A stretch of DNA of 64,000 bases from Cyanobacteria bacterium auto_48_18 (GTDB lineage Bacteria > Cyanobacteriota > Vampirovibrionia > Obscuribacterales > Obscuribacteraceae). The notes under the pieces are model-generated. The model searched no databases and had not been told where the DNA came from. It saw only the letters and a program-made list of their open reading frames with translations. The stretch spans positions 64,001-128,000 of the forward strand of contig JAVHQC010000025.1 in assembly GCA_036170915.1 (NCBI GenBank). Direction: 5' to 3'. A program made the translations under genes and the position numbers. Of the stretch, positions 1-64,000 are shown in pieces (position 1 is the stretch's first letter; the number at the start of each line of letters is the position of its first letter).

Positions 1-1
1 C

Positions 2-235
2 CGTTACGCTCATTTGAATAAAATCAATGCCAAATTGCGCCTCGGGCAATCCGTAAAGGCCGGCGACCTGTTAGGCTTTGTGGGCGTATCTGGAACCGGG
101 CAGAATTTGCCTGGCCGCACAAAATATCCCCACCTGCATTTTGAAATTTTACTGGACGGTAAATATTTGGGATATGGCCTGACACCGGCCGAAACAGTAG
201 GAATCTTTGAAGACATTTTTGAATCTGCGCATTAG
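2..235 (+). CDS. M23-family metallopeptidase, C-terminal part (truncated by window edge)
   Basis: RYAHL...GQSVKAGDLLGFVGVSG...PHLHFEI, the M23 HxH motif region. Confidence 0.85.
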   Translation, partial: RYAHLNKINAKLRLGQSVKAGDLLGFVGVSGTGQNLPGRTKYPHLHFEILLDGKYLGYGLTPAETVGIFEDIFESAH

Positions 236-248
236 AAAGAGGGGCTAC

Positions 249-3032
249 ATGAGTTCGGAGCGTTCATCAGCAAGCGAAATAACAGCTGCCAAGGCCATTC
301 ACTACATGAAGGCAAAAAGTTTGCTTACCGCTTTCAGTTTTAGTTTGACTCTGCTGCCGGCCTGCTTAAATCTGGCTACACCAGCTGCCTGCGCCGGTTC
401 AAAGCATCATGCCAAATCAACTCATGTTCGGAATTTGATCGCAGCTAAAGCAGAGCAGAGCGAAGTCGAAAGCGATGAAGAAGATGCCAAACCCGCCAAG
501 AGCAAAGAGAAAAAAGCAGAAGACAAGAAGTCTGACGCGAAAGTAGACGATAAAAAAGCCAAAGCTAAAGATTCGAAAGAGAAGAACAAAGACGAAAAAG
601 TCAGCGAAAAAACAGACAAAGCTGATAAAGAAGACAAAAAGACTAAAGCCGAAAAGTCCAAAGATAAAGACGAGCCGGTAGTAGCCAAAAAAGGCTTCTT
701 TAATCGCGGCAAAGACGCTAAAGAAGAAAAAGTAGAAAAAGTAGAAAAAGAAGTCAAAGAAGTAAAAGAAGAGAAAGTCCAAAAAAAAGAGATAGTCAAA
801 GCTAAGCCGGCAACTGCAACACCGGTTAAAGATGTAGAAGCGAAAAGCGAAGTAGAAAAGAAAAGCGATGCGAAAGAAGAAAAGGCATTACTTTTTGAAC
901 CAGATACCGCTCTCATCAGCGTACTCAAAGATCTGAACCGTACTCTAAAAGAACCGGAAGAGCAAAATAAAATTGAAGACGTCAATCAACGCATGATTGT
1001 GTCGCTTGCCTCAAACGTGCTCGATAAGGCACTTAGCGAACCAGGTTTAGCTTTCAATCGCATTTTAGCGAAGGAACAAGAAAGCAAGGCCCGTACAAGA
1101 ATGGCAGCCGAAGCCTGGTCATCAGGTGATGTTGTTGTTAACGATAAATTCCATGGCTCCATTGCCACTATTTGGGCCAAACGCATTGACGGCCTGGTTA
1201 CAGTTTCCATTGCTGGAGATTGCCATGACCGCAAAGCAAAAGACGGCAACGACATTGGCGAATTTCTGGTTGTAATTACAGCCAAGTCGCCTGTAGAAAC
1301 TGGATTTGATATTCAAAGCCAGGCCAATGTCAATTTCTGGTTAGGCAAACTCAGCAATATTGTGGTGGAAGCCGACTGCATTGCCAAGCAAGCGGAAGGC
1401 GAAAAAGTAGAAGGCGACGAAAAATCAGATCGCGAGCGCAAACTTGATTTAGACAAGAAAAGCGATGGTGATTTGCAAAAAAAAAAGTCACTAGCAGCGC
1501 TCCCGCCGCTGCTGACCAATAGATATCGCAGCTACTACGAAATGCTCGTCTTAAGAGACGATCGCCGCCGTTTGATTGCTCAGCAGCTAACAGCAATTGA
1601 TCCGATCGCTGCACCGGAAAAAGGCGAAAAGACTGCTGCAAAAGCAGAAGTAGAAAGCGAAGCTGATGACGCTGAAACGGTTAAAACCGCTAAGGTCAGC
1701 GATGAAAAAAAACCTGATAGCGAAGGCGACAAAAAAGTCACTGGGCCAAAAACTGAAAAAGTAGCAGCTGAAAAAACAGCTGTTGAAAAAGAACAGGTGA
1801 GCGAAAAAGCGCCCGCTGTAGAAAAAGCGCCCGTAGAAAAAGTCGCTGTCCAAAAAGTGGCTGTAGAAAGAGAACCAGTTGTAGAAAAAGCATCAGTTAA
1901 AGAAAAAGAGTCAGCTGCAGAAAAAGAGCAAGTAGCCGAATCAGTTAAATCAGTAGATGACGACAATGTCATCGTGCACACGAAACCAGCTGCTAGAGCA
2001 CTGGGTGTAGATGCGGCCGCAAGTGTTAAAGCAGATTCGACTAGCACCACAACTGCATCAACAAATAGTTCTCTGGCCAGCACCAAAGCCCCTGAAATAG
2101 CAATGGTGCCAACTACAAGTACAACTACTAGTACAGCTACAAGTACAAATTTCGCTACTACATCTCAAGGCGGAAGCACGCGGCCTCACAACAAACAAGG
2201 CAACGAGACAGCCTACGCCGGCGCAGCAGCTTCGATGGAACGTGTAACTGGGTTGGACCTGCCCGCCCTCAAACAACCGAAGAACTTCACCATGCTTCTG
2301 CCTGACAGAGCTCTGGCGGGTCAACCGTTAACGGTTGCTTTCGTCGACGAACAGCAAAATCCAGAAAGCAATGTGGAACTGAGTTTCAATGGTGTCACAC
2401 TTTCAACTGATCAAAACGGTCAGGCTCAATACATGATTCCGGAAGACGAAACACCAGGCCGTTCACTTAATGTCGCGCTACTCTCGCGCCCATATGAGAT
2501 GCCCTCAGTGATAGAAGTGTTGCAGCCATTGAACACTCCAGCAAGCGCTCAGGCTCCCAAGGTCGATAGAGCCAGTCATCTGGTCAGCCGCCGCAGTAAT
2601 CTCGTCATTGACGGCCATAATTTTGACGGCGTAGCTCAAAATAACCGAGTCATTATCGATGGCATGACAGAGGCAACAATTGCCGCAGCCTCTCCTGTAC
2701 AACTAAAAGTAAACCTACCCAAGACTTTGAGACCTGGCCCACACTCACTTTGTGTCAGCACTGAAGGCATGCGCAGCAACCCCATTGGCTTCGAGCTAGC
2801 CCAGCTGGAAGTGGCATGCGATCCCAATTCGAATCGAGTGATTGTAAAAGTAGTTGGCACCACCAGTAAGGTCAACGTCAAACTAGTTAACCTCAGCCCT
2901 GAATTGATCAAATTAAGCAAAGGCGATGATACGAAACTATTGAGTAGCGGTGGACCAGATAACACTGTCAACGTAGCAGTGCAGCGCATCAAAAAAGGCA
3001 ATACTCGCGTTGAAGCCTGGATTGAACTTTGA
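249..3032 (+). CDS. Large, probably secreted protein with Lys/Glu-rich low-complexity regions and a C-terminal IPT/TIG-like domain
   Basis: Long ORF; hydrophobic N-terminal stretch; LVIDGHNFDG..NNRVII..ASPVQLKVNLP..PG resembles IPT/TIG; start uncertain (207/249/306). Confidence 0.65.
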   Translation: MSSERSSASEITAAKAIHYMKAKSLLTAFSFSLTLLPACLNLATPAACAGSKHHAKSTHVRNLIAAKAEQSEVESDEEDAKPAKSKEKKAEDKKSDAKVDDKKAKAKDSKEKNKDEKVSEKTDKADKEDKKTKAEKSKDKDEPVVAKKGFFNRGKDAKEEKVEKVEKEVKEVKEEKVQKKEIVKAKPATATPVKDVEAKSEVEKKSDAKEEKALLFEPDTALISVLKDLNRTLKEPEEQNKIEDVNQRMIVSLASNVLDKALSEPGLAFNRILAKEQESKARTRMAAEAWSSGDVVVNDKFHGSIATIWAKRIDGLVTVSIAGDCHDRKAKDGNDIGEFLVVITAKSPVETGFDIQSQANVNFWLGKLSNIVVEADCIAKQAEGEKVEGDEKSDRERKLDLDKKSDGDLQKKKSLAALPPLLTNRYRSYYEMLVLRDDRRRLIAQQLTAIDPIAAPEKGEKTAAKAEVESEADDAETVKTAKVSDEKKPDSEGDKKVTGPKTEKVAAEKTAVEKEQVSEKAPAVEKAPVEKVAVQKVAVEREPVVEKASVKEKESAAEKEQVAESVKSVDDDNVIVHTKPAARALGVDAAASVKADSTSTTTASTNSSLASTKAPEIAMVPTTSTTTSTATSTNFATTSQGGSTRPHNKQGNETAYAGAAASMERVTGLDLPALKQPKNFTMLLPDRALAGQPLTVAFVDEQQNPESNVELSFNGVTLSTDQNGQAQYMIPEDETPGRSLNVALLSRPYEMPSVIEVLQPLNTPASAQAPKVDRASHLVSRRSNLVIDGHNFDGVAQNNRVIIDGMTEATIAAASPVQLKVNLPKTLRPGPHSLCVSTEGMRSNPIGFELAQLEVACDPNSNRVIVKVVGTTSKVNVKLVNLSPELIKLSKGDDTKLLSSGGPDNTVNVAVQRIKKGNTRVEAWIEL

Positions 3033-4312
3033 ACTCAGTCAGCACCCGCTATGCCAAATCAATTGCTTACGCCAAACGCATCGCGGAGGTGATTCCGGGC
3101 GGTGTAGACAGTCCGTTTAGAGCTTTTCACGAAGTGGGCGGCGATATAGTCTTTTTCGATCGGGCCAAGGGCTCGAAGCTTTATGATCTCGATGGTAATT
3201 GCTACATCGACTATCTTGGCGCCTGGGGCCCGGCGATTCTTGGACATTGCCCAGACGCCGTGGTGAAAAAATGCCAGGAGACTTTGGCCAAAGGCCCGGT
3301 CTTTGGTGCCCCCCATGTTTACGAAATGGAAATGGCCGAGCTTGTTATTGCCGCTGTTCCTTCTGTAGAAAAAATTCGCTTTGTCAATTCCGGTACTGAA
3401 GCGGTGATGAGCGCGATTCGCCTGGCCAGAGGGTTTACAGGCAAAGAGATAATTATTATGTTTGAAGGCTGCTATCACGGCCACAGCGATGCCACCTTGG
3501 CCAGCAACGGTCATCAGTCTTCTAGTGGTATTCCTGATGGTGCACGTGCGGCTACAATTTTGGCGCAGTTCAACAATTTAAATTCGGTGGAAGATCTTTT
3601 GCAAAAGCATAAAGACCAGATTGCTGCAGTAATTGTTGAACCGGTGGCTGGTTCAATGGGTGTAATTGCACCACAGCCTGAGTTTTTGGCGGGCTTGCGT
3701 AATCTATGCAATCAGTATGGTGCCCTGTTTATAATGGACGAAGTGCTGACAGGATTTCGCCTGGCCTTTGGCGGCGCCCAGAATCTTTATCAGGTTGATG
3801 CAGACATCACTTGCTTCGGAAAAGCGCTCGGTGGGGGCATGGCAATCGGTGCGTACGGCGGCCGCAAACATATTATGGACAGACTGCAACCGGAAGGCGA
3901 CGTCTATCAGGCCGGTACTTTCTCAGGCAACCCGCTCACCATGGCTGGTGGCATTGCTACTCTTGAACTACTGGCTGATAGCCGCGTCTACGACACACTA
4001 GAAGCACGCACAGCCCAGCTTTTTGCCGGCCTGGCTAAAGTGATTGACTCTCATAATTATCCAGTCCAGTTGCCTCGCGTTGGCTCAATGTTTTCTCTGG
4101 TCTTTGCCCAAAAGCCTGTGCAAAATTTTCAAGACTCGCTGACGATAGACGCTCACACCTTCGCCAAATTTTTCCATTATCTCTTAGACAACGGTGTCTA
4201 TTTGCCGCCTTCAGCGGTAGACGCAGCCTGTCTTTCGTCAGAACACAGCGAAGCTGACATAGACACCACCATTGAAATTATGACGCGAGCCTTTAAGCAC
4301 TGCTTTGGCTAA
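3029..4312 (+). CDS. hemL: Glutamate-1-semialdehyde 2,1-aminomutase (class III aminotransferase) with a shortened gating loop
   Basis: IPGGVDSPFRAF, FVNSGTEAVMSAIRLARG, GCYHGH, DEVLTGFR, FGKALGGG (PLP Lys), YQAGTFSGNP. Confidence 0.8.
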   Translation: MNSVSTRYAKSIAYAKRIAEVIPGGVDSPFRAFHEVGGDIVFFDRAKGSKLYDLDGNCYIDYLGAWGPAILGHCPDAVVKKCQETLAKGPVFGAPHVYEMEMAELVIAAVPSVEKIRFVNSGTEAVMSAIRLARGFTGKEIIIMFEGCYHGHSDATLASNGHQSSSGIPDGARAATILAQFNNLNSVEDLLQKHKDQIAAVIVEPVAGSMGVIAPQPEFLAGLRNLCNQYGALFIMDEVLTGFRLAFGGAQNLYQVDADITCFGKALGGGMAIGAYGGRKHIMDRLQPEGDVYQAGTFSGNPLTMAGGIATLELLADSRVYDTLEARTAQLFAGLAKVIDSHNYPVQLPRVGSMFSLVFAQKPVQNFQDSLTIDAHTFAKFFHYLLDNGVYLPPSAVDAACLSSEHSEADIDTTIEIMTRAFKHCFG

Positions 4313-5328
4313 CCACCGCCAATATCAAGTAATTCGGGATCTTTAGCGGCCAGCCACTTTTTGCGAATTCGCAGAGCCTCTGCGCGCAGTGGTGTAATCG
4401 CTGCACGCTCTTCCACTGTTTTTTCAGGGCACTGCCGAAGCACATCGGCAATCACCAGATTGACTCTGGCTCTAGCTAATTGCTCCTCCGGTTGCTCCGA
4501 ATGACTTAAGTTAGTCTGGGCTTTGGCAGCGGCGCATTCCGCTTCTTTAAATTCGCCGCTCATCAAATAAGCTTTGCTCAACTCTGCGAGCAAGCTGGCT
4601 TTGTAGCGATCTGGTGGTGTTTCTTCTCCACGCAAATCTAAGGCCAGGTGCAATAAAGTCAGGGCATCATCCGGTTGACCGGTGATATTAAGTGTGCGAG
4701 CTAATTCATAATAAGAGCTGGCCAGAGCGCGGTTCACGACTTCTAATTGTTGTGCAGCCGCGGCCGCATTCATCTGCAAATCTTTTTTGCGTTGCTCTAA
4801 AATTTCACAGCCTTTTTTGCCGGCCTTAAGTGCTTCTGAATATTTGCCCTGGTCTCTTAAAACCGAGCCAAGCAGCTCATAAGTAAGTCCTTCCGCTTCG
4901 ACTCTGTGATACTTTGCTTTTTGAGTGACGTTTTGCTCTGAATTAAATAAATCAATGGCCTGCCGCACTGTGGCTTCGGCTTCAGCGAATCTGGCTTGAC
5001 CACGCAAGACTTCAGCAAACAGCGCAAGATGGAAGCCGGTTTCAAGAGATCCGGGCGAAAATACTTCATGAAGGTTCAGAGAAAAATGCGCAAATTTCTC
5101 TGCGACCAGGAGCCTGCGATTAAGACCATAAATGGTGACAAAAATGGGCAATGCCGGATAAATGAAATAAGCCGAAAGCCCACCCACAATCAAGACGCCA
5201 ACAGGAGCAATCCATTTAAGTAGCGGTGTTGGGCAAAAATACCAGGCTACAACGCTGAGTAAAATCCACACCAGAGCATAGCTGCCCAGGATCACAATCG
5301 TCTCACGGGCAAGATTTTTGATTTGCAT
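4309..5328 (-). CDS. Membrane-anchored tetratricopeptide-repeat protein
   Basis: Two N-terminal TM helices; TPR-like motifs LRGQARFAEAE and LRDQGKYSEAL. Confidence 0.75.
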   Translation of the reverse strand: MQIKNLARETIVILGSYALVWILLSVVAWYFCPTPLLKWIAPVGVLIVGGLSAYFIYPALPIFVTIYGLNRRLLVAEKFAHFSLNLHEVFSPGSLETGFHLALFAEVLRGQARFAEAEATVRQAIDLFNSEQNVTQKAKYHRVEAEGLTYELLGSVLRDQGKYSEALKAGKKGCEILEQRKKDLQMNAAAAAQQLEVVNRALASSYYELARTLNITGQPDDALTLLHLALDLRGEETPPDRYKASLLAELSKAYLMSGEFKEAECAAAKAQTNLSHSEQPEEQLARARVNLVIADVLRQCPEKTVEERAAITPLRAEALRIRKKWLAAKDPELLDIGGG

Positions 5329-5342
5329 GCGAATGTGTCGAT

Positions 5343-6077
5343 TTAGAAGGTCGAGCGCATTTTGACTAGATCTGAGAAGGTGTCCCAGATTACTGAGAAC
5401 TTTCCACCAGAGGCACCTTGGGTGGTGCGGGGCAAATGTTCAATTGGAATCTCAATTACCTTGAAGCCGGCTCTTTCGGCACGAATGCAAAGTTCAGCAT
5501 CAACAAAAGGAGATTTCGAAAGCAATTCTACTTTGTCGAGAATGGCTCTTCTAAATAGTTTGATTGAGTTGACGTCTTTATGTTTGTGGCCATAAAAAGT
5601 ACGAAGCATCAAGTTATAAACTTTAGACTGCATTTTGCGGCGAGGCGGATCGTTGCGATTAACACGAAGGCCAATGACAAAATCGTGATCTTTGAGACCC
5701 TTGGCCATTTGCAGCAGCTCTTTTGGAGCATACTGATAATCACCCGGCAGAGAGAACACCAGATTCTTAGTGCCGCAGGTATAGAGTTCACGAATGGTGA
5801 AACCGAAGCCTCTATTGACTTCATGATTTATAAGCCTGACGTGACTGTTAGCAGCGCAACGCTCTTGAATCACAGACAGAGTGCGATCTTTACTGCCGTC
5901 GTTGACCACTACGATTTCATAATCGTCGCAAATTTCTGCAAGCAATTTGTCAGAGTCATCGATCAATCTGCCAATAGTTTCTTCATCGTTATAAGCAGGA
6001 ATGATTAGAGTCACCGGGTCCAATTTGATTTTGGAGTCCGTCGAGTTAGAGCGCTGTCTGGGTTGAGTGTTATTCAT
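5343..6077 (-). CDS. Glycosyltransferase family 2 (DPM1/polyprenol-phosphate type)
   Basis: IIPAYN..., VVVNDGSKDRT, NRGFG, DYQY, VIG.R motifs. Confidence 0.9.
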   Translation of the reverse strand: MNNTQPRQRSNSTDSKIKLDPVTLIIPAYNDEETIGRLIDDSDKLLAEICDDYEIVVVNDGSKDRTLSVIQERCAANSHVRLINHEVNRGFGFTIRELYTCGTKNLVFSLPGDYQYAPKELLQMAKGLKDHDFVIGLRVNRNDPPRRKMQSKVYNLMLRTFYGHKHKDVNSIKLFRRAILDKVELLSKSPFVDAELCIRAERAGFKVIEIPIEHLPRTTQGASGGKFSVIWDTFSDLVKMRSTF

Positions 6078-6107
6078 GGTTAGTCCAATTGGTGGTTCTA
6101 ATGACTG

Positions 6108-7271
6108 TTAGACAGTTTGTCCTTCGGCAAAAGCCGAAGTTGAAGTTTGTACATGACTTTCGGTGACAGCGCGCTCTTGATAGAAGGCCTTAATGCCGTC
6201 AATGACTTGGTCTACTTGCTCGCTTGTCATTTCTGCGAACATCGGCAAACTCAAAATGCGATTGACGATATGTTCGGTGGTAGGCAAACTGCCTTCGCCG
6301 TAACCGAGGAATTGATATGCCTGCTGGCGGTGAGCTGGAATCGGATAGTGAATCAAGCATTGCACGCCACGCTCAAGCAGATAAGCCTGCAATTCATCGC
6401 GGTCAGGAGTTTGAATCACATATAAATGATAGACATGCTTGAAGCCTGATGCTTCAACTGGCGTCACCACCAGATCCTTCAACCCTTCGGTATAACGTGC
6501 TGCAATCTGACGGCGCTGCTCATTCCACTGATGCACATAAGGAAGTTGTGCCGAGAGAATGGCGCATTGAATTTCATCAAGGCGACTATTGATGCCTAAG
6601 GTATCGTGATAGTAGCGCTTTGACTGACCATAATTGCGCAGCATCTTTAGCTTTTTGTATTTCTCTTCTGAATTAGTGGAGACCGCTCCACCATCACCAA
6701 AAGCGCCCAGGTTCTTGCTTGGATAGAAGCTGAAAGCACCATAATCTCCAATGCTGCCGGCCACAGCACCACGATAGGTGGCACCAGTAGCTTGAGCTAC
6801 ATCTTCCATAACTTTGATTTTGTGTTTGGCCGCGATCTTCATGATCGCTTCCATTTCAGCCATGTGACCGTAAATGTGCACAGGAACAATCATCTTTGTG
6901 CGAGGTGTAATTTTCGACTCAAGTTCAGTTTCGCGCATCACATAAGTCGAAGCTTTGATGTCTACAAATACAGGGGTGGCTCCAGTCATAGATATTGCCG
7001 AAATGGTAGGAACGGCAGTGTGAGCCACAACCAGCACTTCGTCGCCCGGCCCGATATCTTCAGCAGCCAGTGCAAGATATATTGCTTCAGTTCCAGAGGC
7101 GCAACCCACTACATATTTGGCACCAACGAATTGGGCAAACTCGGCTTCGAACTTATCCAGTTCCGGCCCAAGAATATAGTAGCCGCTAGCCAAAACCCGG
7201 GCCACAGCCTCATCGATTTGGGCCTTGTAAGCCTGATAGTGCACTTGCATGTTGCCGAATGGAACGTTCAA
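6108..7271 (-). CDS. DegT/DnrJ/EryC1/StrS family aminotransferase
   Basis: SGTEAI, EDVAQA, FSFYPSKNLGAFGDGG, NSRLDEIQ, LSLPM. Confidence 0.93.
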   Translation of the reverse strand: MNVPFGNMQVHYQAYKAQIDEAVARVLASGYYILGPELDKFEAEFAQFVGAKYVVGCASGTEAIYLALAAEDIGPGDEVLVVAHTAVPTISAISMTGATPVFVDIKASTYVMRETELESKITPRTKMIVPVHIYGHMAEMEAIMKIAAKHKIKVMEDVAQATGATYRGAVAGSIGDYGAFSFYPSKNLGAFGDGGAVSTNSEEKYKKLKMLRNYGQSKRYYHDTLGINSRLDEIQCAILSAQLPYVHQWNEQRRQIAARYTEGLKDLVVTPVEASGFKHVYHLYVIQTPDRDELQAYLLERGVQCLIHYPIPAHRQQAYQFLGYGEGSLPTTEHIVNRILSLPMFAEMTSEQVDQVIDGIKAFYQERAVTESHVQTSTSAFAEGQTV

Positions 7272-7585
7272 CGTTATTTTGCCTCGCTAAAACCGCTGCA
7301 CCTGAATGTGGTCTGTGCAATTCTAGTAGAAAAGAGCATGATTCGAATTAACCCTGCTTTAGTTGACAACATGCCTAACTCGCAACTAGCGCTTACAACC
7401 AGTGCCCGACTGCTATCACAATTCTAAAGAGTGGCGGTCGCTGAGCCCTTAAGGCTGTAACACCGTGTTAGAATCGAGCAGAAGTGAGACATGATCAAGT
7501 ATTTAGTGAATTTCATAGAGTCATAAACTTGATTCATTGTTTCAGACAAAGGTGTACTTCGGCATTCTGAGCGGAATTTAAGAAT

Positions 7586-8638
7586 ATGAGCCAGACAGTG
7601 GAAACAGCTTTCAAAGGCAAAACGGCATTAATCACAGGCGGCATGGGCTTTATCGGGTCCAACCTGGCCATTCGTCTGGCGAACCTGGGCGCAAAAGTTA
7701 CAGTTCTGGATTCAATGATTCCAGATTATGGTGGTAACGAGTTCAATCTTGCCCCCGTGAAAGATCGAGTGCGCATCAACTATTGCGACATTCGCGACGA
7801 GTCGGCGCTCGACTATCTTGTGCGCGGCCAAGATTACGTTTTCCACCTGGCGGGTCAAGTTTGCCATTTGATGAGCCTTTCCAATCCTTTCCCAGACATA
7901 CAAATCAATATCACCGGCACAGCGGTATTGATGGAAGCGCTTCGCAAATTTAACCCGAATGCTATCTGTGTATATACAGGCACTCGGGGCCAGTATGGTT
8001 CTTCGGTATCTCTGCCTGTCAATGAAGAAGCACCAACCAATCCAAAAGGCATTTACGAGATTTCAAATCTCACTGCTGAAAAAATCATCAAGGTCTATAA
8101 CGACGTGCATGGCATTCGTTCTGTGCTTTTGCGATTGAGCAACATTTACGGGCCACGTTCGCAGATGAAGCACTCGCGCTTCGGCGTTTGCAACTGGTTT
8201 GTGCGGCTGGCCATGGACAACGACGCCATTCAAGTTTATGGCGACGGTAGCATTTTGCGCGATTTTTGTTATGTAGACGACACTGTAGAAGCGATTATCA
8301 AATCAGCAGTGACGCCTAAGGCTTATGGCGAAATTTTCAATGTTGGCTCAGACATACCAGTGAGCTTCCTTGAATTGGTCAAAACAATTGTTGATGTAGC
8401 AAAAATGGGCAGCTGGGAATACGCTGAATTTTCGGCCGAACGCAAAGCTCAAGAGCCTGGCGATTTCTACTCAGACATTACAAAAATGAGAGAGATTGTA
8501 GGTTGGAGCCCCACCACAACCCTCGAACAAGGCTTAGAGAAAACCTGCGACTACTATCGCAAGAATCGTGATTATTACTGGTCGAAAGCTCCAGTCGGCA
8601 TGCCTTCTTCTAAAGAAGCCACTGCGACTAAAGTATGA
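7586..8638 (+). CDS. NAD-dependent epimerase/dehydratase (nucleotide-sugar)
   Basis: [11 protein letters not shown]ossmann motif, [22 protein letters not shown]; the YxxxK position reads YEISN. Confidence 0.9.
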
Positions 8639-9027
8639 ACGAAGGCGCCCGCACCAATGTAGCCAGTGGTACCCCGTGGGAGCCAATCGTAGGATATTCT
8701 CGCGCGGTTAAAGTGGGCAACTTCATTGCCGTTTCAGGTACTACAGCCACCGGTGAAGATGGAAAGATTGTGGGCCCAGGTGACGTTTATGCCCAGACCA
8801 TCCAGGCAATCAAGAATATTGAGAGTGCGCTAAAACAAGCCAAGGCTGAGCTGAAGCATGTGGTGCGCACTCGCATTTTCGTCACAGATATCAAAAACTG
8901 GGAACTGGTGGGTAAAGCCCATGGTGAATTCTTCGCTGACATTCGCCCCGCCACAAGCATGGTTGAAGTTTCAAGGCTAATATCATCTGACATGCTGGTG
9001 GAAATCGAAGCCGACGCTGTCATTTAG
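8635..9027 (+). CDS. RidA/YjgF/UK114 family protein
   Basis: [40 protein letters not shown] overlap with the upstream gene. Confidence 0.93.
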
Positions 9028-9035
9028 TTGCGATT

Positions 9036-9467
9036 TTAGTGGCGGTAAGCATCCACCCAATTTAATTGCAAATCATGAGCCTCGACGTTAAGAGGTAAGA
9101 GCTCAATGGTAAAAGTGCGGCGCTTCTCGCGCGACCCCGCTTCAAGCAAGTCAACTTTCGCGCCACCGCTGGCGGTGAGGGCCTCAAGTGAGCTGAAGCC
9201 AAAAAACCGTACCTGGGCCGTATCTGGCCATTCTCCCGACTTAAGTTTAATTGCTGCTCCGCCAATGCCGTTTTTCTTACGTACCTCTATATAGAGTTTA
9301 TTTTTTCTGGCAAAGGCGCTGACGTCATCTCCTCCGCGCAGGCCCGTACCGGTGACGGCAAATGTGGCAGTTGCGCCAGATGCCGACTGGCTGGGGAAAA
9401 GCAGCAGCAAGAACAAGCAAATCAAGCCCAGAAAATTGATGTGATGGTGACCAACTGGCAATTTCAA
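9036..9467 (-). CDS. Hypothetical secreted protein
   Basis: Signal-peptide-like N-terminus; fills the gap between genes. Confidence 0.55.
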   Translation of the reverse strand: MKLPVGHHHINFLGLICLFLLLLFPSQSASGATATFAVTGTGLRGGDDVSAFARKNKLYIEVRKKNGIGGAAIKLKSGEWPDTAQVRFFGFSSLEALTASGGAKVDLLEAGSREKRRTFTIELLPLNVEAHDLQLNWVDAYRH

Positions 9468-9557
9468 TTTGAATACCTTTTATCAGAGGCTTGCGAGCAC
9501 TACTAGGAACCTGAGCGATTTTTTGAGATACTGAGTTTTTTGAATTGAAGAGATCAG

Positions 9558-9818
9558 ATGAACAATAAGTTATTCGTGGGCAACCTGTCCTTCAAAATCG
9601 AAGAGGCCGAGCTGCAAGAAGTTTTTTCTCAGACCGGTTCAGTATTGTCTGTGTCCATTCCTACAGACAAATATACCGGCAAAAAACGCGGATTCGGTTT
9701 TGTCGAAATGGGCTCTGAAGAAGATGCCGAACAAGCGATTAAAGCCCTGAACGGCCGAGCTCTGGCCGGGCGCGAAATGTCGGTCAATCTGGCACGGCCA
9801 AAAACTCGTCAACCTTAA
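9558..9818 (+). CDS. RRM (RNP-1) RNA-binding protein
   Basis: LFVGNLSF (RNP2) and RGFGFVEM (RNP1). Confidence 0.95.
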   Translation: MNNKLFVGNLSFKIEEAELQEVFSQTGSVLSVSIPTDKYTGKKRGFGFVEMGSEEDAEQAIKALNGRALAGREMSVNLARPKTRQP

Positions 9819-9923
9819 TAATGAGTCTTTAATAACGATAAGCTATGGTCCATGAAGTGTGGGCAGCTCTTCTTCAAGAGTAGCTCTTGCTATAATTTGA
9901 GCTTGTCAAGCAAGTGGTATTCG

Positions 9924-11201
9924 ATGCTTCGCACTGAGCCTAAAAAAGTAGCTCCAGCCCCGACTGACGATTACGAGCAACTACCGCCAACTTTCACTAC
10001 TCGCATGTTGGCCATGCTCAAAATCACAGCCAGCAGCAAAGCGGCACAGGCAGCCCTACTGGTGGTTCTGGCCAACTGGGCTCTAGTAGCAACCAATCCA
10101 TTTAGAAATGTTGATCCTGATAGTCTTCCCACCCTGAAATCATGGGTATGGTGGACCACCCAAGATTATCGCCAGTTGAGCGAGCGACCAGCTGTGGTGC
10201 TGCTCGGTTCATCACTGCTAATGAATTCAGTCTGGATGCAAGAAGCCGAGCATTTACAAGAAAACGTAGACATCGTTGTAAATCGGCGCACTCGCTACCT
10301 TGAGACCATGCTGAGCAAACATTTGCCTGACTATAAAGGCATTTGCTTCAACTTTGGTTTACCTGGCAGCATGGTTTCCGACGATTACATGATCGCGCGT
10401 ACACTTTTTGAGCAAAAGCACACACCAAAAATCGCCGTGTTCTGCTTAGGACCAAGAGACTTGATGGATACCAGCTTTAGCTGTGCTGGTGCCACCAGCG
10501 CATTTAGATACCTCGAGCGTTTTACTGACACCAAAGATTTGCTCGACATTGCTTACACAAGCACATGGCCAAAAATCAATTTTATGTTGCGCGAGTTTGT
10601 TTATTTCGTTGATAAAAAACACCACTCACAATCTGTTCTCGGTGAGCAAGCAAAAACGGCTCTCAATCCGGTGTACAAAGGCTTTACTGGGCCAAGCAAA
10701 TTCAATGTCAAAACCGATTTTGATAAGCAGTTCGCTTTCTATCGATCTGAAGTAGAAAAAGGCGTCTTTATAGCCAAACCAAATGTGCAAACCGATTCTT
10801 TCTACGACAATGGTAAAGACTGGAAAAAGCGCTTCAAAAATTCAAATGACGAAATGTTCGATAATCAAAAAATTTGGTTGAACAAGGCCCTGAGCGAAGC
10901 TAAAGCCAAAGGCATAGTGCCGGTTCTGGTCAACATGCCTGTATCTGAGCTGGGCATCAAATATATTCCGCCACAAGTCTATAAAAGACACGTTGATACG
11001 CTGGTGGAAATGGCGGCAAAATACGATTGTCCTTATGTCGACACCATGAAAGAAGGTCATTTCGACATGAAAGACTTTTCTGATTATGGTCACATGGATG
11101 CCAGTGGTGGCAGAAAAATTGTTGATATTGTCGCCAATTATTTAGCCACCGATAGCCGCACCCGCAGCCGTTTAGCAGAAGAAACGGGGGGAGGCCGCTA
11201 A
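9924..11201 (+). CDS. SGNH-like (DUF1574/DltD/AlgJ-like) protein, probable O-acyltransfer partner
   Basis: VLLGSSL, FNFGLPG, FSDYGHM (DxxH); TAATG coupling to the MBOAT gene; TATAAT at 9891 favours the 9924 start. Confidence 0.7.
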   Translation: MLRTEPKKVAPAPTDDYEQLPPTFTTRMLAMLKITASSKAAQAALLVVLANWALVATNPFRNVDPDSLPTLKSWVWWTTQDYRQLSERPAVVLLGSSLLMNSVWMQEAEHLQENVDIVVNRRTRYLETMLSKHLPDYKGICFNFGLPGSMVSDDYMIARTLFEQKHTPKIAVFCLGPRDLMDTSFSCAGATSAFRYLERFTDTKDLLDIAYTSTWPKINFMLREFVYFVDKKHHSQSVLGEQAKTALNPVYKGFTGPSKFNVKTDFDKQFAFYRSEVEKGVFIAKPNVQTDSFYDNGKDWKKRFKNSNDEMFDNQKIWLNKALSEAKAKGIVPVLVNMPVSELGIKYIPPQVYKRHVDTLVEMAAKYDCPYVDTMKEGHFDMKDFSDYGHMDASGGRKIVDIVANYLATDSRTRSRLAEETGGGR

Positions 11202-12670
11202 TGCTATTTAACAGCGCCGCCTATCTGGTTTTTCTGCCCATAGTGGTGGCAATTTACTGGTCGATACCATTTCGCTATCGCACAGCGTTTTTACTTTTAG
11301 CCAGCTATTTTTTCTACATGACCTGGAAGCCGATTTATATCGTGCTGATTGTGGTGCTCACTGCCTTCAATTACTTTGCCGGTATTGTTATTGAGAAAGA
11401 AAAGGCAAGACGCAAGCTCTACCTCATTGGCGCGCTGGTGGCCAATATTGCTACTCTGGCTTACTTTAAATATGCATATTTCGCCATTGATTCGGCGAAT
11501 AGCTTACTCGCCGTGACCGGTAGCAAAAATTCTTATTCTTATCCTTTGCACGAAATTATCTTGCCTCTGGGCATTTCCTTTTTTGTTTTTGAATTTATCC
11601 ATTATCTGGTGGACGTTTATAAAGGCAGTGCTGCGGTTAAGGCTCCTCTGGAATTTGCTCTGTTTCCAAGCTTTTTCCCCACACAAATAGCTGGCCCCAT
11701 CAAGCGTTTCCAGGACTTTGTGCCGCAATTACATCTGCCCGCCAAAATCAATTTGAAAGACATTGATCAAGGTGTGGAACTGATTTTGTGGGGTTTGTTT
11801 AAGAAAGTAATCGTGGCCGATAGCCTGGCTGTTGTGATTGATAAATGTATGCCGCATCCTGAAATGCTCAGCACCATTGACTGCTGGATGCTGCTCTGGG
11901 CTTTTGCCATTCAGGTTTATTTTGATTTTTCAGGCTATACCGATATCGCCAGGGGATCAGCCGCCCTGCTTGGTTTCAAGGTACCACTAAATTTCGATCT
12001 TCCATTTTTGGCCGGCTCGATTACCGAATACTGGCGACGCTGGCACATCTCGCTTTCGTTGTGGTTGCGCGACTATTTGTTTTTCCCTCTGGGGGGAAGC
12101 AAGCACGGAACCCTTGCCACCATCCGCAATGTCATGATTACATTCACCATAGCTGGCCTCTGGCACGGTGCTGGTCTTAATTACATAATTTTCGGTGCTA
12201 TGCATGGCCTCTGGCTCAGCTGCAACCGTGTCTGGAGGCTAATTGTAGACAAGAGCCCTGTGCTTACCAAACTGACTGCAACCGTGCCTTTCCATGTCTT
12301 TGGTGTGCTGCTTACTTTCAATGCTCTGGCTGTGACACTAGTGACATTCCGCCTGCCTAATCTGGAATTATCGGGACGCTATTTTCAGAAGCTGCTCATA
12401 ATGACACCAGAAGCCGCTTTGAACCCTTTCACTTTGACCATTCCTTCTATTGAAGGGGCTGCAAACTTTGCTCTTTTCCCAGTATTTTTGTTAGCCATAG
12501 TGATTGGCCACTTAGTTTCCAATCAACTCAGAGGCAAAACCGTTCCTGGAATTCTGCCTTTACCAAAACCTGTGCAGATACTAAAACCAGCATATCTGGC
12601 CGCTCTGGCCATTCTGCTCTTGCTCTTTGCCCCAGATGGTACACCAAGCTTCGTTTATTTTCAGTTCTAA
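11201..12670 (+). CDS. MBOAT family O-acyltransferase (AlgI/DltB-like)
   Basis: LPLGISFF, AGPI.R, YFDFSGYTD.A, WRRWHISLS.WLRDY, GLWHGA. Confidence 0.95.
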   Translation: MLFNSAAYLVFLPIVVAIYWSIPFRYRTAFLLLASYFFYMTWKPIYIVLIVVLTAFNYFAGIVIEKEKARRKLYLIGALVANIATLAYFKYAYFAIDSANSLLAVTGSKNSYSYPLHEIILPLGISFFVFEFIHYLVDVYKGSAAVKAPLEFALFPSFFPTQIAGPIKRFQDFVPQLHLPAKINLKDIDQGVELILWGLFKKVIVADSLAVVIDKCMPHPEMLSTIDCWMLLWAFAIQVYFDFSGYTDIARGSAALLGFKVPLNFDLPFLAGSITEYWRRWHISLSLWLRDYLFFPLGGSKHGTLATIRNVMITFTIAGLWHGAGLNYIIFGAMHGLWLSCNRVWRLIVDKSPVLTKLTATVPFHVFGVLLTFNALAVTLVTFRLPNLELSGRYFQKLLIMTPEAALNPFTLTIPSIEGAANFALFPVFLLAIVIGHLVSNQLRGKTVPGILPLPKPVQILKPAYLAALAILLLLFAPDGTPSFVYFQF

Positions 12671-12702
12671 GCAGTTAAAATAGAACAGTTAAATTTGAGC
12701 GC

Positions 12703-13338
12703 TTATCTAATAGAAGCGAGAGTCATTTTTAAGCATGACTCGATATGAGCCTGGCACATTTCGTTCGACAATAAATCAGTGCCTTCGGGCCAGAGACTCT
12801 TGAGGTTGTCTCGTGCGATGACGTAAAAGACGCACATGCCCACAATATTGGCTGTAACGTGCACCACATCACCCTGAGCAAACTCACCGCTTTGCATTCC
12901 GCGTCTCAGACTTTCAATCAATGGGCCATAAAGGCTGCCCACCGAAGTTTCCATATAATATCTGCCTTCGTTTTGTAAGGCCTCAAGCAGCATCAAGCTA
13001 CCAACGTTAGGATTCTGAATTATTGAAGCAAGAAGGTTACGCACCACAGCTGATACTGCGTCAGTTGGAGACAGATCATCTACATGCAGCGAATCTAGAT
13101 CAGCTCTGCGTTTGGCAATCAACCTTTCCATAACCGCTTTATAGAGGTTTTCTTTGTTCTCAAAATAATAGTGAATCATCGCCTTAGTCACACCCGTGCG
13201 GGCGGCGATAGATTCGGTACGGGCGCCCCAGAGGCCAACTTTTGCAAACTCTTGCTCCGCCGCATCTAATATGCTGTTGCGAGTCGCTTCGGCATCACGT
13301 GTTGGCGCTTTGACACCAGGCTTGGCAATTTTTTCCAT
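12703..13338 (-). CDS. TetR/AcrR family transcriptional regulator
   Basis: ILDAAEQEFA..G..GAR..IAARTGVTKAMIHYYFENKENLY HTH. Confidence 0.93.
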   Translation of the reverse strand: MEKIAKPGVKAPTRDAEATRNSILDAAEQEFAKVGLWGARTESIAARTGVTKAMIHYYFENKENLYKAVMERLIAKRRADLDSLHVDDLSPTDAVSAVVRNLLASIIQNPNVGSLMLLEALQNEGRYYMETSVGSLYGPLIESLRRGMQSGEFAQGDVVHVTANIVGMCVFYVIARDNLKSLWPEGTDLLSNEMCQAHIESCLKMTLASIR

Positions 13339-13538
13339 TTAATCAGTCCACTTGTTGTGCTTACAATTGTACTCTGGACACCGGGCTCCAATTAATATTT
13401 GAACGCAGATTGTCCATCAAGGGCTGCCTGGATTCATAATTCCCTTCTTTGACGGATAAAACACGCTTTCACATCAAGCCAGTTATACTTCACTTGAAAA
13501 AATATCCGAAAAAAGTTTGTAATCGCCCTGCTAGCAAG

Positions 13539-13564
13539 AAGGACCGGTCTATTAACCGGTCCTT
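13539..13564. terminator. Inverted repeat (terminator-like hairpin or operator) between the two tetR genes
   Basis: AAGGACCGGT-ctatta-ACCGGTCCTT, perfect 10-bp arms. Confidence 0.45.
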
Positions 13565-13602
13565 GTATATTTTTTCTTGTTGCGCCGATGGAGGGTTAGA
13601 AT

Positions 13603-14214
13603 CTACTTTCTTAGCGCAGGCTGAGCCGAGAGAAACGTGAATGTCAAATCAACAAATGTGGTCAGAGGCTTAACTGTGCGCATAGATTTGGCGCGCAAGA
13701 TTGCACCTTCCCAACCACTGAGGAAAAGATCGGCAAGCTCAAGCGGTTCAAAGTCGTTGCGAATCTCTCCTTTTCTTTGACCTTCCTCCATGCAAGCAGC
13801 GAAAACATCTGTCCAACTTTGAAATACTTTCTCGAGTTCTTCGCGCAGCACTTCGCTTTGCCCTGCCATCTCCTGGCTGAGGTTGCCTATAAGACAGCCC
13901 CGAGTGCATTTACGCTCTTCGATACGTTGCCTGTGGGTGGCGCAGTACCGTTTCAAGCGATCAATCGGCGAAAGACTTCTATCTCGCAAACTAGAGAGTA
14001 TTTGTTCAGTGTAGCCTTGATCGAAATGCCGAATAATCTGCAAAGCGAAATCTTCTTTGCTCTCAAAATAATGGTAGAAAGAGCCTTTTGGTACTCCTAC
14101 CGACTCGAGCACTTCTTGCAAACCGCAATTGCTATAGCCTTTTTCAAGCATTAACCTTGTGCCGGCTTCCAGCAGCTCAAGCTTCGTTCCTTCTCTCTGT
14201 AATACTTTTGCCAT
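13603..14214 (-). CDS. TetR family regulator, NemR/AcuR-like
   Basis: GVPKGSFYHYFESKEDF HTH; GCLIGNLSQEM and WEGAILRAK C-terminal motifs. Confidence 0.9.
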   Translation of the reverse strand: MAKVLQREGTKLELLEAGTRLMLEKGYSNCGLQEVLESVGVPKGSFYHYFESKEDFALQIIRHFDQGYTEQILSSLRDRSLSPIDRLKRYCATHRQRIEERKCTRGCLIGNLSQEMAGQSEVLREELEKVFQSWTDVFAACMEEGQRKGEIRNDFEPLELADLFLSGWEGAILRAKSMRTVKPLTTFVDLTFTFLSAQPALRK

Positions 14215-14249
14215 TTCAACTGTCCATCTTTTAAAACCAACATACTTAC

Positions 14250-14278
14250 ATAATAGACCAGTCGTCTATAAACGTCAA
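14250..14278 (-). promoter_or_regulatory. Sigma70 promoter of the tetR gene with an overlapping palindromic operator
   Basis: Minus strand TTGACG(14278-14273)-17 bp-TATTAT(14255-14250); ATAGAC-cagtc-GTCTAT palindrome at 14253-14269. Confidence 0.75.
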
Positions 14279-14374
14279 GCATTTATAATCAAGACTCGCA
14301 CATTGCACACACATTTAATTGCGCACGGCAATTAATGACCAGCTAAGTGACCAGCTCATTGCTACAGCGGCAGA

Positions 14375-14503
14375 TTATTTTCTGCGGCCGTCTTCTACTT
14401 TTATGGGAATAGTTGCGGGTTGTGCACTCGGACCGGCGAGCCAGTTGCGTACGATATCCCACATCTCTTGCCAGAATGACCGCTGCAAGATTGACGGTTT
14501 CAT
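14375..14503 (-). CDS. Small 42-aa protein MKPSILQRSFWQEMWDIVRNWLAGPSAQPATIPIKVEDGRRK (not in the ORF track)
   Basis: ATG with GGAGG 7 nt upstream; occupies an otherwise empty intergenic gap; amphipathic Trp-rich helix plus a Pro-rich tail. Confidence 0.65.
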   Translation of the reverse strand: MKPSILQRSFWQEMWDIVRNWLAGPSAQPATIPIKVEDGRRK

Positions 14504-14635
14504 CAACGACCCTCCGAACCCTCTTTATTCACCATAGCAGATTAGCTGAAAAATGGAGAGTTGCCACCGCGGTTTTTCCCACGCGCAAGGTATTTTTTTG
14601 CAATCAGTCCTAAAATTACAGGGAACAGGAAGTCT

Positions 14636-17317
14636 ATGAATATAAGCGAAGAACAAAGACGACTGGCAGTAGACCAGGCTAGGGCAGCCAATTGGAAGCG
14701 CTGGGGCCCTTATCTTTCAGAGAGGCAATGGGGAACCGTGCGCGAAGATTATTCGCGCAACGGCACAACCTGGGAATATTTCGACCATGAGCAATCGCGC
14801 AGTCGTGCGTATCGCTGGGGTGAAGATGGTTTGCTCGGCATCACCGACCGTGAATGCCGACTGTGCTTCAGTGTAGCCCTCTGGAATGGCGCCGACAGCA
14901 TCATAAAGGAACGCCTTTTCGGCGTCACCAATCACCAGGGCAATCATGGCGAAGACGTTAAAGAGCAGTATTTTTACCTCGACTCAACACCAACGCATTC
15001 CTATCTAAAGGCCCTCTATAAATATCCGCAAAGAGCTTTTCCCTACGACCAGCTGGTAGCTGAAAACTCCCGCCGCTCTAGAGATTTGGGCGAATATGAA
15101 CTGTCAGACAGCGGCATTTTTGACGAGTCGCGCTACTTTGATGTGCTGGCGGAATATGCAAAAGCTGCTTCCGATGACATTTTAATCAAGCTCACGATTA
15201 CCAATCGCGGCCCCGAAAGTGCTCAATTACATCTGTTGCCCACCCTCTGGTTTCGCAATACATGGTCATGGGGACGATCAGGTGACGGTTACTGGCCAGA
15301 GCCGCAGATTAAACAGTCTGGAAGCTACGCCCAGGCCAGACACGACACTCTGGGCACATTTATATTCAGCTGTGAAAATGACGATTTTGAGCCTCTTTAC
15401 ACCAATAACGAAACTAACAGCGCCAAACTTTTTCAGGTCAAAAACAAAAGTAATTTTGTCAAAGACGCCTTTCATCAATATCTGGTTGACGGAAACAATG
15501 AAGCGGTTAATCCTCAACTCACAGGTACCAAAGCCGCCTTCTACAGCCAGCTGAGCCTGGCTCCAGGAGAGAGCACAACCTATAAATATCGCCTTCAAAT
15601 AGAAGAGCAATCACAGCAACTTCACAATCATCCTCAAAAACAGTGGCAGTTTGGCACCGAATTCGACAACATTTTTGCTGCGCGAATTAGTGAAGCCGAT
15701 CAGTTTTACAACATTGTTATACCGGCAACGCTTCCACTAGAACAGAAAGCAATCAGTCGCCAGGCCTACGCAGGCTTACTCTGGAGTAAACAGTTTTACT
15801 ACTACATTGTCAGCCAGTGGCTGGAAGGTGACCCTGTTTACCCGCCCCCAGAAAGACAGAAGATTCTCAATCAAAAATGGGGCAGTATTTTTAATCGCGA
15901 CATTATTTCCATGCCGGACAAGTGGGAGTATCCCTGGTATGCCATCTGGGATGTAGCTTTTCATATGATCGTCATGGCTCAAATAGATCCCAGTTTTGCT
16001 AAAGATCAACTGGTTCTCTTTTTGCGCGAATGGTACATGCGCCACGACGGGCAATTACCGGCCTATGAGTTCGATTTTTCTGACGTGAATCCGCCGGTGC
16101 ATGCCTGGGCGGCATTTCGTGTCTATAAAATGACCGCGCCGCAAGGTATGCGTGACCTGCCCTTTTTGGAGAGGGTGTTTCAAAAGCTCTTAATAAATTT
16201 CACCTGGTGGGTCAATCGTAAAGACGTTGATGGCAATGATTTATTTGGCGGTGGATTTCTCGGTCTGGACAATATCGGCATTTTTGATCGGTCAAAAGGA
16301 GCCACTCCATTTAATGGCGTGCTGCAGCAAGCTGATGGTACAGCCTGGATGAGCTTCTATTGCACAACCATGCTGGCCATGGCTCTGGAGCTATCCGAAA
16401 AACGTCCGGCTCACGAAGATATTGCTTCCAAATTTTTCGAACATTTTGTGCAAATTTCTGATGCCATACACAAAGCGGACGGCTCTGGTTTGTGGTGCGA
16501 AGAAGATGGTTTTTATTATGACCATTTACATGTTGTGAACGAGGGTGTTCAAAGCAATATTCCATTGCGCGTTCGCTCAATAGTGGGGCTTATTCCACTG
16601 TTGGCGGTGGAAGTTCTAGAGGAGCCACTGATTCAAAAGTTGCCCGGATTTTATAAACGAATGATGTGGTTCATTGAAAACAGAAGCGACCTTGATCAAA
16701 ATATCGCCCTGACGCGCACCACCAGTAGAGGCGAAAGTCGTTTGCTTTCATTGCTTTCCATTGAAAGACTTAAGAGAGTACTGGCGTACATGCTGGACGA
16801 AAATGAGTTTCTATCACCATTCGGCATTCGCTCACTCTCAAGAATCTATGAAGACAAGCCGTTTGTCTTCAGCGGTGACGGCGAGATTTACGAAGTCAAA
16901 TATGTTCCAGGAGAAAGCAACACTGCTGCTTTCGGCGGCAATTCGAACTGGCGAGGGCCCATATGGTTTCCACTCAACTTTTTGATTATCGAAGCGCTTG
17001 AGCGCTATCACCGCTTTTATGGCGACGACTTTAAAGTGGAATGTCCCACAGGATCAGGCAATTTTCTTAGCCTGAAAGCAGTATCCCAAGAATTGTCACG
17101 CCGCCTGAGTAGCATATTCCTCACCGATGCCAAATCGAATTCAAGACCATGGCAGAGAGATACAGAAGAATTGTTCAGTCGAACAGACTGGCAAGATCTA
17201 CATTTATTCTACGAATATTTTCATGCTGAAACCGGCCGCGGCCTCGGTGCCAGTCACCAGACCGGATGGACGGCATTGATCACAAAGTTATTTACGAAAT
17301 GCGAACAGCCTTCGTAA
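14636..17317 (+). CDS. GH63-like / MGH1-like glycoside hydrolase (glucosidase)
   Basis: WGPYLSERQWGTVREDYS, MPDKWEYPW, GGFLGLDNIG, NWRGPIWFP, GLGASHQTGWT. Confidence 0.9.
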   Translation: MNISEEQRRLAVDQARAANWKRWGPYLSERQWGTVREDYSRNGTTWEYFDHEQSRSRAYRWGEDGLLGITDRECRLCFSVALWNGADSIIKERLFGVTNHQGNHGEDVKEQYFYLDSTPTHSYLKALYKYPQRAFPYDQLVAENSRRSRDLGEYELSDSGIFDESRYFDVLAEYAKAASDDILIKLTITNRGPESAQLHLLPTLWFRNTWSWGRSGDGYWPEPQIKQSGSYAQARHDTLGTFIFSCENDDFEPLYTNNETNSAKLFQVKNKSNFVKDAFHQYLVDGNNEAVNPQLTGTKAAFYSQLSLAPGESTTYKYRLQIEEQSQQLHNHPQKQWQFGTEFDNIFAARISEADQFYNIVIPATLPLEQKAISRQAYAGLLWSKQFYYYIVSQWLEGDPVYPPPERQKILNQKWGSIFNRDIISMPDKWEYPWYAIWDVAFHMIVMAQIDPSFAKDQLVLFLREWYMRHDGQLPAYEFDFSDVNPPVHAWAAFRVYKMTAPQGMRDLPFLERVFQKLLINFTWWVNRKDVDGNDLFGGGFLGLDNIGIFDRSKGATPFNGVLQQADGTAWMSFYCTTMLAMALELSEKRPAHEDIASKFFEHFVQISDAIHKADGSGLWCEEDGFYYDHLHVVNEGVQSNIPLRVRSIVGLIPLLAVEVLEEPLIQKLPGFYKRMMWFIENRSDLDQNIALTRTTSRGESRLLSLLSIERLKRVLAYMLDENEFLSPFGIRSLSRIYEDKPFVFSGDGEIYEVKYVPGESNTAAFGGNSNWRGPIWFPLNFLIIEALERYHRFYGDDFKVECPTGSGNFLSLKAVSQELSRRLSSIFLTDAKSNSRPWQRDTEELFSRTDWQDLHLFYEYFHAETGRGLGASHQTGWTALITKLFTKCEQPS

Positions 17318-17440
17318 AGCAAAGTTATGGCTCAGGGCCTTTCAATCAAGCCCATAGCCGCTTGACTGTTATACTTATGCTTGCTAATAAATGCGTCCAG
17401 CGTAAATGCTTACAGCTGAATTTTTGCACGGAGTGTTGCA

Positions 17441-18628
17441 GTGTCTCAATCAGAACCTCAAATCGTTCGCCTTCAAGCCAACTCAAAAGATGCAAACGGC
17501 AAGAAAATTTTAAAAGATAAATTGAAGGTAGGCATTGTGGGAGCCACCGGCATGGTGGGCCAGCAACTGATTCGCATGCTCAAAGATAATCCGTGGTTTG
17601 AAATTACCAAATTGGCAGCTTCGGCTGGCTCAGCCGGCAAATCTTATCAAGATTCAGTGGCCGGTCGTTGGTTTATGGACTTTGCTATTCCAGCATCAGT
17701 TGGAGCGCTTACAGTGGTTGATGCCGATAACCTCGACCTGGTGGTTGAAGGTGTCGACATTGTTTTTTGCGCTGTTAGTCTTGATAAACCCAGTGTTCTC
17801 AAGCTTGAAGACGAACTGGCTAAACGCGGAGTTTTTGTTACATCGTGCAATTCAGCCAATCGTATGGACGCACTGATACCGATGATGATACCAGCAGCCA
17901 ACGCAGGTCACCTTAAAGTACTGGAACTGCAACGGCAGACCCGTGGTTACAGCACTGGTGCCATTATTGTCAAAAGTAACTGCTCTATTCAAAGCTATGT
18001 TATTGCCATGACTCCACTGAAAGAGTTTGGTATCAAACAGATTTTTGTACATAGTGAACAAGCACTTTCCGGCGCCGGCAAAACCTTTGCCACCTGGCCA
18101 GAGATGGTAGAAAACGTCATTCCGTATATAGGTGGAGAAGAGCAAAAATCAGAACAAGAGCCGCTTAAAATCTGGGGCGAAATTGGCCCTGCCGGCATTG
18201 ACCACGCAGCATCACCGAAAATTCAGGCTAAGTGCGTGCGGGTGGCGGTGGCTGACGGTCACACTGCTTATGTTAATGCCCAGCTTAATTCGGCCATAGG
18301 TCGCAAGACTATTTTGAGCAAATGGAGCGAGTTTAAAGGTGTATCCGGCGATCTGTCTGAACTACCTTCCGCACCACAACAAATAATTCACTTCCAGGAT
18401 GCACCAGACCGGCCGCAACCAAAACTAGACGTTATGACTGAAAACGGCATGGCCGTCACCACTGGTCAGCTGACAGTAAATGAAGACTGGGTGCGCTTCA
18501 CCGCTCTAGCACACAATGCTATCCTTGGCGCTGCTGGTGGTGCAGTACTGGCTACCGAATTAGCAGTAGCCAGTGGCTATGTCTTTCGCCGCGTGCCGGT
18601 GAAAACAGCAGCCAGTGCTATAAGTTAG
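17441..18628 (+). CDS. asd: Aspartate-semialdehyde dehydrogenase
   Basis: VGATGMVGQ, NCS catalytic Cys, QALSGAG, CVRVAVADGH, HNAILGAAG. Confidence 0.9.
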   Translation: MSQSEPQIVRLQANSKDANGKKILKDKLKVGIVGATGMVGQQLIRMLKDNPWFEITKLAASAGSAGKSYQDSVAGRWFMDFAIPASVGALTVVDADNLDLVVEGVDIVFCAVSLDKPSVLKLEDELAKRGVFVTSCNSANRMDALIPMMIPAANAGHLKVLELQRQTRGYSTGAIIVKSNCSIQSYVIAMTPLKEFGIKQIFVHSEQALSGAGKTFATWPEMVENVIPYIGGEEQKSEQEPLKIWGEIGPAGIDHAASPKIQAKCVRVAVADGHTAYVNAQLNSAIGRKTILSKWSEFKGVSGDLSELPSAPQQIIHFQDAPDRPQPKLDVMTENGMAVTTGQLTVNEDWVRFTALAHNAILGAAGGAVLATELAVASGYVFRRVPVKTAASAIS

Positions 18629-19472
18629 CATCAGCCTGATCAGCTTCTACATCGAACTGCCTGAAAGTATCGGCAAATTGCTTGATTGATTCGAGCATGG
18701 CAGGAGTGTCGCTTTCACTCATCATGTCGCTGCGTGCAGGGTCGGTAATTTGTCCGTGTCCTTTGCGGCGCAACAGTTGTTCGATACACCAGGTGCCATA
18801 ATTTTCGGCTGATTCGGCAAACTTGCATTCGGCATCGGTTAAGCCAATGGCTAGAAATAGCCCAAAGCCGCCGGAAGGCAGTGGATACCAGGCATCGGGA
18901 GCTTCATCGGCATACCAGATAATTGCCGAATTAAGCAGTGAATCAGAGTTGGGAGCGATGGGGGCACCAAGGGCGATGCGTTTACCTGGGCTCAATGTAC
19001 CAGCGTGATTGAAAATATAAAAGGCCATTGTGCGCAATAGCTGTGGCGCCCAGGCACTGTCTATGGGGCTTTTGATAATCAGCTCGCAACCAAAGCCCGA
19101 AACTTCGAGCGGTTCACTTTGCACCCAGGGGCTGGCTAAACCGGCGGTGACATAGGTCCAATAAGGTTTAAATGGGTCTGGTCCGTAGGCTAAGACTGCC
19201 AGCTGCTGCTCGCTGCCGGCACTGTCAGGGGGTCTTGAAGTGTCGTTACTTTCGAGCCTGCTTTTGCGTTTCTTTGCTGCCGCTGGTAGATCTGGAAAAA
19301 CTGGAGGGCCATAATTGGCAGGCGAAACATATGAAGGCTCTCCAAAAATTTCTTTATAGAGATTATCTCTGGCAGTCCACGCTTGCCGCAAAAGCTCACG
19401 CCGGGCCAGTTCACTCTCCCTTTCAAACTCGGGATCTTCTTTGCCTACGCGATTGTCTTCTTGCTTACCCAT
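18618..19472 (-). CDS. Suppressor-of-fused (SUFU) domain protein
   Basis: WTYVTAGL, GFGCELII, WAPQLL..MA.Y, LPSG.F..F..IGLTDAE pattern of bacterial SUFU domains. Confidence 0.75.
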   Translation of the reverse strand: MGKQEDNRVGKEDPEFERESELARRELLRQAWTARDNLYKEIFGEPSYVSPANYGPPVFPDLPAAAKKRKSRLESNDTSRPPDSAGSEQQLAVLAYGPDPFKPYWTYVTAGLASPWVQSEPLEVSGFGCELIIKSPIDSAWAPQLLRTMAFYIFNHAGTLSPGKRIALGAPIAPNSDSLLNSAIIWYADEAPDAWYPLPSGGFGLFLAIGLTDAECKFAESAENYGTWCIEQLLRRKGHGQITDPARSDMMSESDTPAMLESIKQFADTFRQFDVEADQADANL

Positions 19473-19476
19473 TGTT

Positions 19477-19570
19477 ATCTCAGTAAGTTGATCTCAGTAA
19501 GTTGATCTCAGTAAGTCGATCTCAGTAAGTTGATCTCAGTAAGTCGATCTCAGTAAGTTGATCTCAATAA
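19477..19570. repeat. 14-bp tandem repeat ATCTCAGTAAGT(T/C)G, six full copies plus a partial
   Basis: Units start at 19477, 19491, 19505, 19519, 19533, 19547; partial at 19561. Confidence 0.97.
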
Positions 19571-19571
19571 A

Positions 19572-21371
19572 TCAGTCATCGATTTTGAGCAGGGCCATAA
19601 ACGCTTCTTGCGGAATTTCTACTCTACCCACGGACTTCATGCGCTTTTTACCCTCTTTCTGTTTGTCGAGGAGTTTGCGTTTGCGGCTGATGTCACCACC
19701 GTAGCATTTGGCAAGGACGTTTTTACGAACGGCAGAAATTGTTTCGCGAGCCACAATTTTGCCCCCGATTGCCGCCTGAATAGGCACTTCAAACATTTGC
19801 CGGGGAATCAATTTTTTTAGTTTTTCGGAAATAGCACGACCTGCTGTGTGGGCTCTATCGTAGTGAACAATGGCCGATAGCGCATCTACCTTGTCGCCGC
19901 CGATGAGAATATCAATTTTAACCAAACGCTCTTCTCTGAACTCTTTGAAGAGATAATCGAGGCTGGCATAACCACGCGAGCGGCTCTTGAGCTGGTCAAA
20001 AAAGTCAGTAATAATTTCAGCCAGGGGCAGATCGTAAACCAGCATGGCACGGCGGGCATCGAGATGTTTCATGTCAACGTAAACGCCGCGGCGCTGCTGG
20101 CATAGTTCCATCAAAGTGCCCGTGTATTCAGTGGGCGTGATGATATTGGCAGTAACAAAAGGCTCTTCAATGAAAAGGCGATAGGTGGGGTCAGGAAGTA
20201 GTGCCGGATTCTCTACCATCACCACTGAGTTGTCGGTCTTAGTGACGCGATACACCACAGATGGTGCAGTGGTAATCAGGTTGAGATTATATTCACGCTC
20301 CAGGCGCTCTTGAATAATCTCCATATGCAACAATCCCAAAAATCCGCAGCGGAAGCCAAAACCTAGAGCTTCTGAAGTTTCTGGTTCGAAAAACAACGAC
20401 GAATCATTGAGCTTGAGTTTATCGAGAGCTTCACGCAAATCTGGATATTGATCATTATCAACCGGATAAATTCCGGCATAGACCATGGGTTTTGCCGGGC
20501 GATAGCCCGGAAGTGCTTCCAGAGCAGGATTGCTCACCAGTGTGATGGTGTCACCCACTAGCGTTTCCACATCTTTGATTTGCGCAGCGAGATAACCCAC
20601 TTCACCAGGTCCAAGGCGATCTACCTTTACTTGAGCCGGACGCAAAACTCCCAGCTCAGCAATGTCAAAAACCTTGTCATTGGCCATAAAGCGAATCTTG
20701 TCGCCCACTTTAACTTCGCCGTCTTTAACACGGAAATAAACGATGATGCCGCGATAACTATCGAAATAACTGTCAAATATCAGAGCTCGTAGTGGAGCGC
20801 CCTGCGTATTGCGAGGCGGCGGCACAAATTTGACGATCGCTTCCAGCACATCTTTGACACCAATATTGTTTTTGGCGCTGGCCAAAATTGCTTCGTCGGC
20901 AGGAATACCGATGACGTCTTCGATTTCAGCGCGAATACGCTCGGGTTCAGCGCTCGGCAAATCAATTTTGTTGATCACCACTACTATTTCAAGATTGTTT
21001 TCTGAAGCCAGGTGCACATTGGCGAGAGTCTGGGCTTCTACGCCTTGCGTAGCGTCAACAATCAACAGTGCGCCCTCGCAGGCAGCCAGGCTGCGTGAGA
21101 CTTCGTAACCAAAGTCAACGTGGCCAGGTGTGTCAATCAGATTAAGAATATAAGTCTTGCCGTCGTCGGCAATATAATCCATGCGGGCCGCTTGAGCTTT
21201 GATTGTGATACCGCGCTCACGTTCGATATCCATAGAGTCGAGCACTTGCGCTTGCATATGGCGCTTGGCGATGGTATTCGTCATCTCCAGCAATCGATCT
21301 GCCAGAGTAGACTTGCCATGGTCGATATGGGCAATAATTGAAAAGTTTCTGATTAAATTGGGGTCGGTCAC
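19572..21371 (-). CDS. lepA: Translation elongation factor 4 (LepA)
   Basis: [56 protein letters not shown]. Confidence 0.98.
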
Positions 21372-21510
21372 TGAGAGCCCTTTGCTAAGATCTGGCCACC
21401 GAGTACGGTTTATGAATGCTATCTATACTTGCAAGGTATATTAGCAGGAGTTTCGCCTTTCGAAATCGCGATTAGTTACTACTCAGCTCCAACAGGCGCC
21501 AGACGAACTT

Positions 21511-23496
21511 ATGTCAAATTCACAGAGTCCATTTTTAAATACCCTTAAACAGCGTCCATTGCTGACAGACGGCGGCATTGGCACCCTTTTGTATTCAAGG
21601 GGAGCGTCAACCGATGCCTGTTTCGAACACCTGAACATTACGCGACAAGAAACAATTCAACAACTTCACGTTGATTACATCAACGCCGGAGCTGAAATTA
21701 TTGAAACAAATTCTTTTTCAGGCAACAGAATTAAACTTGCCAATAACGGCCTTGAAAATGACGTCTGGAAAATCAATGTCTGGGCGGCAAAAATAGCCCG
21801 CAACGCCCGCGAGATCGCCGGGCAGCCAGTTTTTGTGGCCGGGTCAGTGGGCCCCACCGGGAAGCTCTTGCCACCTCTAGGCGATACGGCCTTAGATGAA
21901 CTCGATTATGCCTTTAAAGAACAGATGGAAGCCCTGCTTGCCGGTGGCGTGGATCTTTTCATGATTGAGACCATGTCTAGCCTGGAAGAAACGGCCATTG
22001 CCGTGCGCGCCGCACGCAGTTTGTCAAAACTGCCGGTAGTGGCACAATTATCGTTCTCGGTGGAGGGACATACTCTGCTTGGCGCCACACCAGAAGATGT
22101 GGCAAAATTGATTCGCGATCTAGGCGACGATATGCCTGATGTAATTGGTATCAACTGCGGTGCCGGCCCGGGCCCAGTCTTTGACTCGCTAATCAGATTG
22201 ACAGCGGCAATTCGCACTCTTAAAATCGATTCAGAGCGCCTGACTTTTTCGTGCCTGCCCAATGCCGGTCAACCAAGTTTGATTGGCGGCAGACCAATCT
22301 TTATGAGTAAACCCCACTATTGTGCTTCTTACATAGAGCCATATTTGCGAGCCGGGGCAAGAATCGTGGGCGGATGCTGCGGCACCACACCTGAGCATAT
22401 CAAAGAAATGCGCAAGAGCCTGGACGCCTACCTGGCCATGTCGGTTCAGCAGCAAGCAGCGTCAGCAGCGGCACAGGGCACTGTGCTCTTCCACCCTGAC
22501 TCGCTGGACTATCAAGATGACAATAAAACCCGCGATGGTCAAAAAGAAAAATCCACCGTCGGCACCGCATCTGGTGCCAGTGCTAATCTAAGCGATAGGC
22601 TCAGTGCAATAAAGAATGGTGACAGCGATGATTTTTATATTTCAGTCGAGCTCGACCCACCTAAAGGTGCCGGCACCAAGAAAATATTAGCCGCAGCAGA
22701 TTTGCTTTACAAAGCCGGAGCTGATGCCATAAACGTGGGTGACAGCCCCATGGCTCGCGTGCGTATGTCCTCGCTAGCCACCTGCCAGCTTATCAGTCAG
22801 CAAGTTGGTGTCGACACGATCATTCACTTCACGACTCGCGATCGCAATTTGATGGGCATGCAAGCCGATCTACTGGGCTGCCAGGCATTGGGGCTGAAGA
22901 ACATTCTTGCTTTGACCGGAGACCCGCCCGCACTGGGCAATTACGCGCACGCCACTGCAGTCTATGACGTAGACTCAATCGGTCTGATCAAGATAATTTC
23001 TCAACTCAATGCCGGGCAAGACATCGCCGGTAATACCATCGGCACTCCGCTAAATTTATCAATTGGTTGCGCACTTAATCCTACGGCACAAAACAGGGCC
23101 ATGGAAATTGAACGTTTCACGCGCAAAATTGAGGCTGGTGCTCACTTTGTTATGACACAGCCGATATACCAGCTGAGCGATCTGACCGATTTTCTTGATG
23201 AATTTGGTGAGCTTAACCTGCCGCTTTTAGTAGGCATTATGCCTTTGCATTCAAGCAAGCATGCTGAATATCTCCACAACGAAGTGCCAGGCATTTCTAT
23301 CCCAGAAAGAATTCGCCAGGCCATGGCTGAAGCAGGAGAGCAGGGTTCGCAAAAAGGGCTTGAGCTCGCCGAAGAGCTGCTCGGTCAGTTGCGACATATT
23401 TGTCAGGGCACTTATCTGGTGCCATCGTTTGGTCGCTACGATGACATGGCCGCCCTGGTGACCAGACTGAAATCTAAACACGTACAGAAAGTTTGA
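21511..23496 (+). CDS. yitJ: Bifunctional homocysteine S-methyltransferase / methylenetetrahydrofolate reductase
   Basis: N-domain DGGIGT, GINC, GGCCGTTP; C-domain VELDPPKG, DSPMARVRM, RDRNL, LTGDP, MTQP. Confidence 0.92.
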   Translation: MSNSQSPFLNTLKQRPLLTDGGIGTLLYSRGASTDACFEHLNITRQETIQQLHVDYINAGAEIIETNSFSGNRIKLANNGLENDVWKINVWAAKIARNAREIAGQPVFVAGSVGPTGKLLPPLGDTALDELDYAFKEQMEALLAGGVDLFMIETMSSLEETAIAVRAARSLSKLPVVAQLSFSVEGHTLLGATPEDVAKLIRDLGDDMPDVIGINCGAGPGPVFDSLIRLTAAIRTLKIDSERLTFSCLPNAGQPSLIGGRPIFMSKPHYCASYIEPYLRAGARIVGGCCGTTPEHIKEMRKSLDAYLAMSVQQQAASAAAQGTVLFHPDSLDYQDDNKTRDGQKEKSTVGTASGASANLSDRLSAIKNGDSDDFYISVELDPPKGAGTKKILAAADLLYKAGADAINVGDSPMARVRMSSLATCQLISQQVGVDTIIHFTTRDRNLMGMQADLLGCQALGLKNILALTGDPPALGNYAHATAVYDVDSIGLIKIISQLNAGQDIAGNTIGTPLNLSIGCALNPTAQNRAMEIERFTRKIEAGAHFVMTQPIYQLSDLTDFLDEFGELNLPLLVGIMPLHSSKHAEYLHNEVPGISIPERIRQAMAEAGEQGSQKGLELAEELLGQLRHICQGTYLVPSFGRYDDMAALVTRLKSKHVQKV

Positions 23497-24336
23497 TTAC
23501 TGACTGAAAATGGCTTGACTGCGTACCAGGCGCACGTGATTCTCCAGCTCGTGAGCTTGCCCGGCCCTATTGGTTTTGCGCAAAAGTTTGGCATACTGTT
23601 CTTCGACATCAGCAAAGCGTTGGTGATCTTTACCGTAGATTTTTTGTCTCACAGCCAGTGCGCGCTTGAAATATGGTTCAGACAATTCGAAACGAGTTTG
23701 GAAATAGTAAAGCCTGGCTAAATTTTTAAGCGAAGTAGACACCAGCGGATGTTCGCCGCCAAGAGACTTCTCTCGTATTTGCAGAGCTTCAATCAAAAGT
23801 GGTTCCATCTCACGATAGAGTTTGCGACGGCAATAATGATCTGCCAGCTTAGTCAATAAATCGGCCACATGAGGATGATCTTTGCCCATCATCTGTCGCA
23901 CTGATGCTACTTCCACCTCAGCGTCTTTGACTTGATCTTGCTCATCAGGAAAACCAGATGGCCAACCAAGCGCCATCGAGGCTGGAATGGCATCAAGTGA
24001 AGTAGACGAATCGGTAAGCGATTGTTTCCACTCGCACTGCGGGCGTCTATATATTGCACTAGGAATGGGGGAGGGTGCACTTTTCTGACGCACAGTGACA
24101 ACTTTCTCAAGACACTTCTTAGTATCCACTACCTCAGGACGGTAAGGTCCAAGAGTTCTCTCCATAATCTCAAGGGCTCGTCGATAGAGGGCCTCGGCAT
24201 CTTCGAGCATACCTTTATGGAAATAGAGATCCGCCAACTTAGAAACTGTTGCCGCCACCTCCGGGCTATTTTGTCCCAGGGCTTGCTCTTGAATGGTAAG
24301 GAATCTCTCTAATTCGGGGATCGTTTCACACTTCAT
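23497..24336 (-). CDS. Tetratricopeptide-repeat protein (kinesin-light-chain type)
   Basis: Repeats such as LGGEHPLVSTSLKNLARLY and LYRRALEIMERTLGP; ATG start at 24336. Confidence 0.85.
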   Translation of the reverse strand: MKCETIPELERFLTIQEQALGQNSPEVAATVSKLADLYFHKGMLEDAEALYRRALEIMERTLGPYRPEVVDTKKCLEKVVTVRQKSAPSPIPSAIYRRPQCEWKQSLTDSSTSLDAIPASMALGWPSGFPDEQDQVKDAEVEVASVRQMMGKDHPHVADLLTKLADHYCRRKLYREMEPLLIEALQIREKSLGGEHPLVSTSLKNLARLYYFQTRFELSEPYFKRALAVRQKIYGKDHQRFADVEEQYAKLLRKTNRAGQAHELENHVRLVRSQAIFSQ

Positions 24337-24801
24337 GACTGCCTCTGATTGGATTCTATGTCGCCGGGGCCTCAGGTCTGGCAGACCTGAGTAGCGCCTC
24401 AAATAGAAGTGGTTGATTGTGGACTGCTCAACATTAGTAAGTGGGTTCCGTGTGCGTTCGCTTGGTCAAGGCCAAAATTTCGGCCCTCGCTATCATTCTT
24501 ACCCGAATGACCTTCAGTTGATAGACAGGTACCCTATAACTTTGTACGGGATTCGTATAACTCTCTAACTTGTTGGCCCATTGGCATCAAAAATACAGGC
24601 CGGACGGGCACTTTGCGGCGCGACAAATTAAATCCTATAGGGTAACCGTAATAAGAATACGGGCAAGCCTATACGTGGGGCCTCCGGCGCTAAGCTAGCA
24701 TCAATATAGATAGAAGTATCATGGGTGATTTGACTAGCAACAGGCAAATAAGTGCTAGCAGCCAGTTATCTGAAGAGGCATAAGTGGGGTTGAATTGGGG
24801 G

Positions 24802-26289
24802 ATGGCATCCTTTAAAGATACGATTATTCGGCTGTTGAAAAACATTGTCGAAGAAGCTGAGCGCGAGAAAAAGGCAGCAGAATTAAAAACCTTATCGAGC
24901 CAATCAAAAGCCCTTCCGCCTGTTGCTGCAGCTGAAGCAGAAGCCGTGTCGCCTCAAATTAGCGAAAAAGTGTCCGAGCAAGTCAACACAACAGACGACA
25001 ATCACACCATTCACAGTTTATTGCACAAGGGCAAAGACAGCCTCTCTACGCGCTTTCTGGCCGGTGGGCAAATGGAATTTGCACTACCACCGTCAACTTT
25101 AGTTAGTGGTGATAACCCTAAACAGATTAGAGACCTCAATTATGCAGGCGACGAGCTTGATTCGTCGTGGCATCACCTTGAACCCGGAGCCGTTGTTGAA
25201 TCTCGTGTGGACAAGACCCCCAGAGTAGCCAGGATTATTAGCCGCGAAAATCAAACTCGCCTCTATTCAGGCTCTTCTGAAGAAGAACCAAGTTTGTTGG
25301 CCGCTCAATGGCAATGCACCCCTGACCGCAATCTGGTCAGCGACTCTTCTCCCACAGAAGAATCGTTCAAGAATGCGGCCGAAAATATTTCCACTTCCCC
25401 TGCCACTTTAGCCTGGCTATCGTCTCTGGTATCACCTGAAGTGCGTGCCTCTGTAGCAGCCAACGAAAAAACGCCTCCCGAAACCTTACGCAAACTAGCC
25501 AATGATGTGGATAGCAGTGTGCGACTCTCTGTGGCCAGCAATATCTCTACCCCAATTGATGTATTGCGAAGTCTGACTCGAGACTCAAGTAAGTTGACCG
25601 CCTCTGAGGCGCAATCAGCCCTGAGTGCCCGTGGCGATGTGGTGGAAGCTCAACGTAACAGCCACAATTTGCTCTTCAACAATCGCTTCAATACAACATC
25701 AAATCAACTTACTGCCTCTTACACCACCCTAGACGCTGTCGCTCCTGGTGGGCTGAACGATGGCAGCAAGGCAGACAGCGAATGGCAGTCGCTCAATTCT
25801 GACGGTGCAAAACAAGCTTACAAACAGCAAAAAGATACGGTCAAAGATCTAAAGTTCAACGCCAGTGTGGTCAACACCAACGGGCCACCCAAACAGATGC
25901 CCAGTTATCATGCCGCATTTGACAAACCACCAGAAGGCGCGTCACCAGCAGAAATTATTGCCTTCTATAAAATGGTGGCCACACGTTTGAGTACACCAGC
26001 GGAGAAGTTGCTTGAATTAGCAGCCAGCGAAAGTGTAGAAGTGCGCGCAGCAGTGGCCGAAAATATCAGCGCTCCGCTAGAAGCCTTCAAACTTCTAGCC
26101 AAAGACAGTCAGGCACAGGTGAAATTACGCGTTATAGACAACAGCAGTTGTCCCGCACAAGTGCTCGAAGAGTTGAAAGACGATCAAGACCCCTATGTTG
26201 GGTATGAGGCGAAGAACCAGATTAAGCGTTTGCAAAATGCAGCCATGCAAGAACGATCAGCCAACCATAGCCTGGAAGGCTTGCTCTAA
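24802..26289 (+). CDS. Protein with leucine-rich-variant/HEAT-like repeats
   Basis: Repeated VRASVAANEKTPPETLRKLA.D / VRAAVAENISAP units in two blocks. Confidence 0.75.
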   Translation: MASFKDTIIRLLKNIVEEAEREKKAAELKTLSSQSKALPPVAAAEAEAVSPQISEKVSEQVNTTDDNHTIHSLLHKGKDSLSTRFLAGGQMEFALPPSTLVSGDNPKQIRDLNYAGDELDSSWHHLEPGAVVESRVDKTPRVARIISRENQTRLYSGSSEEEPSLLAAQWQCTPDRNLVSDSSPTEESFKNAAENISTSPATLAWLSSLVSPEVRASVAANEKTPPETLRKLANDVDSSVRLSVASNISTPIDVLRSLTRDSSKLTASEAQSALSARGDVVEAQRNSHNLLFNNRFNTTSNQLTASYTTLDAVAPGGLNDGSKADSEWQSLNSDGAKQAYKQQKDTVKDLKFNASVVNTNGPPKQMPSYHAAFDKPPEGASPAEIIAFYKMVATRLSTPAEKLLELAASESVEVRAAVAENISAPLEAFKLLAKDSQAQVKLRVIDNSSCPAQVLEELKDDQDPYVGYEAKNQIKRLQNAAMQERSANHSLEGLL

Positions 26290-26317
26290 ATTAGGTGGGA
26301 AGGCTTGCTCTAAATTA
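26274..26317. repeat. 20-bp direct repeat at a convergent gene junction
   Basis: GGAAGGCTTGCTCTAAATTA at 26274 and 26298. Confidence 0.9.
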
Positions 26318-27670
26318 AGTTAGTGCCGGCTGTAGCTTTGATACCACCACTAGAGATTCTTCAAGAGCTTTGAGGAATATTTCAATTTGCTCGTACGAAA
26401 TTGTGAGCGGCGGCTCTACTCGCAAAACTCTGGCATTGATATAGGTACCAGAGATAAGAATATTGCGGGCAAACAATTCTTTTGCTACGGCATAGCCGGC
26501 CTCATTGCTGGTGAATTCCATACCAAGCATAAGACCAACACCACGTATAACCGAGAGCACATCAGGATAACGCTTGGCCAATTGATTCATCTTGGGAATC
26601 ATATATTCCCCTTTTTCTTTTGCCTGTTTAGGCAAATCTTCATCAAGCAAAACTGAAATGGTAGCGATAGCCGCAGCGCAAGCTAAGGGATTGCCACCAA
26701 AAGTGGTGGTATGTAAAAATGGATTTTCTACATATTTAGCCCATACTTTTTCATTGCCGACCACCGCACCAATCGGCATCACACCGCCGCCAAAGGCCTT
26801 GCCCAGCGCCATTAAGTCGGGCACTACACCCTCATAATCGCAAAAGAACATTTTTCCGGTACGACCCATTCCGCTTTGAATTTCGTCAAAGACAAGTACG
26901 GCACCATATTTGTCGCAAAGATCACGCGCTGCCTGCAAGTACCCGGGAGGCGAAACATTAATGCCACCTTCACCCTGCACCGGCTCCACCACAAATGCGG
27001 CCACTCGATCACCGTTAAAATCGGCGCAACTGAGAGCTGTTTCTAAAGCTTTGACGTCACCAAAGGGAATGTGACTCCATCGCAAAAGCGGCATAAACGG
27101 TTCACGGAACATGGCTTTAGAGGTTCCGCCCAAAGATCCCAATGTTTTTCCGTGAAAAGCGCCAACAGTGCCGACAAAATGTTTACGTCCTGTGGCCAAC
27201 ATGGCCATCTTCATACAACCTTCCACTGATTCGGTGCCTGAATTAGAGAAGAATGAGTAGTTAAGATCGCCTGGAGTAATGAGCGAGACCAGGTGTGCCA
27301 GGTAAGTGCGCAGTGGATCAATCAGCTCTTGTGAGTGAATCGCCTGGCGCTGAAGCTGCTCTGTTACTGCCTTTAATACCGTGGGGTGACGATGGCCTAC
27401 GTTGTAAACGCCATAACCGCCCAACATATCAATAAACTCTTTTCCGTTAATGTCGCGGAAAACTGCCCCGTTGTCTTCCCATTCCACCGCAGTGTAGTCG
27501 GTACTAACCGACTTTCTGTATTTGAGAAATCCGGCGTTGACGTGGTCTGTCCAGTAGCGAACCGACTCTTCAATGACTTTGTCGCGTTCGTCCTGGGTGA
27601 GCTCTTTCTTGCTGATCAGCTCCAGAACTTCCCTGGATTTTGCCTTAGCTTTCTCCAGATTTTGAGTCAT
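26315..27670 (-). CDS. patA: Putrescine aminotransferase (class III PLP)
   Basis: EFIDMLGGYG..NVGHRHP, HSQELIDPLR, NSGTESVE, FHGKTLG, DEIQSGMGRTG, HTTTFGGNPLAC; closely resembles E. coli PatA/YgjG. Confidence 0.85.
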   Translation of the reverse strand: MTQNLEKAKAKSREVLELISKKELTQDERDKVIEESVRYWTDHVNAGFLKYRKSVSTDYTAVEWEDNGAVFRDINGKEFIDMLGGYGVYNVGHRHPTVLKAVTEQLQRQAIHSQELIDPLRTYLAHLVSLITPGDLNYSFFSNSGTESVEGCMKMAMLATGRKHFVGTVGAFHGKTLGSLGGTSKAMFREPFMPLLRWSHIPFGDVKALETALSCADFNGDRVAAFVVEPVQGEGGINVSPPGYLQAARDLCDKYGAVLVFDEIQSGMGRTGKMFFCDYEGVVPDLMALGKAFGGGVMPIGAVVGNEKVWAKYVENPFLHTTTFGGNPLACAAAIATISVLLDEDLPKQAKEKGEYMIPKMNQLAKRYPDVLSVIRGVGLMLGMEFTSNEAGYAVAKELFARNILISGTYINARVLRVEPPLTISYEQIEIFLKALEESLVVVSKLQPALT

Positions 27671-27781
27671 TATGTTTACTCCATTATAATTACTGGCATA
27701 TTCTACGCCTGTGGGGCTTTTTTATCAAAAATGAGCCTTTTGGGCTACACTCCTGGTGGTCTAAAGGCATTTTCCAAATTG

Positions 27782-27808
27782 CAGAGAAATTTGCGCAAAT
27801 TTTCTCTG
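27782..27808. repeat. Dispersed palindrome CAGAGA-N15-TCTCTG (intergenic copy)
   Basis: CAGAGAAATTTGCGCAAATTTTCTCTG. Confidence 0.75.
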
Positions 27809-27903
27809 TAGCCTGAAAGCCACAAGCAGCATACTCTCACAGCAACATTGGCCAAATTGAGGCTTAAAAGAGTTCATTGCGCGAGCTTTACAGAGCCAAT
27901 AAC

Positions 27904-28431
27904 TCAGGGTACTACGCCCCGACTCCACTTCGAATTTTCATTATCGAGAAATTTATACATGCGCACACAGCTCATCTCGTGACCGCCTGGCAAAGGCTGG
28001 CGACCCAGGCCATCTGCCACAAAACCGTTAGCCAAATAAAAAGGTTCTGCGTTCATGGAAGCATTGAGGTTGAGCCAGTCACAGCCGGCATTTTGAACCG
28101 TGCGCTCAAGCTCGCTAAGCAGGGCGCGGCCAATGCCTTGCCTGCCCAGGCGCGGCAAAACATAGCAGGCTCGCAACTCACTTAAACGCGGTACGACGAT
28201 GCCAAAGCCAACAACGCCATTGTCCATAGTGGCCACGCGCAACACTTCATCTTCTTTCTGCGGGCGGTTGAGAAAATTGGCTATGCGCTGTTCGTCTACG
28301 GGCGGCGACCAGTCATCAAGAATTTCTTCTTCATAGTAATCCACAGGCTCACCATGAACCGCTGCATAATGCACGTCCAGGATGCCCTTTATCTCTTCCT
28401 CTGTGGTCAACGCTTTGCGAATAATCAACAT
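27904..28431 (-). CDS. GNAT family N-acetyltransferase
   Basis: YVLPRLGRQGIGRALL acetyl-CoA motif A; NAEPFYLANGF. Confidence 0.9.
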   Translation of the reverse strand: MLIIRKALTTEEEIKGILDVHYAAVHGEPVDYYEEEILDDWSPPVDEQRIANFLNRPQKEDEVLRVATMDNGVVGFGIVVPRLSELRACYVLPRLGRQGIGRALLSELERTVQNAGCDWLNLNASMNAEPFYLANGFVADGLGRQPLPGGHEMSCVRMYKFLDNENSKWSRGVVP

Positions 28432-28464
28432 ACAGAGGAATTATACAGCTCTTAAATCAGGTCA

Positions 28465-29346
28465 TTAATAGCTGTTAGCCTGAAGGCGACCATTGCTTTT
28501 CATGGAAACACTGCTTGGCGGAGCAAAAAGGTCGCGCACGGCAGGATCGTAACTAATTAACGTTTTGACTGGGCGCGGCTTGAGATTCAAATCTTCCAGG
28601 CGGGCGAAAGGCTTCAGAAATGACATCAAAGCATCCACATTTTCTGAATTGACACCACGATCAAAATAAAATGAACTGAAAAGTTTAGCGCGGCCATGCA
28701 AAGCCGGTGCACCGGTAATATTCACCAGGGTGCCACCATTAGCAAGAGGGCAAAGATTTACGGTCAGATAATTTGTGGCATATTCACTTTGTTGCAACTC
28801 TAGAAGCAAGTGACCCGACTCCACATCAGCCAGTAAAATTTCATATCCTTCCAGCTCGGCCAGGGCAAAACCCACCAGGTCACAGGCTTCGTCAAATGAC
28901 TGAGGTAGTTGAATCGAGCGCCTGCCGAAGGCTTTGCCGAATTGACCAAGCTGCCAGGTGCGCACAAAGCTTAAAAACGACAGCAACACGGCTGACGCGA
29001 TAGACCCGCAGACAATGCTTGATAAAACCCACTGAATAACCAGATGATGATCGCCGGCGGACCAGAAAGTTTTTCCGGTGACAACAGCCACGGGGAAGGC
29101 CAGGGCGATAGGCACAAAGAACACCGCGCTGAAAGCGATGCCGGCAATCAAACCGATAAGCAGGCATTGAACGAAAAACGGTGCTCCGTCAAGATCACCG
29201 ATGGCGCGGTCAAGGTCTACTATCTTGCGACTTTGCTCTATGGAAGAGCGCACTCTTTTAGAACTATGCATGCGAAACCTAAACTGGGGGTTAGTAAATG
29301 CCGACCTATCCAGATTACAGGCGACTACGTGGCAAATACGTGACAA
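28465..29346 (-). CDS. Hypothetical membrane protein
   Basis: Two hydrophobic segments; 11 bp downstream of metH on the same strand. Confidence 0.6.
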   Translation of the reverse strand: MSRICHVVACNLDRSAFTNPQFRFRMHSSKRVRSSIEQSRKIVDLDRAIGDLDGAPFFVQCLLIGLIAGIAFSAVFFVPIALAFPVAVVTGKTFWSAGDHHLVIQWVLSSIVCGSIASAVLLSFLSFVRTWQLGQFGKAFGRRSIQLPQSFDEACDLVGFALAELEGYEILLADVESGHLLLELQQSEYATNYLTVNLCPLANGGTLVNITGAPALHGRAKLFSSFYFDRGVNSENVDALMSFLKPFARLEDLNLKPRPVKTLISYDPAVRDLFAPPSSVSMKSNGRLQANSY

Positions 29347-29357
29347 TGGAAGTGAAA

Positions 29358-32300
29358 TTATAAAACTGCTGCTTGCTTGCGTTCTATATTGAAATATTTG
29401 GCCTGTGGATGCACCACCACTATGGCCGAAGTGCTCTGTTCGGGCACAAGTTGGAATTCTTCAGATAAGCTGACTTCAATGCGTTCGGGCTTGAGCAGTG
29501 TAAATAACTGGCTCTGGTCTTCGAGATTCGGACAGGCCGGATAACCAAAGCTGTATCGGGTTCCACGATATCCCTGCTGGAAAAATTTCTTCCGGTCAGC
29601 TTGATCGAACTGGCCGTAACCAAGTTCAGCGCGAATCTGTTTGTGCACAAGTTCTGCCAGTGCCTCAGCAGACTCTACGGACAAGCCATGAAAATAGAGA
29701 TAATCGGAATAATGATTGCCTGCAAACAGCGCTGCTGCATGAGTACTGGCCACTTCACCCATGGTGACTATCTGAGCCGGTAGAACGTCATACTCTCCCC
29801 GGGCGCCATTGCTGAAGAAATCAGCAATGCAAAGTCTGCGACCAAATTGTTGTCTGGGAAAATCAAACCGCACCCATTCTTCTAATTCGCCAAGCTCAGT
29901 GCTTGGAATTGCTGGAATAGTTGTGTCGGAAAAATCTGTGGTTTCCTGATTGCCCTTATTCTTATAAACAATCAGTTGGTTGCCCTTGGACCGGCAAGGA
30001 AAATAACCATAAACGGCTTTTGGTTGCAACAAACTTTCAGCAATACACCGAGCTTTCATGTTTTCCAGCATCGGTGTAATTTTTTCAGCCAGCATTGCCT
30101 CATAGTCGGCATTGCTGCTCGATCCCTGCCTCACTCGGAACTGTCCGCGAATCAAGGCATTTTCATTGAGATATGAAAAAATTTCACCCAGGTCGAAATT
30201 ATGTATGGCTTTCGAACCCCAAAACGGTGGAGTAGGGATAGTCAATTCCCCTTCACCAGAGCGCAATACTTCAGAGCGCACGACAGCGACAGCTGGCCCT
30301 TGATCTTGACTTTGGTTTAGATCTTGGCTTAGCTCGTCGTCATCGTCCTTGCCGAATCTAATTTCTTCGATATCGTCGTCGTCATCAAGATCTTCACATT
30401 CAATAGCAGGCGCTTTGGGTAAAAGCGAGTGGTCACCCGAAGCAATAGCTTCCATAATGTGCAGGTCGTCGAAAGCGTCTTGCCCATAATAAAGAGTGCC
30501 TTGATAAACTTTGCGGCAATCTTCTTCTACATATCGCCTTGTCAGCGCTGCTCCACCTAAAATCACCGGCACAGAGATGCCACGCTGATTGAGAATAGAC
30601 AAATTCTCTTTCATGATCACCGTAGACTTTACTAGAAGACCGCTCATGCCGATACAATCGGCCTTATGCTGTTCAGCGGCTGAAATTATATTTTCAATTG
30701 GCTGTTTGATACCAAGATTAATAACACGGTAGCCATTGTTGGTCAAAATGATGTCTACCAGATTTTTGCCGATATCATGCACGTCACCTTTAACAGTAGC
30801 AAGAACCATGACACCACGGGTGGAGCCCTCAACTTTGTCCATGAAAGGCTCTAAATAAGAAACGGCAGCCTTCATGGTCTCAGCAGACTGAAGCACGAAT
30901 GGCAACTGCATTTTGCCCGAGCCAAATAATTCACCCACAACTTTCATGCCGTCAAGCAAAATACTATTGATAATTGCTAAAGGCTTATGTGTTTTCAGAG
31001 CTAGATCTAAATCTACGTTCAGAGCCACACGGTCGCCGTCGATGATTCGCTGCTTTAAAATGTCTTCGATACTGGCGTCAGATTTGCGCTCGGCTTTGAC
31101 GCTTGAACCTTTTTTGTCTTTATAAAAATCAAGTAGGGCAAAAAGAGGATCGTAATCTTTGGTGCGTTGATCAAAGATCAGTTTGTTGTGCATTTCCCTT
31201 TCGCTTTCGTCAATTTTATAAAGCGGGAGAATTTTCTGAGCGTTGACGATGGCCATATCAAGGCCATACTCCACAGCGTGGTGAAGGAAAACCGAGTTGA
31301 GAATGCGACGGATGCGTGCGTCCATGCCAAAGCTAATATTGCTTACACCGAGAATAGTGCGCACGCCAGGCAAGTTTTCTTTGATTAGTTTGATGCCCTG
31401 CAAAGTTTCAAGGCCAAGTTTTCGATCGTCTTCATTACCAGTAGACAAAGTAAATGTTAGAGCATCAAATATCAAATCATAGGGGGCTAAACCAGCAGCC
31501 AGTGCCAGATCATAAATGCGTTTGGCGATTGACAGTTTTTTGTCGGCTGACTTAGCCATGCCGCCTTCGTCAATGGTAAGCGCTACCGCTGCGGCACCAT
31601 AACGCTTAATCAAAGCAATTTTTTGCAGCATCTTCGCTTCGCCATCTTCGAGATTGATGGAATTGACGATTGGTTTGCCCGCAATTAAGCCGAGCGATGC
31701 TTCAAGCACCGGATACTCAGTGCTGTCTACCATAATCGGGATCTGCAATTCGGTATTTAAACGCTTGATGAAAAGGCTCATGTCGGCAACTTCATCGCGA
31801 CCTACATACGCTGTGCAAACGTCGAGAATATGTGCGCCTTCTCGTTCTTGTTCGCGGGCCATGGCGACCATACCGTCTAAGTCGCCGGCTTGCAAAAGGT
31901 CTTTGAATTTTTTACTGCCGTTGGTATTGGTGCGTTCACCCACAATCAAGGGCGGTTGGTCAATATCAAAGGCAACTGATGTATAAATGCTGGCGGCGGA
32001 GGGCGTAAAAACAGGGTGACGCTCTTTAGGCGCTACCTCACCAACACGTTTTACTACTTCGGCCAGATGAGCCGGTGTGGTGCCGCAGCAACCGCCAATA
32101 ATATTCACACCCTGATTGAGAACAAAACTTTGCAGTGAGCTTGCCAGTTCCTCTCCGGTCAGTTTATAAACAGTCTGACCATCTACGTTTTCAGGCAAGC
32201 CGGCATTCGGTAAAACCGATACCATCCGCGGTGCGTTCTGGCAAAGATATTGCACCGGATCTATCATTTCTCTCGGGCCGGTGGCGCAGTTGATACCAAT

Positions 32301-32975
32301 CACATCAACCGGATAGGCCATCAAAGTGGTCAGCGCGGCGGAGATATCGGTACCCACAAGCATTGTGCCAAGCGGTGGTGCCTCGAGAGTGACTTGAGTG
32401 ATGATCGGGACGCGCCTGCCAATTTCTCTAAAATAATCTTCCATGGCAATAATGGCGCACTTAGCTTGCAGCAAATCCTGACCGGTTTCAAATTGCAAAA
32501 CATCAACGCCACCGTCAACCAGACCGCGAACTTGCTCATAATAGGAAGCGCGCATCTGCTCAAAAGCAACATGGCCTAACGATGGAATTTTGGTTGTTGG
32601 ACCAATGGAGCCGGAAACAAACCGGGGCTTATCTTTGCTGTAGGCTCTGGCCACATTTTTAGCCAGCTCTGCTGCTTTTTTGTTTAGTTCATAAGTGCGG
32701 TGAGCCAGGCCAAACTCGGCCAGAACAATTGGAGAGCCGCCAAATGTGCAGGTTTCAACCACATCGCAGCCAACTTTAAAGAATGATTCGTGGATTTCAC
32801 CAATTACATCTGGCCGACTCGACACCAGAATTTCAGGGCAGTTCTCGCAACCTTCGTAATCATCTAAAGTCAGGTCATAGGTGTGAACCGACGTGCCCAT
32901 TGCGCCGTCAAAAATCAGAACCTTTTGCTTTAATGCTTGAAGAAAATTCACTGGCATCCTTTCGATATTATTCAA
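29358..32975 (-). CDS. metH: Cobalamin-dependent methionine synthase
   Basis: DGAMGT, GINC/GGCCG zinc sites, VGERTN..GSKKF, GDVHDIGKN B12 motif, RYSFGYPACP. Confidence 0.97.
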   Translation of the reverse strand: MNNIERMPVNFLQALKQKVLIFDGAMGTSVHTYDLTLDDYEGCENCPEILVSSRPDVIGEIHESFFKVGCDVVETCTFGGSPIVLAEFGLAHRTYELNKKAAELAKNVARAYSKDKPRFVSGSIGPTTKIPSLGHVAFEQMRASYYEQVRGLVDGGVDVLQFETGQDLLQAKCAIIAMEDYFREIGRRVPIITQVTLEAPPLGTMLVGTDISAALTTLMAYPVDVIGINCATGPREMIDPVQYLCQNAPRMVSVLPNAGLPENVDGQTVYKLTGEELASSLQSFVLNQGVNIIGGCCGTTPAHLAEVVKRVGEVAPKERHPVFTPSAASIYTSVAFDIDQPPLIVGERTNTNGSKKFKDLLQAGDLDGMVAMAREQEREGAHILDVCTAYVGRDEVADMSLFIKRLNTELQIPIMVDSTEYPVLEASLGLIAGKPIVNSINLEDGEAKMLQKIALIKRYGAAAVALTIDEGGMAKSADKKLSIAKRIYDLALAAGLAPYDLIFDALTFTLSTGNEDDRKLGLETLQGIKLIKENLPGVRTILGVSNISFGMDARIRRILNSVFLHHAVEYGLDMAIVNAQKILPLYKIDESEREMHNKLIFDQRTKDYDPLFALLDFYKDKKGSSVKAERKSDASIEDILKQRIIDGDRVALNVDLDLALKTHKPLAIINSILLDGMKVVGELFGSGKMQLPFVLQSAETMKAAVSYLEPFMDKVEGSTRGVMVLATVKGDVHDIGKNLVDIILTNNGYRVINLGIKQPIENIISAAEQHKADCIGMSGLLVKSTVIMKENLSILNQRGISVPVILGGAALTRRYVEEDCRKVYQGTLYYGQDAFDDLHIMEAIASGDHSLLPKAPAIECEDLDDDDDIEEIRFGKDDDDELSQDLNQSQDQGPAVAVVRSEVLRSGEGELTIPTPPFWGSKAIHNFDLGEIFSYLNENALIRGQFRVRQGSSSNADYEAMLAEKITPMLENMKARCIAESLLQPKAVYGYFPCRSKGNQLIVYKNKGNQETTDFSDTTIPAIPSTELGELEEWVRFDFPRQQFGRRLCIADFFSNGARGEYDVLPAQIVTMGEVASTHAAALFAGNHYSDYLYFHGLSVESAEALAELVHKQIRAELGYGQFDQADRKKFFQQGYRGTRYSFGYPACPNLEDQSQLFTLLKPERIEVSLSEEFQLVPEQSTSAIVVVHPQAKYFNIERKQAAVL

Positions 32976-32999
32976 ACAGAACTTTCCACGGGCCGGCAG

Positions 33000-33989
33000 T
33001 TAATGCGCGGGCATGAAGCCCATGGAACCCACAGTTTTCTGACCGTCTGTACTGAGGCAATAGTCAACAAACTTTTTCACTCTCGATTCGTTGGCCGCGT
33101 TGTAATACAAATATAGAGGCCGCGAAAGCGGATAATCATTACCGAAAAGGTCACTACCTTGCGAGAGATTCGGTGAGGCGGCGGTCAATTTCAATTGCAA
33201 AACACTGATTGTATCTGCGGCCTTCTGAGCTTGAGCCATGCCCACAAAGCCTATAGCCAGGCGATTTCCCATTATGGCGCCAATCAAAGATTCTGAAGAA
33301 GGCATTAGTTTGACCACAGAGCCAAATGGTTTTCCTTTAAGTACATGGGCTTGAAAATAGTCTGACGTTCCGCTTGATGCTTCGCGACCGAAAACACGAA
33401 TAGGTTCCTTAGCCAGCGCCGGATCAAGCTGATTCCACAAGATAATTTCGCCTGAATATATTTTCTCCAGATCTACCAGGTCAATAGTTTTCAATTTATT
33501 CTGTGGGTTGACCACCACAGCAACAGCGTCACGAGCCACCATCAACCGCTTTAAGTGAATCTTCTGATTGTGAGCAAGCTTCTGTTCGGCATCGGTCAGC
33601 TCACGCGAAGCCGCAGCCAGATCAATTTTTCCCGACAAAAGATCCGAGACACCAGATCCGGTATCGCCAGGTTGAACACTGATTTGAATACCTTTGTTGC
33701 TGGCCATGTAATCGCGAGCCCACTTTTGGGTCAAATTCTCCATGGTGTCAGAGCCCTGCACCATAATCGCGGAATCGCCTTTTGACTGATTGGCCTCGCC
33801 GCTGCTTGAGGTAGAGCCGCCGTTGCAGGCACCCAGGGCAAAGATCGCCGAGCAGAAAAGGGCACCACCCACAATTAAACTAGTGGTAAATCTAGAGATA
33901 AATCTGGTGGTCAACTTGGTGGGCAATTTTATATTCGATTTTGTATTCGATCTGGTCGTCAATTTGGTGTTCAATTTAAATTTCGCCAT
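33000..33989 (-). CDS. pstS: PstS-family phosphate ABC transporter substrate-binding lipoprotein
   Basis: Lipobox ALGAC; QGSDT, TGSG, ASRE, REASSGT, YPLSRPLY. Confidence 0.85.
   Translation of the reverse strand: MAKFKLNTKLTTRSNTKSNIKLPTKLTTRFISRFTTSLIVGGALFCSAIFALGACNGGSTSSSGEANQSKGDSAIMVQGSDTMENLTQKWARDYMASNKGIQISVQPGDTGSGVSDLLSGKIDLAAASRELTDAEQKLAHNQKIHLKRLMVARDAVAVVVNPQNKLKTIDLVDLEKIYSGEIILWNQLDPALAKEPIRVFGREASSGTSDYFQAHVLKGKPFGSVVKLMPSSESLIGAIMGNRLAIGFVGMAQAQKAADTISVLQLKLTAASPNLSQGSDLFGNDYPLSRPLYLYYNAANESRVKKFVDYCLSTDGQKTVGSMGFMPAH
33877..33984. repeat. Degenerate 12-bp tandem repeat (about 9 units) encoding the PstS N-terminus
   Basis: aatctggtggtc/aacttggtgggc/gatctggtcgtc/aatttggtgttc...; protein KLNT KLTT RSNT KSNI KLPT KLTT RFIS RFTT. 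Confidence 0.7.
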
Positions 33990-34124
33990 GGCTTCGTTTT
34001 CCTATCAGGCGCTTCACTCGAATAGTCGACTGAATCTACAGGACAGAGCCTTCTATTTTCAGCCCTGGCGCCCTTTAAAACATCAATATTGGCGCAATGT
34101 TTACCTTTATATGTGATTGTTCTC

Positions 34125-35807
34125 TTATGAGCTTTTCAGAGCGGCACTGGAAGCAGCTTCGAGATCGCGCAAAAGGTCACGGGCTGAGGCATAGCGGTCA
34201 CACAGCTCTTGGGCCGTGGCCCGAGCCACAATCTGATCAAGGACTGATGATACGTTCACGGTCGGGGCCGAAGCCAGAGGGTGTGAAACAGTGAGTGGTT
34301 CAGGGTCTTGCCCACTGAGTAGAAAATAAAGAGTGGCTCCCAGGGCATAGATATCGCTCTGCGGGCCGGGCCGTCCGCGAAACTGTTCAGGCGGAATATA
34401 GGCATGCTTGCCCACAACAGTCGCACCACTGGCATTTTCGAGCTGTCTGGCGACATTAAAATCGACAACTTTCACGTCGCCCACGGCATCGAGCATGATG
34501 TTATCAGGGGTCAAATCTCGATGCACAATGGCAGGATAGAAATCGTGCAAATAAATGAGCACGCTGCATAGTTGAGTCGCCACTCGGCAAACAAATTCTT
34601 CACTTTGCCGTCCTTCATTCTGTACCAGCTCTTTCAATGAGCGGCCTTCCACAAATTCGAGCGCCAAATAGCCGCGATAATCTTCCACAAAGCAATCAAA
34701 CAATTTCACCACGTGAGGATGCGCTAAGCGGCCAAGAATTTTAGCTTCGTGATGGAGCTTGTCGGTTAGCCTGGCCAACACCGAACTGCCTTGATAGACA
34801 GGCATAATATATTCTTTTAATACAACGAGATCGGACCTGTCACCACCTGCAGTATCGATTTTTTCAGCAGTTATGCCCTCAAGTGGTTTATTACTGGCGA
34901 GATAGGCGTTACCCTGACCGCCACCACCAAGCACACCAAGAATGACATACTGGCCTTCTTTCAAGGTATTGCCATTAACCAATAGCGCATCATTCTGCCT
35001 TATGTTTGCCGTAGAAAACTGGTGCAGCCAGAGTTCTGTAAATTGAGGTGCCTGCGTCACTGAACTATTTTCGAGTTGACTGGCACCCGAGTGCGACTGA
35101 TGTGAACTTAGAGAAGAAGAGCTGAGCGAAGAAAAGCTGGTCAAAGAACTTTGCGCTTGCGGTGCCCAAGTAGTGACGGCATTGAGAAAGGCAGCTTCTG
35201 AATTATCAACCAGCAAATCATCATATCGCAGGCTGTAGCTGGTTCCTAGAGCTGTTTTGATGACAACATACAAATCTTTCTCTGGAGTAAAACGCCTCAA
35301 TCTCTTCAGTTCCACAGTATCTACGGTGCTCCATGGAATTGCCACTTCAGCAAAAAGTTCATCACTGAGCTGCATGCGCAACACCATCTGCGATGGCGTT
35401 ATTTTTAAGCGTTTCGGTTTTTCCACCAACCACAAACCCAGTGTAAGCGTGACCAGAAGCCCAGTCAGAGTCAGTACCGCAGGCAGGCATGCGCCAAGCA
35501 GTATAGGACCCAGCCAGATTTGTGCCAGGCGCTCGGGAGAAGAACAAGTGTGATATGTGCAGTAAAAAACCAAGAGTGTCAAAAAGATCAAATTTGTTTT
35601 TAGAAAGGTCCCCACAAAAACTGAAGGCTGACCAAGTAAGCGATAAATGCGAATAGCACCCAGTCGTAAGCAAAGTTCGGCGTCGGCTTCGCCGGCAAAG
35701 GCAGAGACATTTGCTTCACGAGAAGCTGAAACAAGCGAACCAAGCTCAGCAACCATTCTTTTCTGCCGGGAAACCAGCTGAGGCTTTAGATATTCAGCCT
35801 CTTTCAT
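34125..35807 (-). CDS. Ser/Thr (Hanks) kinase with N-terminal TM helices
   Basis: GGGGQG, VLKE, HRDLTPDN, DFN, IPPEQ, SDIYALG; ATGA overlap with the upstream kinase. Confidence 0.9.
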   Translation of the reverse strand: MKEAEYLKPQLVSRQKRMVAELGSLVSASREANVSAFAGEADAELCLRLGAIRIYRLLGQPSVFVGTFLKTNLIFLTLLVFYCTYHTCSSPERLAQIWLGPILLGACLPAVLTLTGLLVTLTLGLWLVEKPKRLKITPSQMVLRMQLSDELFAEVAIPWSTVDTVELKRLRRFTPEKDLYVVIKTALGTSYSLRYDDLLVDNSEAAFLNAVTTWAPQAQSSLTSFSSLSSSSLSSHQSHSGASQLENSSVTQAPQFTELWLHQFSTANIRQNDALLVNGNTLKEGQYVILGVLGGGGQGNAYLASNKPLEGITAEKIDTAGGDRSDLVVLKEYIMPVYQGSSVLARLTDKLHHEAKILGRLAHPHVVKLFDCFVEDYRGYLALEFVEGRSLKELVQNEGRQSEEFVCRVATQLCSVLIYLHDFYPAIVHRDLTPDNIMLDAVGDVKVVDFNVARQLENASGATVVGKHAYIPPEQFRGRPGPQSDIYALGATLYFLLSGQDPEPLTVSHPLASAPTVNVSSVLDQIVARATAQELCDRYASARDLLRDLEAASSAALKSS

Positions 35808-37405
35808 GAAGCACCACATTCTTTTGCTCGCGCCAACAATTGCTCAAGGCTTCCTATGCGCATTTCTTGATCTTGTGCGGTGCAGTGGGCAATTAATTGA
35901 TCGAGCGCAGTCGGAATCTCAGTTATTTCGCCAGGATGCAAAGTTGTTAGCGGTTCTGGATCGCAAGCAGTGAGGGCAAAAAATATGGTGGCACCAAGAG
36001 AATAAATATCTGATGAAAAGTTGGCTTTGCCTCGAAACTGTTCAGGTGCAATATACGACTGCTTGCCCACTAAGGTACCAGTGGCGGTGCCAACCAGCGC
36101 ATTGGCAGCGCCAAAGTCTATTAGCGTCAATCGCCCATCACGAGCCAGTACTAGATTGTCTGGCGTGACGTCGCGGTGAATGATGGGCGGGTTTTGACCA
36201 TGCAAATACTTAAGAATATCAACTATCTCGGCCAGCCAGCGAAGGGCAACAGCCGCATCCTGTTTGCCATTTTCTTTAACGAAGCGGCGCAAATCTACCC
36301 CTTCGATATGCTCCAGCAAAATATAATTTCGCCCGTTGACCACAAAAAAATCAATCACTTTAGCAATGCGAGGATGGTTAAGAGCACTAAGAAGACGTGA
36401 CTCACGCTCAAACATGGCCAGAGCTTTTTGCTTTAAGGTATCATCTGAATTGACAGGCAAAACTGCTTCTTTTAAAACAAAAAGCTGTTGTGAGTTCCCT
36501 TGAATTTCGCTTTGATTGTCACGACTGACAAGATATACCGCTGAGAGCCCGCCGAAAGATAGTTGACCTTGAATTTTTAATGACAGCCCACCTTCGCGCA
36601 CAAGTACTTGACCAGGCTCAAGAGGCACGAAAATTGTAGAGCCAAAGCGGTTATCCAGCTCTTCTTCCCACAACTGCGTGAACGACGCGTGCAAACTTTG
36701 GGCCGGCGCGTAGCTGCCAAAATTTAAATTGACCTCCATCAGAGATGGTTTAAAAATCACTTGTGGTGCAAAGGTCTGCATGGCAAGGATAAGGTCTTTG
36801 AGGTGGGCACTACTCAAACCCTTGAACACGAGTGCGACGCTGGCACCGTCATTAAAGCCTAGAATTATTTTGTCGGGATGCTTCTGCCTGATGGTCTTTT
36901 GCTCACGCAAATTCTGTGGCACACCAACAAAAATTGCTTGATCGACCTGGAAATTTACTGACTCAAGCGACTGCCATGGCCTCTCCAAACAGAATTTAGC
37001 ATCAAATAAAAATTGCCAGGGTAATCGAATTGACTTACTGCTGATGGCTAAACGAGTATCAGCGCAAACTTTTAAAGCCAGACACCCTGTCGTAATCAAT
37101 GCGGCGTAAAAAAGTATGGGCAGGATGTAAATTAGACATTGCACCTGCATAAAATTACGAAAAAATTCTGCCCCCATGCTGTAGACGGCAAAAATCGACC
37201 AGCAAAACCAAATTGGTGACAGGGCAATAAGCAATGCCAGGGCAGTAAAGCTGACACGATAGCGCAGCAACTGCTGACTTTCACTTTGAGGCCCACTTTG
37301 TAGCCATTCGGTGTCGGCCGAAGAAGTTCGCTCGGACAATCTAAAACCAGAACCAGACATATTACGCTCAAAGAACTGCTTTAAGCTATTTGCCCATTCA
37401 AACAA
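35804..37405 (-). CDS. Ser/Thr (Hanks) kinase with N-terminal TM helices (paralogue)
   Basis: FGGLSAVY, VLKE, HRDVTPDN, DFG, IAPEQ, SDIYSLG; start could be the ATG at 37360. Confidence 0.9.
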   Translation of the reverse strand: MFEWANSLKQFFERNMSGSGFRLSERTSSADTEWLQSGPQSESQQLLRYRVSFTALALLIALSPIWFCWSIFAVYSMGAEFFRNFMQVQCLIYILPILFYAALITTGCLALKVCADTRLAISSKSIRLPWQFLFDAKFCLERPWQSLESVNFQVDQAIFVGVPQNLREQKTIRQKHPDKIILGFNDGASVALVFKGLSSAHLKDLILAMQTFAPQVIFKPSLMEVNLNFGSYAPAQSLHASFTQLWEEELDNRFGSTIFVPLEPGQVLVREGGLSLKIQGQLSFGGLSAVYLVSRDNQSEIQGNSQQLFVLKEAVLPVNSDDTLKQKALAMFERESRLLSALNHPRIAKVIDFFVVNGRNYILLEHIEGVDLRRFVKENGKQDAAVALRWLAEIVDILKYLHGQNPPIIHRDVTPDNLVLARDGRLTLIDFGAANALVGTATGTLVGKQSYIAPEQFRGKANFSSDIYSLGATIFFALTACDPEPLTTLHPGEITEIPTALDQLIAHCTAQDQEMRIGSLEQLLARAKECGAS

Positions 37406-37434
37406 AAAACTCCTCCGCCAGCTGGGCGGAGGAG
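37404..37434 (-). terminator. Rho-independent terminator after the small acidic ORF
   Basis: Minus strand CTCCTCCGCC-cagct-GGCGGAGGAG followed by TTTTTT. Confidence 0.75.
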
Positions 37435-37459
37435 CTTTACGTCACATCACATCGATGAT

Positions 37460-37669
37460 CTATTCTTCGTCGAACTCTTCCATGTCGCCATACTCGCTGA
37501 ATTCTTCTGCAGATTCACTGGTGGCCAGGAGAATTTCGGTAGTTAGTGTGGCAGCGCAATCTGGTGAAACGCCAACCGAAGTCAAGGTCTTTACCCAGTG
37601 CACTACTTCGTCCAACAAAGCAGTGTCCATCACTGTCTCTTTCTCTGTAGCTGTTGCTGTTTGCGACAT
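37460..37669 (-). CDS. Small acidic hypothetical protein (69 aa)
   Basis: GAGGA RBS upstream and a terminator downstream. Confidence 0.7.
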   Translation of the reverse strand: MSQTATATEKETVMDTALLDEVVHWVKTLTSVGVSPDCAATLTTEILLATSESAEEFSEYGDMEEFDEE

Positions 37670-37873
37670 TACTATTCCTCTAATTCCTTAATAAATCTGT
37701 TAAGTCTGATACCGAACCACTGTCAAAGCCGAGGCTCGTGACAAAAGCAATTCTGTAATGGCACATGCTACTCCACTAAACAGCGCTTGTGTACTGGCTT
37801 TTAATTTAATTCTGGCAAAATGCATGAACTTTTAAGCAATCTCGACCAACCGGCGCGGCAAAGCTCGACCGGC

Positions 37874-38860
37874 CTATTCACCGTCCAGCTGCCACTCCAG
37901 GGCGATTCGATCAGCACACTCCATTCCCTCTAAAGCGTCCTGAACTTCGTGACCGTCATGCTTTGCGCAACCTGCACCATCAGCCTGGCGCCGGTAAGCC
38001 TTAATCATGGCCTGGGTGCCCAAATCGCCGGCTCCCGCATCCATGGCCAGTACTTTTTCGAAAAGATCGAAAGCCAGACGAGTGCCGGGAAATTGCCCTT
38101 GAGCCGGCACGTTTTCAAAAACCAGGCGCAAATCTTTGAGCATATGCTTCATGGCAAAGGCGGGCTGCAAATCACCGGCCACAATACGCGGTCCAAGATT
38201 GCTCAAAGCCCAGGAGCCACCAGCGCCTTTCTCAAGTACATCCACAACCAACTTTTTGTCCAGTCCTAAATCTTCCACCATGCGCATAGCTTCGCAAACG
38301 CCCATAAGATTCAGGGCGCAAAGAGCTTGATTGGCCAATTTTATGGCCTGGCCTGATCCTGTAGGGCCACAGTACCGCACTGTTTTTCCCATCTGTTGCA
38401 AATAGGGCTCTACTTGATGGAAAATCGCCTCGTCGCCGCCCACCATAATAGTCAAGGTTCCTTCTCGGGCACCAACATCGCCACCGGTTACCGGTGCGTC
38501 GAGGAAAATCATTTGCGCTGCTGCCAGCTTGGCTTCGATGTCACGCGCTGCAGCCGGGCCAATGGTGCTGAAATCAACCACTATGGCCCCAGCCCCAGCT
38601 CGTTGCGACACCCCGGCCGGACCGGTGAGCACCGACTCCACATCAGCCACGTCGCCCAGGCAGCTGAAGACCAGGTCAGCTCCCGCAAGAGCATCAGACA
38701 ATTTTTGACAAACGATGGCACCAGCCTGTTCCGCCACCTCTAAACCAGGACGGGTGGAGGAGCGGTTCCAAACTTTGACTTTGAGATTCTTGCGGGCTAG
38801 ATTGGCGGCCATGGCCGATCCCATGATACCCATACCAAGGAAACAAACGTTTTTGGTCAT
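37874..38860 (-). CDS. 3-hydroxyisobutyrate/tartronate-semialdehyde reductase family NAD(P)-dependent oxidoreductase
   Basis: FLGMGIMGSAMA, DAPVTGG..GA..GTL, GSGQAIKLANQ, KDL. Confidence 0.9.
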   Translation of the reverse strand: MTKNVCFLGMGIMGSAMAANLARKNLKVKVWNRSSTRPGLEVAEQAGAIVCQKLSDALAGADLVFSCLGDVADVESVLTGPAGVSQRAGAGAIVVDFSTIGPAAARDIEAKLAAAQMIFLDAPVTGGDVGAREGTLTIMVGGDEAIFHQVEPYLQQMGKTVRYCGPTGSGQAIKLANQALCALNLMGVCEAMRMVEDLGLDKKLVVDVLEKGAGGSWALSNLGPRIVAGDLQPAFAMKHMLKDLRLVFENVPAQGQFPGTRLAFDLFEKVLAMDAGAGDLGTQAMIKAYRRQADGAGCAKHDGHEVQDALEGMECADRIALEWQLDGE

Positions 38861-39033
38861 ATCTGGAATATTTTCTGACGGCAAAGCAATCTCCTCAAAT
38901 CCTCAAATAAACTGAAGATTGTACTTAAGATTAAGGCTATATGCTCGAAGTGCAATTAATTGCCTGAGCCAGGCTTTTTAATCTTGTGCCCACGGGTATA
39001 AGCCTTTGGTAGAGTCAAAGGCGCGCTTAAATC

Positions 39034-39579
39034 ATGAGTGAAAACAAAGCGTTTGAGAAATTAAAAGGAACGCATTCTTGCCATGACTCAGGCTTAAAAT
39101 GTGTTGATTGCAATGAGCAAATTTGTCCTAAATGTATGGTGCAATGCGCTGTAGGCAATCGTTGCAAAAAATGCACCACGCGCTTTACTTCACACGTTCT
39201 ATTGGTCACACCCAAAGTGCTAGTCAAGCTGCTGGCTGTGAGCATGGCTCTTGGATTCGCCTGGGGATACGCCCAACCGTACCTGTCCATTATGGGCTTT
39301 TACGGATATTTCATTCAATTTTTTGCCGCCTGGTTTTTAGGAAAACACATTTTGCATCGGGCAGCGTCATATAAACTTGGGCCTCGCATCACCGCTGTAG
39401 CCCTGGTGGGGCTGTTGCTTGGGCTTGCTCTAGGGCCGGTGCAGCAAGATTTTCTCACGGCCCTGACCATGTATGGCTTGCCGGTGGAAGACGGCGGCGA
39501 TCAAACAGAACTGGGCCGGGTAATTGTGGCAGTGGCAGTATTTCTAGTCGGCGCCTTAATGCCGTTTTTGCGCAAATAG
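39034..39579 (+). CDS. Membrane protein with an N-terminal B-box-like zinc finger
   Basis: CVDCNEQICPKCM..AVGNRCKKC followed by about 4 TM helices. Confidence 0.7.
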   Translation: MSENKAFEKLKGTHSCHDSGLKCVDCNEQICPKCMVQCAVGNRCKKCTTRFTSHVLLVTPKVLVKLLAVSMALGFAWGYAQPYLSIMGFYGYFIQFFAAWFLGKHILHRAASYKLGPRITAVALVGLLLGLALGPVQQDFLTALTMYGLPVEDGGDQTELGRVIVAVAVFLVGALMPFLRK

Positions 39580-39639
39580 CAGCCAAATCAGGTAATCTTA
39601 AATCCGCAATCCTATTCAATTTTCAGTGAAGCGCTTTTT

Positions 39640-41841
39640 TTGGATACAGAACGCAAAGTTTGTCCCACCTGCAAAAGAGAATTTTTCATGGACGTCGACA
39701 GCTGTCCTGACGACGGCAGCAGCCTGGCGCCAAAATCTAAAGACCCACTGGTAGGCACAGTTTTCGCTGAAAAATATGAAATTCTTTCGGTGATTGGCAC
39801 CGGCGGCATGAGCGTTATTTACAAAGCGCGCCACAAATATATGGAACGCCTATGCGCAGTTAAACTGCTGCAGCAATTTCTTGTGGCTGATGACTCAATG
39901 TTTCAACGCTTTCAATATGAAGCAAAAGCGGCCAGCACTTTATCGCATGTCAATGTCGTGGCCATGCACGACTTTGGTATTACCGGCGATGGCAGAGCTT
40001 ATCTAGTTATGGATTATCTGGATGGCGAAGATCTATCAACAGTTTTAGAGCGCGATGTTTTTCTCACTGAAGCCCAGGCCAAACCAATTTTCCTGCAAGT
40101 TTTATCGGGCCTGGCTCACGCTCACTCTAAAGGAGTGATTCATCGCGATCTGAAACCGAGCAATATTTTCTTGATTCCGCAATCAGGCAGCTTGACTGTG
40201 AAATTGGTAGATTTTGGTATCGCTAAAATCAACAATCCCGATAATGTCAGTCAATCGCTGACACGAACCGGCGAAGTCTTTGGCTCGCCACTCTACATGA
40301 GCCCTGAGCAATGCGCCGGCAAAAGTCTGGATGCCCGCTCCGATATTTATTCTCTGGGCTGTCTGATGTACGAAACTCTCTGTGGCCGGCGACCACTGGT
40401 AGGCGAATCAGCTTTAGAAACAATGCATATGCATTTAAAAGAAATGCCGCTCACTCTATCGCAAGCTGCTCCTAAAGCTAATATTTCTCCTGTCTTAGAA
40501 GCTGCGGTGATGAAGTGTTTGTGCAAATTAGCACAAGATCGTTTTCAAAGCGTGGCAGAACTTTACCAAGAAATTTATGGTCAGCCTTTGGCCAATATGA
40601 GTAATGATTTTATTACCGCCGGAATTCCTGTTCACTCGGGCGTGGGCGTAACTATTCATACTGGCAGTTCGCGCAAATCAGATGATTCAGGCTCTACCGG
40701 CACTAGCGGAAGTTCGCTCACAACTGCTGGCGCAGCTAGCAGTGCCGTGGCTAACGGTGCCGCGGCTACACCAGCTGAAAAACATAGCGCGCAAGATAAA
40801 GGTCACAAAAGAACGACGCCGCTGGTGGTGGCATTACTTCTCAGCGGTTTAGTTGCTAGCGCAGGCCTTTACTGGGTTATCGCTGTATGGCCAGGCCCAG
40901 AGAGTGACCGAGGCACACTTTTAAACCGTTGGATTTACGCCGGTTGGATTTCGCGGGCTGAACAGCTCGTCGCTCAGGCGCACTATAGCGAAGCCGAGCA
41001 AGCTTATAATCAAGCAGACAAAATTGCCGAAAGTTTTGGCGATAACTCTGGTCGGGTGATGACTGTGCTAGAAGCAAAACTTAGACTATTTGAGCTTTCC
41101 AATCAACCGAAAAAGAGCGAGGCGATCTTAAGGGCAATGGGTATCATTAACCGCGATCGCGCTCTCGCCGACTGCGATGCGTCACTCAAAGAAATAGACA
41201 AAATTAAAAAGTTGTATGAAAAGGCACGCGAGCTTGGCAAAGATGGTGCAATCAACAGCGAACGCGAGCTAGCATTACAAATGGGCACCAAGATTGCAGC
41301 CATAATCGGCGTTTCACAGAGATTGCGGGCAGCTAATGCATATGATGATCAAGAAAATTTGCTGCAAAAAACCACCGATTTATACAGTCAACTGGTTAGT
41401 AATGACGATCCGCAGTTAGCCGATTTAAAAACTGCGTTGGCTTATAGTCGTTGGGATCAAGATGAAATCGAGCCTGTACGCCCACTTCTGGCTCAGGCGT
41501 TGGCTATTACCATTAACGCTAACAAGCGCGACGCAAGACAATCTAGTCAGATTGATGTCGGCGAAGCCTGGCTTAGATTAGGACAATTCGATCGTGATCG
41601 CAGTGTGTTCCCTTATGCCCAGAAAGAACTAACTACAGCTTTGTCAATTTTGCGCGGCTATTCTAAACTTGATAAAAACAATCCAGAGTCAGTCAGAGCC
41701 TACAAACTATTAATTGAATGCCTTAATGCTAACGCCGACTACAAAACACAAGTGCATCAAGAAGCCGAAGCTCGTAATTTTCGCGCTGAAGCAGCCGAGT
41801 TGAAAAAGGTAAAACTGGATTACCATCCGGAGCCGCAATAG
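39640..41841 (+). CDS. Ser/Thr kinase with zinc ribbon, TM helix and TPR-like C-terminus
   Basis: CPTC...CPDD; IGTGGMS, AVK, HRDLKPSN, DFG, GSPLYMSPEQ. Confidence 0.93.
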   Translation: MDTERKVCPTCKREFFMDVDSCPDDGSSLAPKSKDPLVGTVFAEKYEILSVIGTGGMSVIYKARHKYMERLCAVKLLQQFLVADDSMFQRFQYEAKAASTLSHVNVVAMHDFGITGDGRAYLVMDYLDGEDLSTVLERDVFLTEAQAKPIFLQVLSGLAHAHSKGVIHRDLKPSNIFLIPQSGSLTVKLVDFGIAKINNPDNVSQSLTRTGEVFGSPLYMSPEQCAGKSLDARSDIYSLGCLMYETLCGRRPLVGESALETMHMHLKEMPLTLSQAAPKANISPVLEAAVMKCLCKLAQDRFQSVAELYQEIYGQPLANMSNDFITAGIPVHSGVGVTIHTGSSRKSDDSGSTGTSGSSLTTAGAASSAVANGAAATPAEKHSAQDKGHKRTTPLVVALLLSGLVASAGLYWVIAVWPGPESDRGTLLNRWIYAGWISRAEQLVAQAHYSEAEQAYNQADKIAESFGDNSGRVMTVLEAKLRLFELSNQPKKSEAILRAMGIINRDRALADCDASLKEIDKIKKLYEKARELGKDGAINSERELALQMGTKIAAIIGVSQRLRAANAYDDQENLLQKTTDLYSQLVSNDDPQLADLKTALAYSRWDQDEIEPVRPLLAQALAITINANKRDARQSSQIDVGEAWLRLGQFDRDRSVFPYAQKELTTALSILRGYSKLDKNNPESVRAYKLLIECLNANADYKTQVHQEAEARNFRAEAAELKKVKLDYHPEPQ

Positions 41842-41912
41842 CTTCCCTGGGGTGGGCGGTATCTTAGGTGGACGATTTTCGGGATAGAAGTGGATCCTGA
41901 ATCGTACTGGCC

Positions 41913-41951
41913 AAAACGCAGAGAAATTTGCGGTAAATTTCTCTGCGTTTT
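41913..41951. promoter_or_regulatory. Perfect 17-bp inverted repeat, best copy of the CAGAGA...TCTCTG family
   Basis: AAAACGCAGAGAAATTT-gcggt-AAATTTCTCTGCGTTTT. Confidence 0.7.
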
Positions 41952-42066
41952 TGAAGCCAAATTTCAGGAACTCGTTAAGTCACCGGCCGCAAAAGCACTT
42001 TTGAACTTTAAGCGTGCCTTTTACGTATTGATCAATAAGACACCATGCAAATTGTTGGAGGTTCCA

Positions 42067-42618
42067 ATGAGCAGCATTCGATTGATCAGAAGACATATCA
42101 GTTCACTAGCTCCCGGCGAAATAGTGACTACTCGTCAGTTTATGAATTACGGAACCAGGTCGGCAGTTGATCAAGCACTATTGAAGCTCGTGAAAATGAA
42201 AGAAATTGATAGGCTTTCGAGCGGTGTTTTTGTTGATAGTTACAAGCGTAGGCCTGAATACACTGCCGAAGAAATTCTTCAGGCAAAAGCAGACGCCTTT
42301 GATAAGAAAAGATTTGAAACCAGCTACAGGCGAGAGCATCTGGCCAATGAAAAATACGGCGAAATTATTCGAACTCTGTGGCAAATGGGTGAGAAAAATT
42401 GCGACCTTGAATATGTGCAAAAAGTAACGGCAAATTGGGACCGTGAGCAAGTTCACGGTCTTCTGGGGAACGCCAGATGGATGCCCTATTGGCTGCTAAA
42501 GCATTTCAGGGAAGTTTTTGGATACGCAACTTGTCGCAAGGTTGCCTATAAAACAATAGAAGATCACACTCGAACAGAGCGCAAAAATCTCATCGTTATT
42601 TCGCCGCACCAGCCATGA
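42067..42618 (+). CDS. DUF6088 / AbiEi-like winged-helix protein
   Basis: GEIVTTRQF..YGTRSAVDQAL..LVK...I.RL..GVF wHTH; GGAGG RBS at 42057. Confidence 0.75.
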   Translation: MSSIRLIRRHISSLAPGEIVTTRQFMNYGTRSAVDQALLKLVKMKEIDRLSSGVFVDSYKRRPEYTAEEILQAKADAFDKKRFETSYRREHLANEKYGEIIRTLWQMGEKNCDLEYVQKVTANWDREQVHGLLGNARWMPYWLLKHFREVFGYATCRKVAYKTIEDHTRTERKNLIVISPHQP

Positions 42619-43762
42619 CTGTCACTTTTGCTAGACCAGCTTCAAGATCTTGCACTAGATCGTCAATGTCTTCGATGCCTACGGACAGCCGTACCAGCGC
42701 ATCGACCACTCCCCGTGCATCACGCTCGGCTTTAGGAATAGAGCCATGCGTCATTGATACAGGATGGCAGACCAGCGATTCGACACCACCCAGGCTTTCC
42801 GCCAGGGCGAATAGTTTCGTTTGGCCAAGAAACTGGCGCGCACTCTCGAGCCCGCCTTTAAGAACGAATGAAACCATGCCGCCAAAACCATTCATCTGTT
42901 CTTTAGCAAGAGCATGTTGCGGATGGCTAGCCAAACCTGGATACATCACTTTCTCCACAGCTGGATGTTTTTCCAAATACTGAGCAATGGTCATAGCATT
43001 TTTCTGGTGGGCTTCCATACGCACAGCCAGGGTTTTCACTCCACGCATAACCAGCCAGCAATCCCACGGACCAGGCACGGCACCTACTGCGTTTTGATGG
43101 AATTTGAGAGTTTCGTAGAGGTCGTCTCTCGAGGTAATAACAGCACCACCGATGACATCACTATGACCACCGAGATATTTAGTCACTGAATGAACAACAA
43201 TATCTGCACCAAGAGCAAGTGGATTTTGCAAATAAGGGCTGGCAAAAGTATTGTCTACAACAGTAATTAACTTCTTCTCTTTCGCCACTGCGGCAATGGC
43301 TTTGATATCGCAGAGCCTCAAAAGCGGATTAGTAGGTGTTTCTACCCAGATCATTTTCGTATTTGGCAATATCGCTGCTTTAACTTTGCTGGCATCACTG
43401 GCATCGACATAAGTGAAAGTCAAACCGTAACGCTTCCATACTTTTTCAAATAACCTGTAGGTGCCACCATAAACATCATCGCCACAAATAACGTGATCAC
43501 CACTAGAAAGAATGTTCATGATATTGCCTTCAGCGGCTAATCCTGAACCGAAACAAAGTCCGTACTTCCCGCCTTCAAGCGAAGCCAGGCATTCTTCCAG
43601 AGCAAAACGCGTAGGATTCTGAGTGCGAGCATATTCAAAGCCTTTGTGCTGATTCAAACCTTCCTGAACATAGGTAGATGTTTGATAAACAGGTGTGATG
43701 ATGGCCCCGGTTGTAGGATCTGGTTCCTGACCGACGTGAATGGCTTTAGTCGAAAATTTCAT
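42596..43762 (-). CDS. Cystathionine gamma-lyase/synthase (Cys/Met PLP enzyme)
   Basis: YARTQNPTR, ETPTNP, DNTF, HSVTKYLGGHSD, LAESLGGVESL; directly downstream of cbs. Confidence 0.92.
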   Translation of the reverse strand: MKFSTKAIHVGQEPDPTTGAIITPVYQTSTYVQEGLNQHKGFEYARTQNPTRFALEECLASLEGGKYGLCFGSGLAAEGNIMNILSSGDHVICGDDVYGGTYRLFEKVWKRYGLTFTYVDASDASKVKAAILPNTKMIWVETPTNPLLRLCDIKAIAAVAKEKKLITVVDNTFASPYLQNPLALGADIVVHSVTKYLGGHSDVIGGAVITSRDDLYETLKFHQNAVGAVPGPWDCWLVMRGVKTLAVRMEAHQKNAMTIAQYLEKHPAVEKVMYPGLASHPQHALAKEQMNGFGGMVSFVLKGGLESARQFLGQTKLFALAESLGGVESLVCHPVSMTHGSIPKAERDARGVVDALVRLSVGIEDIDDLVQDLEAGLAKVTVMAGAAK

Positions 43763-43781
43763 GATTTTTTCCTCGATTTAA

Positions 43782-45209
43782 TTAAACAGAGATTTTTGCG
43801 GATTTTTCTCTGTCTTTTTTTCCGCTCAATTCTTTAGTGCTCAGGCCGCCCGCCGCGCGCAGGTGAGAAACGATGTCAAATTTCGTCAACACACCACAAG
43901 CTTTGCCTTCGTTAGTTAAAAGCACCATATTGCTGCCAAGCTTAAATTGCTTGTAAACACTATCGATTTCACTGGCGACATCCACCTGCGGGAATGGTCT
44001 TCCCATTACCGACGATACGGTTGTAGTCTCCGGATGCTTGCGTTCATAGACAATCTGCATCGTAATCAAATCGTTGATATGGCCAACGTTCTGACCAGCG
44101 GCTGTTACCACGGGCAATTGGTCGATTTGATATTTCTGCATAATATCGATGGCGGTCTGCACCGTTTCATCAGGCTGAATGGTGATCATGCCTGGAACTT
44201 TACCGGTAGTGGCTTTTCCTTCGAGCAAATCGCTGGCGAAGAAACTGACGCCTTCAGCCTGCAGGAAGCCATATTCGCGCATCCAGTCATCTGAATAAAT
44301 TTTGCTTAGATAGCCTCTGCCACCGTCAGGCAAAATCACGACAATAACGTCGTTTTCATCCATGGTTGCTGCTACTCGAAGAGCGGCTACAGTGGCTGTA
44401 CCACACGATCCACCTACGAGCAGCCCTTCTTCACGAGCCAAACGTCTGGCCATAATGAAGGAGTCTTTGTCAGCAACGCGCTCGAAGTGATCTACAATCT
44501 TCAAATCTGCATTACGCGGAATGAAATCTTCGCCAATACCTTCGACTTTATATGAACCTGGTGTGTCACCTGAATAAATAGAACCCTCAGGGTCAGCGCC
44601 CACTATTTTAATTTTGGGATTCTTCTCTTTAAGATAACGGGCGGTACCAGATATGGTGCCACCAGTGCCGGCACCGGCCACCAGACAGGTAATTTTGCCT
44701 GATGTCTGTTCCCATATTTCAGGACCAGTAGTCTCGTAATGCGAATCTGGATTATTGCTATTGGCAAACTGATTGGGCTGGAAAGAGCCTGGAATTTCCA
44801 TTGTTAGCCGATTGGCTACAGAATAATAACTTTCTGGAGAACTGGCAGAAACGGTGGACGGCACCATGACTACTTCCGCCCCATAAGCCTTGAGCAAATT
44901 TATTTTTTCAGGAGCGACCTTGTCAGGACATATCAAAATACATTTGTAGCCTTTTACTGCTGCAATCTGAGCCAGCCCGGTGCCGGTATTGCCTGACGTG
45001 GGCTCAATGATCGTTCCGCCCGGTTTAAGCAAACCTGCCTTTTCAGCCTCCTCGATCATCTTTAAGGAGGGCCTATCCTTAATTGATCCGCCTGGGTTAA
45101 AGACCTCGAGCTTGGCCAAAATTGTGGGTTTAAGCCCCTTTGTGACCTTATTTAACTTCACAAGAGGAGTTTCACCGATTGTTTCCAGAATGTTCTCGCA
45201 GTACTTCAC
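43782..45209 (-). CDS. cbs: Cystathionine beta-synthase with C-terminal CBS (Bateman) domains
   Basis: NPGGSIKDR, EPTSGNTG, GAGTGGT, YKVEGIG, PDGGRGYLSK; two CBS domains; GGAGG before the GTG at 45209. Confidence 0.9.
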   Translation of the reverse strand: MKYCENILETIGETPLVKLNKVTKGLKPTILAKLEVFNPGGSIKDRPSLKMIEEAEKAGLLKPGGTIIEPTSGNTGTGLAQIAAVKGYKCILICPDKVAPEKINLLKAYGAEVVMVPSTVSASSPESYYSVANRLTMEIPGSFQPNQFANSNNPDSHYETTGPEIWEQTSGKITCLVAGAGTGGTISGTARYLKEKNPKIKIVGADPEGSIYSGDTPGSYKVEGIGEDFIPRNADLKIVDHFERVADKDSFIMARRLAREEGLLVGGSCGTATVAALRVAATMDENDVIVVILPDGGRGYLSKIYSDDWMREYGFLQAEGVSFFASDLLEGKATTGKVPGMITIQPDETVQTAIDIMQKYQIDQLPVVTAAGQNVGHINDLITMQIVYERKHPETTTVSSVMGRPFPQVDVASEIDSVYKQFKLGSNMVLLTNEGKACGVLTKFDIVSHLRAAGGLSTKELSGKKDREKSAKISV

Positions 45210-45264
45210 AAGGAAGTCCTCCATTACAATATGTATGAGAAAGAATAGGTTTAATTATACGGCG

Positions 45265-46824
45265 ATGACAGACAACAAAGACTGCTTCAAACCTGAGGAT
45301 CTCTCCAATTTTGATTGGGAAAAAGAGCTCGGGGCACCTGGCACTTATCCGTTCACCCGCGGAATCTACCCGGATATGTACCGTTCCCGCAAATGGACAA
45401 TGCGTCAATATGCGGGTTTTGGCAACGCCGACGAAACTAACAAGAGATTTAGATATCTCTTAGGTAACGGTCAAACCGGTCTTTCTGTGGCATTTGATCT
45501 GCCGACGCAAATGGGACTTGACTCAGACGATCCCATGGCATTGGGTGAAGTGGGACGCACCGGTGTCGCCATTGACACCCTCAAAGATATGGAACGATTG
45601 TTTGACCAGATTGATCTGGGCAAGGTTTCGACGTCCATGACCATCAATGCCACTAGCGCAATTTTACTGGCCATGTACCGGGCAGTGGGTAGTAAACAGG
45701 GAGTCAAGGCCGAGCATCTTTCCGGCACTATTCAAAACGATATTCTCAAAGAGTACGAAGCGCGCAACACTTACATTTTTCCGCCCAAGGGCTCCATGCG
45801 GCTGATTACAGACATTTTCAGCTTCTGTGCCAGCGATATGCCTAAATGGAATACCATCTCGATCTCGGGCTATCACATACGCGAAGCGGGTGCTACAGCC
45901 GTTCAGGAGCTAGCTTTCACTTTTGCCAATGCCATTGAATACGTGCGAGCCGCACAAACATCTGGCCTGGCCATCGATGATTTTGCGCCTCAGCTGTCTT
46001 TCTTTTTCGTCGCTCAAATGAATTTCTTCGAAGAAATTGCCAAGTTCAGAGCGGCGCGCCGCATCTGGGCGAAAATTATGAAAGAGCAGTTTGGCGCCCA
46101 AAGCGCTAAGTCACAGACTTTGCGTTTCCATGTGCAAACCGCCGGCTCCAGCCTGACTTTGCAGCAACCCGACAATAATATAGTTCGCACCACCCTTGAA
46201 GCTCTGGCTGCTGCCCTTGGAGGTTGCCAGTCGCTCCACACCAACTCTAAAGATGAAGCGATCGCTTTGCCTACAGAGGCTTCAGCCCTGACGGCTCTGC
46301 GCACCCAGCAGATTATTGCTTTTGAGACCGGTGTGGCCAATGTGGTCGATCCCGTGGGTGGCTCATTCTATATAGAAGATTTGACTAACAAAATCGAAGC
46401 GCAAGTCGAAGCCTATTTACAGCGCATCGAAGAAATGGGTGGAGCCATTAAAGCTGTGGAGAGCGGCTTCATTCAAAAAGAAATTCAAGACTCGGCTTAT
46501 GAAGATCACCAGAAGGTTGAGCGCAAGGCCAAGCTGGTTGTGGGGGTCAACTCATTTATCGATGAACATTCAGAAGAAATCAATGTCCAACGCATCGATC
46601 CGGCTCTGGAAGGTCAGCAAGTGGCGGCACTTCAACGCATAAAAGCCGAGAGGGACCAGGAAAAAGTAGCCGCGGCGTTATCTAAATTACACCAGGCCGC
46701 CGCCGGCAGCGATAATCTTGTGCCTCTGATCTGCCAGGCAGTGGAATGTTATGCCACCGTTGGCGAGATCAGCGGCACCCTTAAACAATCTTTCGGCAAA
46801 TTCAGGCCAATGGTAACCATTTAA
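45265..46824 (+). CDS. Methylmalonyl-CoA mutase, large (substrate-binding) subunit; no fused B12 domain
   Basis: PFTRG..MY, WTMRQYAGF (Tyr, MCM-type), GLSVAFDLPT, QNDILKE, ISGYHIREAG. Confidence 0.92.
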   Translation: MTDNKDCFKPEDLSNFDWEKELGAPGTYPFTRGIYPDMYRSRKWTMRQYAGFGNADETNKRFRYLLGNGQTGLSVAFDLPTQMGLDSDDPMALGEVGRTGVAIDTLKDMERLFDQIDLGKVSTSMTINATSAILLAMYRAVGSKQGVKAEHLSGTIQNDILKEYEARNTYIFPPKGSMRLITDIFSFCASDMPKWNTISISGYHIREAGATAVQELAFTFANAIEYVRAAQTSGLAIDDFAPQLSFFFVAQMNFFEEIAKFRAARRIWAKIMKEQFGAQSAKSQTLRFHVQTAGSSLTLQQPDNNIVRTTLEALAAALGGCQSLHTNSKDEAIALPTEASALTALRTQQIIAFETGVANVVDPVGGSFYIEDLTNKIEAQVEAYLQRIEEMGGAIKAVESGFIQKEIQDSAYEDHQKVERKAKLVVGVNSFIDEHSEEINVQRIDPALEGQQVAALQRIKAERDQEKVAAALSKLHQAAAGSDNLVPLICQAVECYATVGEISGTLKQSFGKFRPMVTI

Positions 46825-47073
46825 TGCCCAACCCGAGCGCCTATGCGGGTATCCATCAATTTCTCCGCACAATTGCCGAAATACTACTGGTGTCGATGCT
46901 ACAGCCTGGTGTATGCTGCGATGTAGATGCGCGTTTTGGCAAGCACTTGTCAAATGCTCGCTATCAGCGTTGCTCTCGTCAAGAGATCACGACACTGGTT
47001 GTTCGCTTGCAGCTGGCAAATTGTGGCCTTACAGCGCTGAGTTTCTAAATCAATCAAAGGGTATCTGGGACGC

Positions 47074-48090
47074 ATGGTTCAAAAGGCTGGTCCGAAAAAA
47101 ATACTGGTTACAGGTGGAAGTGGGATGATTGGCCGCGCCATCGTCGCCCGTCTGGTGGCAACCAAACAATGTATCGTCAAATCGCAAGTGCGTGACAGGC
47201 TCGATGCCAGAAAAAAAGTGGGCGACAGCGTTGACCTGACCATGGTGGAAATGCTGCAAGCCGACTTCACCAGAGTTGGTGATCAAGAAATGCGCGCCCT
47301 GACTAATGACTGCGATTTCGTCATTCACGCCGCCGGTTTAGTGCATCAAGAGAGCGCTTCTTATCAGGAATACGAAGTCGTTAACGTACGTGCCACACAA
47401 CAATTGGCTGAAGCTTGTGTCGCTAACGGCGTACATACTCTGGTATTTTTTAGCACATCAGCCATTTACGGCAAAGGTCCCTTTAAGAATATTTCTGAAG
47501 CCGGTCCTTACGCCGCCAAGACACCATATGCGGTGTCTAAAATGACTAGCGAAAACTATTTGCAAACTCTTAATGGCAAAATTCCCCGCATTATTATTCT
47601 CAGGCCCTCGCTGGTTTTCGGCGAAGGAGACCGGGGCAATATGCTCTCTCTGATTAGACAAATAAAAGAAGAAAAGTATATTCATATCGGTGGCGGCGTT
47701 ACACCTAAAAGTTTGATTTACTCGAAAGACTTAGCCAACGCCGTGCATTTGTGTTTACAGAAAGTGCCCCCAGGCTATCATGTCTTCAACGTGGCCAATC
47801 CCAGCCCTGTAGCCATGAAAGACCTGGCTGAAAACATTGCTGCCACACTGAACGTCACCAAGAAATTTAGTTCGATACCTGAAGGTTTACTAAAGATGGG
47901 GCTCAAGGCAGCTCAAGCATTTATGCCCGGCAAAATTGCGGTCACTCCTGAGCAAGTTGAAAAGCTAGCTACTGAAACTACATGTTCAGTTGATAGCCTG
48001 GTTGGCGTCACCGGCTTCGCACCGGCCGCTGACATCAAATCGAGTATTAAGGCAGAAGTGGACTGGGCCACTGCCAATCAACTTCTTTAG
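47074..48090 (+). CDS. NAD-dependent epimerase/dehydratase family protein
   Basis: VTGGSGMIG, IHAAG, YAVSK (YxxxK), LRPSLVFG. Confidence 0.88.
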   Translation: MVQKAGPKKILVTGGSGMIGRAIVARLVATKQCIVKSQVRDRLDARKKVGDSVDLTMVEMLQADFTRVGDQEMRALTNDCDFVIHAAGLVHQESASYQEYEVVNVRATQQLAEACVANGVHTLVFFSTSAIYGKGPFKNISEAGPYAAKTPYAVSKMTSENYLQTLNGKIPRIIILRPSLVFGEGDRGNMLSLIRQIKEEKYIHIGGGVTPKSLIYSKDLANAVHLCLQKVPPGYHVFNVANPSPVAMKDLAENIAATLNVTKKFSSIPEGLLKMGLKAAQAFMPGKIAVTPEQVEKLATETTCSVDSLVGVTGFAPAADIKSSIKAEVDWATANQLL

Positions 48091-48125
48091 CTTCTCTAGC
48101 CACTCTTTGACAATATTAACTGCCA

Positions 48126-49499
48126 TTGCTAGATCAATACTTCAAATTAACTGAGCGCGGCACCACAATTCGCACAGAATTACTGGGCGGCTGCACCACT
48201 TTTTTGACCATGGCCTATATCATTGTGGTCAATCCGGCAATTCTTGCCTTCGCTGGAATACCGCAAGGCCCGTCTACAGTGGCCACGATTTTGACTGCAG
48301 TCTTTGGTTGTTTAGCGATGGGTTTATACGCTAACAGGCCGCTGGCAGTAGCACCCTATATGGGCGAAAATGCCTTTATCGCTTTCGGTTTAGCGGCATT
48401 AGGAATTAGCTGGCAGTTGCGTCTTGGCGCCGTATTCGTTAGCGGCCTGGCATTTCTCGCTATGTCGCTTTTAAAAATTCGCCCATGGCTGGCCAATTCC
48501 ATTTCAAACAGTATGAAGCACAGCTTTGCCGCAGGCATCGGCATGTTTCTGACACTGATTGGCCTTTACGAAACCGGCCTAATAGAAAGTGCTGCACAAG
48601 GCATGCCCTTCAAGGTGCTACTAAGCGCAGATGGTATTACCCTCGGTGCCCCACCCGTTCCGCTCAAATTAGGTAATCTGCACGACATCAAAGTGCTTCT
48701 CACCATATTTGGCACCATCACTACAGCAGCGTTATTGGCGAAAAAAGTAAGAGGCGCAATTTTGATCGGTATCGTTCTCACTGCTGTAGCCGGTTTTGTT
48801 TGTGGTGTTGGCGAACTGCCCAAAGCGATTTTCTCGATACCGTTTCAGGGTGAGTATAGCCTGGCCCCAATTCTGTTCCAGCTTGATATTGCCTCTACTC
48901 TGAAATTAAGTTTCTTGCCCATATTACTTACTCTTTTTCTCATGAGCTTTCTCGATACGTTGAGCACGCTCGTAGGTGTTGGTGCCAACTGCGGCATGGT
49001 GGACGAAAAGGGTAATTTGAGCGACATTGAGAAGCCTATGATCGTCGACGCCAGCTCTTGCATCTTTTCTGCTTTAATCGGCTCGTCTACCAGTGGTGCT
49101 TTTATCGAATCAGCCGCAGGCATTCGTGAAGGAGCACGCACGGGGCTGGCAGCAGTTACCTGCGCCCTTCTGTTTTTTGTCACACTCTTTTTCATTCCTC
49201 TTATGCAACCGCTGCAACATTTAAAATATGCATACGGACCGGCTTTGATTTGTGTTGGTCTGCTCATGTGCAGTTCGCTGAAAAAAATTGATGTAGACGA
49301 TTTGACTGAAGCCTTTCCATCGTTTGCCACTATCGCCATGATGGTTTTTACTTACAGCATTGCCAACGGACTGACAGCCGGTCTGGTGATATACGCAGCA
49401 ATAAAAACTTTAACCGGACGCATAAAAGAAGTGTCTCCCGGCGCGTGGATACTGGCAGCCATGTGCCTGACCTATTTCCTATTCGGTTTGCCTCACTAA
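48126..49499 (+). CDS. NCS2/AzgA-type purine permease
   Basis: TTFLTMAYIIVVNP, APYMGENAF, IESAAGIREGARTGL. Confidence 0.92.
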   Translation: MLDQYFKLTERGTTIRTELLGGCTTFLTMAYIIVVNPAILAFAGIPQGPSTVATILTAVFGCLAMGLYANRPLAVAPYMGENAFIAFGLAALGISWQLRLGAVFVSGLAFLAMSLLKIRPWLANSISNSMKHSFAAGIGMFLTLIGLYETGLIESAAQGMPFKVLLSADGITLGAPPVPLKLGNLHDIKVLLTIFGTITTAALLAKKVRGAILIGIVLTAVAGFVCGVGELPKAIFSIPFQGEYSLAPILFQLDIASTLKLSFLPILLTLFLMSFLDTLSTLVGVGANCGMVDEKGNLSDIEKPMIVDASSCIFSALIGSSTSGAFIESAAGIREGARTGLAAVTCALLFFVTLFFIPLMQPLQHLKYAYGPALICVGLLMCSSLKKIDVDDLTEAFPSFATIAMMVFTYSIANGLTAGLVIYAAIKTLTGRIKEVSPGAWILAAMCLTYFLFGLPH

Positions 49500-49523
49500 A
49501 AATCAGTCAAGCTTCAAGTTTGG

Positions 49524-49889
49524 CTAGATGCGGGAGAAATACTGCATAAGATCGCCGCGAGAAATTCCGGCAATATCGTTACGAGAAATGCCTAGCGGAT
49601 TAGGCCCGTCATGATCGTCATATGCACAGCTAATGCGATCCAAATTTTTCAGCAAGAAACGAACGTAGTTTTGCTGCCGCTGATCAAGATTGCAATGCTC
49701 AATGGCAAATTCAAGTTCTGTTTGCGAAAGAAAACGATTGCCGTCTACGTCGATAGCGTCGAAAGTTGCAAGGGCAAAATGCTTTATTTCTGCGAGCAAA
49801 TCATTGATGCTAATGCCGTCGCAGATAGCCGGCCGCGGCCAAAAGTCACGCATTTCTTTAACGCTGGGCATACTTTCTTGTGATCGCAT
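49524..49889 (-). CDS. Hypothetical protein with an EF-hand loop
   Basis: FDAIDVDGNRFLSQTEL EF-hand-like motif. Confidence 0.6.
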   Translation of the reverse strand: MRSQESMPSVKEMRDFWPRPAICDGISINDLLAEIKHFALATFDAIDVDGNRFLSQTELEFAIEHCNLDQRQQNYVRFLLKNLDRISCAYDDHDGPNPLGISRNDIAGISRGDLMQYFSRI

Positions 49890-49901
49890 ATCAGTATTTT
49901 A

Positions 49902-51860
49902 TCACTGAGCCTTGAGCAACTGTTCACTGAGAGATTGCGCCACTCTTGCCTCATCTTCGCTAAGGTTACCAGAAGCAGCCAGCGCAGCCAGACGAGACTG
50001 CAGGTCAAGCAAAAATTGGCGGTCGTAGGCATTGTGAGCGCCAATTGCACTGGCTTCAGCTTTTCGGTAGTGCACTAAGGCCTCACTATGATTGCCTCGA
50101 CCTTCGGCTAGACCACCCTCGATAATTTCTAAAGGCAAGGTATAAGCACCAAGTGCCGACATATTTTTTATGCTCTGCGCCCTCTTCATGAGAAATGCGG
50201 TCTGATCATATTTTTTCAAAGCCAAGCTAATCAGTGCCGCTTGCAACAGCACTTCTTGATTGAAAGGCTGCCGACTGAGAGCCTTATGGATGTGCTCGTC
50301 TGCCTCTGCATATTGCTTAGCAGCAAAAAGAATGCGTGCTCGAGTCATGAGAAAAAAGGTTATGTCTTCGCCCTGGTGAAAAGTTTGAGGATCGGACGAA
50401 TAACGCGCTAATTCTGACTCAGCGCCGGCCAGGTCACCGGCTAGAAGTTTGGCCTGCGCCATTAAACACCGGGCTTTAAAAATATACTGAGGATTTTGTG
50501 TGCCGCTTATCCCTTCACTAAGTAACAAGCGCGCCTTTTTCTGAGCCAGCTTGTAATTGCCTGAGTACAAATCCAGCTCTGCTTTTTCCAGCAAGACAAG
50601 ACCGTCCTCGGGGGCTAGTTTGGCCGCGTGCTCCAGCAGTTCTTCAGCGGCCTTGAACTTGCGCTGGTAGAAATAAACTCGCACAATATTCAATCTCGGC
50701 TCGACAAAATCACGCTTGAGAAATATGGCTCTTTGCCAATCGCGCTCTGCTGTGCTGAAATCGCTCTGGTCTTGCTCGGCTAGACGAAATTCAGCCTGCC
50801 CCAAACCATTCCAGCCCGCAGCAAAAGTAGGCTCAAGTTTGACTGACCACTGATAGTAATCGCGCGCCAATTCAAAATGACCCTGCGCTGCTGCTTTGCC
50901 TGCGCTGTTGAAACAATAATAGACCATGGCCTTGCGACCAAGAAAAATCAGAAGACTAAAAAGGACAATGGTGCCAACTAGAATTTTTTGTTTATCAAGC
51001 CACTGATACGTGCGTTTGACGCGACGCCAGTCTTCAACGTTGCGGCTGGCAATTGCAGTGTCACTGTCAATAATATTTCTAGTATCACTTGTAGTGGCAA
51101 GAACGGCGTAACTATTATCGAGACTCTCAGGCAAAGCTGTGGTTGGTAAAGCGCCGCTGCGTTCAAAGACTGTCTTGACCAGCCGATCGAAAGTTTCTTT
51201 ACTGAAGAAAAATGATGGTACATAGTTAGGAAAGAGCAGCTGCGACAGTAATTTGTTTTTGATTTCAAAGTGAAAAAGAATAGTCAGGCGACGCGCTGTT
51301 TCTTTCAAGGAAAATAGCCTGGTAAAGAAAAAATTGGGCTCCACAGAAACGGCGCTAATAGATTTCCATGGAACCAAGCGGTCAAAGCGCGAAAGTTTTA
51401 TTCCTTTATCAGAAACCCATACGCCTCTGCTGACAAAGCGCAATAACTGCGTAATAGCCAGAAATCCGAGAAACCAGATGACGGCAGCGATTATCCAGTC
51501 TCCCACCACGCGCAAAAAAAGCACGGTGACAGACGTGGCATTAGGTATAAGTGGAATGACATCAGTGATGGCCAATACAGAGGCGATAAAAACGGACGAT
51601 CCTGCCGCCAGTTGAGTTAGCGCTTGAGAATCGAAGGCAAAAAGCTCAGAGCCGAGATCCGTGTTCACCTCTTGGCCAGGTGATTTTGAATTTTTCAAGT
51701 AATTTTGTGGTACGTCTTCTGCAATTTCTTTGGCAATTTTTCTTGCAACTTTTCTTCCGACATGGGTGCTGTCTATCTTAGACCCTGCTTGGCTTTCCAC
51801 ACTCCATGTAACGAATCTAAAAAGTTGGACAAAAACATTAGACCATGACATATTGAACAA
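49902..51860 (-). CDS. Membrane protein with C-terminal TPR repeats
   Basis: Three TM segments, then TPRs (PTFAAGWNGLG, DFVEPRLN); start uncertain. Confidence 0.75.
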   Translation of the reverse strand: MFNMSWSNVFVQLFRFVTWSVESQAGSKIDSTHVGRKVARKIAKEIAEDVPQNYLKNSKSPGQEVNTDLGSELFAFDSQALTQLAAGSSVFIASVLAITDVIPLIPNATSVTVLFLRVVGDWIIAAVIWFLGFLAITQLLRFVSRGVWVSDKGIKLSRFDRLVPWKSISAVSVEPNFFFTRLFSLKETARRLTILFHFEIKNKLLSQLLFPNYVPSFFFSKETFDRLVKTVFERSGALPTTALPESLDNSYAVLATTSDTRNIIDSDTAIASRNVEDWRRVKRTYQWLDKQKILVGTIVLFSLLIFLGRKAMVYYCFNSAGKAAAQGHFELARDYYQWSVKLEPTFAAGWNGLGQAEFRLAEQDQSDFSTAERDWQRAIFLKRDFVEPRLNIVRVYFYQRKFKAAEELLEHAAKLAPEDGLVLLEKAELDLYSGNYKLAQKKARLLLSEGISGTQNPQYIFKARCLMAQAKLLAGDLAGAESELARYSSDPQTFHQGEDITFFLMTRARILFAAKQYAEADEHIHKALSRQPFNQEVLLQAALISLALKKYDQTAFLMKRAQSIKNMSALGAYTLPLEIIEGGLAEGRGNHSEALVHYRKAEASAIGAHNAYDRQFLLDLQSRLAALAASGNLSEDEARVAQSLSEQLLKAQ

Positions 51861-51902
51861 GGGTTAATATTAACCGTGACGAATGCATGCGAGGTATGTC
51901 CT

Positions 51903-52577
51903 TTGAAAATCCTGATCATTGAAGACGACGTGAATATCGCGCGTCTCATCGAACTTGAGCTCGGCTATGAAGGTTATCAAGTTTCCGTGGCTCACGATGG
52001 CAATCAAGGTCTTGATCTTTTCAAGAAAGACCAGCCCGAACTGGTTCTTCTCGACGTCATGCTCCCTGGCCTCGACGGGATTGAAGTTTGTAAGCGCTTG
52101 CGCTCAATGTCCAAAGTTCCAGTGATCATGCTCACCGCCAAAGACGGCGTGCAAGACAGAGTAAGCGGACTCGATAGCGGCGCAGACGATTATCTGACTA
52201 AGCCATTTGCTACTGAAGAACTACTGGCCAGAATTAGAGCCGTAATGCGGAGAAAACCAGCGGAAGGCATTCTTACATATGCCGATCTGTGGATGGATCA
52301 ACTTAATCGAGTAGTCAAAAGAGGCGAACGCCAGCTCGATTTGAGAGCTAAAGAGTTCGATCTGTTGAGATTGTTCATGCAGTATCCAGAACAAGTGCTT
52401 TCCCGTGAGTTCATTTTCGACAAAGTCTGGGGCTATGACTTTATCGGCGAATCAAACGTAATTGAAGTCTATATTCGATATTTGCGTTCTAAGCTTGAAG
52501 ACGCCACTTCTAAGCGCTTGATTCAGACTGTCAGAGGTGAAGGCTACGTCTTGAGAGAAGAAGAGCCTTCAAGATAA
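51903..52577 (+). CDS. OmpR/PhoB-family response regulator (MprA-like); no adjacent histidine kinase
   Basis: IIEDD, LLDVMLPG, LTAKD, GADDYLTKPF, NVIEVYIRYLR, TVRGEGY. Confidence 0.95.
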   Translation: MKILIIEDDVNIARLIELELGYEGYQVSVAHDGNQGLDLFKKDQPELVLLDVMLPGLDGIEVCKRLRSMSKVPVIMLTAKDGVQDRVSGLDSGADDYLTKPFATEELLARIRAVMRRKPAEGILTYADLWMDQLNRVVKRGERQLDLRAKEFDLLRLFMQYPEQVLSREFIFDKVWGYDFIGESNVIEVYIRYLRSKLEDATSKRLIQTVRGEGYVLREEEPSR

Positions 52578-52581
52578 AACA

Positions 52582-52608
52582 CAGAGAAATTTGGGCAAGA
52601 AATCTCTG
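52582..52608. repeat. Dispersed palindrome CAGAGA-N15-TCTCTG (intergenic copy)
   Basis: CAGAGAAATTTGGGCAAGAAATCTCTG, just after the stop codon. Confidence 0.65.
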
Positions 52609-52630
52609 CAGTTTTGCAAAGTAGTTTGAG

Positions 52631-52661
52631 AAGGCCGTGTCCAATGGATACGGCCTTTTTT
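52631..52661 (+). terminator. Rho-independent terminator
   Basis: AAGGCCGTGTCC-aat-GGATACGGCCTT plus a T-run. Confidence 0.8.
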
Positions 52662-52687
52662 CTATCAATCAATCTATATATGTATAA

Positions 52688-53203
52688 CTAAATACCGTCG
52701 GATAATTTCTCCACGGGTGGGCTAAGCAAAAGCTTCAGCCGCGCTTGCAAATCTGGAGCCAGCATTTGCAAAGTTTTCAGTGATCGGCAGCGGACATAAG
52801 GATTGTCATCGTGTGCCAGAGCCACAAGAATGGCTTCAGGCATATGAGGGCTCTCAGCAACGCCGTAACGCACATCAACGTTTTCGTCTCTGGCAAGCAA
52901 CGCAAGAATCTCGGCAGGACTATTCTTATTCTCTGCTACGGCCATTCTTACTTCCGAATCAGGGTCAAAGACCAGCTTTTTTAAAACCTCTATTGGCGTG
53001 CGCGGGTTTTCAGCCACCGCTCGACGTATGGAAACGTTGGCGTCTTCTGCCAATCGCAGTAAAACTTGCCTTGGAGTATTAGGATTGCCGGCCACCACTC
53101 GCCTTACCTGCAGGATTTCAAAGTCCAGCTCCAGACCGTCATTTGTGGTTTGTGCCGAGGTCGCCTGGTTTTCCTGAGATAAATCGAGCTTTTCTTTGCG
53201 CAT
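52688..53203 (-). CDS. Leucine-rich-variant/HEAT repeat protein
   Basis: About five repeats VR..VA.NP.TP..VL..LA.D. Confidence 0.85.
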   Translation of the reverse strand: MRKEKLDLSQENQATSAQTTNDGLELDFEILQVRRVVAGNPNTPRQVLLRLAEDANVSIRRAVAENPRTPIEVLKKLVFDPDSEVRMAVAENKNSPAEILALLARDENVDVRYGVAESPHMPEAILVALAHDDNPYVRCRSLKTLQMLAPDLQARLKLLLSPPVEKLSDGI

Positions 53204-53595
53204 ATTGATGCTCCATGGGCGTCTGAGTCTTTATTATGCCCGTTGTCAAGAACTGTTAACCAGTCTCCATAGAGCATAAGAGCCAACACAGCCAGTTGCG
53301 GCAGCAGTGCAATTAGGTAATGATTTGTTAAGGGCGTTTGTAACAGAAATCAGAGCGGATTCGGGCTATCCCCGACGCCTTAAGGGTTTTTCCCCTGATT
53401 ATTAGCAAGTTTTGCGTGAAGCCCCCATCTAAGCGAAAAAAAGGCTGACAGATTGCGGGTTTTACGGCTTGTAAAAAAAGATGTCGTAACGTTATGATAA
53501 CTGGCATATAGTTTAGGTATCTCTCAGGTTCGCTGCCAAGGAATTACCCGAATGGCGTTTCGCTTCAGCAACCATTGTCAAGACCAGGTGGCATC

Positions 53596-53886
53596 ATGAA
53601 TACATTACAGACACGGTACAAACCAACCTATTCAGGGCCAATGACCTCAGACGGCATTGAGCATCTTCTATCAGTGGCAGAAAACGGCAATTTTGTTCTC
53701 AGCTTGCCGCCCACTCTAAAAGACTATCAGCAAGAACTCGAGCGCTTGCTCGGTAAGTGCTTTAGTGGCAAAGCCACATCAGCAGACAGCCTGGCTCTAG
53801 CTCGCCAGATGTCTATCAACTGGTGCCTTTCGAAATGCAAACAAACAGGCCAGTCTGTCGACCAGTGCTTGAGCGAACTTTCTTAA
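53596..53886 (+). CDS. Small hypothetical protein
   Basis: AGGTGG RBS; TTGTAA-18-TATGAT upstream; terminator downstream. Confidence 0.6.
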   Translation: MNTLQTRYKPTYSGPMTSDGIEHLLSVAENGNFVLSLPPTLKDYQQELERLLGKCFSGKATSADSLALARQMSINWCLSKCKQTGQSVDQCLSELS

Positions 53887-53922
53887 TCAGCCGCCAAATT
53901 TTGGCTGACTTACTATCAATTG

Positions 53923-53958
53923 AAAAAGTCGCAGTGTTACGCTGCGACTTTTCTTTTT
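53923..53958. terminator. Bidirectional Rho-independent terminator
   Basis: AAAAAGTCGCAGTG-tta-CGCTGCGACTTTT between convergent genes. Confidence 0.85.
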
Positions 53959-53978
53959 GACCATATCTATTGAGCTAC

Positions 53979-56513
53979 TTAGGTGGTGGCTTCTCCGCCT
54001 TCAGTATCTTTTTCATCTTCAAGAGACGACTCGAGAATTGGAGTGACTGAAACAACCACATCGTCCTCGCCCACTTGCTGCATTCTCACGCCTGTGGCCA
54101 TACGTCCTTGAATGCTGATGGCATCGGCTTGCTGACGCACCACTACACCATTGGCAGTGGCAATGATCATCTCGTCGCCTGGTCTGACTACCCGCAAGCT
54201 TGCCAGACGTGAACTGGCATTTTTGAACTTGGTGCCGATCAGGCCGATGCCGCCGCGGCCCTGCTGTCTGAATTCTTCTAACCTGATACGTTTGCCGAAG
54301 CCATCATTGGTGACAACGAGCAAGTATGTATCATCGAATGTTTCCAGAGCGTCGAATCCTACAATGCGATCACCTTCGCGCAGAGTAATTGCTCTGACAC
54401 CACGGGCGGAGCGCCCGAGCGGCCGCAATTCTTCTTCGCTGTAGCGGATGCACATACCATCCCCGGTGCCGATGATAATATCGCTCTTGCCTTGAGATGG
54501 TCTTACCCAGCCAAGTTCATCACCCTCATTAAGCGTAATGGCAATAATGCCACTCTTTCTAATGTTGGCAAATTCAGACATCTGCACTTTCTTGATGTAT
54601 GCCTGGTGAGTAAGCATAATCAAATAGCTGTCAGGATCAAAGCTGGAAACAGGAATAACTGTTGTCACAGTTTCGTCTGGACGAATTTGCAGCAGGTTTA
54701 CGAGAGCAAGACCACGAGCGGTGCGACCACCTTCTGGAACGTCCATCACTTCAAGCGGATAAATCTGGCCGCGGTTGGTGAAGACCAACAATCTGTCATG
54801 CATGCTGGCGGCAAAGAAATGCTGCAGGTCATCTTCGTCTCTAGTTTTTACACCTGAAACACCGCGAGTATTGCGGCGCTGTTTGCGGAAGCTGTCGAGC
54901 GAAATGCGCTTGATGTAATCTTGCTTGGTGATGAACACAGCCATAGGTTCGTTTGGCGTCAGGTCTTTCGACGAGAGTTCGCTTTCTGAGCCGCTGGCTT
55001 CAATCACTGTGCGCCGAGAATCTTTCTGACCATTAGCATCTTTGTAATTGTCGCGAATTTCAATCAATTCTTTTTTGATGATTTCATCGACCAGTTTGCG
55101 ATCAGAGAGAATGCGCTTGTATTCAGCGATTTTCTCCAACAGTTCAGCATGTTCTTTTTCAACTTTGGCGCGTTCTAAACCGGTCAAGCGACGCAACTGC
55201 ATCTCTAAAATAGATGAAGCTTGAGCTTCTGACAGTTCGAACTTGGTCATCAACTGTTGTTTAGCTTGATCAGTTGAATCAGCGGCACGAATGAGACGAA
55301 TGACTTCGTCGATATTGCTCATTGCTTTGAGCAAGCCTTCGAGGATGTGCGCGCGATCTTCGGCTTTGCGTAAGAAGTAGCGCGTGCGCCTTGTGATCAC
55401 GTCAACACGGTGATCAATAAATTCTGAAATCATGTCGGCCAAACACAAAGTCACTGGTTTGTTTTTAACCAGGGCCAGGGTGTTGACTGGGAATGAACCT
55501 TGCAACTGGGTGAATTTATAAACGTTGTTCAACACCACCTGGGCATTGGCGTCACGCTTGAGTTCAATCACGACCCGCATACCAGAGCGATCGGTCTCAT
55601 CGTTGACGTCAGAGATGCCGGTCAATTTTTCATCACGCACCAGTTCAGCCACACGCTTGGTGAATGCTTCAGGCCCAACCATATAAGGAAGAGCGGTGAC
55701 CACAATGCCCATTTTCGGTTGGCGGCCGCCAGATGAACTCAATTGTTCGATTGTCGCTGTGCCGCGTGTAGGAATAGAGCCGCGACCGGTGGTGAAAGCT
55801 TCAACAATGCCGTCTGTGCCTAAGATGCTACCGCCGCCGGGAAAATCTGGCCCCTTAATCCACTGCATCAAAGCGCGCGAATCGAGTTCAGGATCATCAA
55901 TTTTAGCGATGGTGCCGTTCACAACTTCAGTTAAATTGTGAGGAGGAATATTTGTGGCCATACCAACTGCAATACCAGACGATCCGTTGAGCAAAAGCAC
56001 CGGAACTCGCGACGGCAACACAGTTGGTTCTTTCAACGATTCGTCGAAATTGGGCCGGGTATCGATTGTTTCGGCTTCAATGTCAGCCAGCGTGTCCATT
56101 GCCAGTGGATGCAATTTACACTCGGTATAACGCATGGCAGCTGGTGGATTATCGAGGTCGCCGAAGTTACCGTGACCATTGATGAGCACATAACGGCTGG
56201 CAGACGGTTGCGCCATGCGCACCAGCGCTTCGTAAATCGATGAGTCGCCGTGCGGGTGATATTTACCCATAACGTCGCCCACTACCCGGGCTGATTTCTT
56301 GAACTTCTCGTTAGGTGCTAGGCCCAGCTCATACATGCCATAAATAATCCTTCTGTGAACTGGTTTTAAACCATCTCTCACATCAGGAATGGCTCGGCTG
56401 ACAATGACTGACATGGCATAGTCGATAAACGACTTTTTCATCTCATCGCGCAGTTCCACCGAAACAATTCGCTGTCCGCCAGTACCACCGGTACCGCCTG
56501 TAGATTCAACCAC
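53979..56513 (-). CDS. gyrA: DNA gyrase subunit A
   Basis: [38 protein letters not shown] (catalytic Tyr), C-terminal pinwheel with QRRNTRG box. Confidence 0.95.
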
Positions 56514-56560
56514 CGAGAACTACCTCTTAATGCCGCCCAACTAAAAATTACATCTGTTCA

Positions 56561-56610
56561 AAACCAAATCAATTCAAATAAATTCAATTCAAATCAAATC
56601 AATTCAATTC
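56561..56610. repeat. Pentamer microsatellite (AAWTC-like, 10 units) upstream of gyrA
   Basis: aaacc aaatc aattc aaata aattc aattc aaatc aaatc aattc aattc. Confidence 0.8.
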
Positions 56611-56865
56611 GCCTCAATTGGCCTCAGTGGATATATAAAAAATATCCGGCCTGGCGCTTGATTTGCTCGTTTGCAGAGTCAAATTATAACACGCAGCCCA
56701 AGCTCGCTGATGATGCCAGTTTCAGTAACAAATTTGGGGTATTAGCAGCCACCGCCGGGGCGCACGCTCACATTGATACTAAAATAGAAAACTAAAATAG
56801 ATAGCTCAGATCAATTTAGGAATAAGCTCGTGAACAAAGGCACTATTGGGAGCGACGAAATCAAG

Positions 56866-58407
56866 ATGTCGGCAGTATCCAACCCCACTCCAGATGACGG
56901 TCAAGAAAATTCTGAAAGCGCTGAAGCCAGCAAACTTAAGGCCGATCGCTTGCGCAAACTTGCCGCCTTCAAAGAGCAGGGCGTCAATCCTTATCCTTAC
57001 AAATATGTGCGCACTCACAAAGCCGCCCAGTTGCAAGAACAATACAAAGACCTGGCCGCCGAAGTCGAAACAGAAGACGTGGTGCAGGTTTGTGGCAGAA
57101 TCATGAACAGCCGCAACAGCTGGATGTTTGTTGATTTATTTGACGACTCGGGAAAAATTCAACTTTTTTGCCACAAACAAAATTTGTCTGAAGAAAAATT
57201 AGCCCAGCTCAAGCTACTTGACAAAGGCGATTATTTGGGCGCCACCGGCACCATTCGCCGCACCAAACAAGGTGAGCTTTCAGTTAAGGTAACTGACTGG
57301 CAGATTCTCTCCAAATCACTTCTGCCTCTGCCTGATAGCTGGGAAGGATTTAAGGATGTAGAGGCGCGCTACCGTCACCGTTACGTCGACATGATCATGA
57401 ACGAAGGCGTGCGCGACAATCTACGCAAACGCTCTTTGATCATTCGTCATATGCGCAATTTTCTCGATCAGCACGATTATCTTGAAGTAGAAACTCCTAC
57501 TCTACAAGTTGAAGCTGGTGGCGCTGACGCGCGGCCTTTTATCACGCACCACAATACCCTTGGTCTTGACCTTTATTTGCGCATTGCTACAGAGCTGCAT
57601 TTAAAAAGACTGATCATTGGTGGTATGGAAAAAGTCTATGAGATCGGCCGCATATTCCGCAATGAAGGCATGAGCACAAGACACAACCCTGAATTCACTA
57701 TGCTCGAGATGTACTGCGCTTATGGCGACTACAACGATCTGATGACTTTCACCGAAAAAATGCTGCGCACCGTAGCTGAAAATACTCTCGGCACTGCCGA
57801 TTTTCACTATCAAGGGCAAGACATTTCATTTGCTAAACCGTTTCGCAAATTGCGCATGAACGATGCCATTAAAGAAATTACGGGCCTTGACGTTGCCACT
57901 CTTAAAAGCTTCGAAGAAGCTAAACAAGCGGCTCTTGGTCTTGGTGTCAAACTCGACAAACAAGACAGTCGCGGCAGTGTGATCAACGCAATTTTTGAAG
58001 ATAAAGTAGAACACACTCTTATTCAACCTACTTTCATCATTGATTATCCGGTAGAGATTTCTCCATTGACTAAAGCTCACCGCGAACATGAGGGTGAGGT
58101 AGAACGTTTTGAGATGTTCGTCTTTGGTCGTGAACTGGCCAATGGTTATTCAGAGTTGACTGATCCGCACGATCAAAGAGCACGTCTGGAAGAACAAGGG
58201 CGCAAAAAAGCGGCCGGTGATGTCGAAGCTATGCCTCTTGATCTAGATTTTATTATGGCGATGGAATACGGAATGCCGCCTACCATGGGTATCGGCATCG
58301 GTATCGACCGGCTGGTAATGCTGCTGACAGATTCAGCTTCAATTCGCGATGTTATTGCTTTCCCTACGATGAAGCCCCTGGGTAAACAGAGGAGCAATGA
58401 CACATGA
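56866..58407 (+). CDS. lysS: Lysine--tRNA ligase (class II)
   Basis: RYRHRYVD, EVETP, GGADARPF, YLRIATELHLKRL, FRNEG, YGMPPT.G.GIGIDRL. Confidence 0.97.
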   Translation: MSAVSNPTPDDGQENSESAEASKLKADRLRKLAAFKEQGVNPYPYKYVRTHKAAQLQEQYKDLAAEVETEDVVQVCGRIMNSRNSWMFVDLFDDSGKIQLFCHKQNLSEEKLAQLKLLDKGDYLGATGTIRRTKQGELSVKVTDWQILSKSLLPLPDSWEGFKDVEARYRHRYVDMIMNEGVRDNLRKRSLIIRHMRNFLDQHDYLEVETPTLQVEAGGADARPFITHHNTLGLDLYLRIATELHLKRLIIGGMEKVYEIGRIFRNEGMSTRHNPEFTMLEMYCAYGDYNDLMTFTEKMLRTVAENTLGTADFHYQGQDISFAKPFRKLRMNDAIKEITGLDVATLKSFEEAKQAALGLGVKLDKQDSRGSVINAIFEDKVEHTLIQPTFIIDYPVEISPLTKAHREHEGEVERFEMFVFGRELANGYSELTDPHDQRARLEEQGRKKAAGDVEAMPLDLDFIMAMEYGMPPTMGIGIGIDRLVMLLTDSASIRDVIAFPTMKPLGKQRSNDT

Positions 58408-58910
58408 ATATGATCAAAATCTACCTCTACGGGCCAAGCAAAAAAGTGCTACTGCCCACGGTGGCGGAGACCGAAGCTGGCGTTTTTGTGGAAGGCGAGC
58501 CACTACACATTTACGATCACCTGCAAGTTGATTTATGGAAAGGCGAAATTTTTAAAGCGCTCAATCGCGAGATGCTTACGGTGAAGACTCCAGAAGGCGA
58601 GCTCGAGCCCGGATCGCAACTGCTAGAAGCTCTGCATCTAAATTCATGGGCTTCTTTTGAAAAAGAATCTGTGCTTTTTACCGTGCACAAAGGGGCTCGC
58701 TACATTACGATCTATACCACCGGATTTGGTGACGACGGCATGTGGTCGGCGGCGCAAATGAGCGAACGCAAATTTCATAGCCGTGCACCATTAGAAGTAA
58801 TTGTCGATGCCATTGCCAAAGAAATTATTTGCCATCCTCAAGCGCATAAAGATACCAAACTGGCAGCAGCACCGCTGATGATCGGCATGAGCTCGAGTCA
58901 AAATAACTAG
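58404..58910 (+). CDS. Hypothetical protein
   Basis: ATGA overlap with lysS. Confidence 0.65.
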   Translation: MNMIKIYLYGPSKKVLLPTVAETEAGVFVEGEPLHIYDHLQVDLWKGEIFKALNREMLTVKTPEGELEPGSQLLEALHLNSWASFEKESVLFTVHKGARYITIYTTGFGDDGMWSAAQMSERKFHSRAPLEVIVDAIAKEIICHPQAHKDTKLAAAPLMIGMSSSQNN

Positions 58911-58951
58911 ACGCCCTCACGCGCGTCGGCGTCGAAGGCGTCTATAAGTTT

Positions 58952-58981
58952 TAAAAAAATACCTTTAAAGGTATTTTTTTA
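58952..58981. terminator. Perfect 30-bp AT-rich palindrome at a convergent junction
   Basis: TAAAAAAATACCTTT|AAAGGTATTTTTTTA. Confidence 0.55.
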
Positions 58982-59302
58982 CTGACCTGACTCCATAGCA
59001 GCGCGTTCTGATTCAACTTTTTCTTCAACGAATGCTCTGACTTTTTCAAACTCTTCATCAGAGTCAATTGTCTGGAAAACATAATCGTTGCCGCGATGGA
59101 AGAAGCGCATGATTACTAGCGTCTGGTCTTCTTCTTCTAATTCTTCTTCAGCGCCTTCTTCGGCAATTTTCAGAAGAAGAGCGTATTCATTTTCTTCGAA
59201 GACGAAACGATCGAGCATTTCGCAATCGTAAGAATGGCCGTCTTCACTTTCGAGAGTGATTACAGCAATTTCTTGTTCTTCCGAATTAGGGGCTTCTGTC
59301 AC
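58979..59302 (-). CDS. Acidic DUF1292/DUF3727-like protein
   Basis: ITLESEDG..C......E.EYALL...I.SDEEFEKV pattern; GAGG RBS. Confidence 0.7.
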   Translation of the reverse strand: MTEAPNSEEQEIAVITLESEDGHSYDCEMLDRFVFEENEYALLLKIAEEGAEEELEEEDQTLVIMRFFHRGNDYVFQTIDSDEEFEKVRAFVEEKVESERAAMESGQ

Positions 59303-59316
59303 TGTACTTACCTCAA

Positions 59317-60312
59317 TTAAATCCGAACATCGGAAAGCTCGACCAATTTATTCAACTGCTGCTCTGTTCCCAGAGCAATTAAATCATCACCGGCCCGGAA
59401 AATCAGGTCAGGTGAAGGATTGGATATCAGCTTACCATTTTGATTAACAGCCAGGATCATGGCCCCCGAAGTCTGCTTAATGTTTGCATCTTTCAATGCC
59501 AGGCCCACTAATGAAGAGGCATGACCAAGCCTGACTTGCTCCATGCGCAAATCGTACTCTGGAGTAGACATGACAACATCGAGAAACTGAGTCACCAGCG
59601 GATGGGTGACGGCAGTAGCCATGCGCTTGCCGCAAATAACATAAGGCGAGATCACCATGCTGGCACCAGCCCTGCGCATCTTGGCTTCTGTGCCTGGGTT
59701 GGCAGCTCGTGAAACTATTTTGATACTTTCGTTAAGTCCTTTAGCCGACAGAGCAATAAATGTATTGGCAGTATCGTCATCAAGAGCGCAGACAATTCCT
59801 TTTGCCGTCAAGATCTGTGCTGCTAAAAGCACATCGTCTGAGCTGGCATCTCCCTGTAAAACCAGATGCCCGGCCTCGGACGCCAGCTTGGCGCGCTCAG
59901 GCTCAATTTCAATTAAGACGAATTCAATTTTGTTGTGATTGAAATGTGCAATTACTTCTTGACCGGTGCGACCGTAACCGCAAACTATCTGGTGATTGCT
60001 TAGTTTGGCAATTTTTTGTCGCATGCGTCTGGCTCCCAAATTAAAACGGAGAAAAATGTCCACCATATCGCTTAGCACCGACAGCACGACACCAGCGCCA
60101 ACCAAAATCAATAATATGGTGTAAAGCTTTCCTGCGGACGTAAGAGGGTGAGTTTCGCCATACCCGACCGTAGTCAAGGTTATGACAGTCATGAAAAGTG
60201 AATCTAGAAAATTCCAGTGCTCAACCAGCATAAAGCCGAGCGCTCCGAAGAGCACAAAGCCCACCAATCGGGCTAAATCCTGCAAAAATCTCCTGGCAAC
60301 CGCATCTCTCAA
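59317..60312 (-). CDS. Potassium channel with TrkA-N/TrkA-C (RCK) domains
   Basis: TLTTVGYG selectivity filter; VCGYGRTG; C-terminal TrkA-C. Confidence 0.95.
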   Translation of the reverse strand: MRDAVARRFLQDLARLVGFVLFGALGFMLVEHWNFLDSLFMTVITLTTVGYGETHPLTSAGKLYTILLILVGAGVVLSVLSDMVDIFLRFNLGARRMRQKIAKLSNHQIVCGYGRTGQEVIAHFNHNKIEFVLIEIEPERAKLASEAGHLVLQGDASSDDVLLAAQILTAKGIVCALDDDTANTFIALSAKGLNESIKIVSRAANPGTEAKMRRAGASMVISPYVICGKRMATAVTHPLVTQFLDVVMSTPEYDLRMEQVRLGHASSLVGLALKDANIKQTSGAMILAVNQNGKLISNPSPDLIFRAGDDLIALGTEQQLNKLVELSDVRI

Positions 60313-60448
60313 CTCTTTTTAAGACCTATCTATGAACGCCAGGTAATGAGCATTTGTGCCGAAACAATAAAATAGAACGAAAACTATCATAAACGAGTTG
60401 GGGAAAGTTCCCGCTAGCATCTATTATTTGCTTTGCTGATAGGCATAG

Positions 60449-61950
<1,502 letters not shown>

Positions 61951-61951
<1 letters not shown>

Positions 61952-62658
61952 TGAAGAAGAAGCATCAACTCGAGCCCGCAGCTGAAATCAAACCATTGAA
62001 GACACCAGAGGAGACTCCGGTGCCGGTTTCAACATCGCGCAATATTTTTGTTTTCGGACGACTCGAAAACGAAATCACTTTGCCGACGATCAAAAAGTTG
62101 CTGCGGTTCAATGAGCGTGATCCAAAAAAACCAATCAATATGTACATCAATTCGGCCGGCGGCAACGGTTACAACGCAGATGGCATTATCGCCGTCATGC
62201 ATTCCATCGAAGCACCGGTCAATACGATTTGCTTGGGTCACGCTCTTTCTGGTGCTTGCGAAATTTTGGCGTCTGGAACCGGTGAGCGCGTTGCCTACGA
62301 ATTTTCTACATTGATGTTTCACCAGACTCTCTGGGAAGCTGAAGGCGACATCACTAATTTAGAAATTCAGGCCACTCAGGGCAGGCGTTTTCGCGAAGCT
62401 CAAATTGAGCTTTTGCACCGTTGTTCCGGCCAAGATAAAGCGCGTATTGCTAAAGACATTGAACGCGATCACTATCTATCTACCAGCGAAGCGCTTGCTT
62501 ACGGCCTCATAGACAGAGTAATCGTGCACAACGGAAATCCGGGCTCAAAAACCGCCAAAGACAAAACTAAGTCTAAATCCAAGACAGCCAATCAGCCCGT
62601 GGCAAAAAAAGCAGCGGCTCAAAACAAGACCACCAAAAGTACAAAAACACAAAAATAA
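61951..62658 (+). CDS. clpP: Divergent ClpP-family (S14) serine protease with a Lys-rich C-terminal tail
   Basis: I.MYINSAGG, TICLGHALS(100)G, MFH(124)Q, ERD(173)HYLS..EA..YGLID. Confidence 0.85.
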
Positions 62659-62692
62659 CAGCGCTAAAGCTAGACAAAATTAGAGAAAGCAA

Positions 62693-63121
62693 ATGGCAAA
62701 CACAATCAATCTGAAAATCATCACCCCAGAAAGAGTCGTATTCGACGACATGGTGGAGCAAGTTACAGCCGTGGCTAACGACGGCGAACTGACTATTCTT
62801 CCCGGCCATGAACCGATTGTCACCACGCTGGCCGTAGACGTGTTGCGTTTTAAAGTAAAAGGCGAAGAAGAAACCGCTGCTATTATCGGCGGCATTATGA
62901 ACGTCAACAACACTGAAGTTGAAATTCTCTCCGACATGGCCGAGCTGGGCATTGAAATTGACGAAGCGCGCGCCAGCCAGGCCAAGTCAAAACTCGAAGC
63001 AGAAAAATCACAGAAGACTGACAAGCTTGACGCATACGTGACAGAAATGGCTCTCTCAAGAGCTATGACTCGCATTAAGGCCGCTGAAATGGCCAAGCTC
63101 CGACGTCGCGGTCGCGTTTAA
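62693..63121 (+). CDS. atpC: F1F0 ATP synthase epsilon subunit
   Basis: LKIITPER, GELTILPGH.P, GG...V, EID..RA, C-terminal helices. Confidence 0.95.
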   Translation: MANTINLKIITPERVVFDDMVEQVTAVANDGELTILPGHEPIVTTLAVDVLRFKVKGEEETAAIIGGIMNVNNTEVEILSDMAELGIEIDEARASQAKSKLEAEKSQKTDKLDAYVTEMALSRAMTRIKAAEMAKLRRRGRV

Positions 63122-63232
63122 CAAATCAGCTCCACTTATTTAAGTTGCGGGATTAAACTTTTGTCGAGTCTCGAAGTTTCCGAGTGATAATAGCGGCATA
63201 TTGACATCAACTCGTCCCCCCGGAGTATCGAT

Positions 63233-63778
63233 ATGCCACATGAATGGGAAGCCGCTGAAAAACCAGCGGTGAATGACGCTACGGAAAAAGTAGCAAAAAA
63301 CGACTCACTCAATTTACTAGACCTCAAAGCCGATAAAGCTCCTCCAGTTTCAGACTCTAATAATCAAACGAAAGCCACAATGAAGGGTTTTCCTGATGTT
63401 GAAATGTTTGATTCGACCCAACAGAACTCCCCCAAGAAGATTGAAAATCAGAGCGCAATCAATGCAGCTGAAAAGCCACAATATAAAGGCACAAACAGCT
63501 GGGCCGAGCTGGAAAATTACACACTGGCTACAGCTCCGGTTGATAGTATGCAAGGAAAGAATCGCGACGCTGTCAATGTAACCGAAGAGCCAAAAACTGA
63601 GGGCAAAGGCGGTTGGGCTGCGCTAGAGAAGCACACACTGGCCACAGCTCCGGTTGATAGTACGCAAAGGAAAAATCGCGACGCTGTCAATGTAACCGAA
63701 GAGCCAAAAACTGAGGGCAAAGGCGGTTGGGCTGCGCTAGAGAAGCACACACTGGCCACGAGCAAGCCCGAAAAATAA
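63233..63778 (+). CDS. Hydrophilic hypothetical protein with a 38-aa tandem repeat
   Basis: GGAG RBS; 114-bp near-perfect duplication. Confidence 0.7.
   Translation: MPHEWEAAEKPAVNDATEKVAKNDSLNLLDLKADKAPPVSDSNNQTKATMKGFPDVEMFDSTQQNSPKKIENQSAINAAEKPQYKGTNSWAELENYTLATAPVDSMQGKNRDAVNVTEEPKTEGKGGWAALEKHTLATAPVDSTQRKNRDAVNVTEEPKTEGKGGWAALEKHTLATSKPEK
63521..63759 (+). repeat. 114-bp (38-aa) near-identical intragenic tandem repeat
   Basis: Units start at 63521, 63635 and 63749 (partial). Confidence 0.95.
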
Positions 63779-63780
63779 AG

Positions 63781-64000
63781 TCAAAAACCGACTGTTAGAG
63801 CTGACCGCACTCGAGTCTGCGGTGTGCGCCCGATGAGCGTCTCGTATGGGCCATGGTCTTTCTCGCGCTTAACCATGGTAGTTGAAGTACCACCATCAAA
63901 ATTAATTGCGTCAACGGCACCAAGTTTTTTTAACAGCTTAGCTAAATCGGCTAAATTAAGCCCAGACGAAAACTCGTCTTGCCCTTTGCCTGCCACAGCC
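63781..64000 (-). CDS. Phosphodiester glycosidase (NAGPA-like) family protein, C-terminal part
   Basis: S.GL.L..LA..L..LGA.DAINFDGG.STTM motif; runs off the window edge. Confidence 0.75.
   Translation of the reverse strand, partial: AVAGKGQDEFSSGLNLADLAKLLKKLGAVDAINFDGGTSTTMVKREKDHGPYETLIGRTPQTRVRSALTVGF

Follow-up and report, generated by a model that had tools for sequence, protein, structure and literature searches.

A dispersed palindrome as the probable front end of a toxin-less DUF6088 cassette in non-photosynthetic cyanobacterial relatives

The palindrome CAGAGA-N14/15-TCTCTG, which occurs five times in the window (the whole stretch of 64,000 nucleotides analysed here), is probably an inverted repeat to which a toxin-less AbiEi-fold (DUF6088) protein binds, and the front end of a small selfish cassette. 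Behind the palindrome this cassette would carry an ECF-type promoter, shared with a set of host genes for recombination and DNA uptake, followed by the gene itself. Our best reading is that the AbiEi-type site spreads both with and apart from this cassette, giving REP-like repeats without a RAYT. The features of the window are as follows, with the basis of each in brackets.

4309-5328, minus strand, TPR gene (Pfam)
5077..5102, no strand, palindrome core inside the TPR gene (alignment with 14 orthologues)
27782..27808, no strand, solo palindrome between a GNAT gene and an aminotransferase gene (locus comparison)
39640..41841, plus strand, host Ser/Thr kinase gene flanking the cassette on the left (Pfam)
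41907..41956, core 41919-41945, no strand, full-length palindrome, probable cassette front end (shuffle test and profile search)
42001..42027, plus strand, putative ECF-type promoter motif TTGAAC-N17-CGTA (motif form and place)
42067..42618, plus strand, solo DUF6088 / AbiEi-fold gene, 183 aa (Pfam and alignment; fold from the full-length paralogue)
42596..43762, minus strand, host Cys/Met lyase gene flanking the cassette on the right, in convergent orientation (Pfam)
43782-45224, minus strand, cbs gene (Pfam PALP+CBS)
43787..43812, no strand, degenerate palindrome within the final codons of cbs (locus comparison)
52582..52608, no strand, solo palindrome in a convergent gap, immediately following the stop codon of the response regulator (locus comparison)
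52631..52661, plus strand, terminator-like GC-rich hairpin with T run, distinct from the 52582 palindrome and behind it (sequence)

The genome searched was that from which the window comes (G000; 4.94 Mb, 86 % complete, 39 contigs). All genomes compared are metagenome bins, and genes were called with a simple purpose-made caller. The five palindromes described in the initial annotation were all recovered, letter for letter and in place, and the gene names given there agree with Pfam (TPR, aminotransferase III, DUF6088, PALP+CBS, Cys/Met lyase and response regulator), the DUF6088 match of the window copy lying below the cut-off. The window holds five matches, and 100 dinucleotide shuffles average 0.05. 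Genome-wide the count of exact copies is 43 (19 with N14, 24 with N15), against a chance expectation of 0.33 per spacing based on hexamer counts. Spacing N13 gave no copies and N16 a single, unrelated-looking one, and the remaining spacings between 0 and 40 gave 0-2 copies each. With the half-sites in reversed order there were none at spacing 15 and one at 14. A profile search returned 46 copies at E<=1e-3, the best match in the reversed-genome control having an E value of 2.9, and the family totals 46-48 members. The density is 5 per 64 kb in the window and 0.56 as the genome mean, and the spread of copies over the contigs is borderline uneven (p 0.06, with the assembly in 39 pieces). No Rfam family reached its gathering score in the window.

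The full element is approximately 45 bp long, with arms of about 21 bp around a centre of 4-5 bp, and CAGAGA/TCTCTG is only its core; the motif was thus first drawn too short. The TG(C/G)G centre ascribed to all copies is not general either, as 14 of the 43 exact copies have TCGA, TTGA or TCAA. Within the core, it is the sequence and not the pairing that is conserved among the copies of this genome. Together with the fixed 14/15 spacing and the poor folding of an in-gene copy (z -0.2, no better than shuffles), this favours the site for a dimeric protein that had been suggested from the window, and a candidate binder encoded just behind the 41919 copy supports it further.

Some hairpin character remains, seen as covariation at outer arm positions 3-4 (26 pairs vs 18.5, and 33 vs 25.6). 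This covariation would suit an untagged REP-like hairpin family that acts as terminator or mRNA stabiliser and spreads alone, with DUF6088 cassettes merely inserting alongside, as would the strong folding of the best copies (z -6 to -7), the concerted change of both arms between G003 and G013, the replacement of an older hairpin by the palindrome at C36:260417, seen in G000 only, and a convergent bias of the kind described for REPs in the available text of PMC3733652. We consider such a family quite improbable, as the loop length is fixed, at least five T in the next 8 bases follow only 21 of 86 arms, the in-gene copy folds poorly, a separate, terminator-like hairpin follows the 52582 copy, and at empty loci neither palindrome nor gene is present.

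According to the gene caller, 38 of 49 profile hits in the genome are intergenic. Convergent gaps hold 19 of these 38 copies (p 4e-9) and divergent gaps only three, compared to 730 divergent gaps among all 2634, and for this reason the palindrome does not mark a promoter regulon. An ECF-type promoter lies within 250 bp of only 2 of 48 copies, both in front of DUF6088 genes. The 'regulon box' of the initial annotation is thus not supported, while its alternative of a REP-like element agrees with a dispersed, many-copy and mostly intergenic palindrome. A DNA uptake sequence was rejected, since half-sites outside palindromes are not over-represented (27 found, 27-38 expected).

Inside genes, a copy either overwrites existing sequence without changing its length or adds a short in-frame stretch. 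Two of them replaced partly similar sequence without change of length, among them the 5077 copy, which shows no gap against 14 orthologues; its core is present in G009, has one change in G006 and is absent in the other 12. A gain found only in G000 adds 27 bp in frame to a loop of an ABC ATPase, and the gained pieces vary from 27 to ~124 bp. Among the remaining window copies, that at 27782 is degenerate in G006 and absent in G009, G002, G003 and G004, and those at 43787 and 52582 are both kept in G006 and G009 and absent in G002, G003 and G004. Among the orthologous places compared, the core is kept at 15 of 21 in G006 and 9 of 15 in G009, and at none of the nine that were compared in G002, G003 or G004.

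It is unlikely that the copies are host-selected sites of a domesticated DUF6088 protein, or of another dimer, which arose by point mutation and serve chromosome organisation or roadblock control, the site of the cassette being one member of the set. The strict half-site spacing, the retention of the core at orthologous places in G006 and G009 and the two length-neutral in-gene copies would fit such sites. Against them stand the few copies in divergent gaps, the promoter at cassette sites only, the copies that gained length, the absence at all nine sites in the other three genomes and the swapping of variant palindrome types between sister clades. A role in chromosome organisation appears less likely given the fast turnover among close relatives.

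The 41919 copy is, by its sequence context, the head of a cassette of palindrome, ECF-type promoter and toxin-less DUF6088 gene. The annotation had correctly placed a DUF6088 gene downstream of this copy and had missed the link to a cassette. The open reading frame called from 41890 overlaps the palindrome; the start supported by alignment is the ATG at 42067, preceded by GGAGG at 42057-42061, and the end of the Cys/Met lyase gene overlaps the stop. Compared with its homologues, the window protein has an internal deletion of ~50 aa, and the G009 orthologue of its gene is split. The TTGAAC-N17-CGTA motif, which from its form and place we infer to be a promoter, is common to recA, comEC, comM, recJ, radA, radC, priA, xseA and an ECF sigma gene.

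The association extends to the family. Upstream of 37 non-redundant family genes, the ECF-type promoter was found at 34 (controls 35/1567), a strong inverted repeat at 14 (controls 7/300) and the strict core at 15 (controls 27/1567), the strict core being missing at the other 22. In the window genus the promoter is not overlapped by the repeat, which is located 55-100 bp further upstream. Of 39 cassette loci that could be scored, 27 lie in a convergent host gap. No AbiEii toxin (PF08843) was found in G000, where the neighbours of the cassette gene are host genes; antitoxins beside AbiEii in relatives match the DUF6088 family profile weakly.

Pfam matches and structure prediction indicate a wHTH and an AbiEi-type C-terminal fold in these proteins. 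The full-length paralogue in G000 (C35:228258-228914) was predicted with a pLDDT of 94, and its best Foldseek match was AbiEi 6Y8Q (E 5e-4), the VIA alignment giving Z 7.3 over 172 residues at a high rmsd of 6.2. The four other G000 paralogues exceed the cut-off for Pfam DUF6088 or AbiEi_4. With the internally deleted window protein as query, a fold search had no hits at E<=0.001, a sequence search of solved structures gave weak wHTH matches only, and a scan of the genome contigs with the C35 paralogue as query gave none.

Locus comparisons show the cassette being gained and lost as a unit, mostly in convergent gaps. The window locus occurs in three states: a 10-bp gap without palindrome in G004, the full cassette in G000 and G009, and in G006 the palindrome with a ~45-bp 3' stub of the gene. 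A contig from another study skips 41845-42549 with borders as in G006; it may not be independent and was not counted. At a second locus G009 has the full cassette and G000 a solo palindrome (C33:197673). Loss of the gene can thus, on these alignments, leave the palindrome behind. Only these two loci show such a scar route, because beside the other solo sites of G000 no gene remnants were found. Palindromes without the gene also come in as short patches that vary in length, some of them within genes. In other cassette clades the gene and palindrome leave together, and empty loci have neither.

The cassette can also reach many near-identical copies, as seen from G023, a genome of another genus with 17 copies of a related ~815-bp cassette (88-99 % identical). 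The unit runs with sharp borders from the palindrome to the stop codon, which is the right end in all 17 copies; no right-end repeat and, by eye, no duplication in the flanks was seen. These copies are mosaic, and gene conversion may therefore have made old copies look young. On a quick protein tree, from which 19 near-copies were left out and in which the label L052 is a false regex match, the CAGAGA type falls on two clades, G000/G009 and G023. At least five strict copies occur in G000, G006, G009 and G023.

Palindromes read from other cassettes are dispersed in other family genomes, with up to 10 and up to 42 copies, and none were found in 9 genomes outside the family. The CAGCGA type gave one match in 41 genomes, with a pattern that missed longer spacings, the everted type one match in G000, and the TAAGAAA type 0-1 matches in G016, G026 and G029. 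It counts against the proposal that dispersal does not always follow the cassette, as with these three types, and also that only 2 of 48 G000 sites have a cassette. For the GTCAGA type a family gene was present at only 1 of 12 fetched loci. That single-copy sites in other members of the genus represent one ancestral locus was rejected, as there are several (Clp-N behind topA, dps and others); the G003 CAGCGA copy is not at the Clp-N site.

If the palindrome is the binding site, two protein monomers would bind its two arms, by analogy with AbiEi on its operator of 23-3-23 bp (available text of PMC3985639 and PMC7319586). Covariation of palindrome and gene does not prove binding, because both are inherited together. 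No enzyme moving the cassette was found in the genomes compared. Tyrosine-recombinase sites of the dif or att kind have arms of ~10 bp around a 6-7 bp spacer, a geometry that the palindrome fits loosely; the cassette has its boundary at the palindrome, and four integrase-family genes of G000 exceed the cut-off. It is nevertheless very improbable that the palindrome is such a site and the cassette is moved by a host integrase: the right end has no second site, empty loci keep no site, the gained pieces vary in length, and none of the four integrase loci checked has a palindrome or ECF promoter.

For the cassette read as palindrome, promoter and gene, it is conceivable, if somewhat doubtful, that no element-encoded recombinase is needed. 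While the ECF gene set is active, palindrome-bearing pieces, protein-bound or folded, would survive and then be joined in by microhomology in the manner of SPDIR. SPDIR microindels in Acinetobacter baylyi are patches of 3 to ~100 bp, joined by microhomology and boosted by DNA uptake, according to the available text of bioRxiv 2023.11.22.568220. The variable patches seen here are similar, but SPDIR is rare and not sequence-specific, and a link to the palindrome would be by analogy. Our most speculative proposal, held only tentatively, is a transposase-free class of mobile elements, in which a lone AbiEi-fold protein, expressed together with the DNA-uptake and recombination genes of the host, binds its own palindrome and host recombination writes the palindrome, with or without the gene, into new sites. 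Each cassette clade would then seed its own REP-like repeat family, and survivors might, as an equally tentative part of the proposal, gather where they are least harmful, some of them perhaps acting later as 3' hairpins.

Compared with the AbiE type IV toxin-antitoxin systems (S. agalactiae; Rv2827c), the predicted wHTH and AbiEi-type C-terminal fold and the inverted repeat before the gene are alike (here arms of ~21 bp and a centre of 4-5 bp, there 23-3-23 bp), and DUF6088 is a named partner of AbiEii in a survey table (available part of PMC12654330). The differences are that no toxin is adjacent, that the repeat does not overlie the promoter, and that 5 to ~50 matches are scattered per genome, dozens of them gene-less. 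REP/REPIN sequences with RAYT (TnpA-REP) are likewise short, dispersed, lineage-specific palindromes with a single partner gene; most lie in convergent or tandem gaps and some in genes. Here, in contrast, there is no GTAG/CGTC tag at a fixed place (GTAG, GTGG or CGTC lies anywhere within 22 bp of 6 of 43 copies), and the partner is a DNA-binding protein without known catalytic site, whose gene is flanked by the repeat on just one side and itself occurs in multiple copies. A RAYT/IS200 partner was rejected, as no Y1 transposase (PF01797) was found in 5 of 5 genomes, a result weakened by their completeness of 77-97 %. In Rickettsia palindromic elements the palindrome is read in frame within protein loops, as in the ABC ATPase gain; the present palindrome is much shorter, and two of its in-gene copies are replacements, not insertions. 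The sharp-bordered multi-copy unit of G023 resembles MITEs and insertion sequences but lacks terminal inverted repeats at both ends, target duplication and a transposase domain.

Among the titles and abstract openings searched, in a library with few subscription papers, no description of the cassette, the repeat or the promoter was found. The available text of PMC3733652 closes with the question of whether untagged REP-like palindromes are tied to specific DNA-binding proteins. Such palindromes lack a known source; the repeat family described here leads back to the inverted repeat upstream of an antitoxin-like gene, a link that recurs with other sequences in other family genomes. Seventeen near-identical cassette copies without a transposase were unexpected. 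If true, transposase-free cassettes would explain untagged palindromic repeats without RAYT, offering a testable origin for bacterial repeats without known transposase. In vitro tests of the protein-DNA pairs need no culture of the organism. The promoter shared with the host genes further suggests that, in these non-photosynthetic cyanobacterial relatives, an ECF sigma factor drives a set of genes for recombination and DNA uptake.

All five CAGAGA-N14/15-TCTCTG palindromes lie where the initial annotation had placed them, against 0.05 expected from shuffled sequences:

5077, inside the TPR gene
27782
41919, 121 bp upstream of the ATG of a DUF6088-like gene
43787, at the 3' end of cbs
52582, after the response regulator

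The genome of the window (G000) contains 43 exact copies, with spacers of N14 (19 copies) or N15 (24) and never N13, and when runs of N are excluded the palindrome is among the strongest fixed-spacing palindromes of this genome. A profile extended the element to roughly GCCAAAACGCAGAGAAATTT, 4-5 bases and the complement of GCCAAAACGCAGAGAAATTT, and gave 46 copies at E<=1e-3; two more degenerate copies were taken into later analyses. Half-sites outside the palindromes were not enriched in G000. The core is conserved in sequence, with pairing in excess of conservation at outer positions 3-4 only.

Based on gene calls from our own codon-model gene caller, 38 of the 49 profile hits in G000 were intergenic: 19 in convergent, 16 in tandem and 3 in divergent gaps, the genome having 298, 1606 and 730 of these, respectively (p 4e-9). 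This bias is unlike that of operators and argues against the regulon box suggested earlier; a rival, less likely reading is that the palindromes form a binding-site set selected by the host. REPs have the same gap-type placement (PMC3733652), in line with the REP-like element proposed at the same time. At 52582 a separate terminator-like hairpin lies 3' of the palindrome in G000 and its close relatives G006 and G009.

Compared sites were kept in G006 (15/21) and G009 (9/15), and the palindrome was found at 0/9 compared sites in the further relatives G002, G003 or G004. Palindromes without an adjoining gene (solo palindromes) have been gained, with variable lengths. In the TPR gene (5077) and in a membrane-protein gene the palindrome replaces partly similar sequence without change in length, and in an ABC ATPase loop 27 bp were added in frame, in G000 only. 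At C36:260417 G006 and G009 carry a different hairpin at the place of the G000 palindrome, and at C22:414277 a member of the TACAAC-N6-GTTGTA family occupies in G009 the position of the CAGAGA palindrome of G000. The G006 sequence at C15:181958 is 57 bp shorter than that of G000 and similar to the outer arm, so that both gain and partial loss fit. No target duplication was seen at the compared palindrome sites; a tyrosine-recombinase site is a further, unlikely reading. The sister clade retains an in-frame copy of the palindrome, variable in one arm, within a Clp-N-domain gene that follows topA (L002, L004, L007, L008, L010, L353-L361); the gene was not found in G000, G006 or G009.

The palindrome at 41919 heads a cassette, which further comprises an ECF-type promoter motif and a toxin-less gene of the DUF6088/AbiEi fold. 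Such cassettes are gained and lost, and loss of the gene can leave a palindrome scar. The kinase-lyase gap of the window locus is 10 bp in G004 and 85 bp, with a different hairpin, in G002; G000 and G009 have the cassette in full there, and in G006 the palindrome stands with a 3' stub of the gene. At C33:197673 G009 has the full cassette, G000 the palindrome alone and G006 neither, and three other G009/G006 cassettes are missing from G000 together with their repeats. The genome G023, of another genus, has 17 cassette copies of about 815 bp (88-99% identity), most with a degenerate palindrome as left end and all with a stop codon, variously TAA, TAG or TGA, as right end; the copies form mosaics, and gene conversion may therefore have played a part. 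The host gap was convergent at 27 of 39 scorable cassette loci (17 further loci being unscorable).

DUF6088-like genes were found in 34/36 genomes within Obscuribacteraceae (1 to 50 matches each) and in 0/7 outside. Titles of ten loci encoding relatives of one family protein named Obscuribacterales/Obscuribacteraceae (5) or Cyanobacteriota (1), were uninformative (3) or carried a discordant label (1), and the nearest Atlas clusters were DUF6088 proteins, commonest in Melainabacteria. Among the five G000 genes, two have the CAGAGA palindrome upstream and two a different long inverted repeat; all five have the motif TTGAAC-N16/17-CGTW. This motif (ATTGAACTTTTT ... CGTW) occurs at about 40 G000 sites (e.g. 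L144, L145, L146, L147 and L138), also upstream of comEC, recA, recJ, comM/YifB, priA, yraN, xseA, a comF-like gene, radA, radC and an ECF sigma factor (identities confirmed), and likewise of some unrelated envelope and export genes. It is probably the ECF promoter of a recombination/DNA-uptake gene set. In 37 non-redundant family genes, from 64 collected, the motif was upstream of 34 (controls 35/1567), an AGAAA-N9-12-TTTCT-type core of 15 (27/1567) and a strong inverted repeat of 14 (7/300). Downstream of this motif there are also nine paralogues of 255-374 aa (L124-L132; G000 C6, C8, C15, C20, C22, C23, C25, C3), which begin with a Zn-ribbon and contain a DprA winged-helix domain; their ends look like IS1595 transposases, but no DDE family match was obtained.

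A full-length G000 paralogue had a confident predicted fold, best matched by AbiEi (Foldseek E 5e-4; VIA Z 7.3, 172 aligned, rmsd 6.2). The AbiEi target consists of two 23-bp repeats with 3 bp between (PMC3985639, PMC7319586), and this operator looks like the palindrome and is close to it in geometry. The protein is predicted to bind the palindrome. The cassette has no toxin, however, and does not belong to AbiE; a search of G000 for an AbiEii toxin was negative.

Whether repeat type follows cassette clade was assessed for the CAGAGA type and then by using palindromes of other cassettes as predictions of dispersed repeats in other genomes. The strict CAGAGA pattern had 37 copies in G000, 13 in G023 (the gene behind 3), 12 in G006 and 5 in G009; the 57 remaining genomes had 0-2 each. 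CAGAGA-type cassettes fall into two clades, one of G000/G009 and one of G023, with only the scar kept in G006. The TAAGAAA type had 3-10 copies in nine sister-clade genomes and none in G000, G004, G006 or G009; in five of the nine a copy lies about 140 bp upstream of a family gene, probably at one orthologous locus. The GTCAGA type had 42 copies in G017, clustered by 2-3 at 38-95 bp like BIMEs, and 11-17 in several other genomes. Against such tracking, the TAAGAAA type was not dispersed in G016, G026 and G029, the CAGCGA type had one match in 41 genomes and a family gene was present at only 1 of 12 GTCAGA loci examined. An independent hairpin family is a less likely alternative to the reading as a cassette-borne repeat.

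Palindrome and cassette would work like a REP-RAYT pair, but the palindromes lack the tag and a RAYT and are not members of that system. No Y1 transposase was found in the genomes searched, the ends are irregular, and no catalytic site is recognised in the protein; our guess is therefore that host microhomology patching might move palindrome or cassette while the ECF gene set is induced, similarly to the patching of SPDIR (bioRxiv 2023.11.22.568220). A search of titles and abstract starts found no description of this cassette or repeat; that this is a categorically new transposase-free element we consider possible, if rather doubtful.

Other repeats were also observed. Window 58953-58979 belongs to a second family, AAAAATACC-N6-GGTATTTTT, which has some 20 copies, of which 12 lie between convergent genes, and many in G006 too. 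The TACAAC-N6-GTTGTA cores, often doubled within TAAGAAATTT ends, occur at 30 G000 loci (e.g. C6:129075, C11:141860). The perfect palindrome ACCGTTAACGGT has 30 copies in G000 (C8:7829-45094, C29, C5), 14 of them on one contig, a clustering like that of a partition site. Three palindromes lie within a tandem duplication of small paralogous genes upstream of a 2063-aa gene (C33:179000-182100, L230). In G003 hairpin-like units form a tandem array adjoining a tRNA cluster (L110:3300-3850), and near the matching position G000 has a solo palindrome (C33:15563). A strong A-over-T skew was seen at window 1-2000 (0.33), where it falls inside a 941-aa ORF, and at 62001-64000 (0.21).
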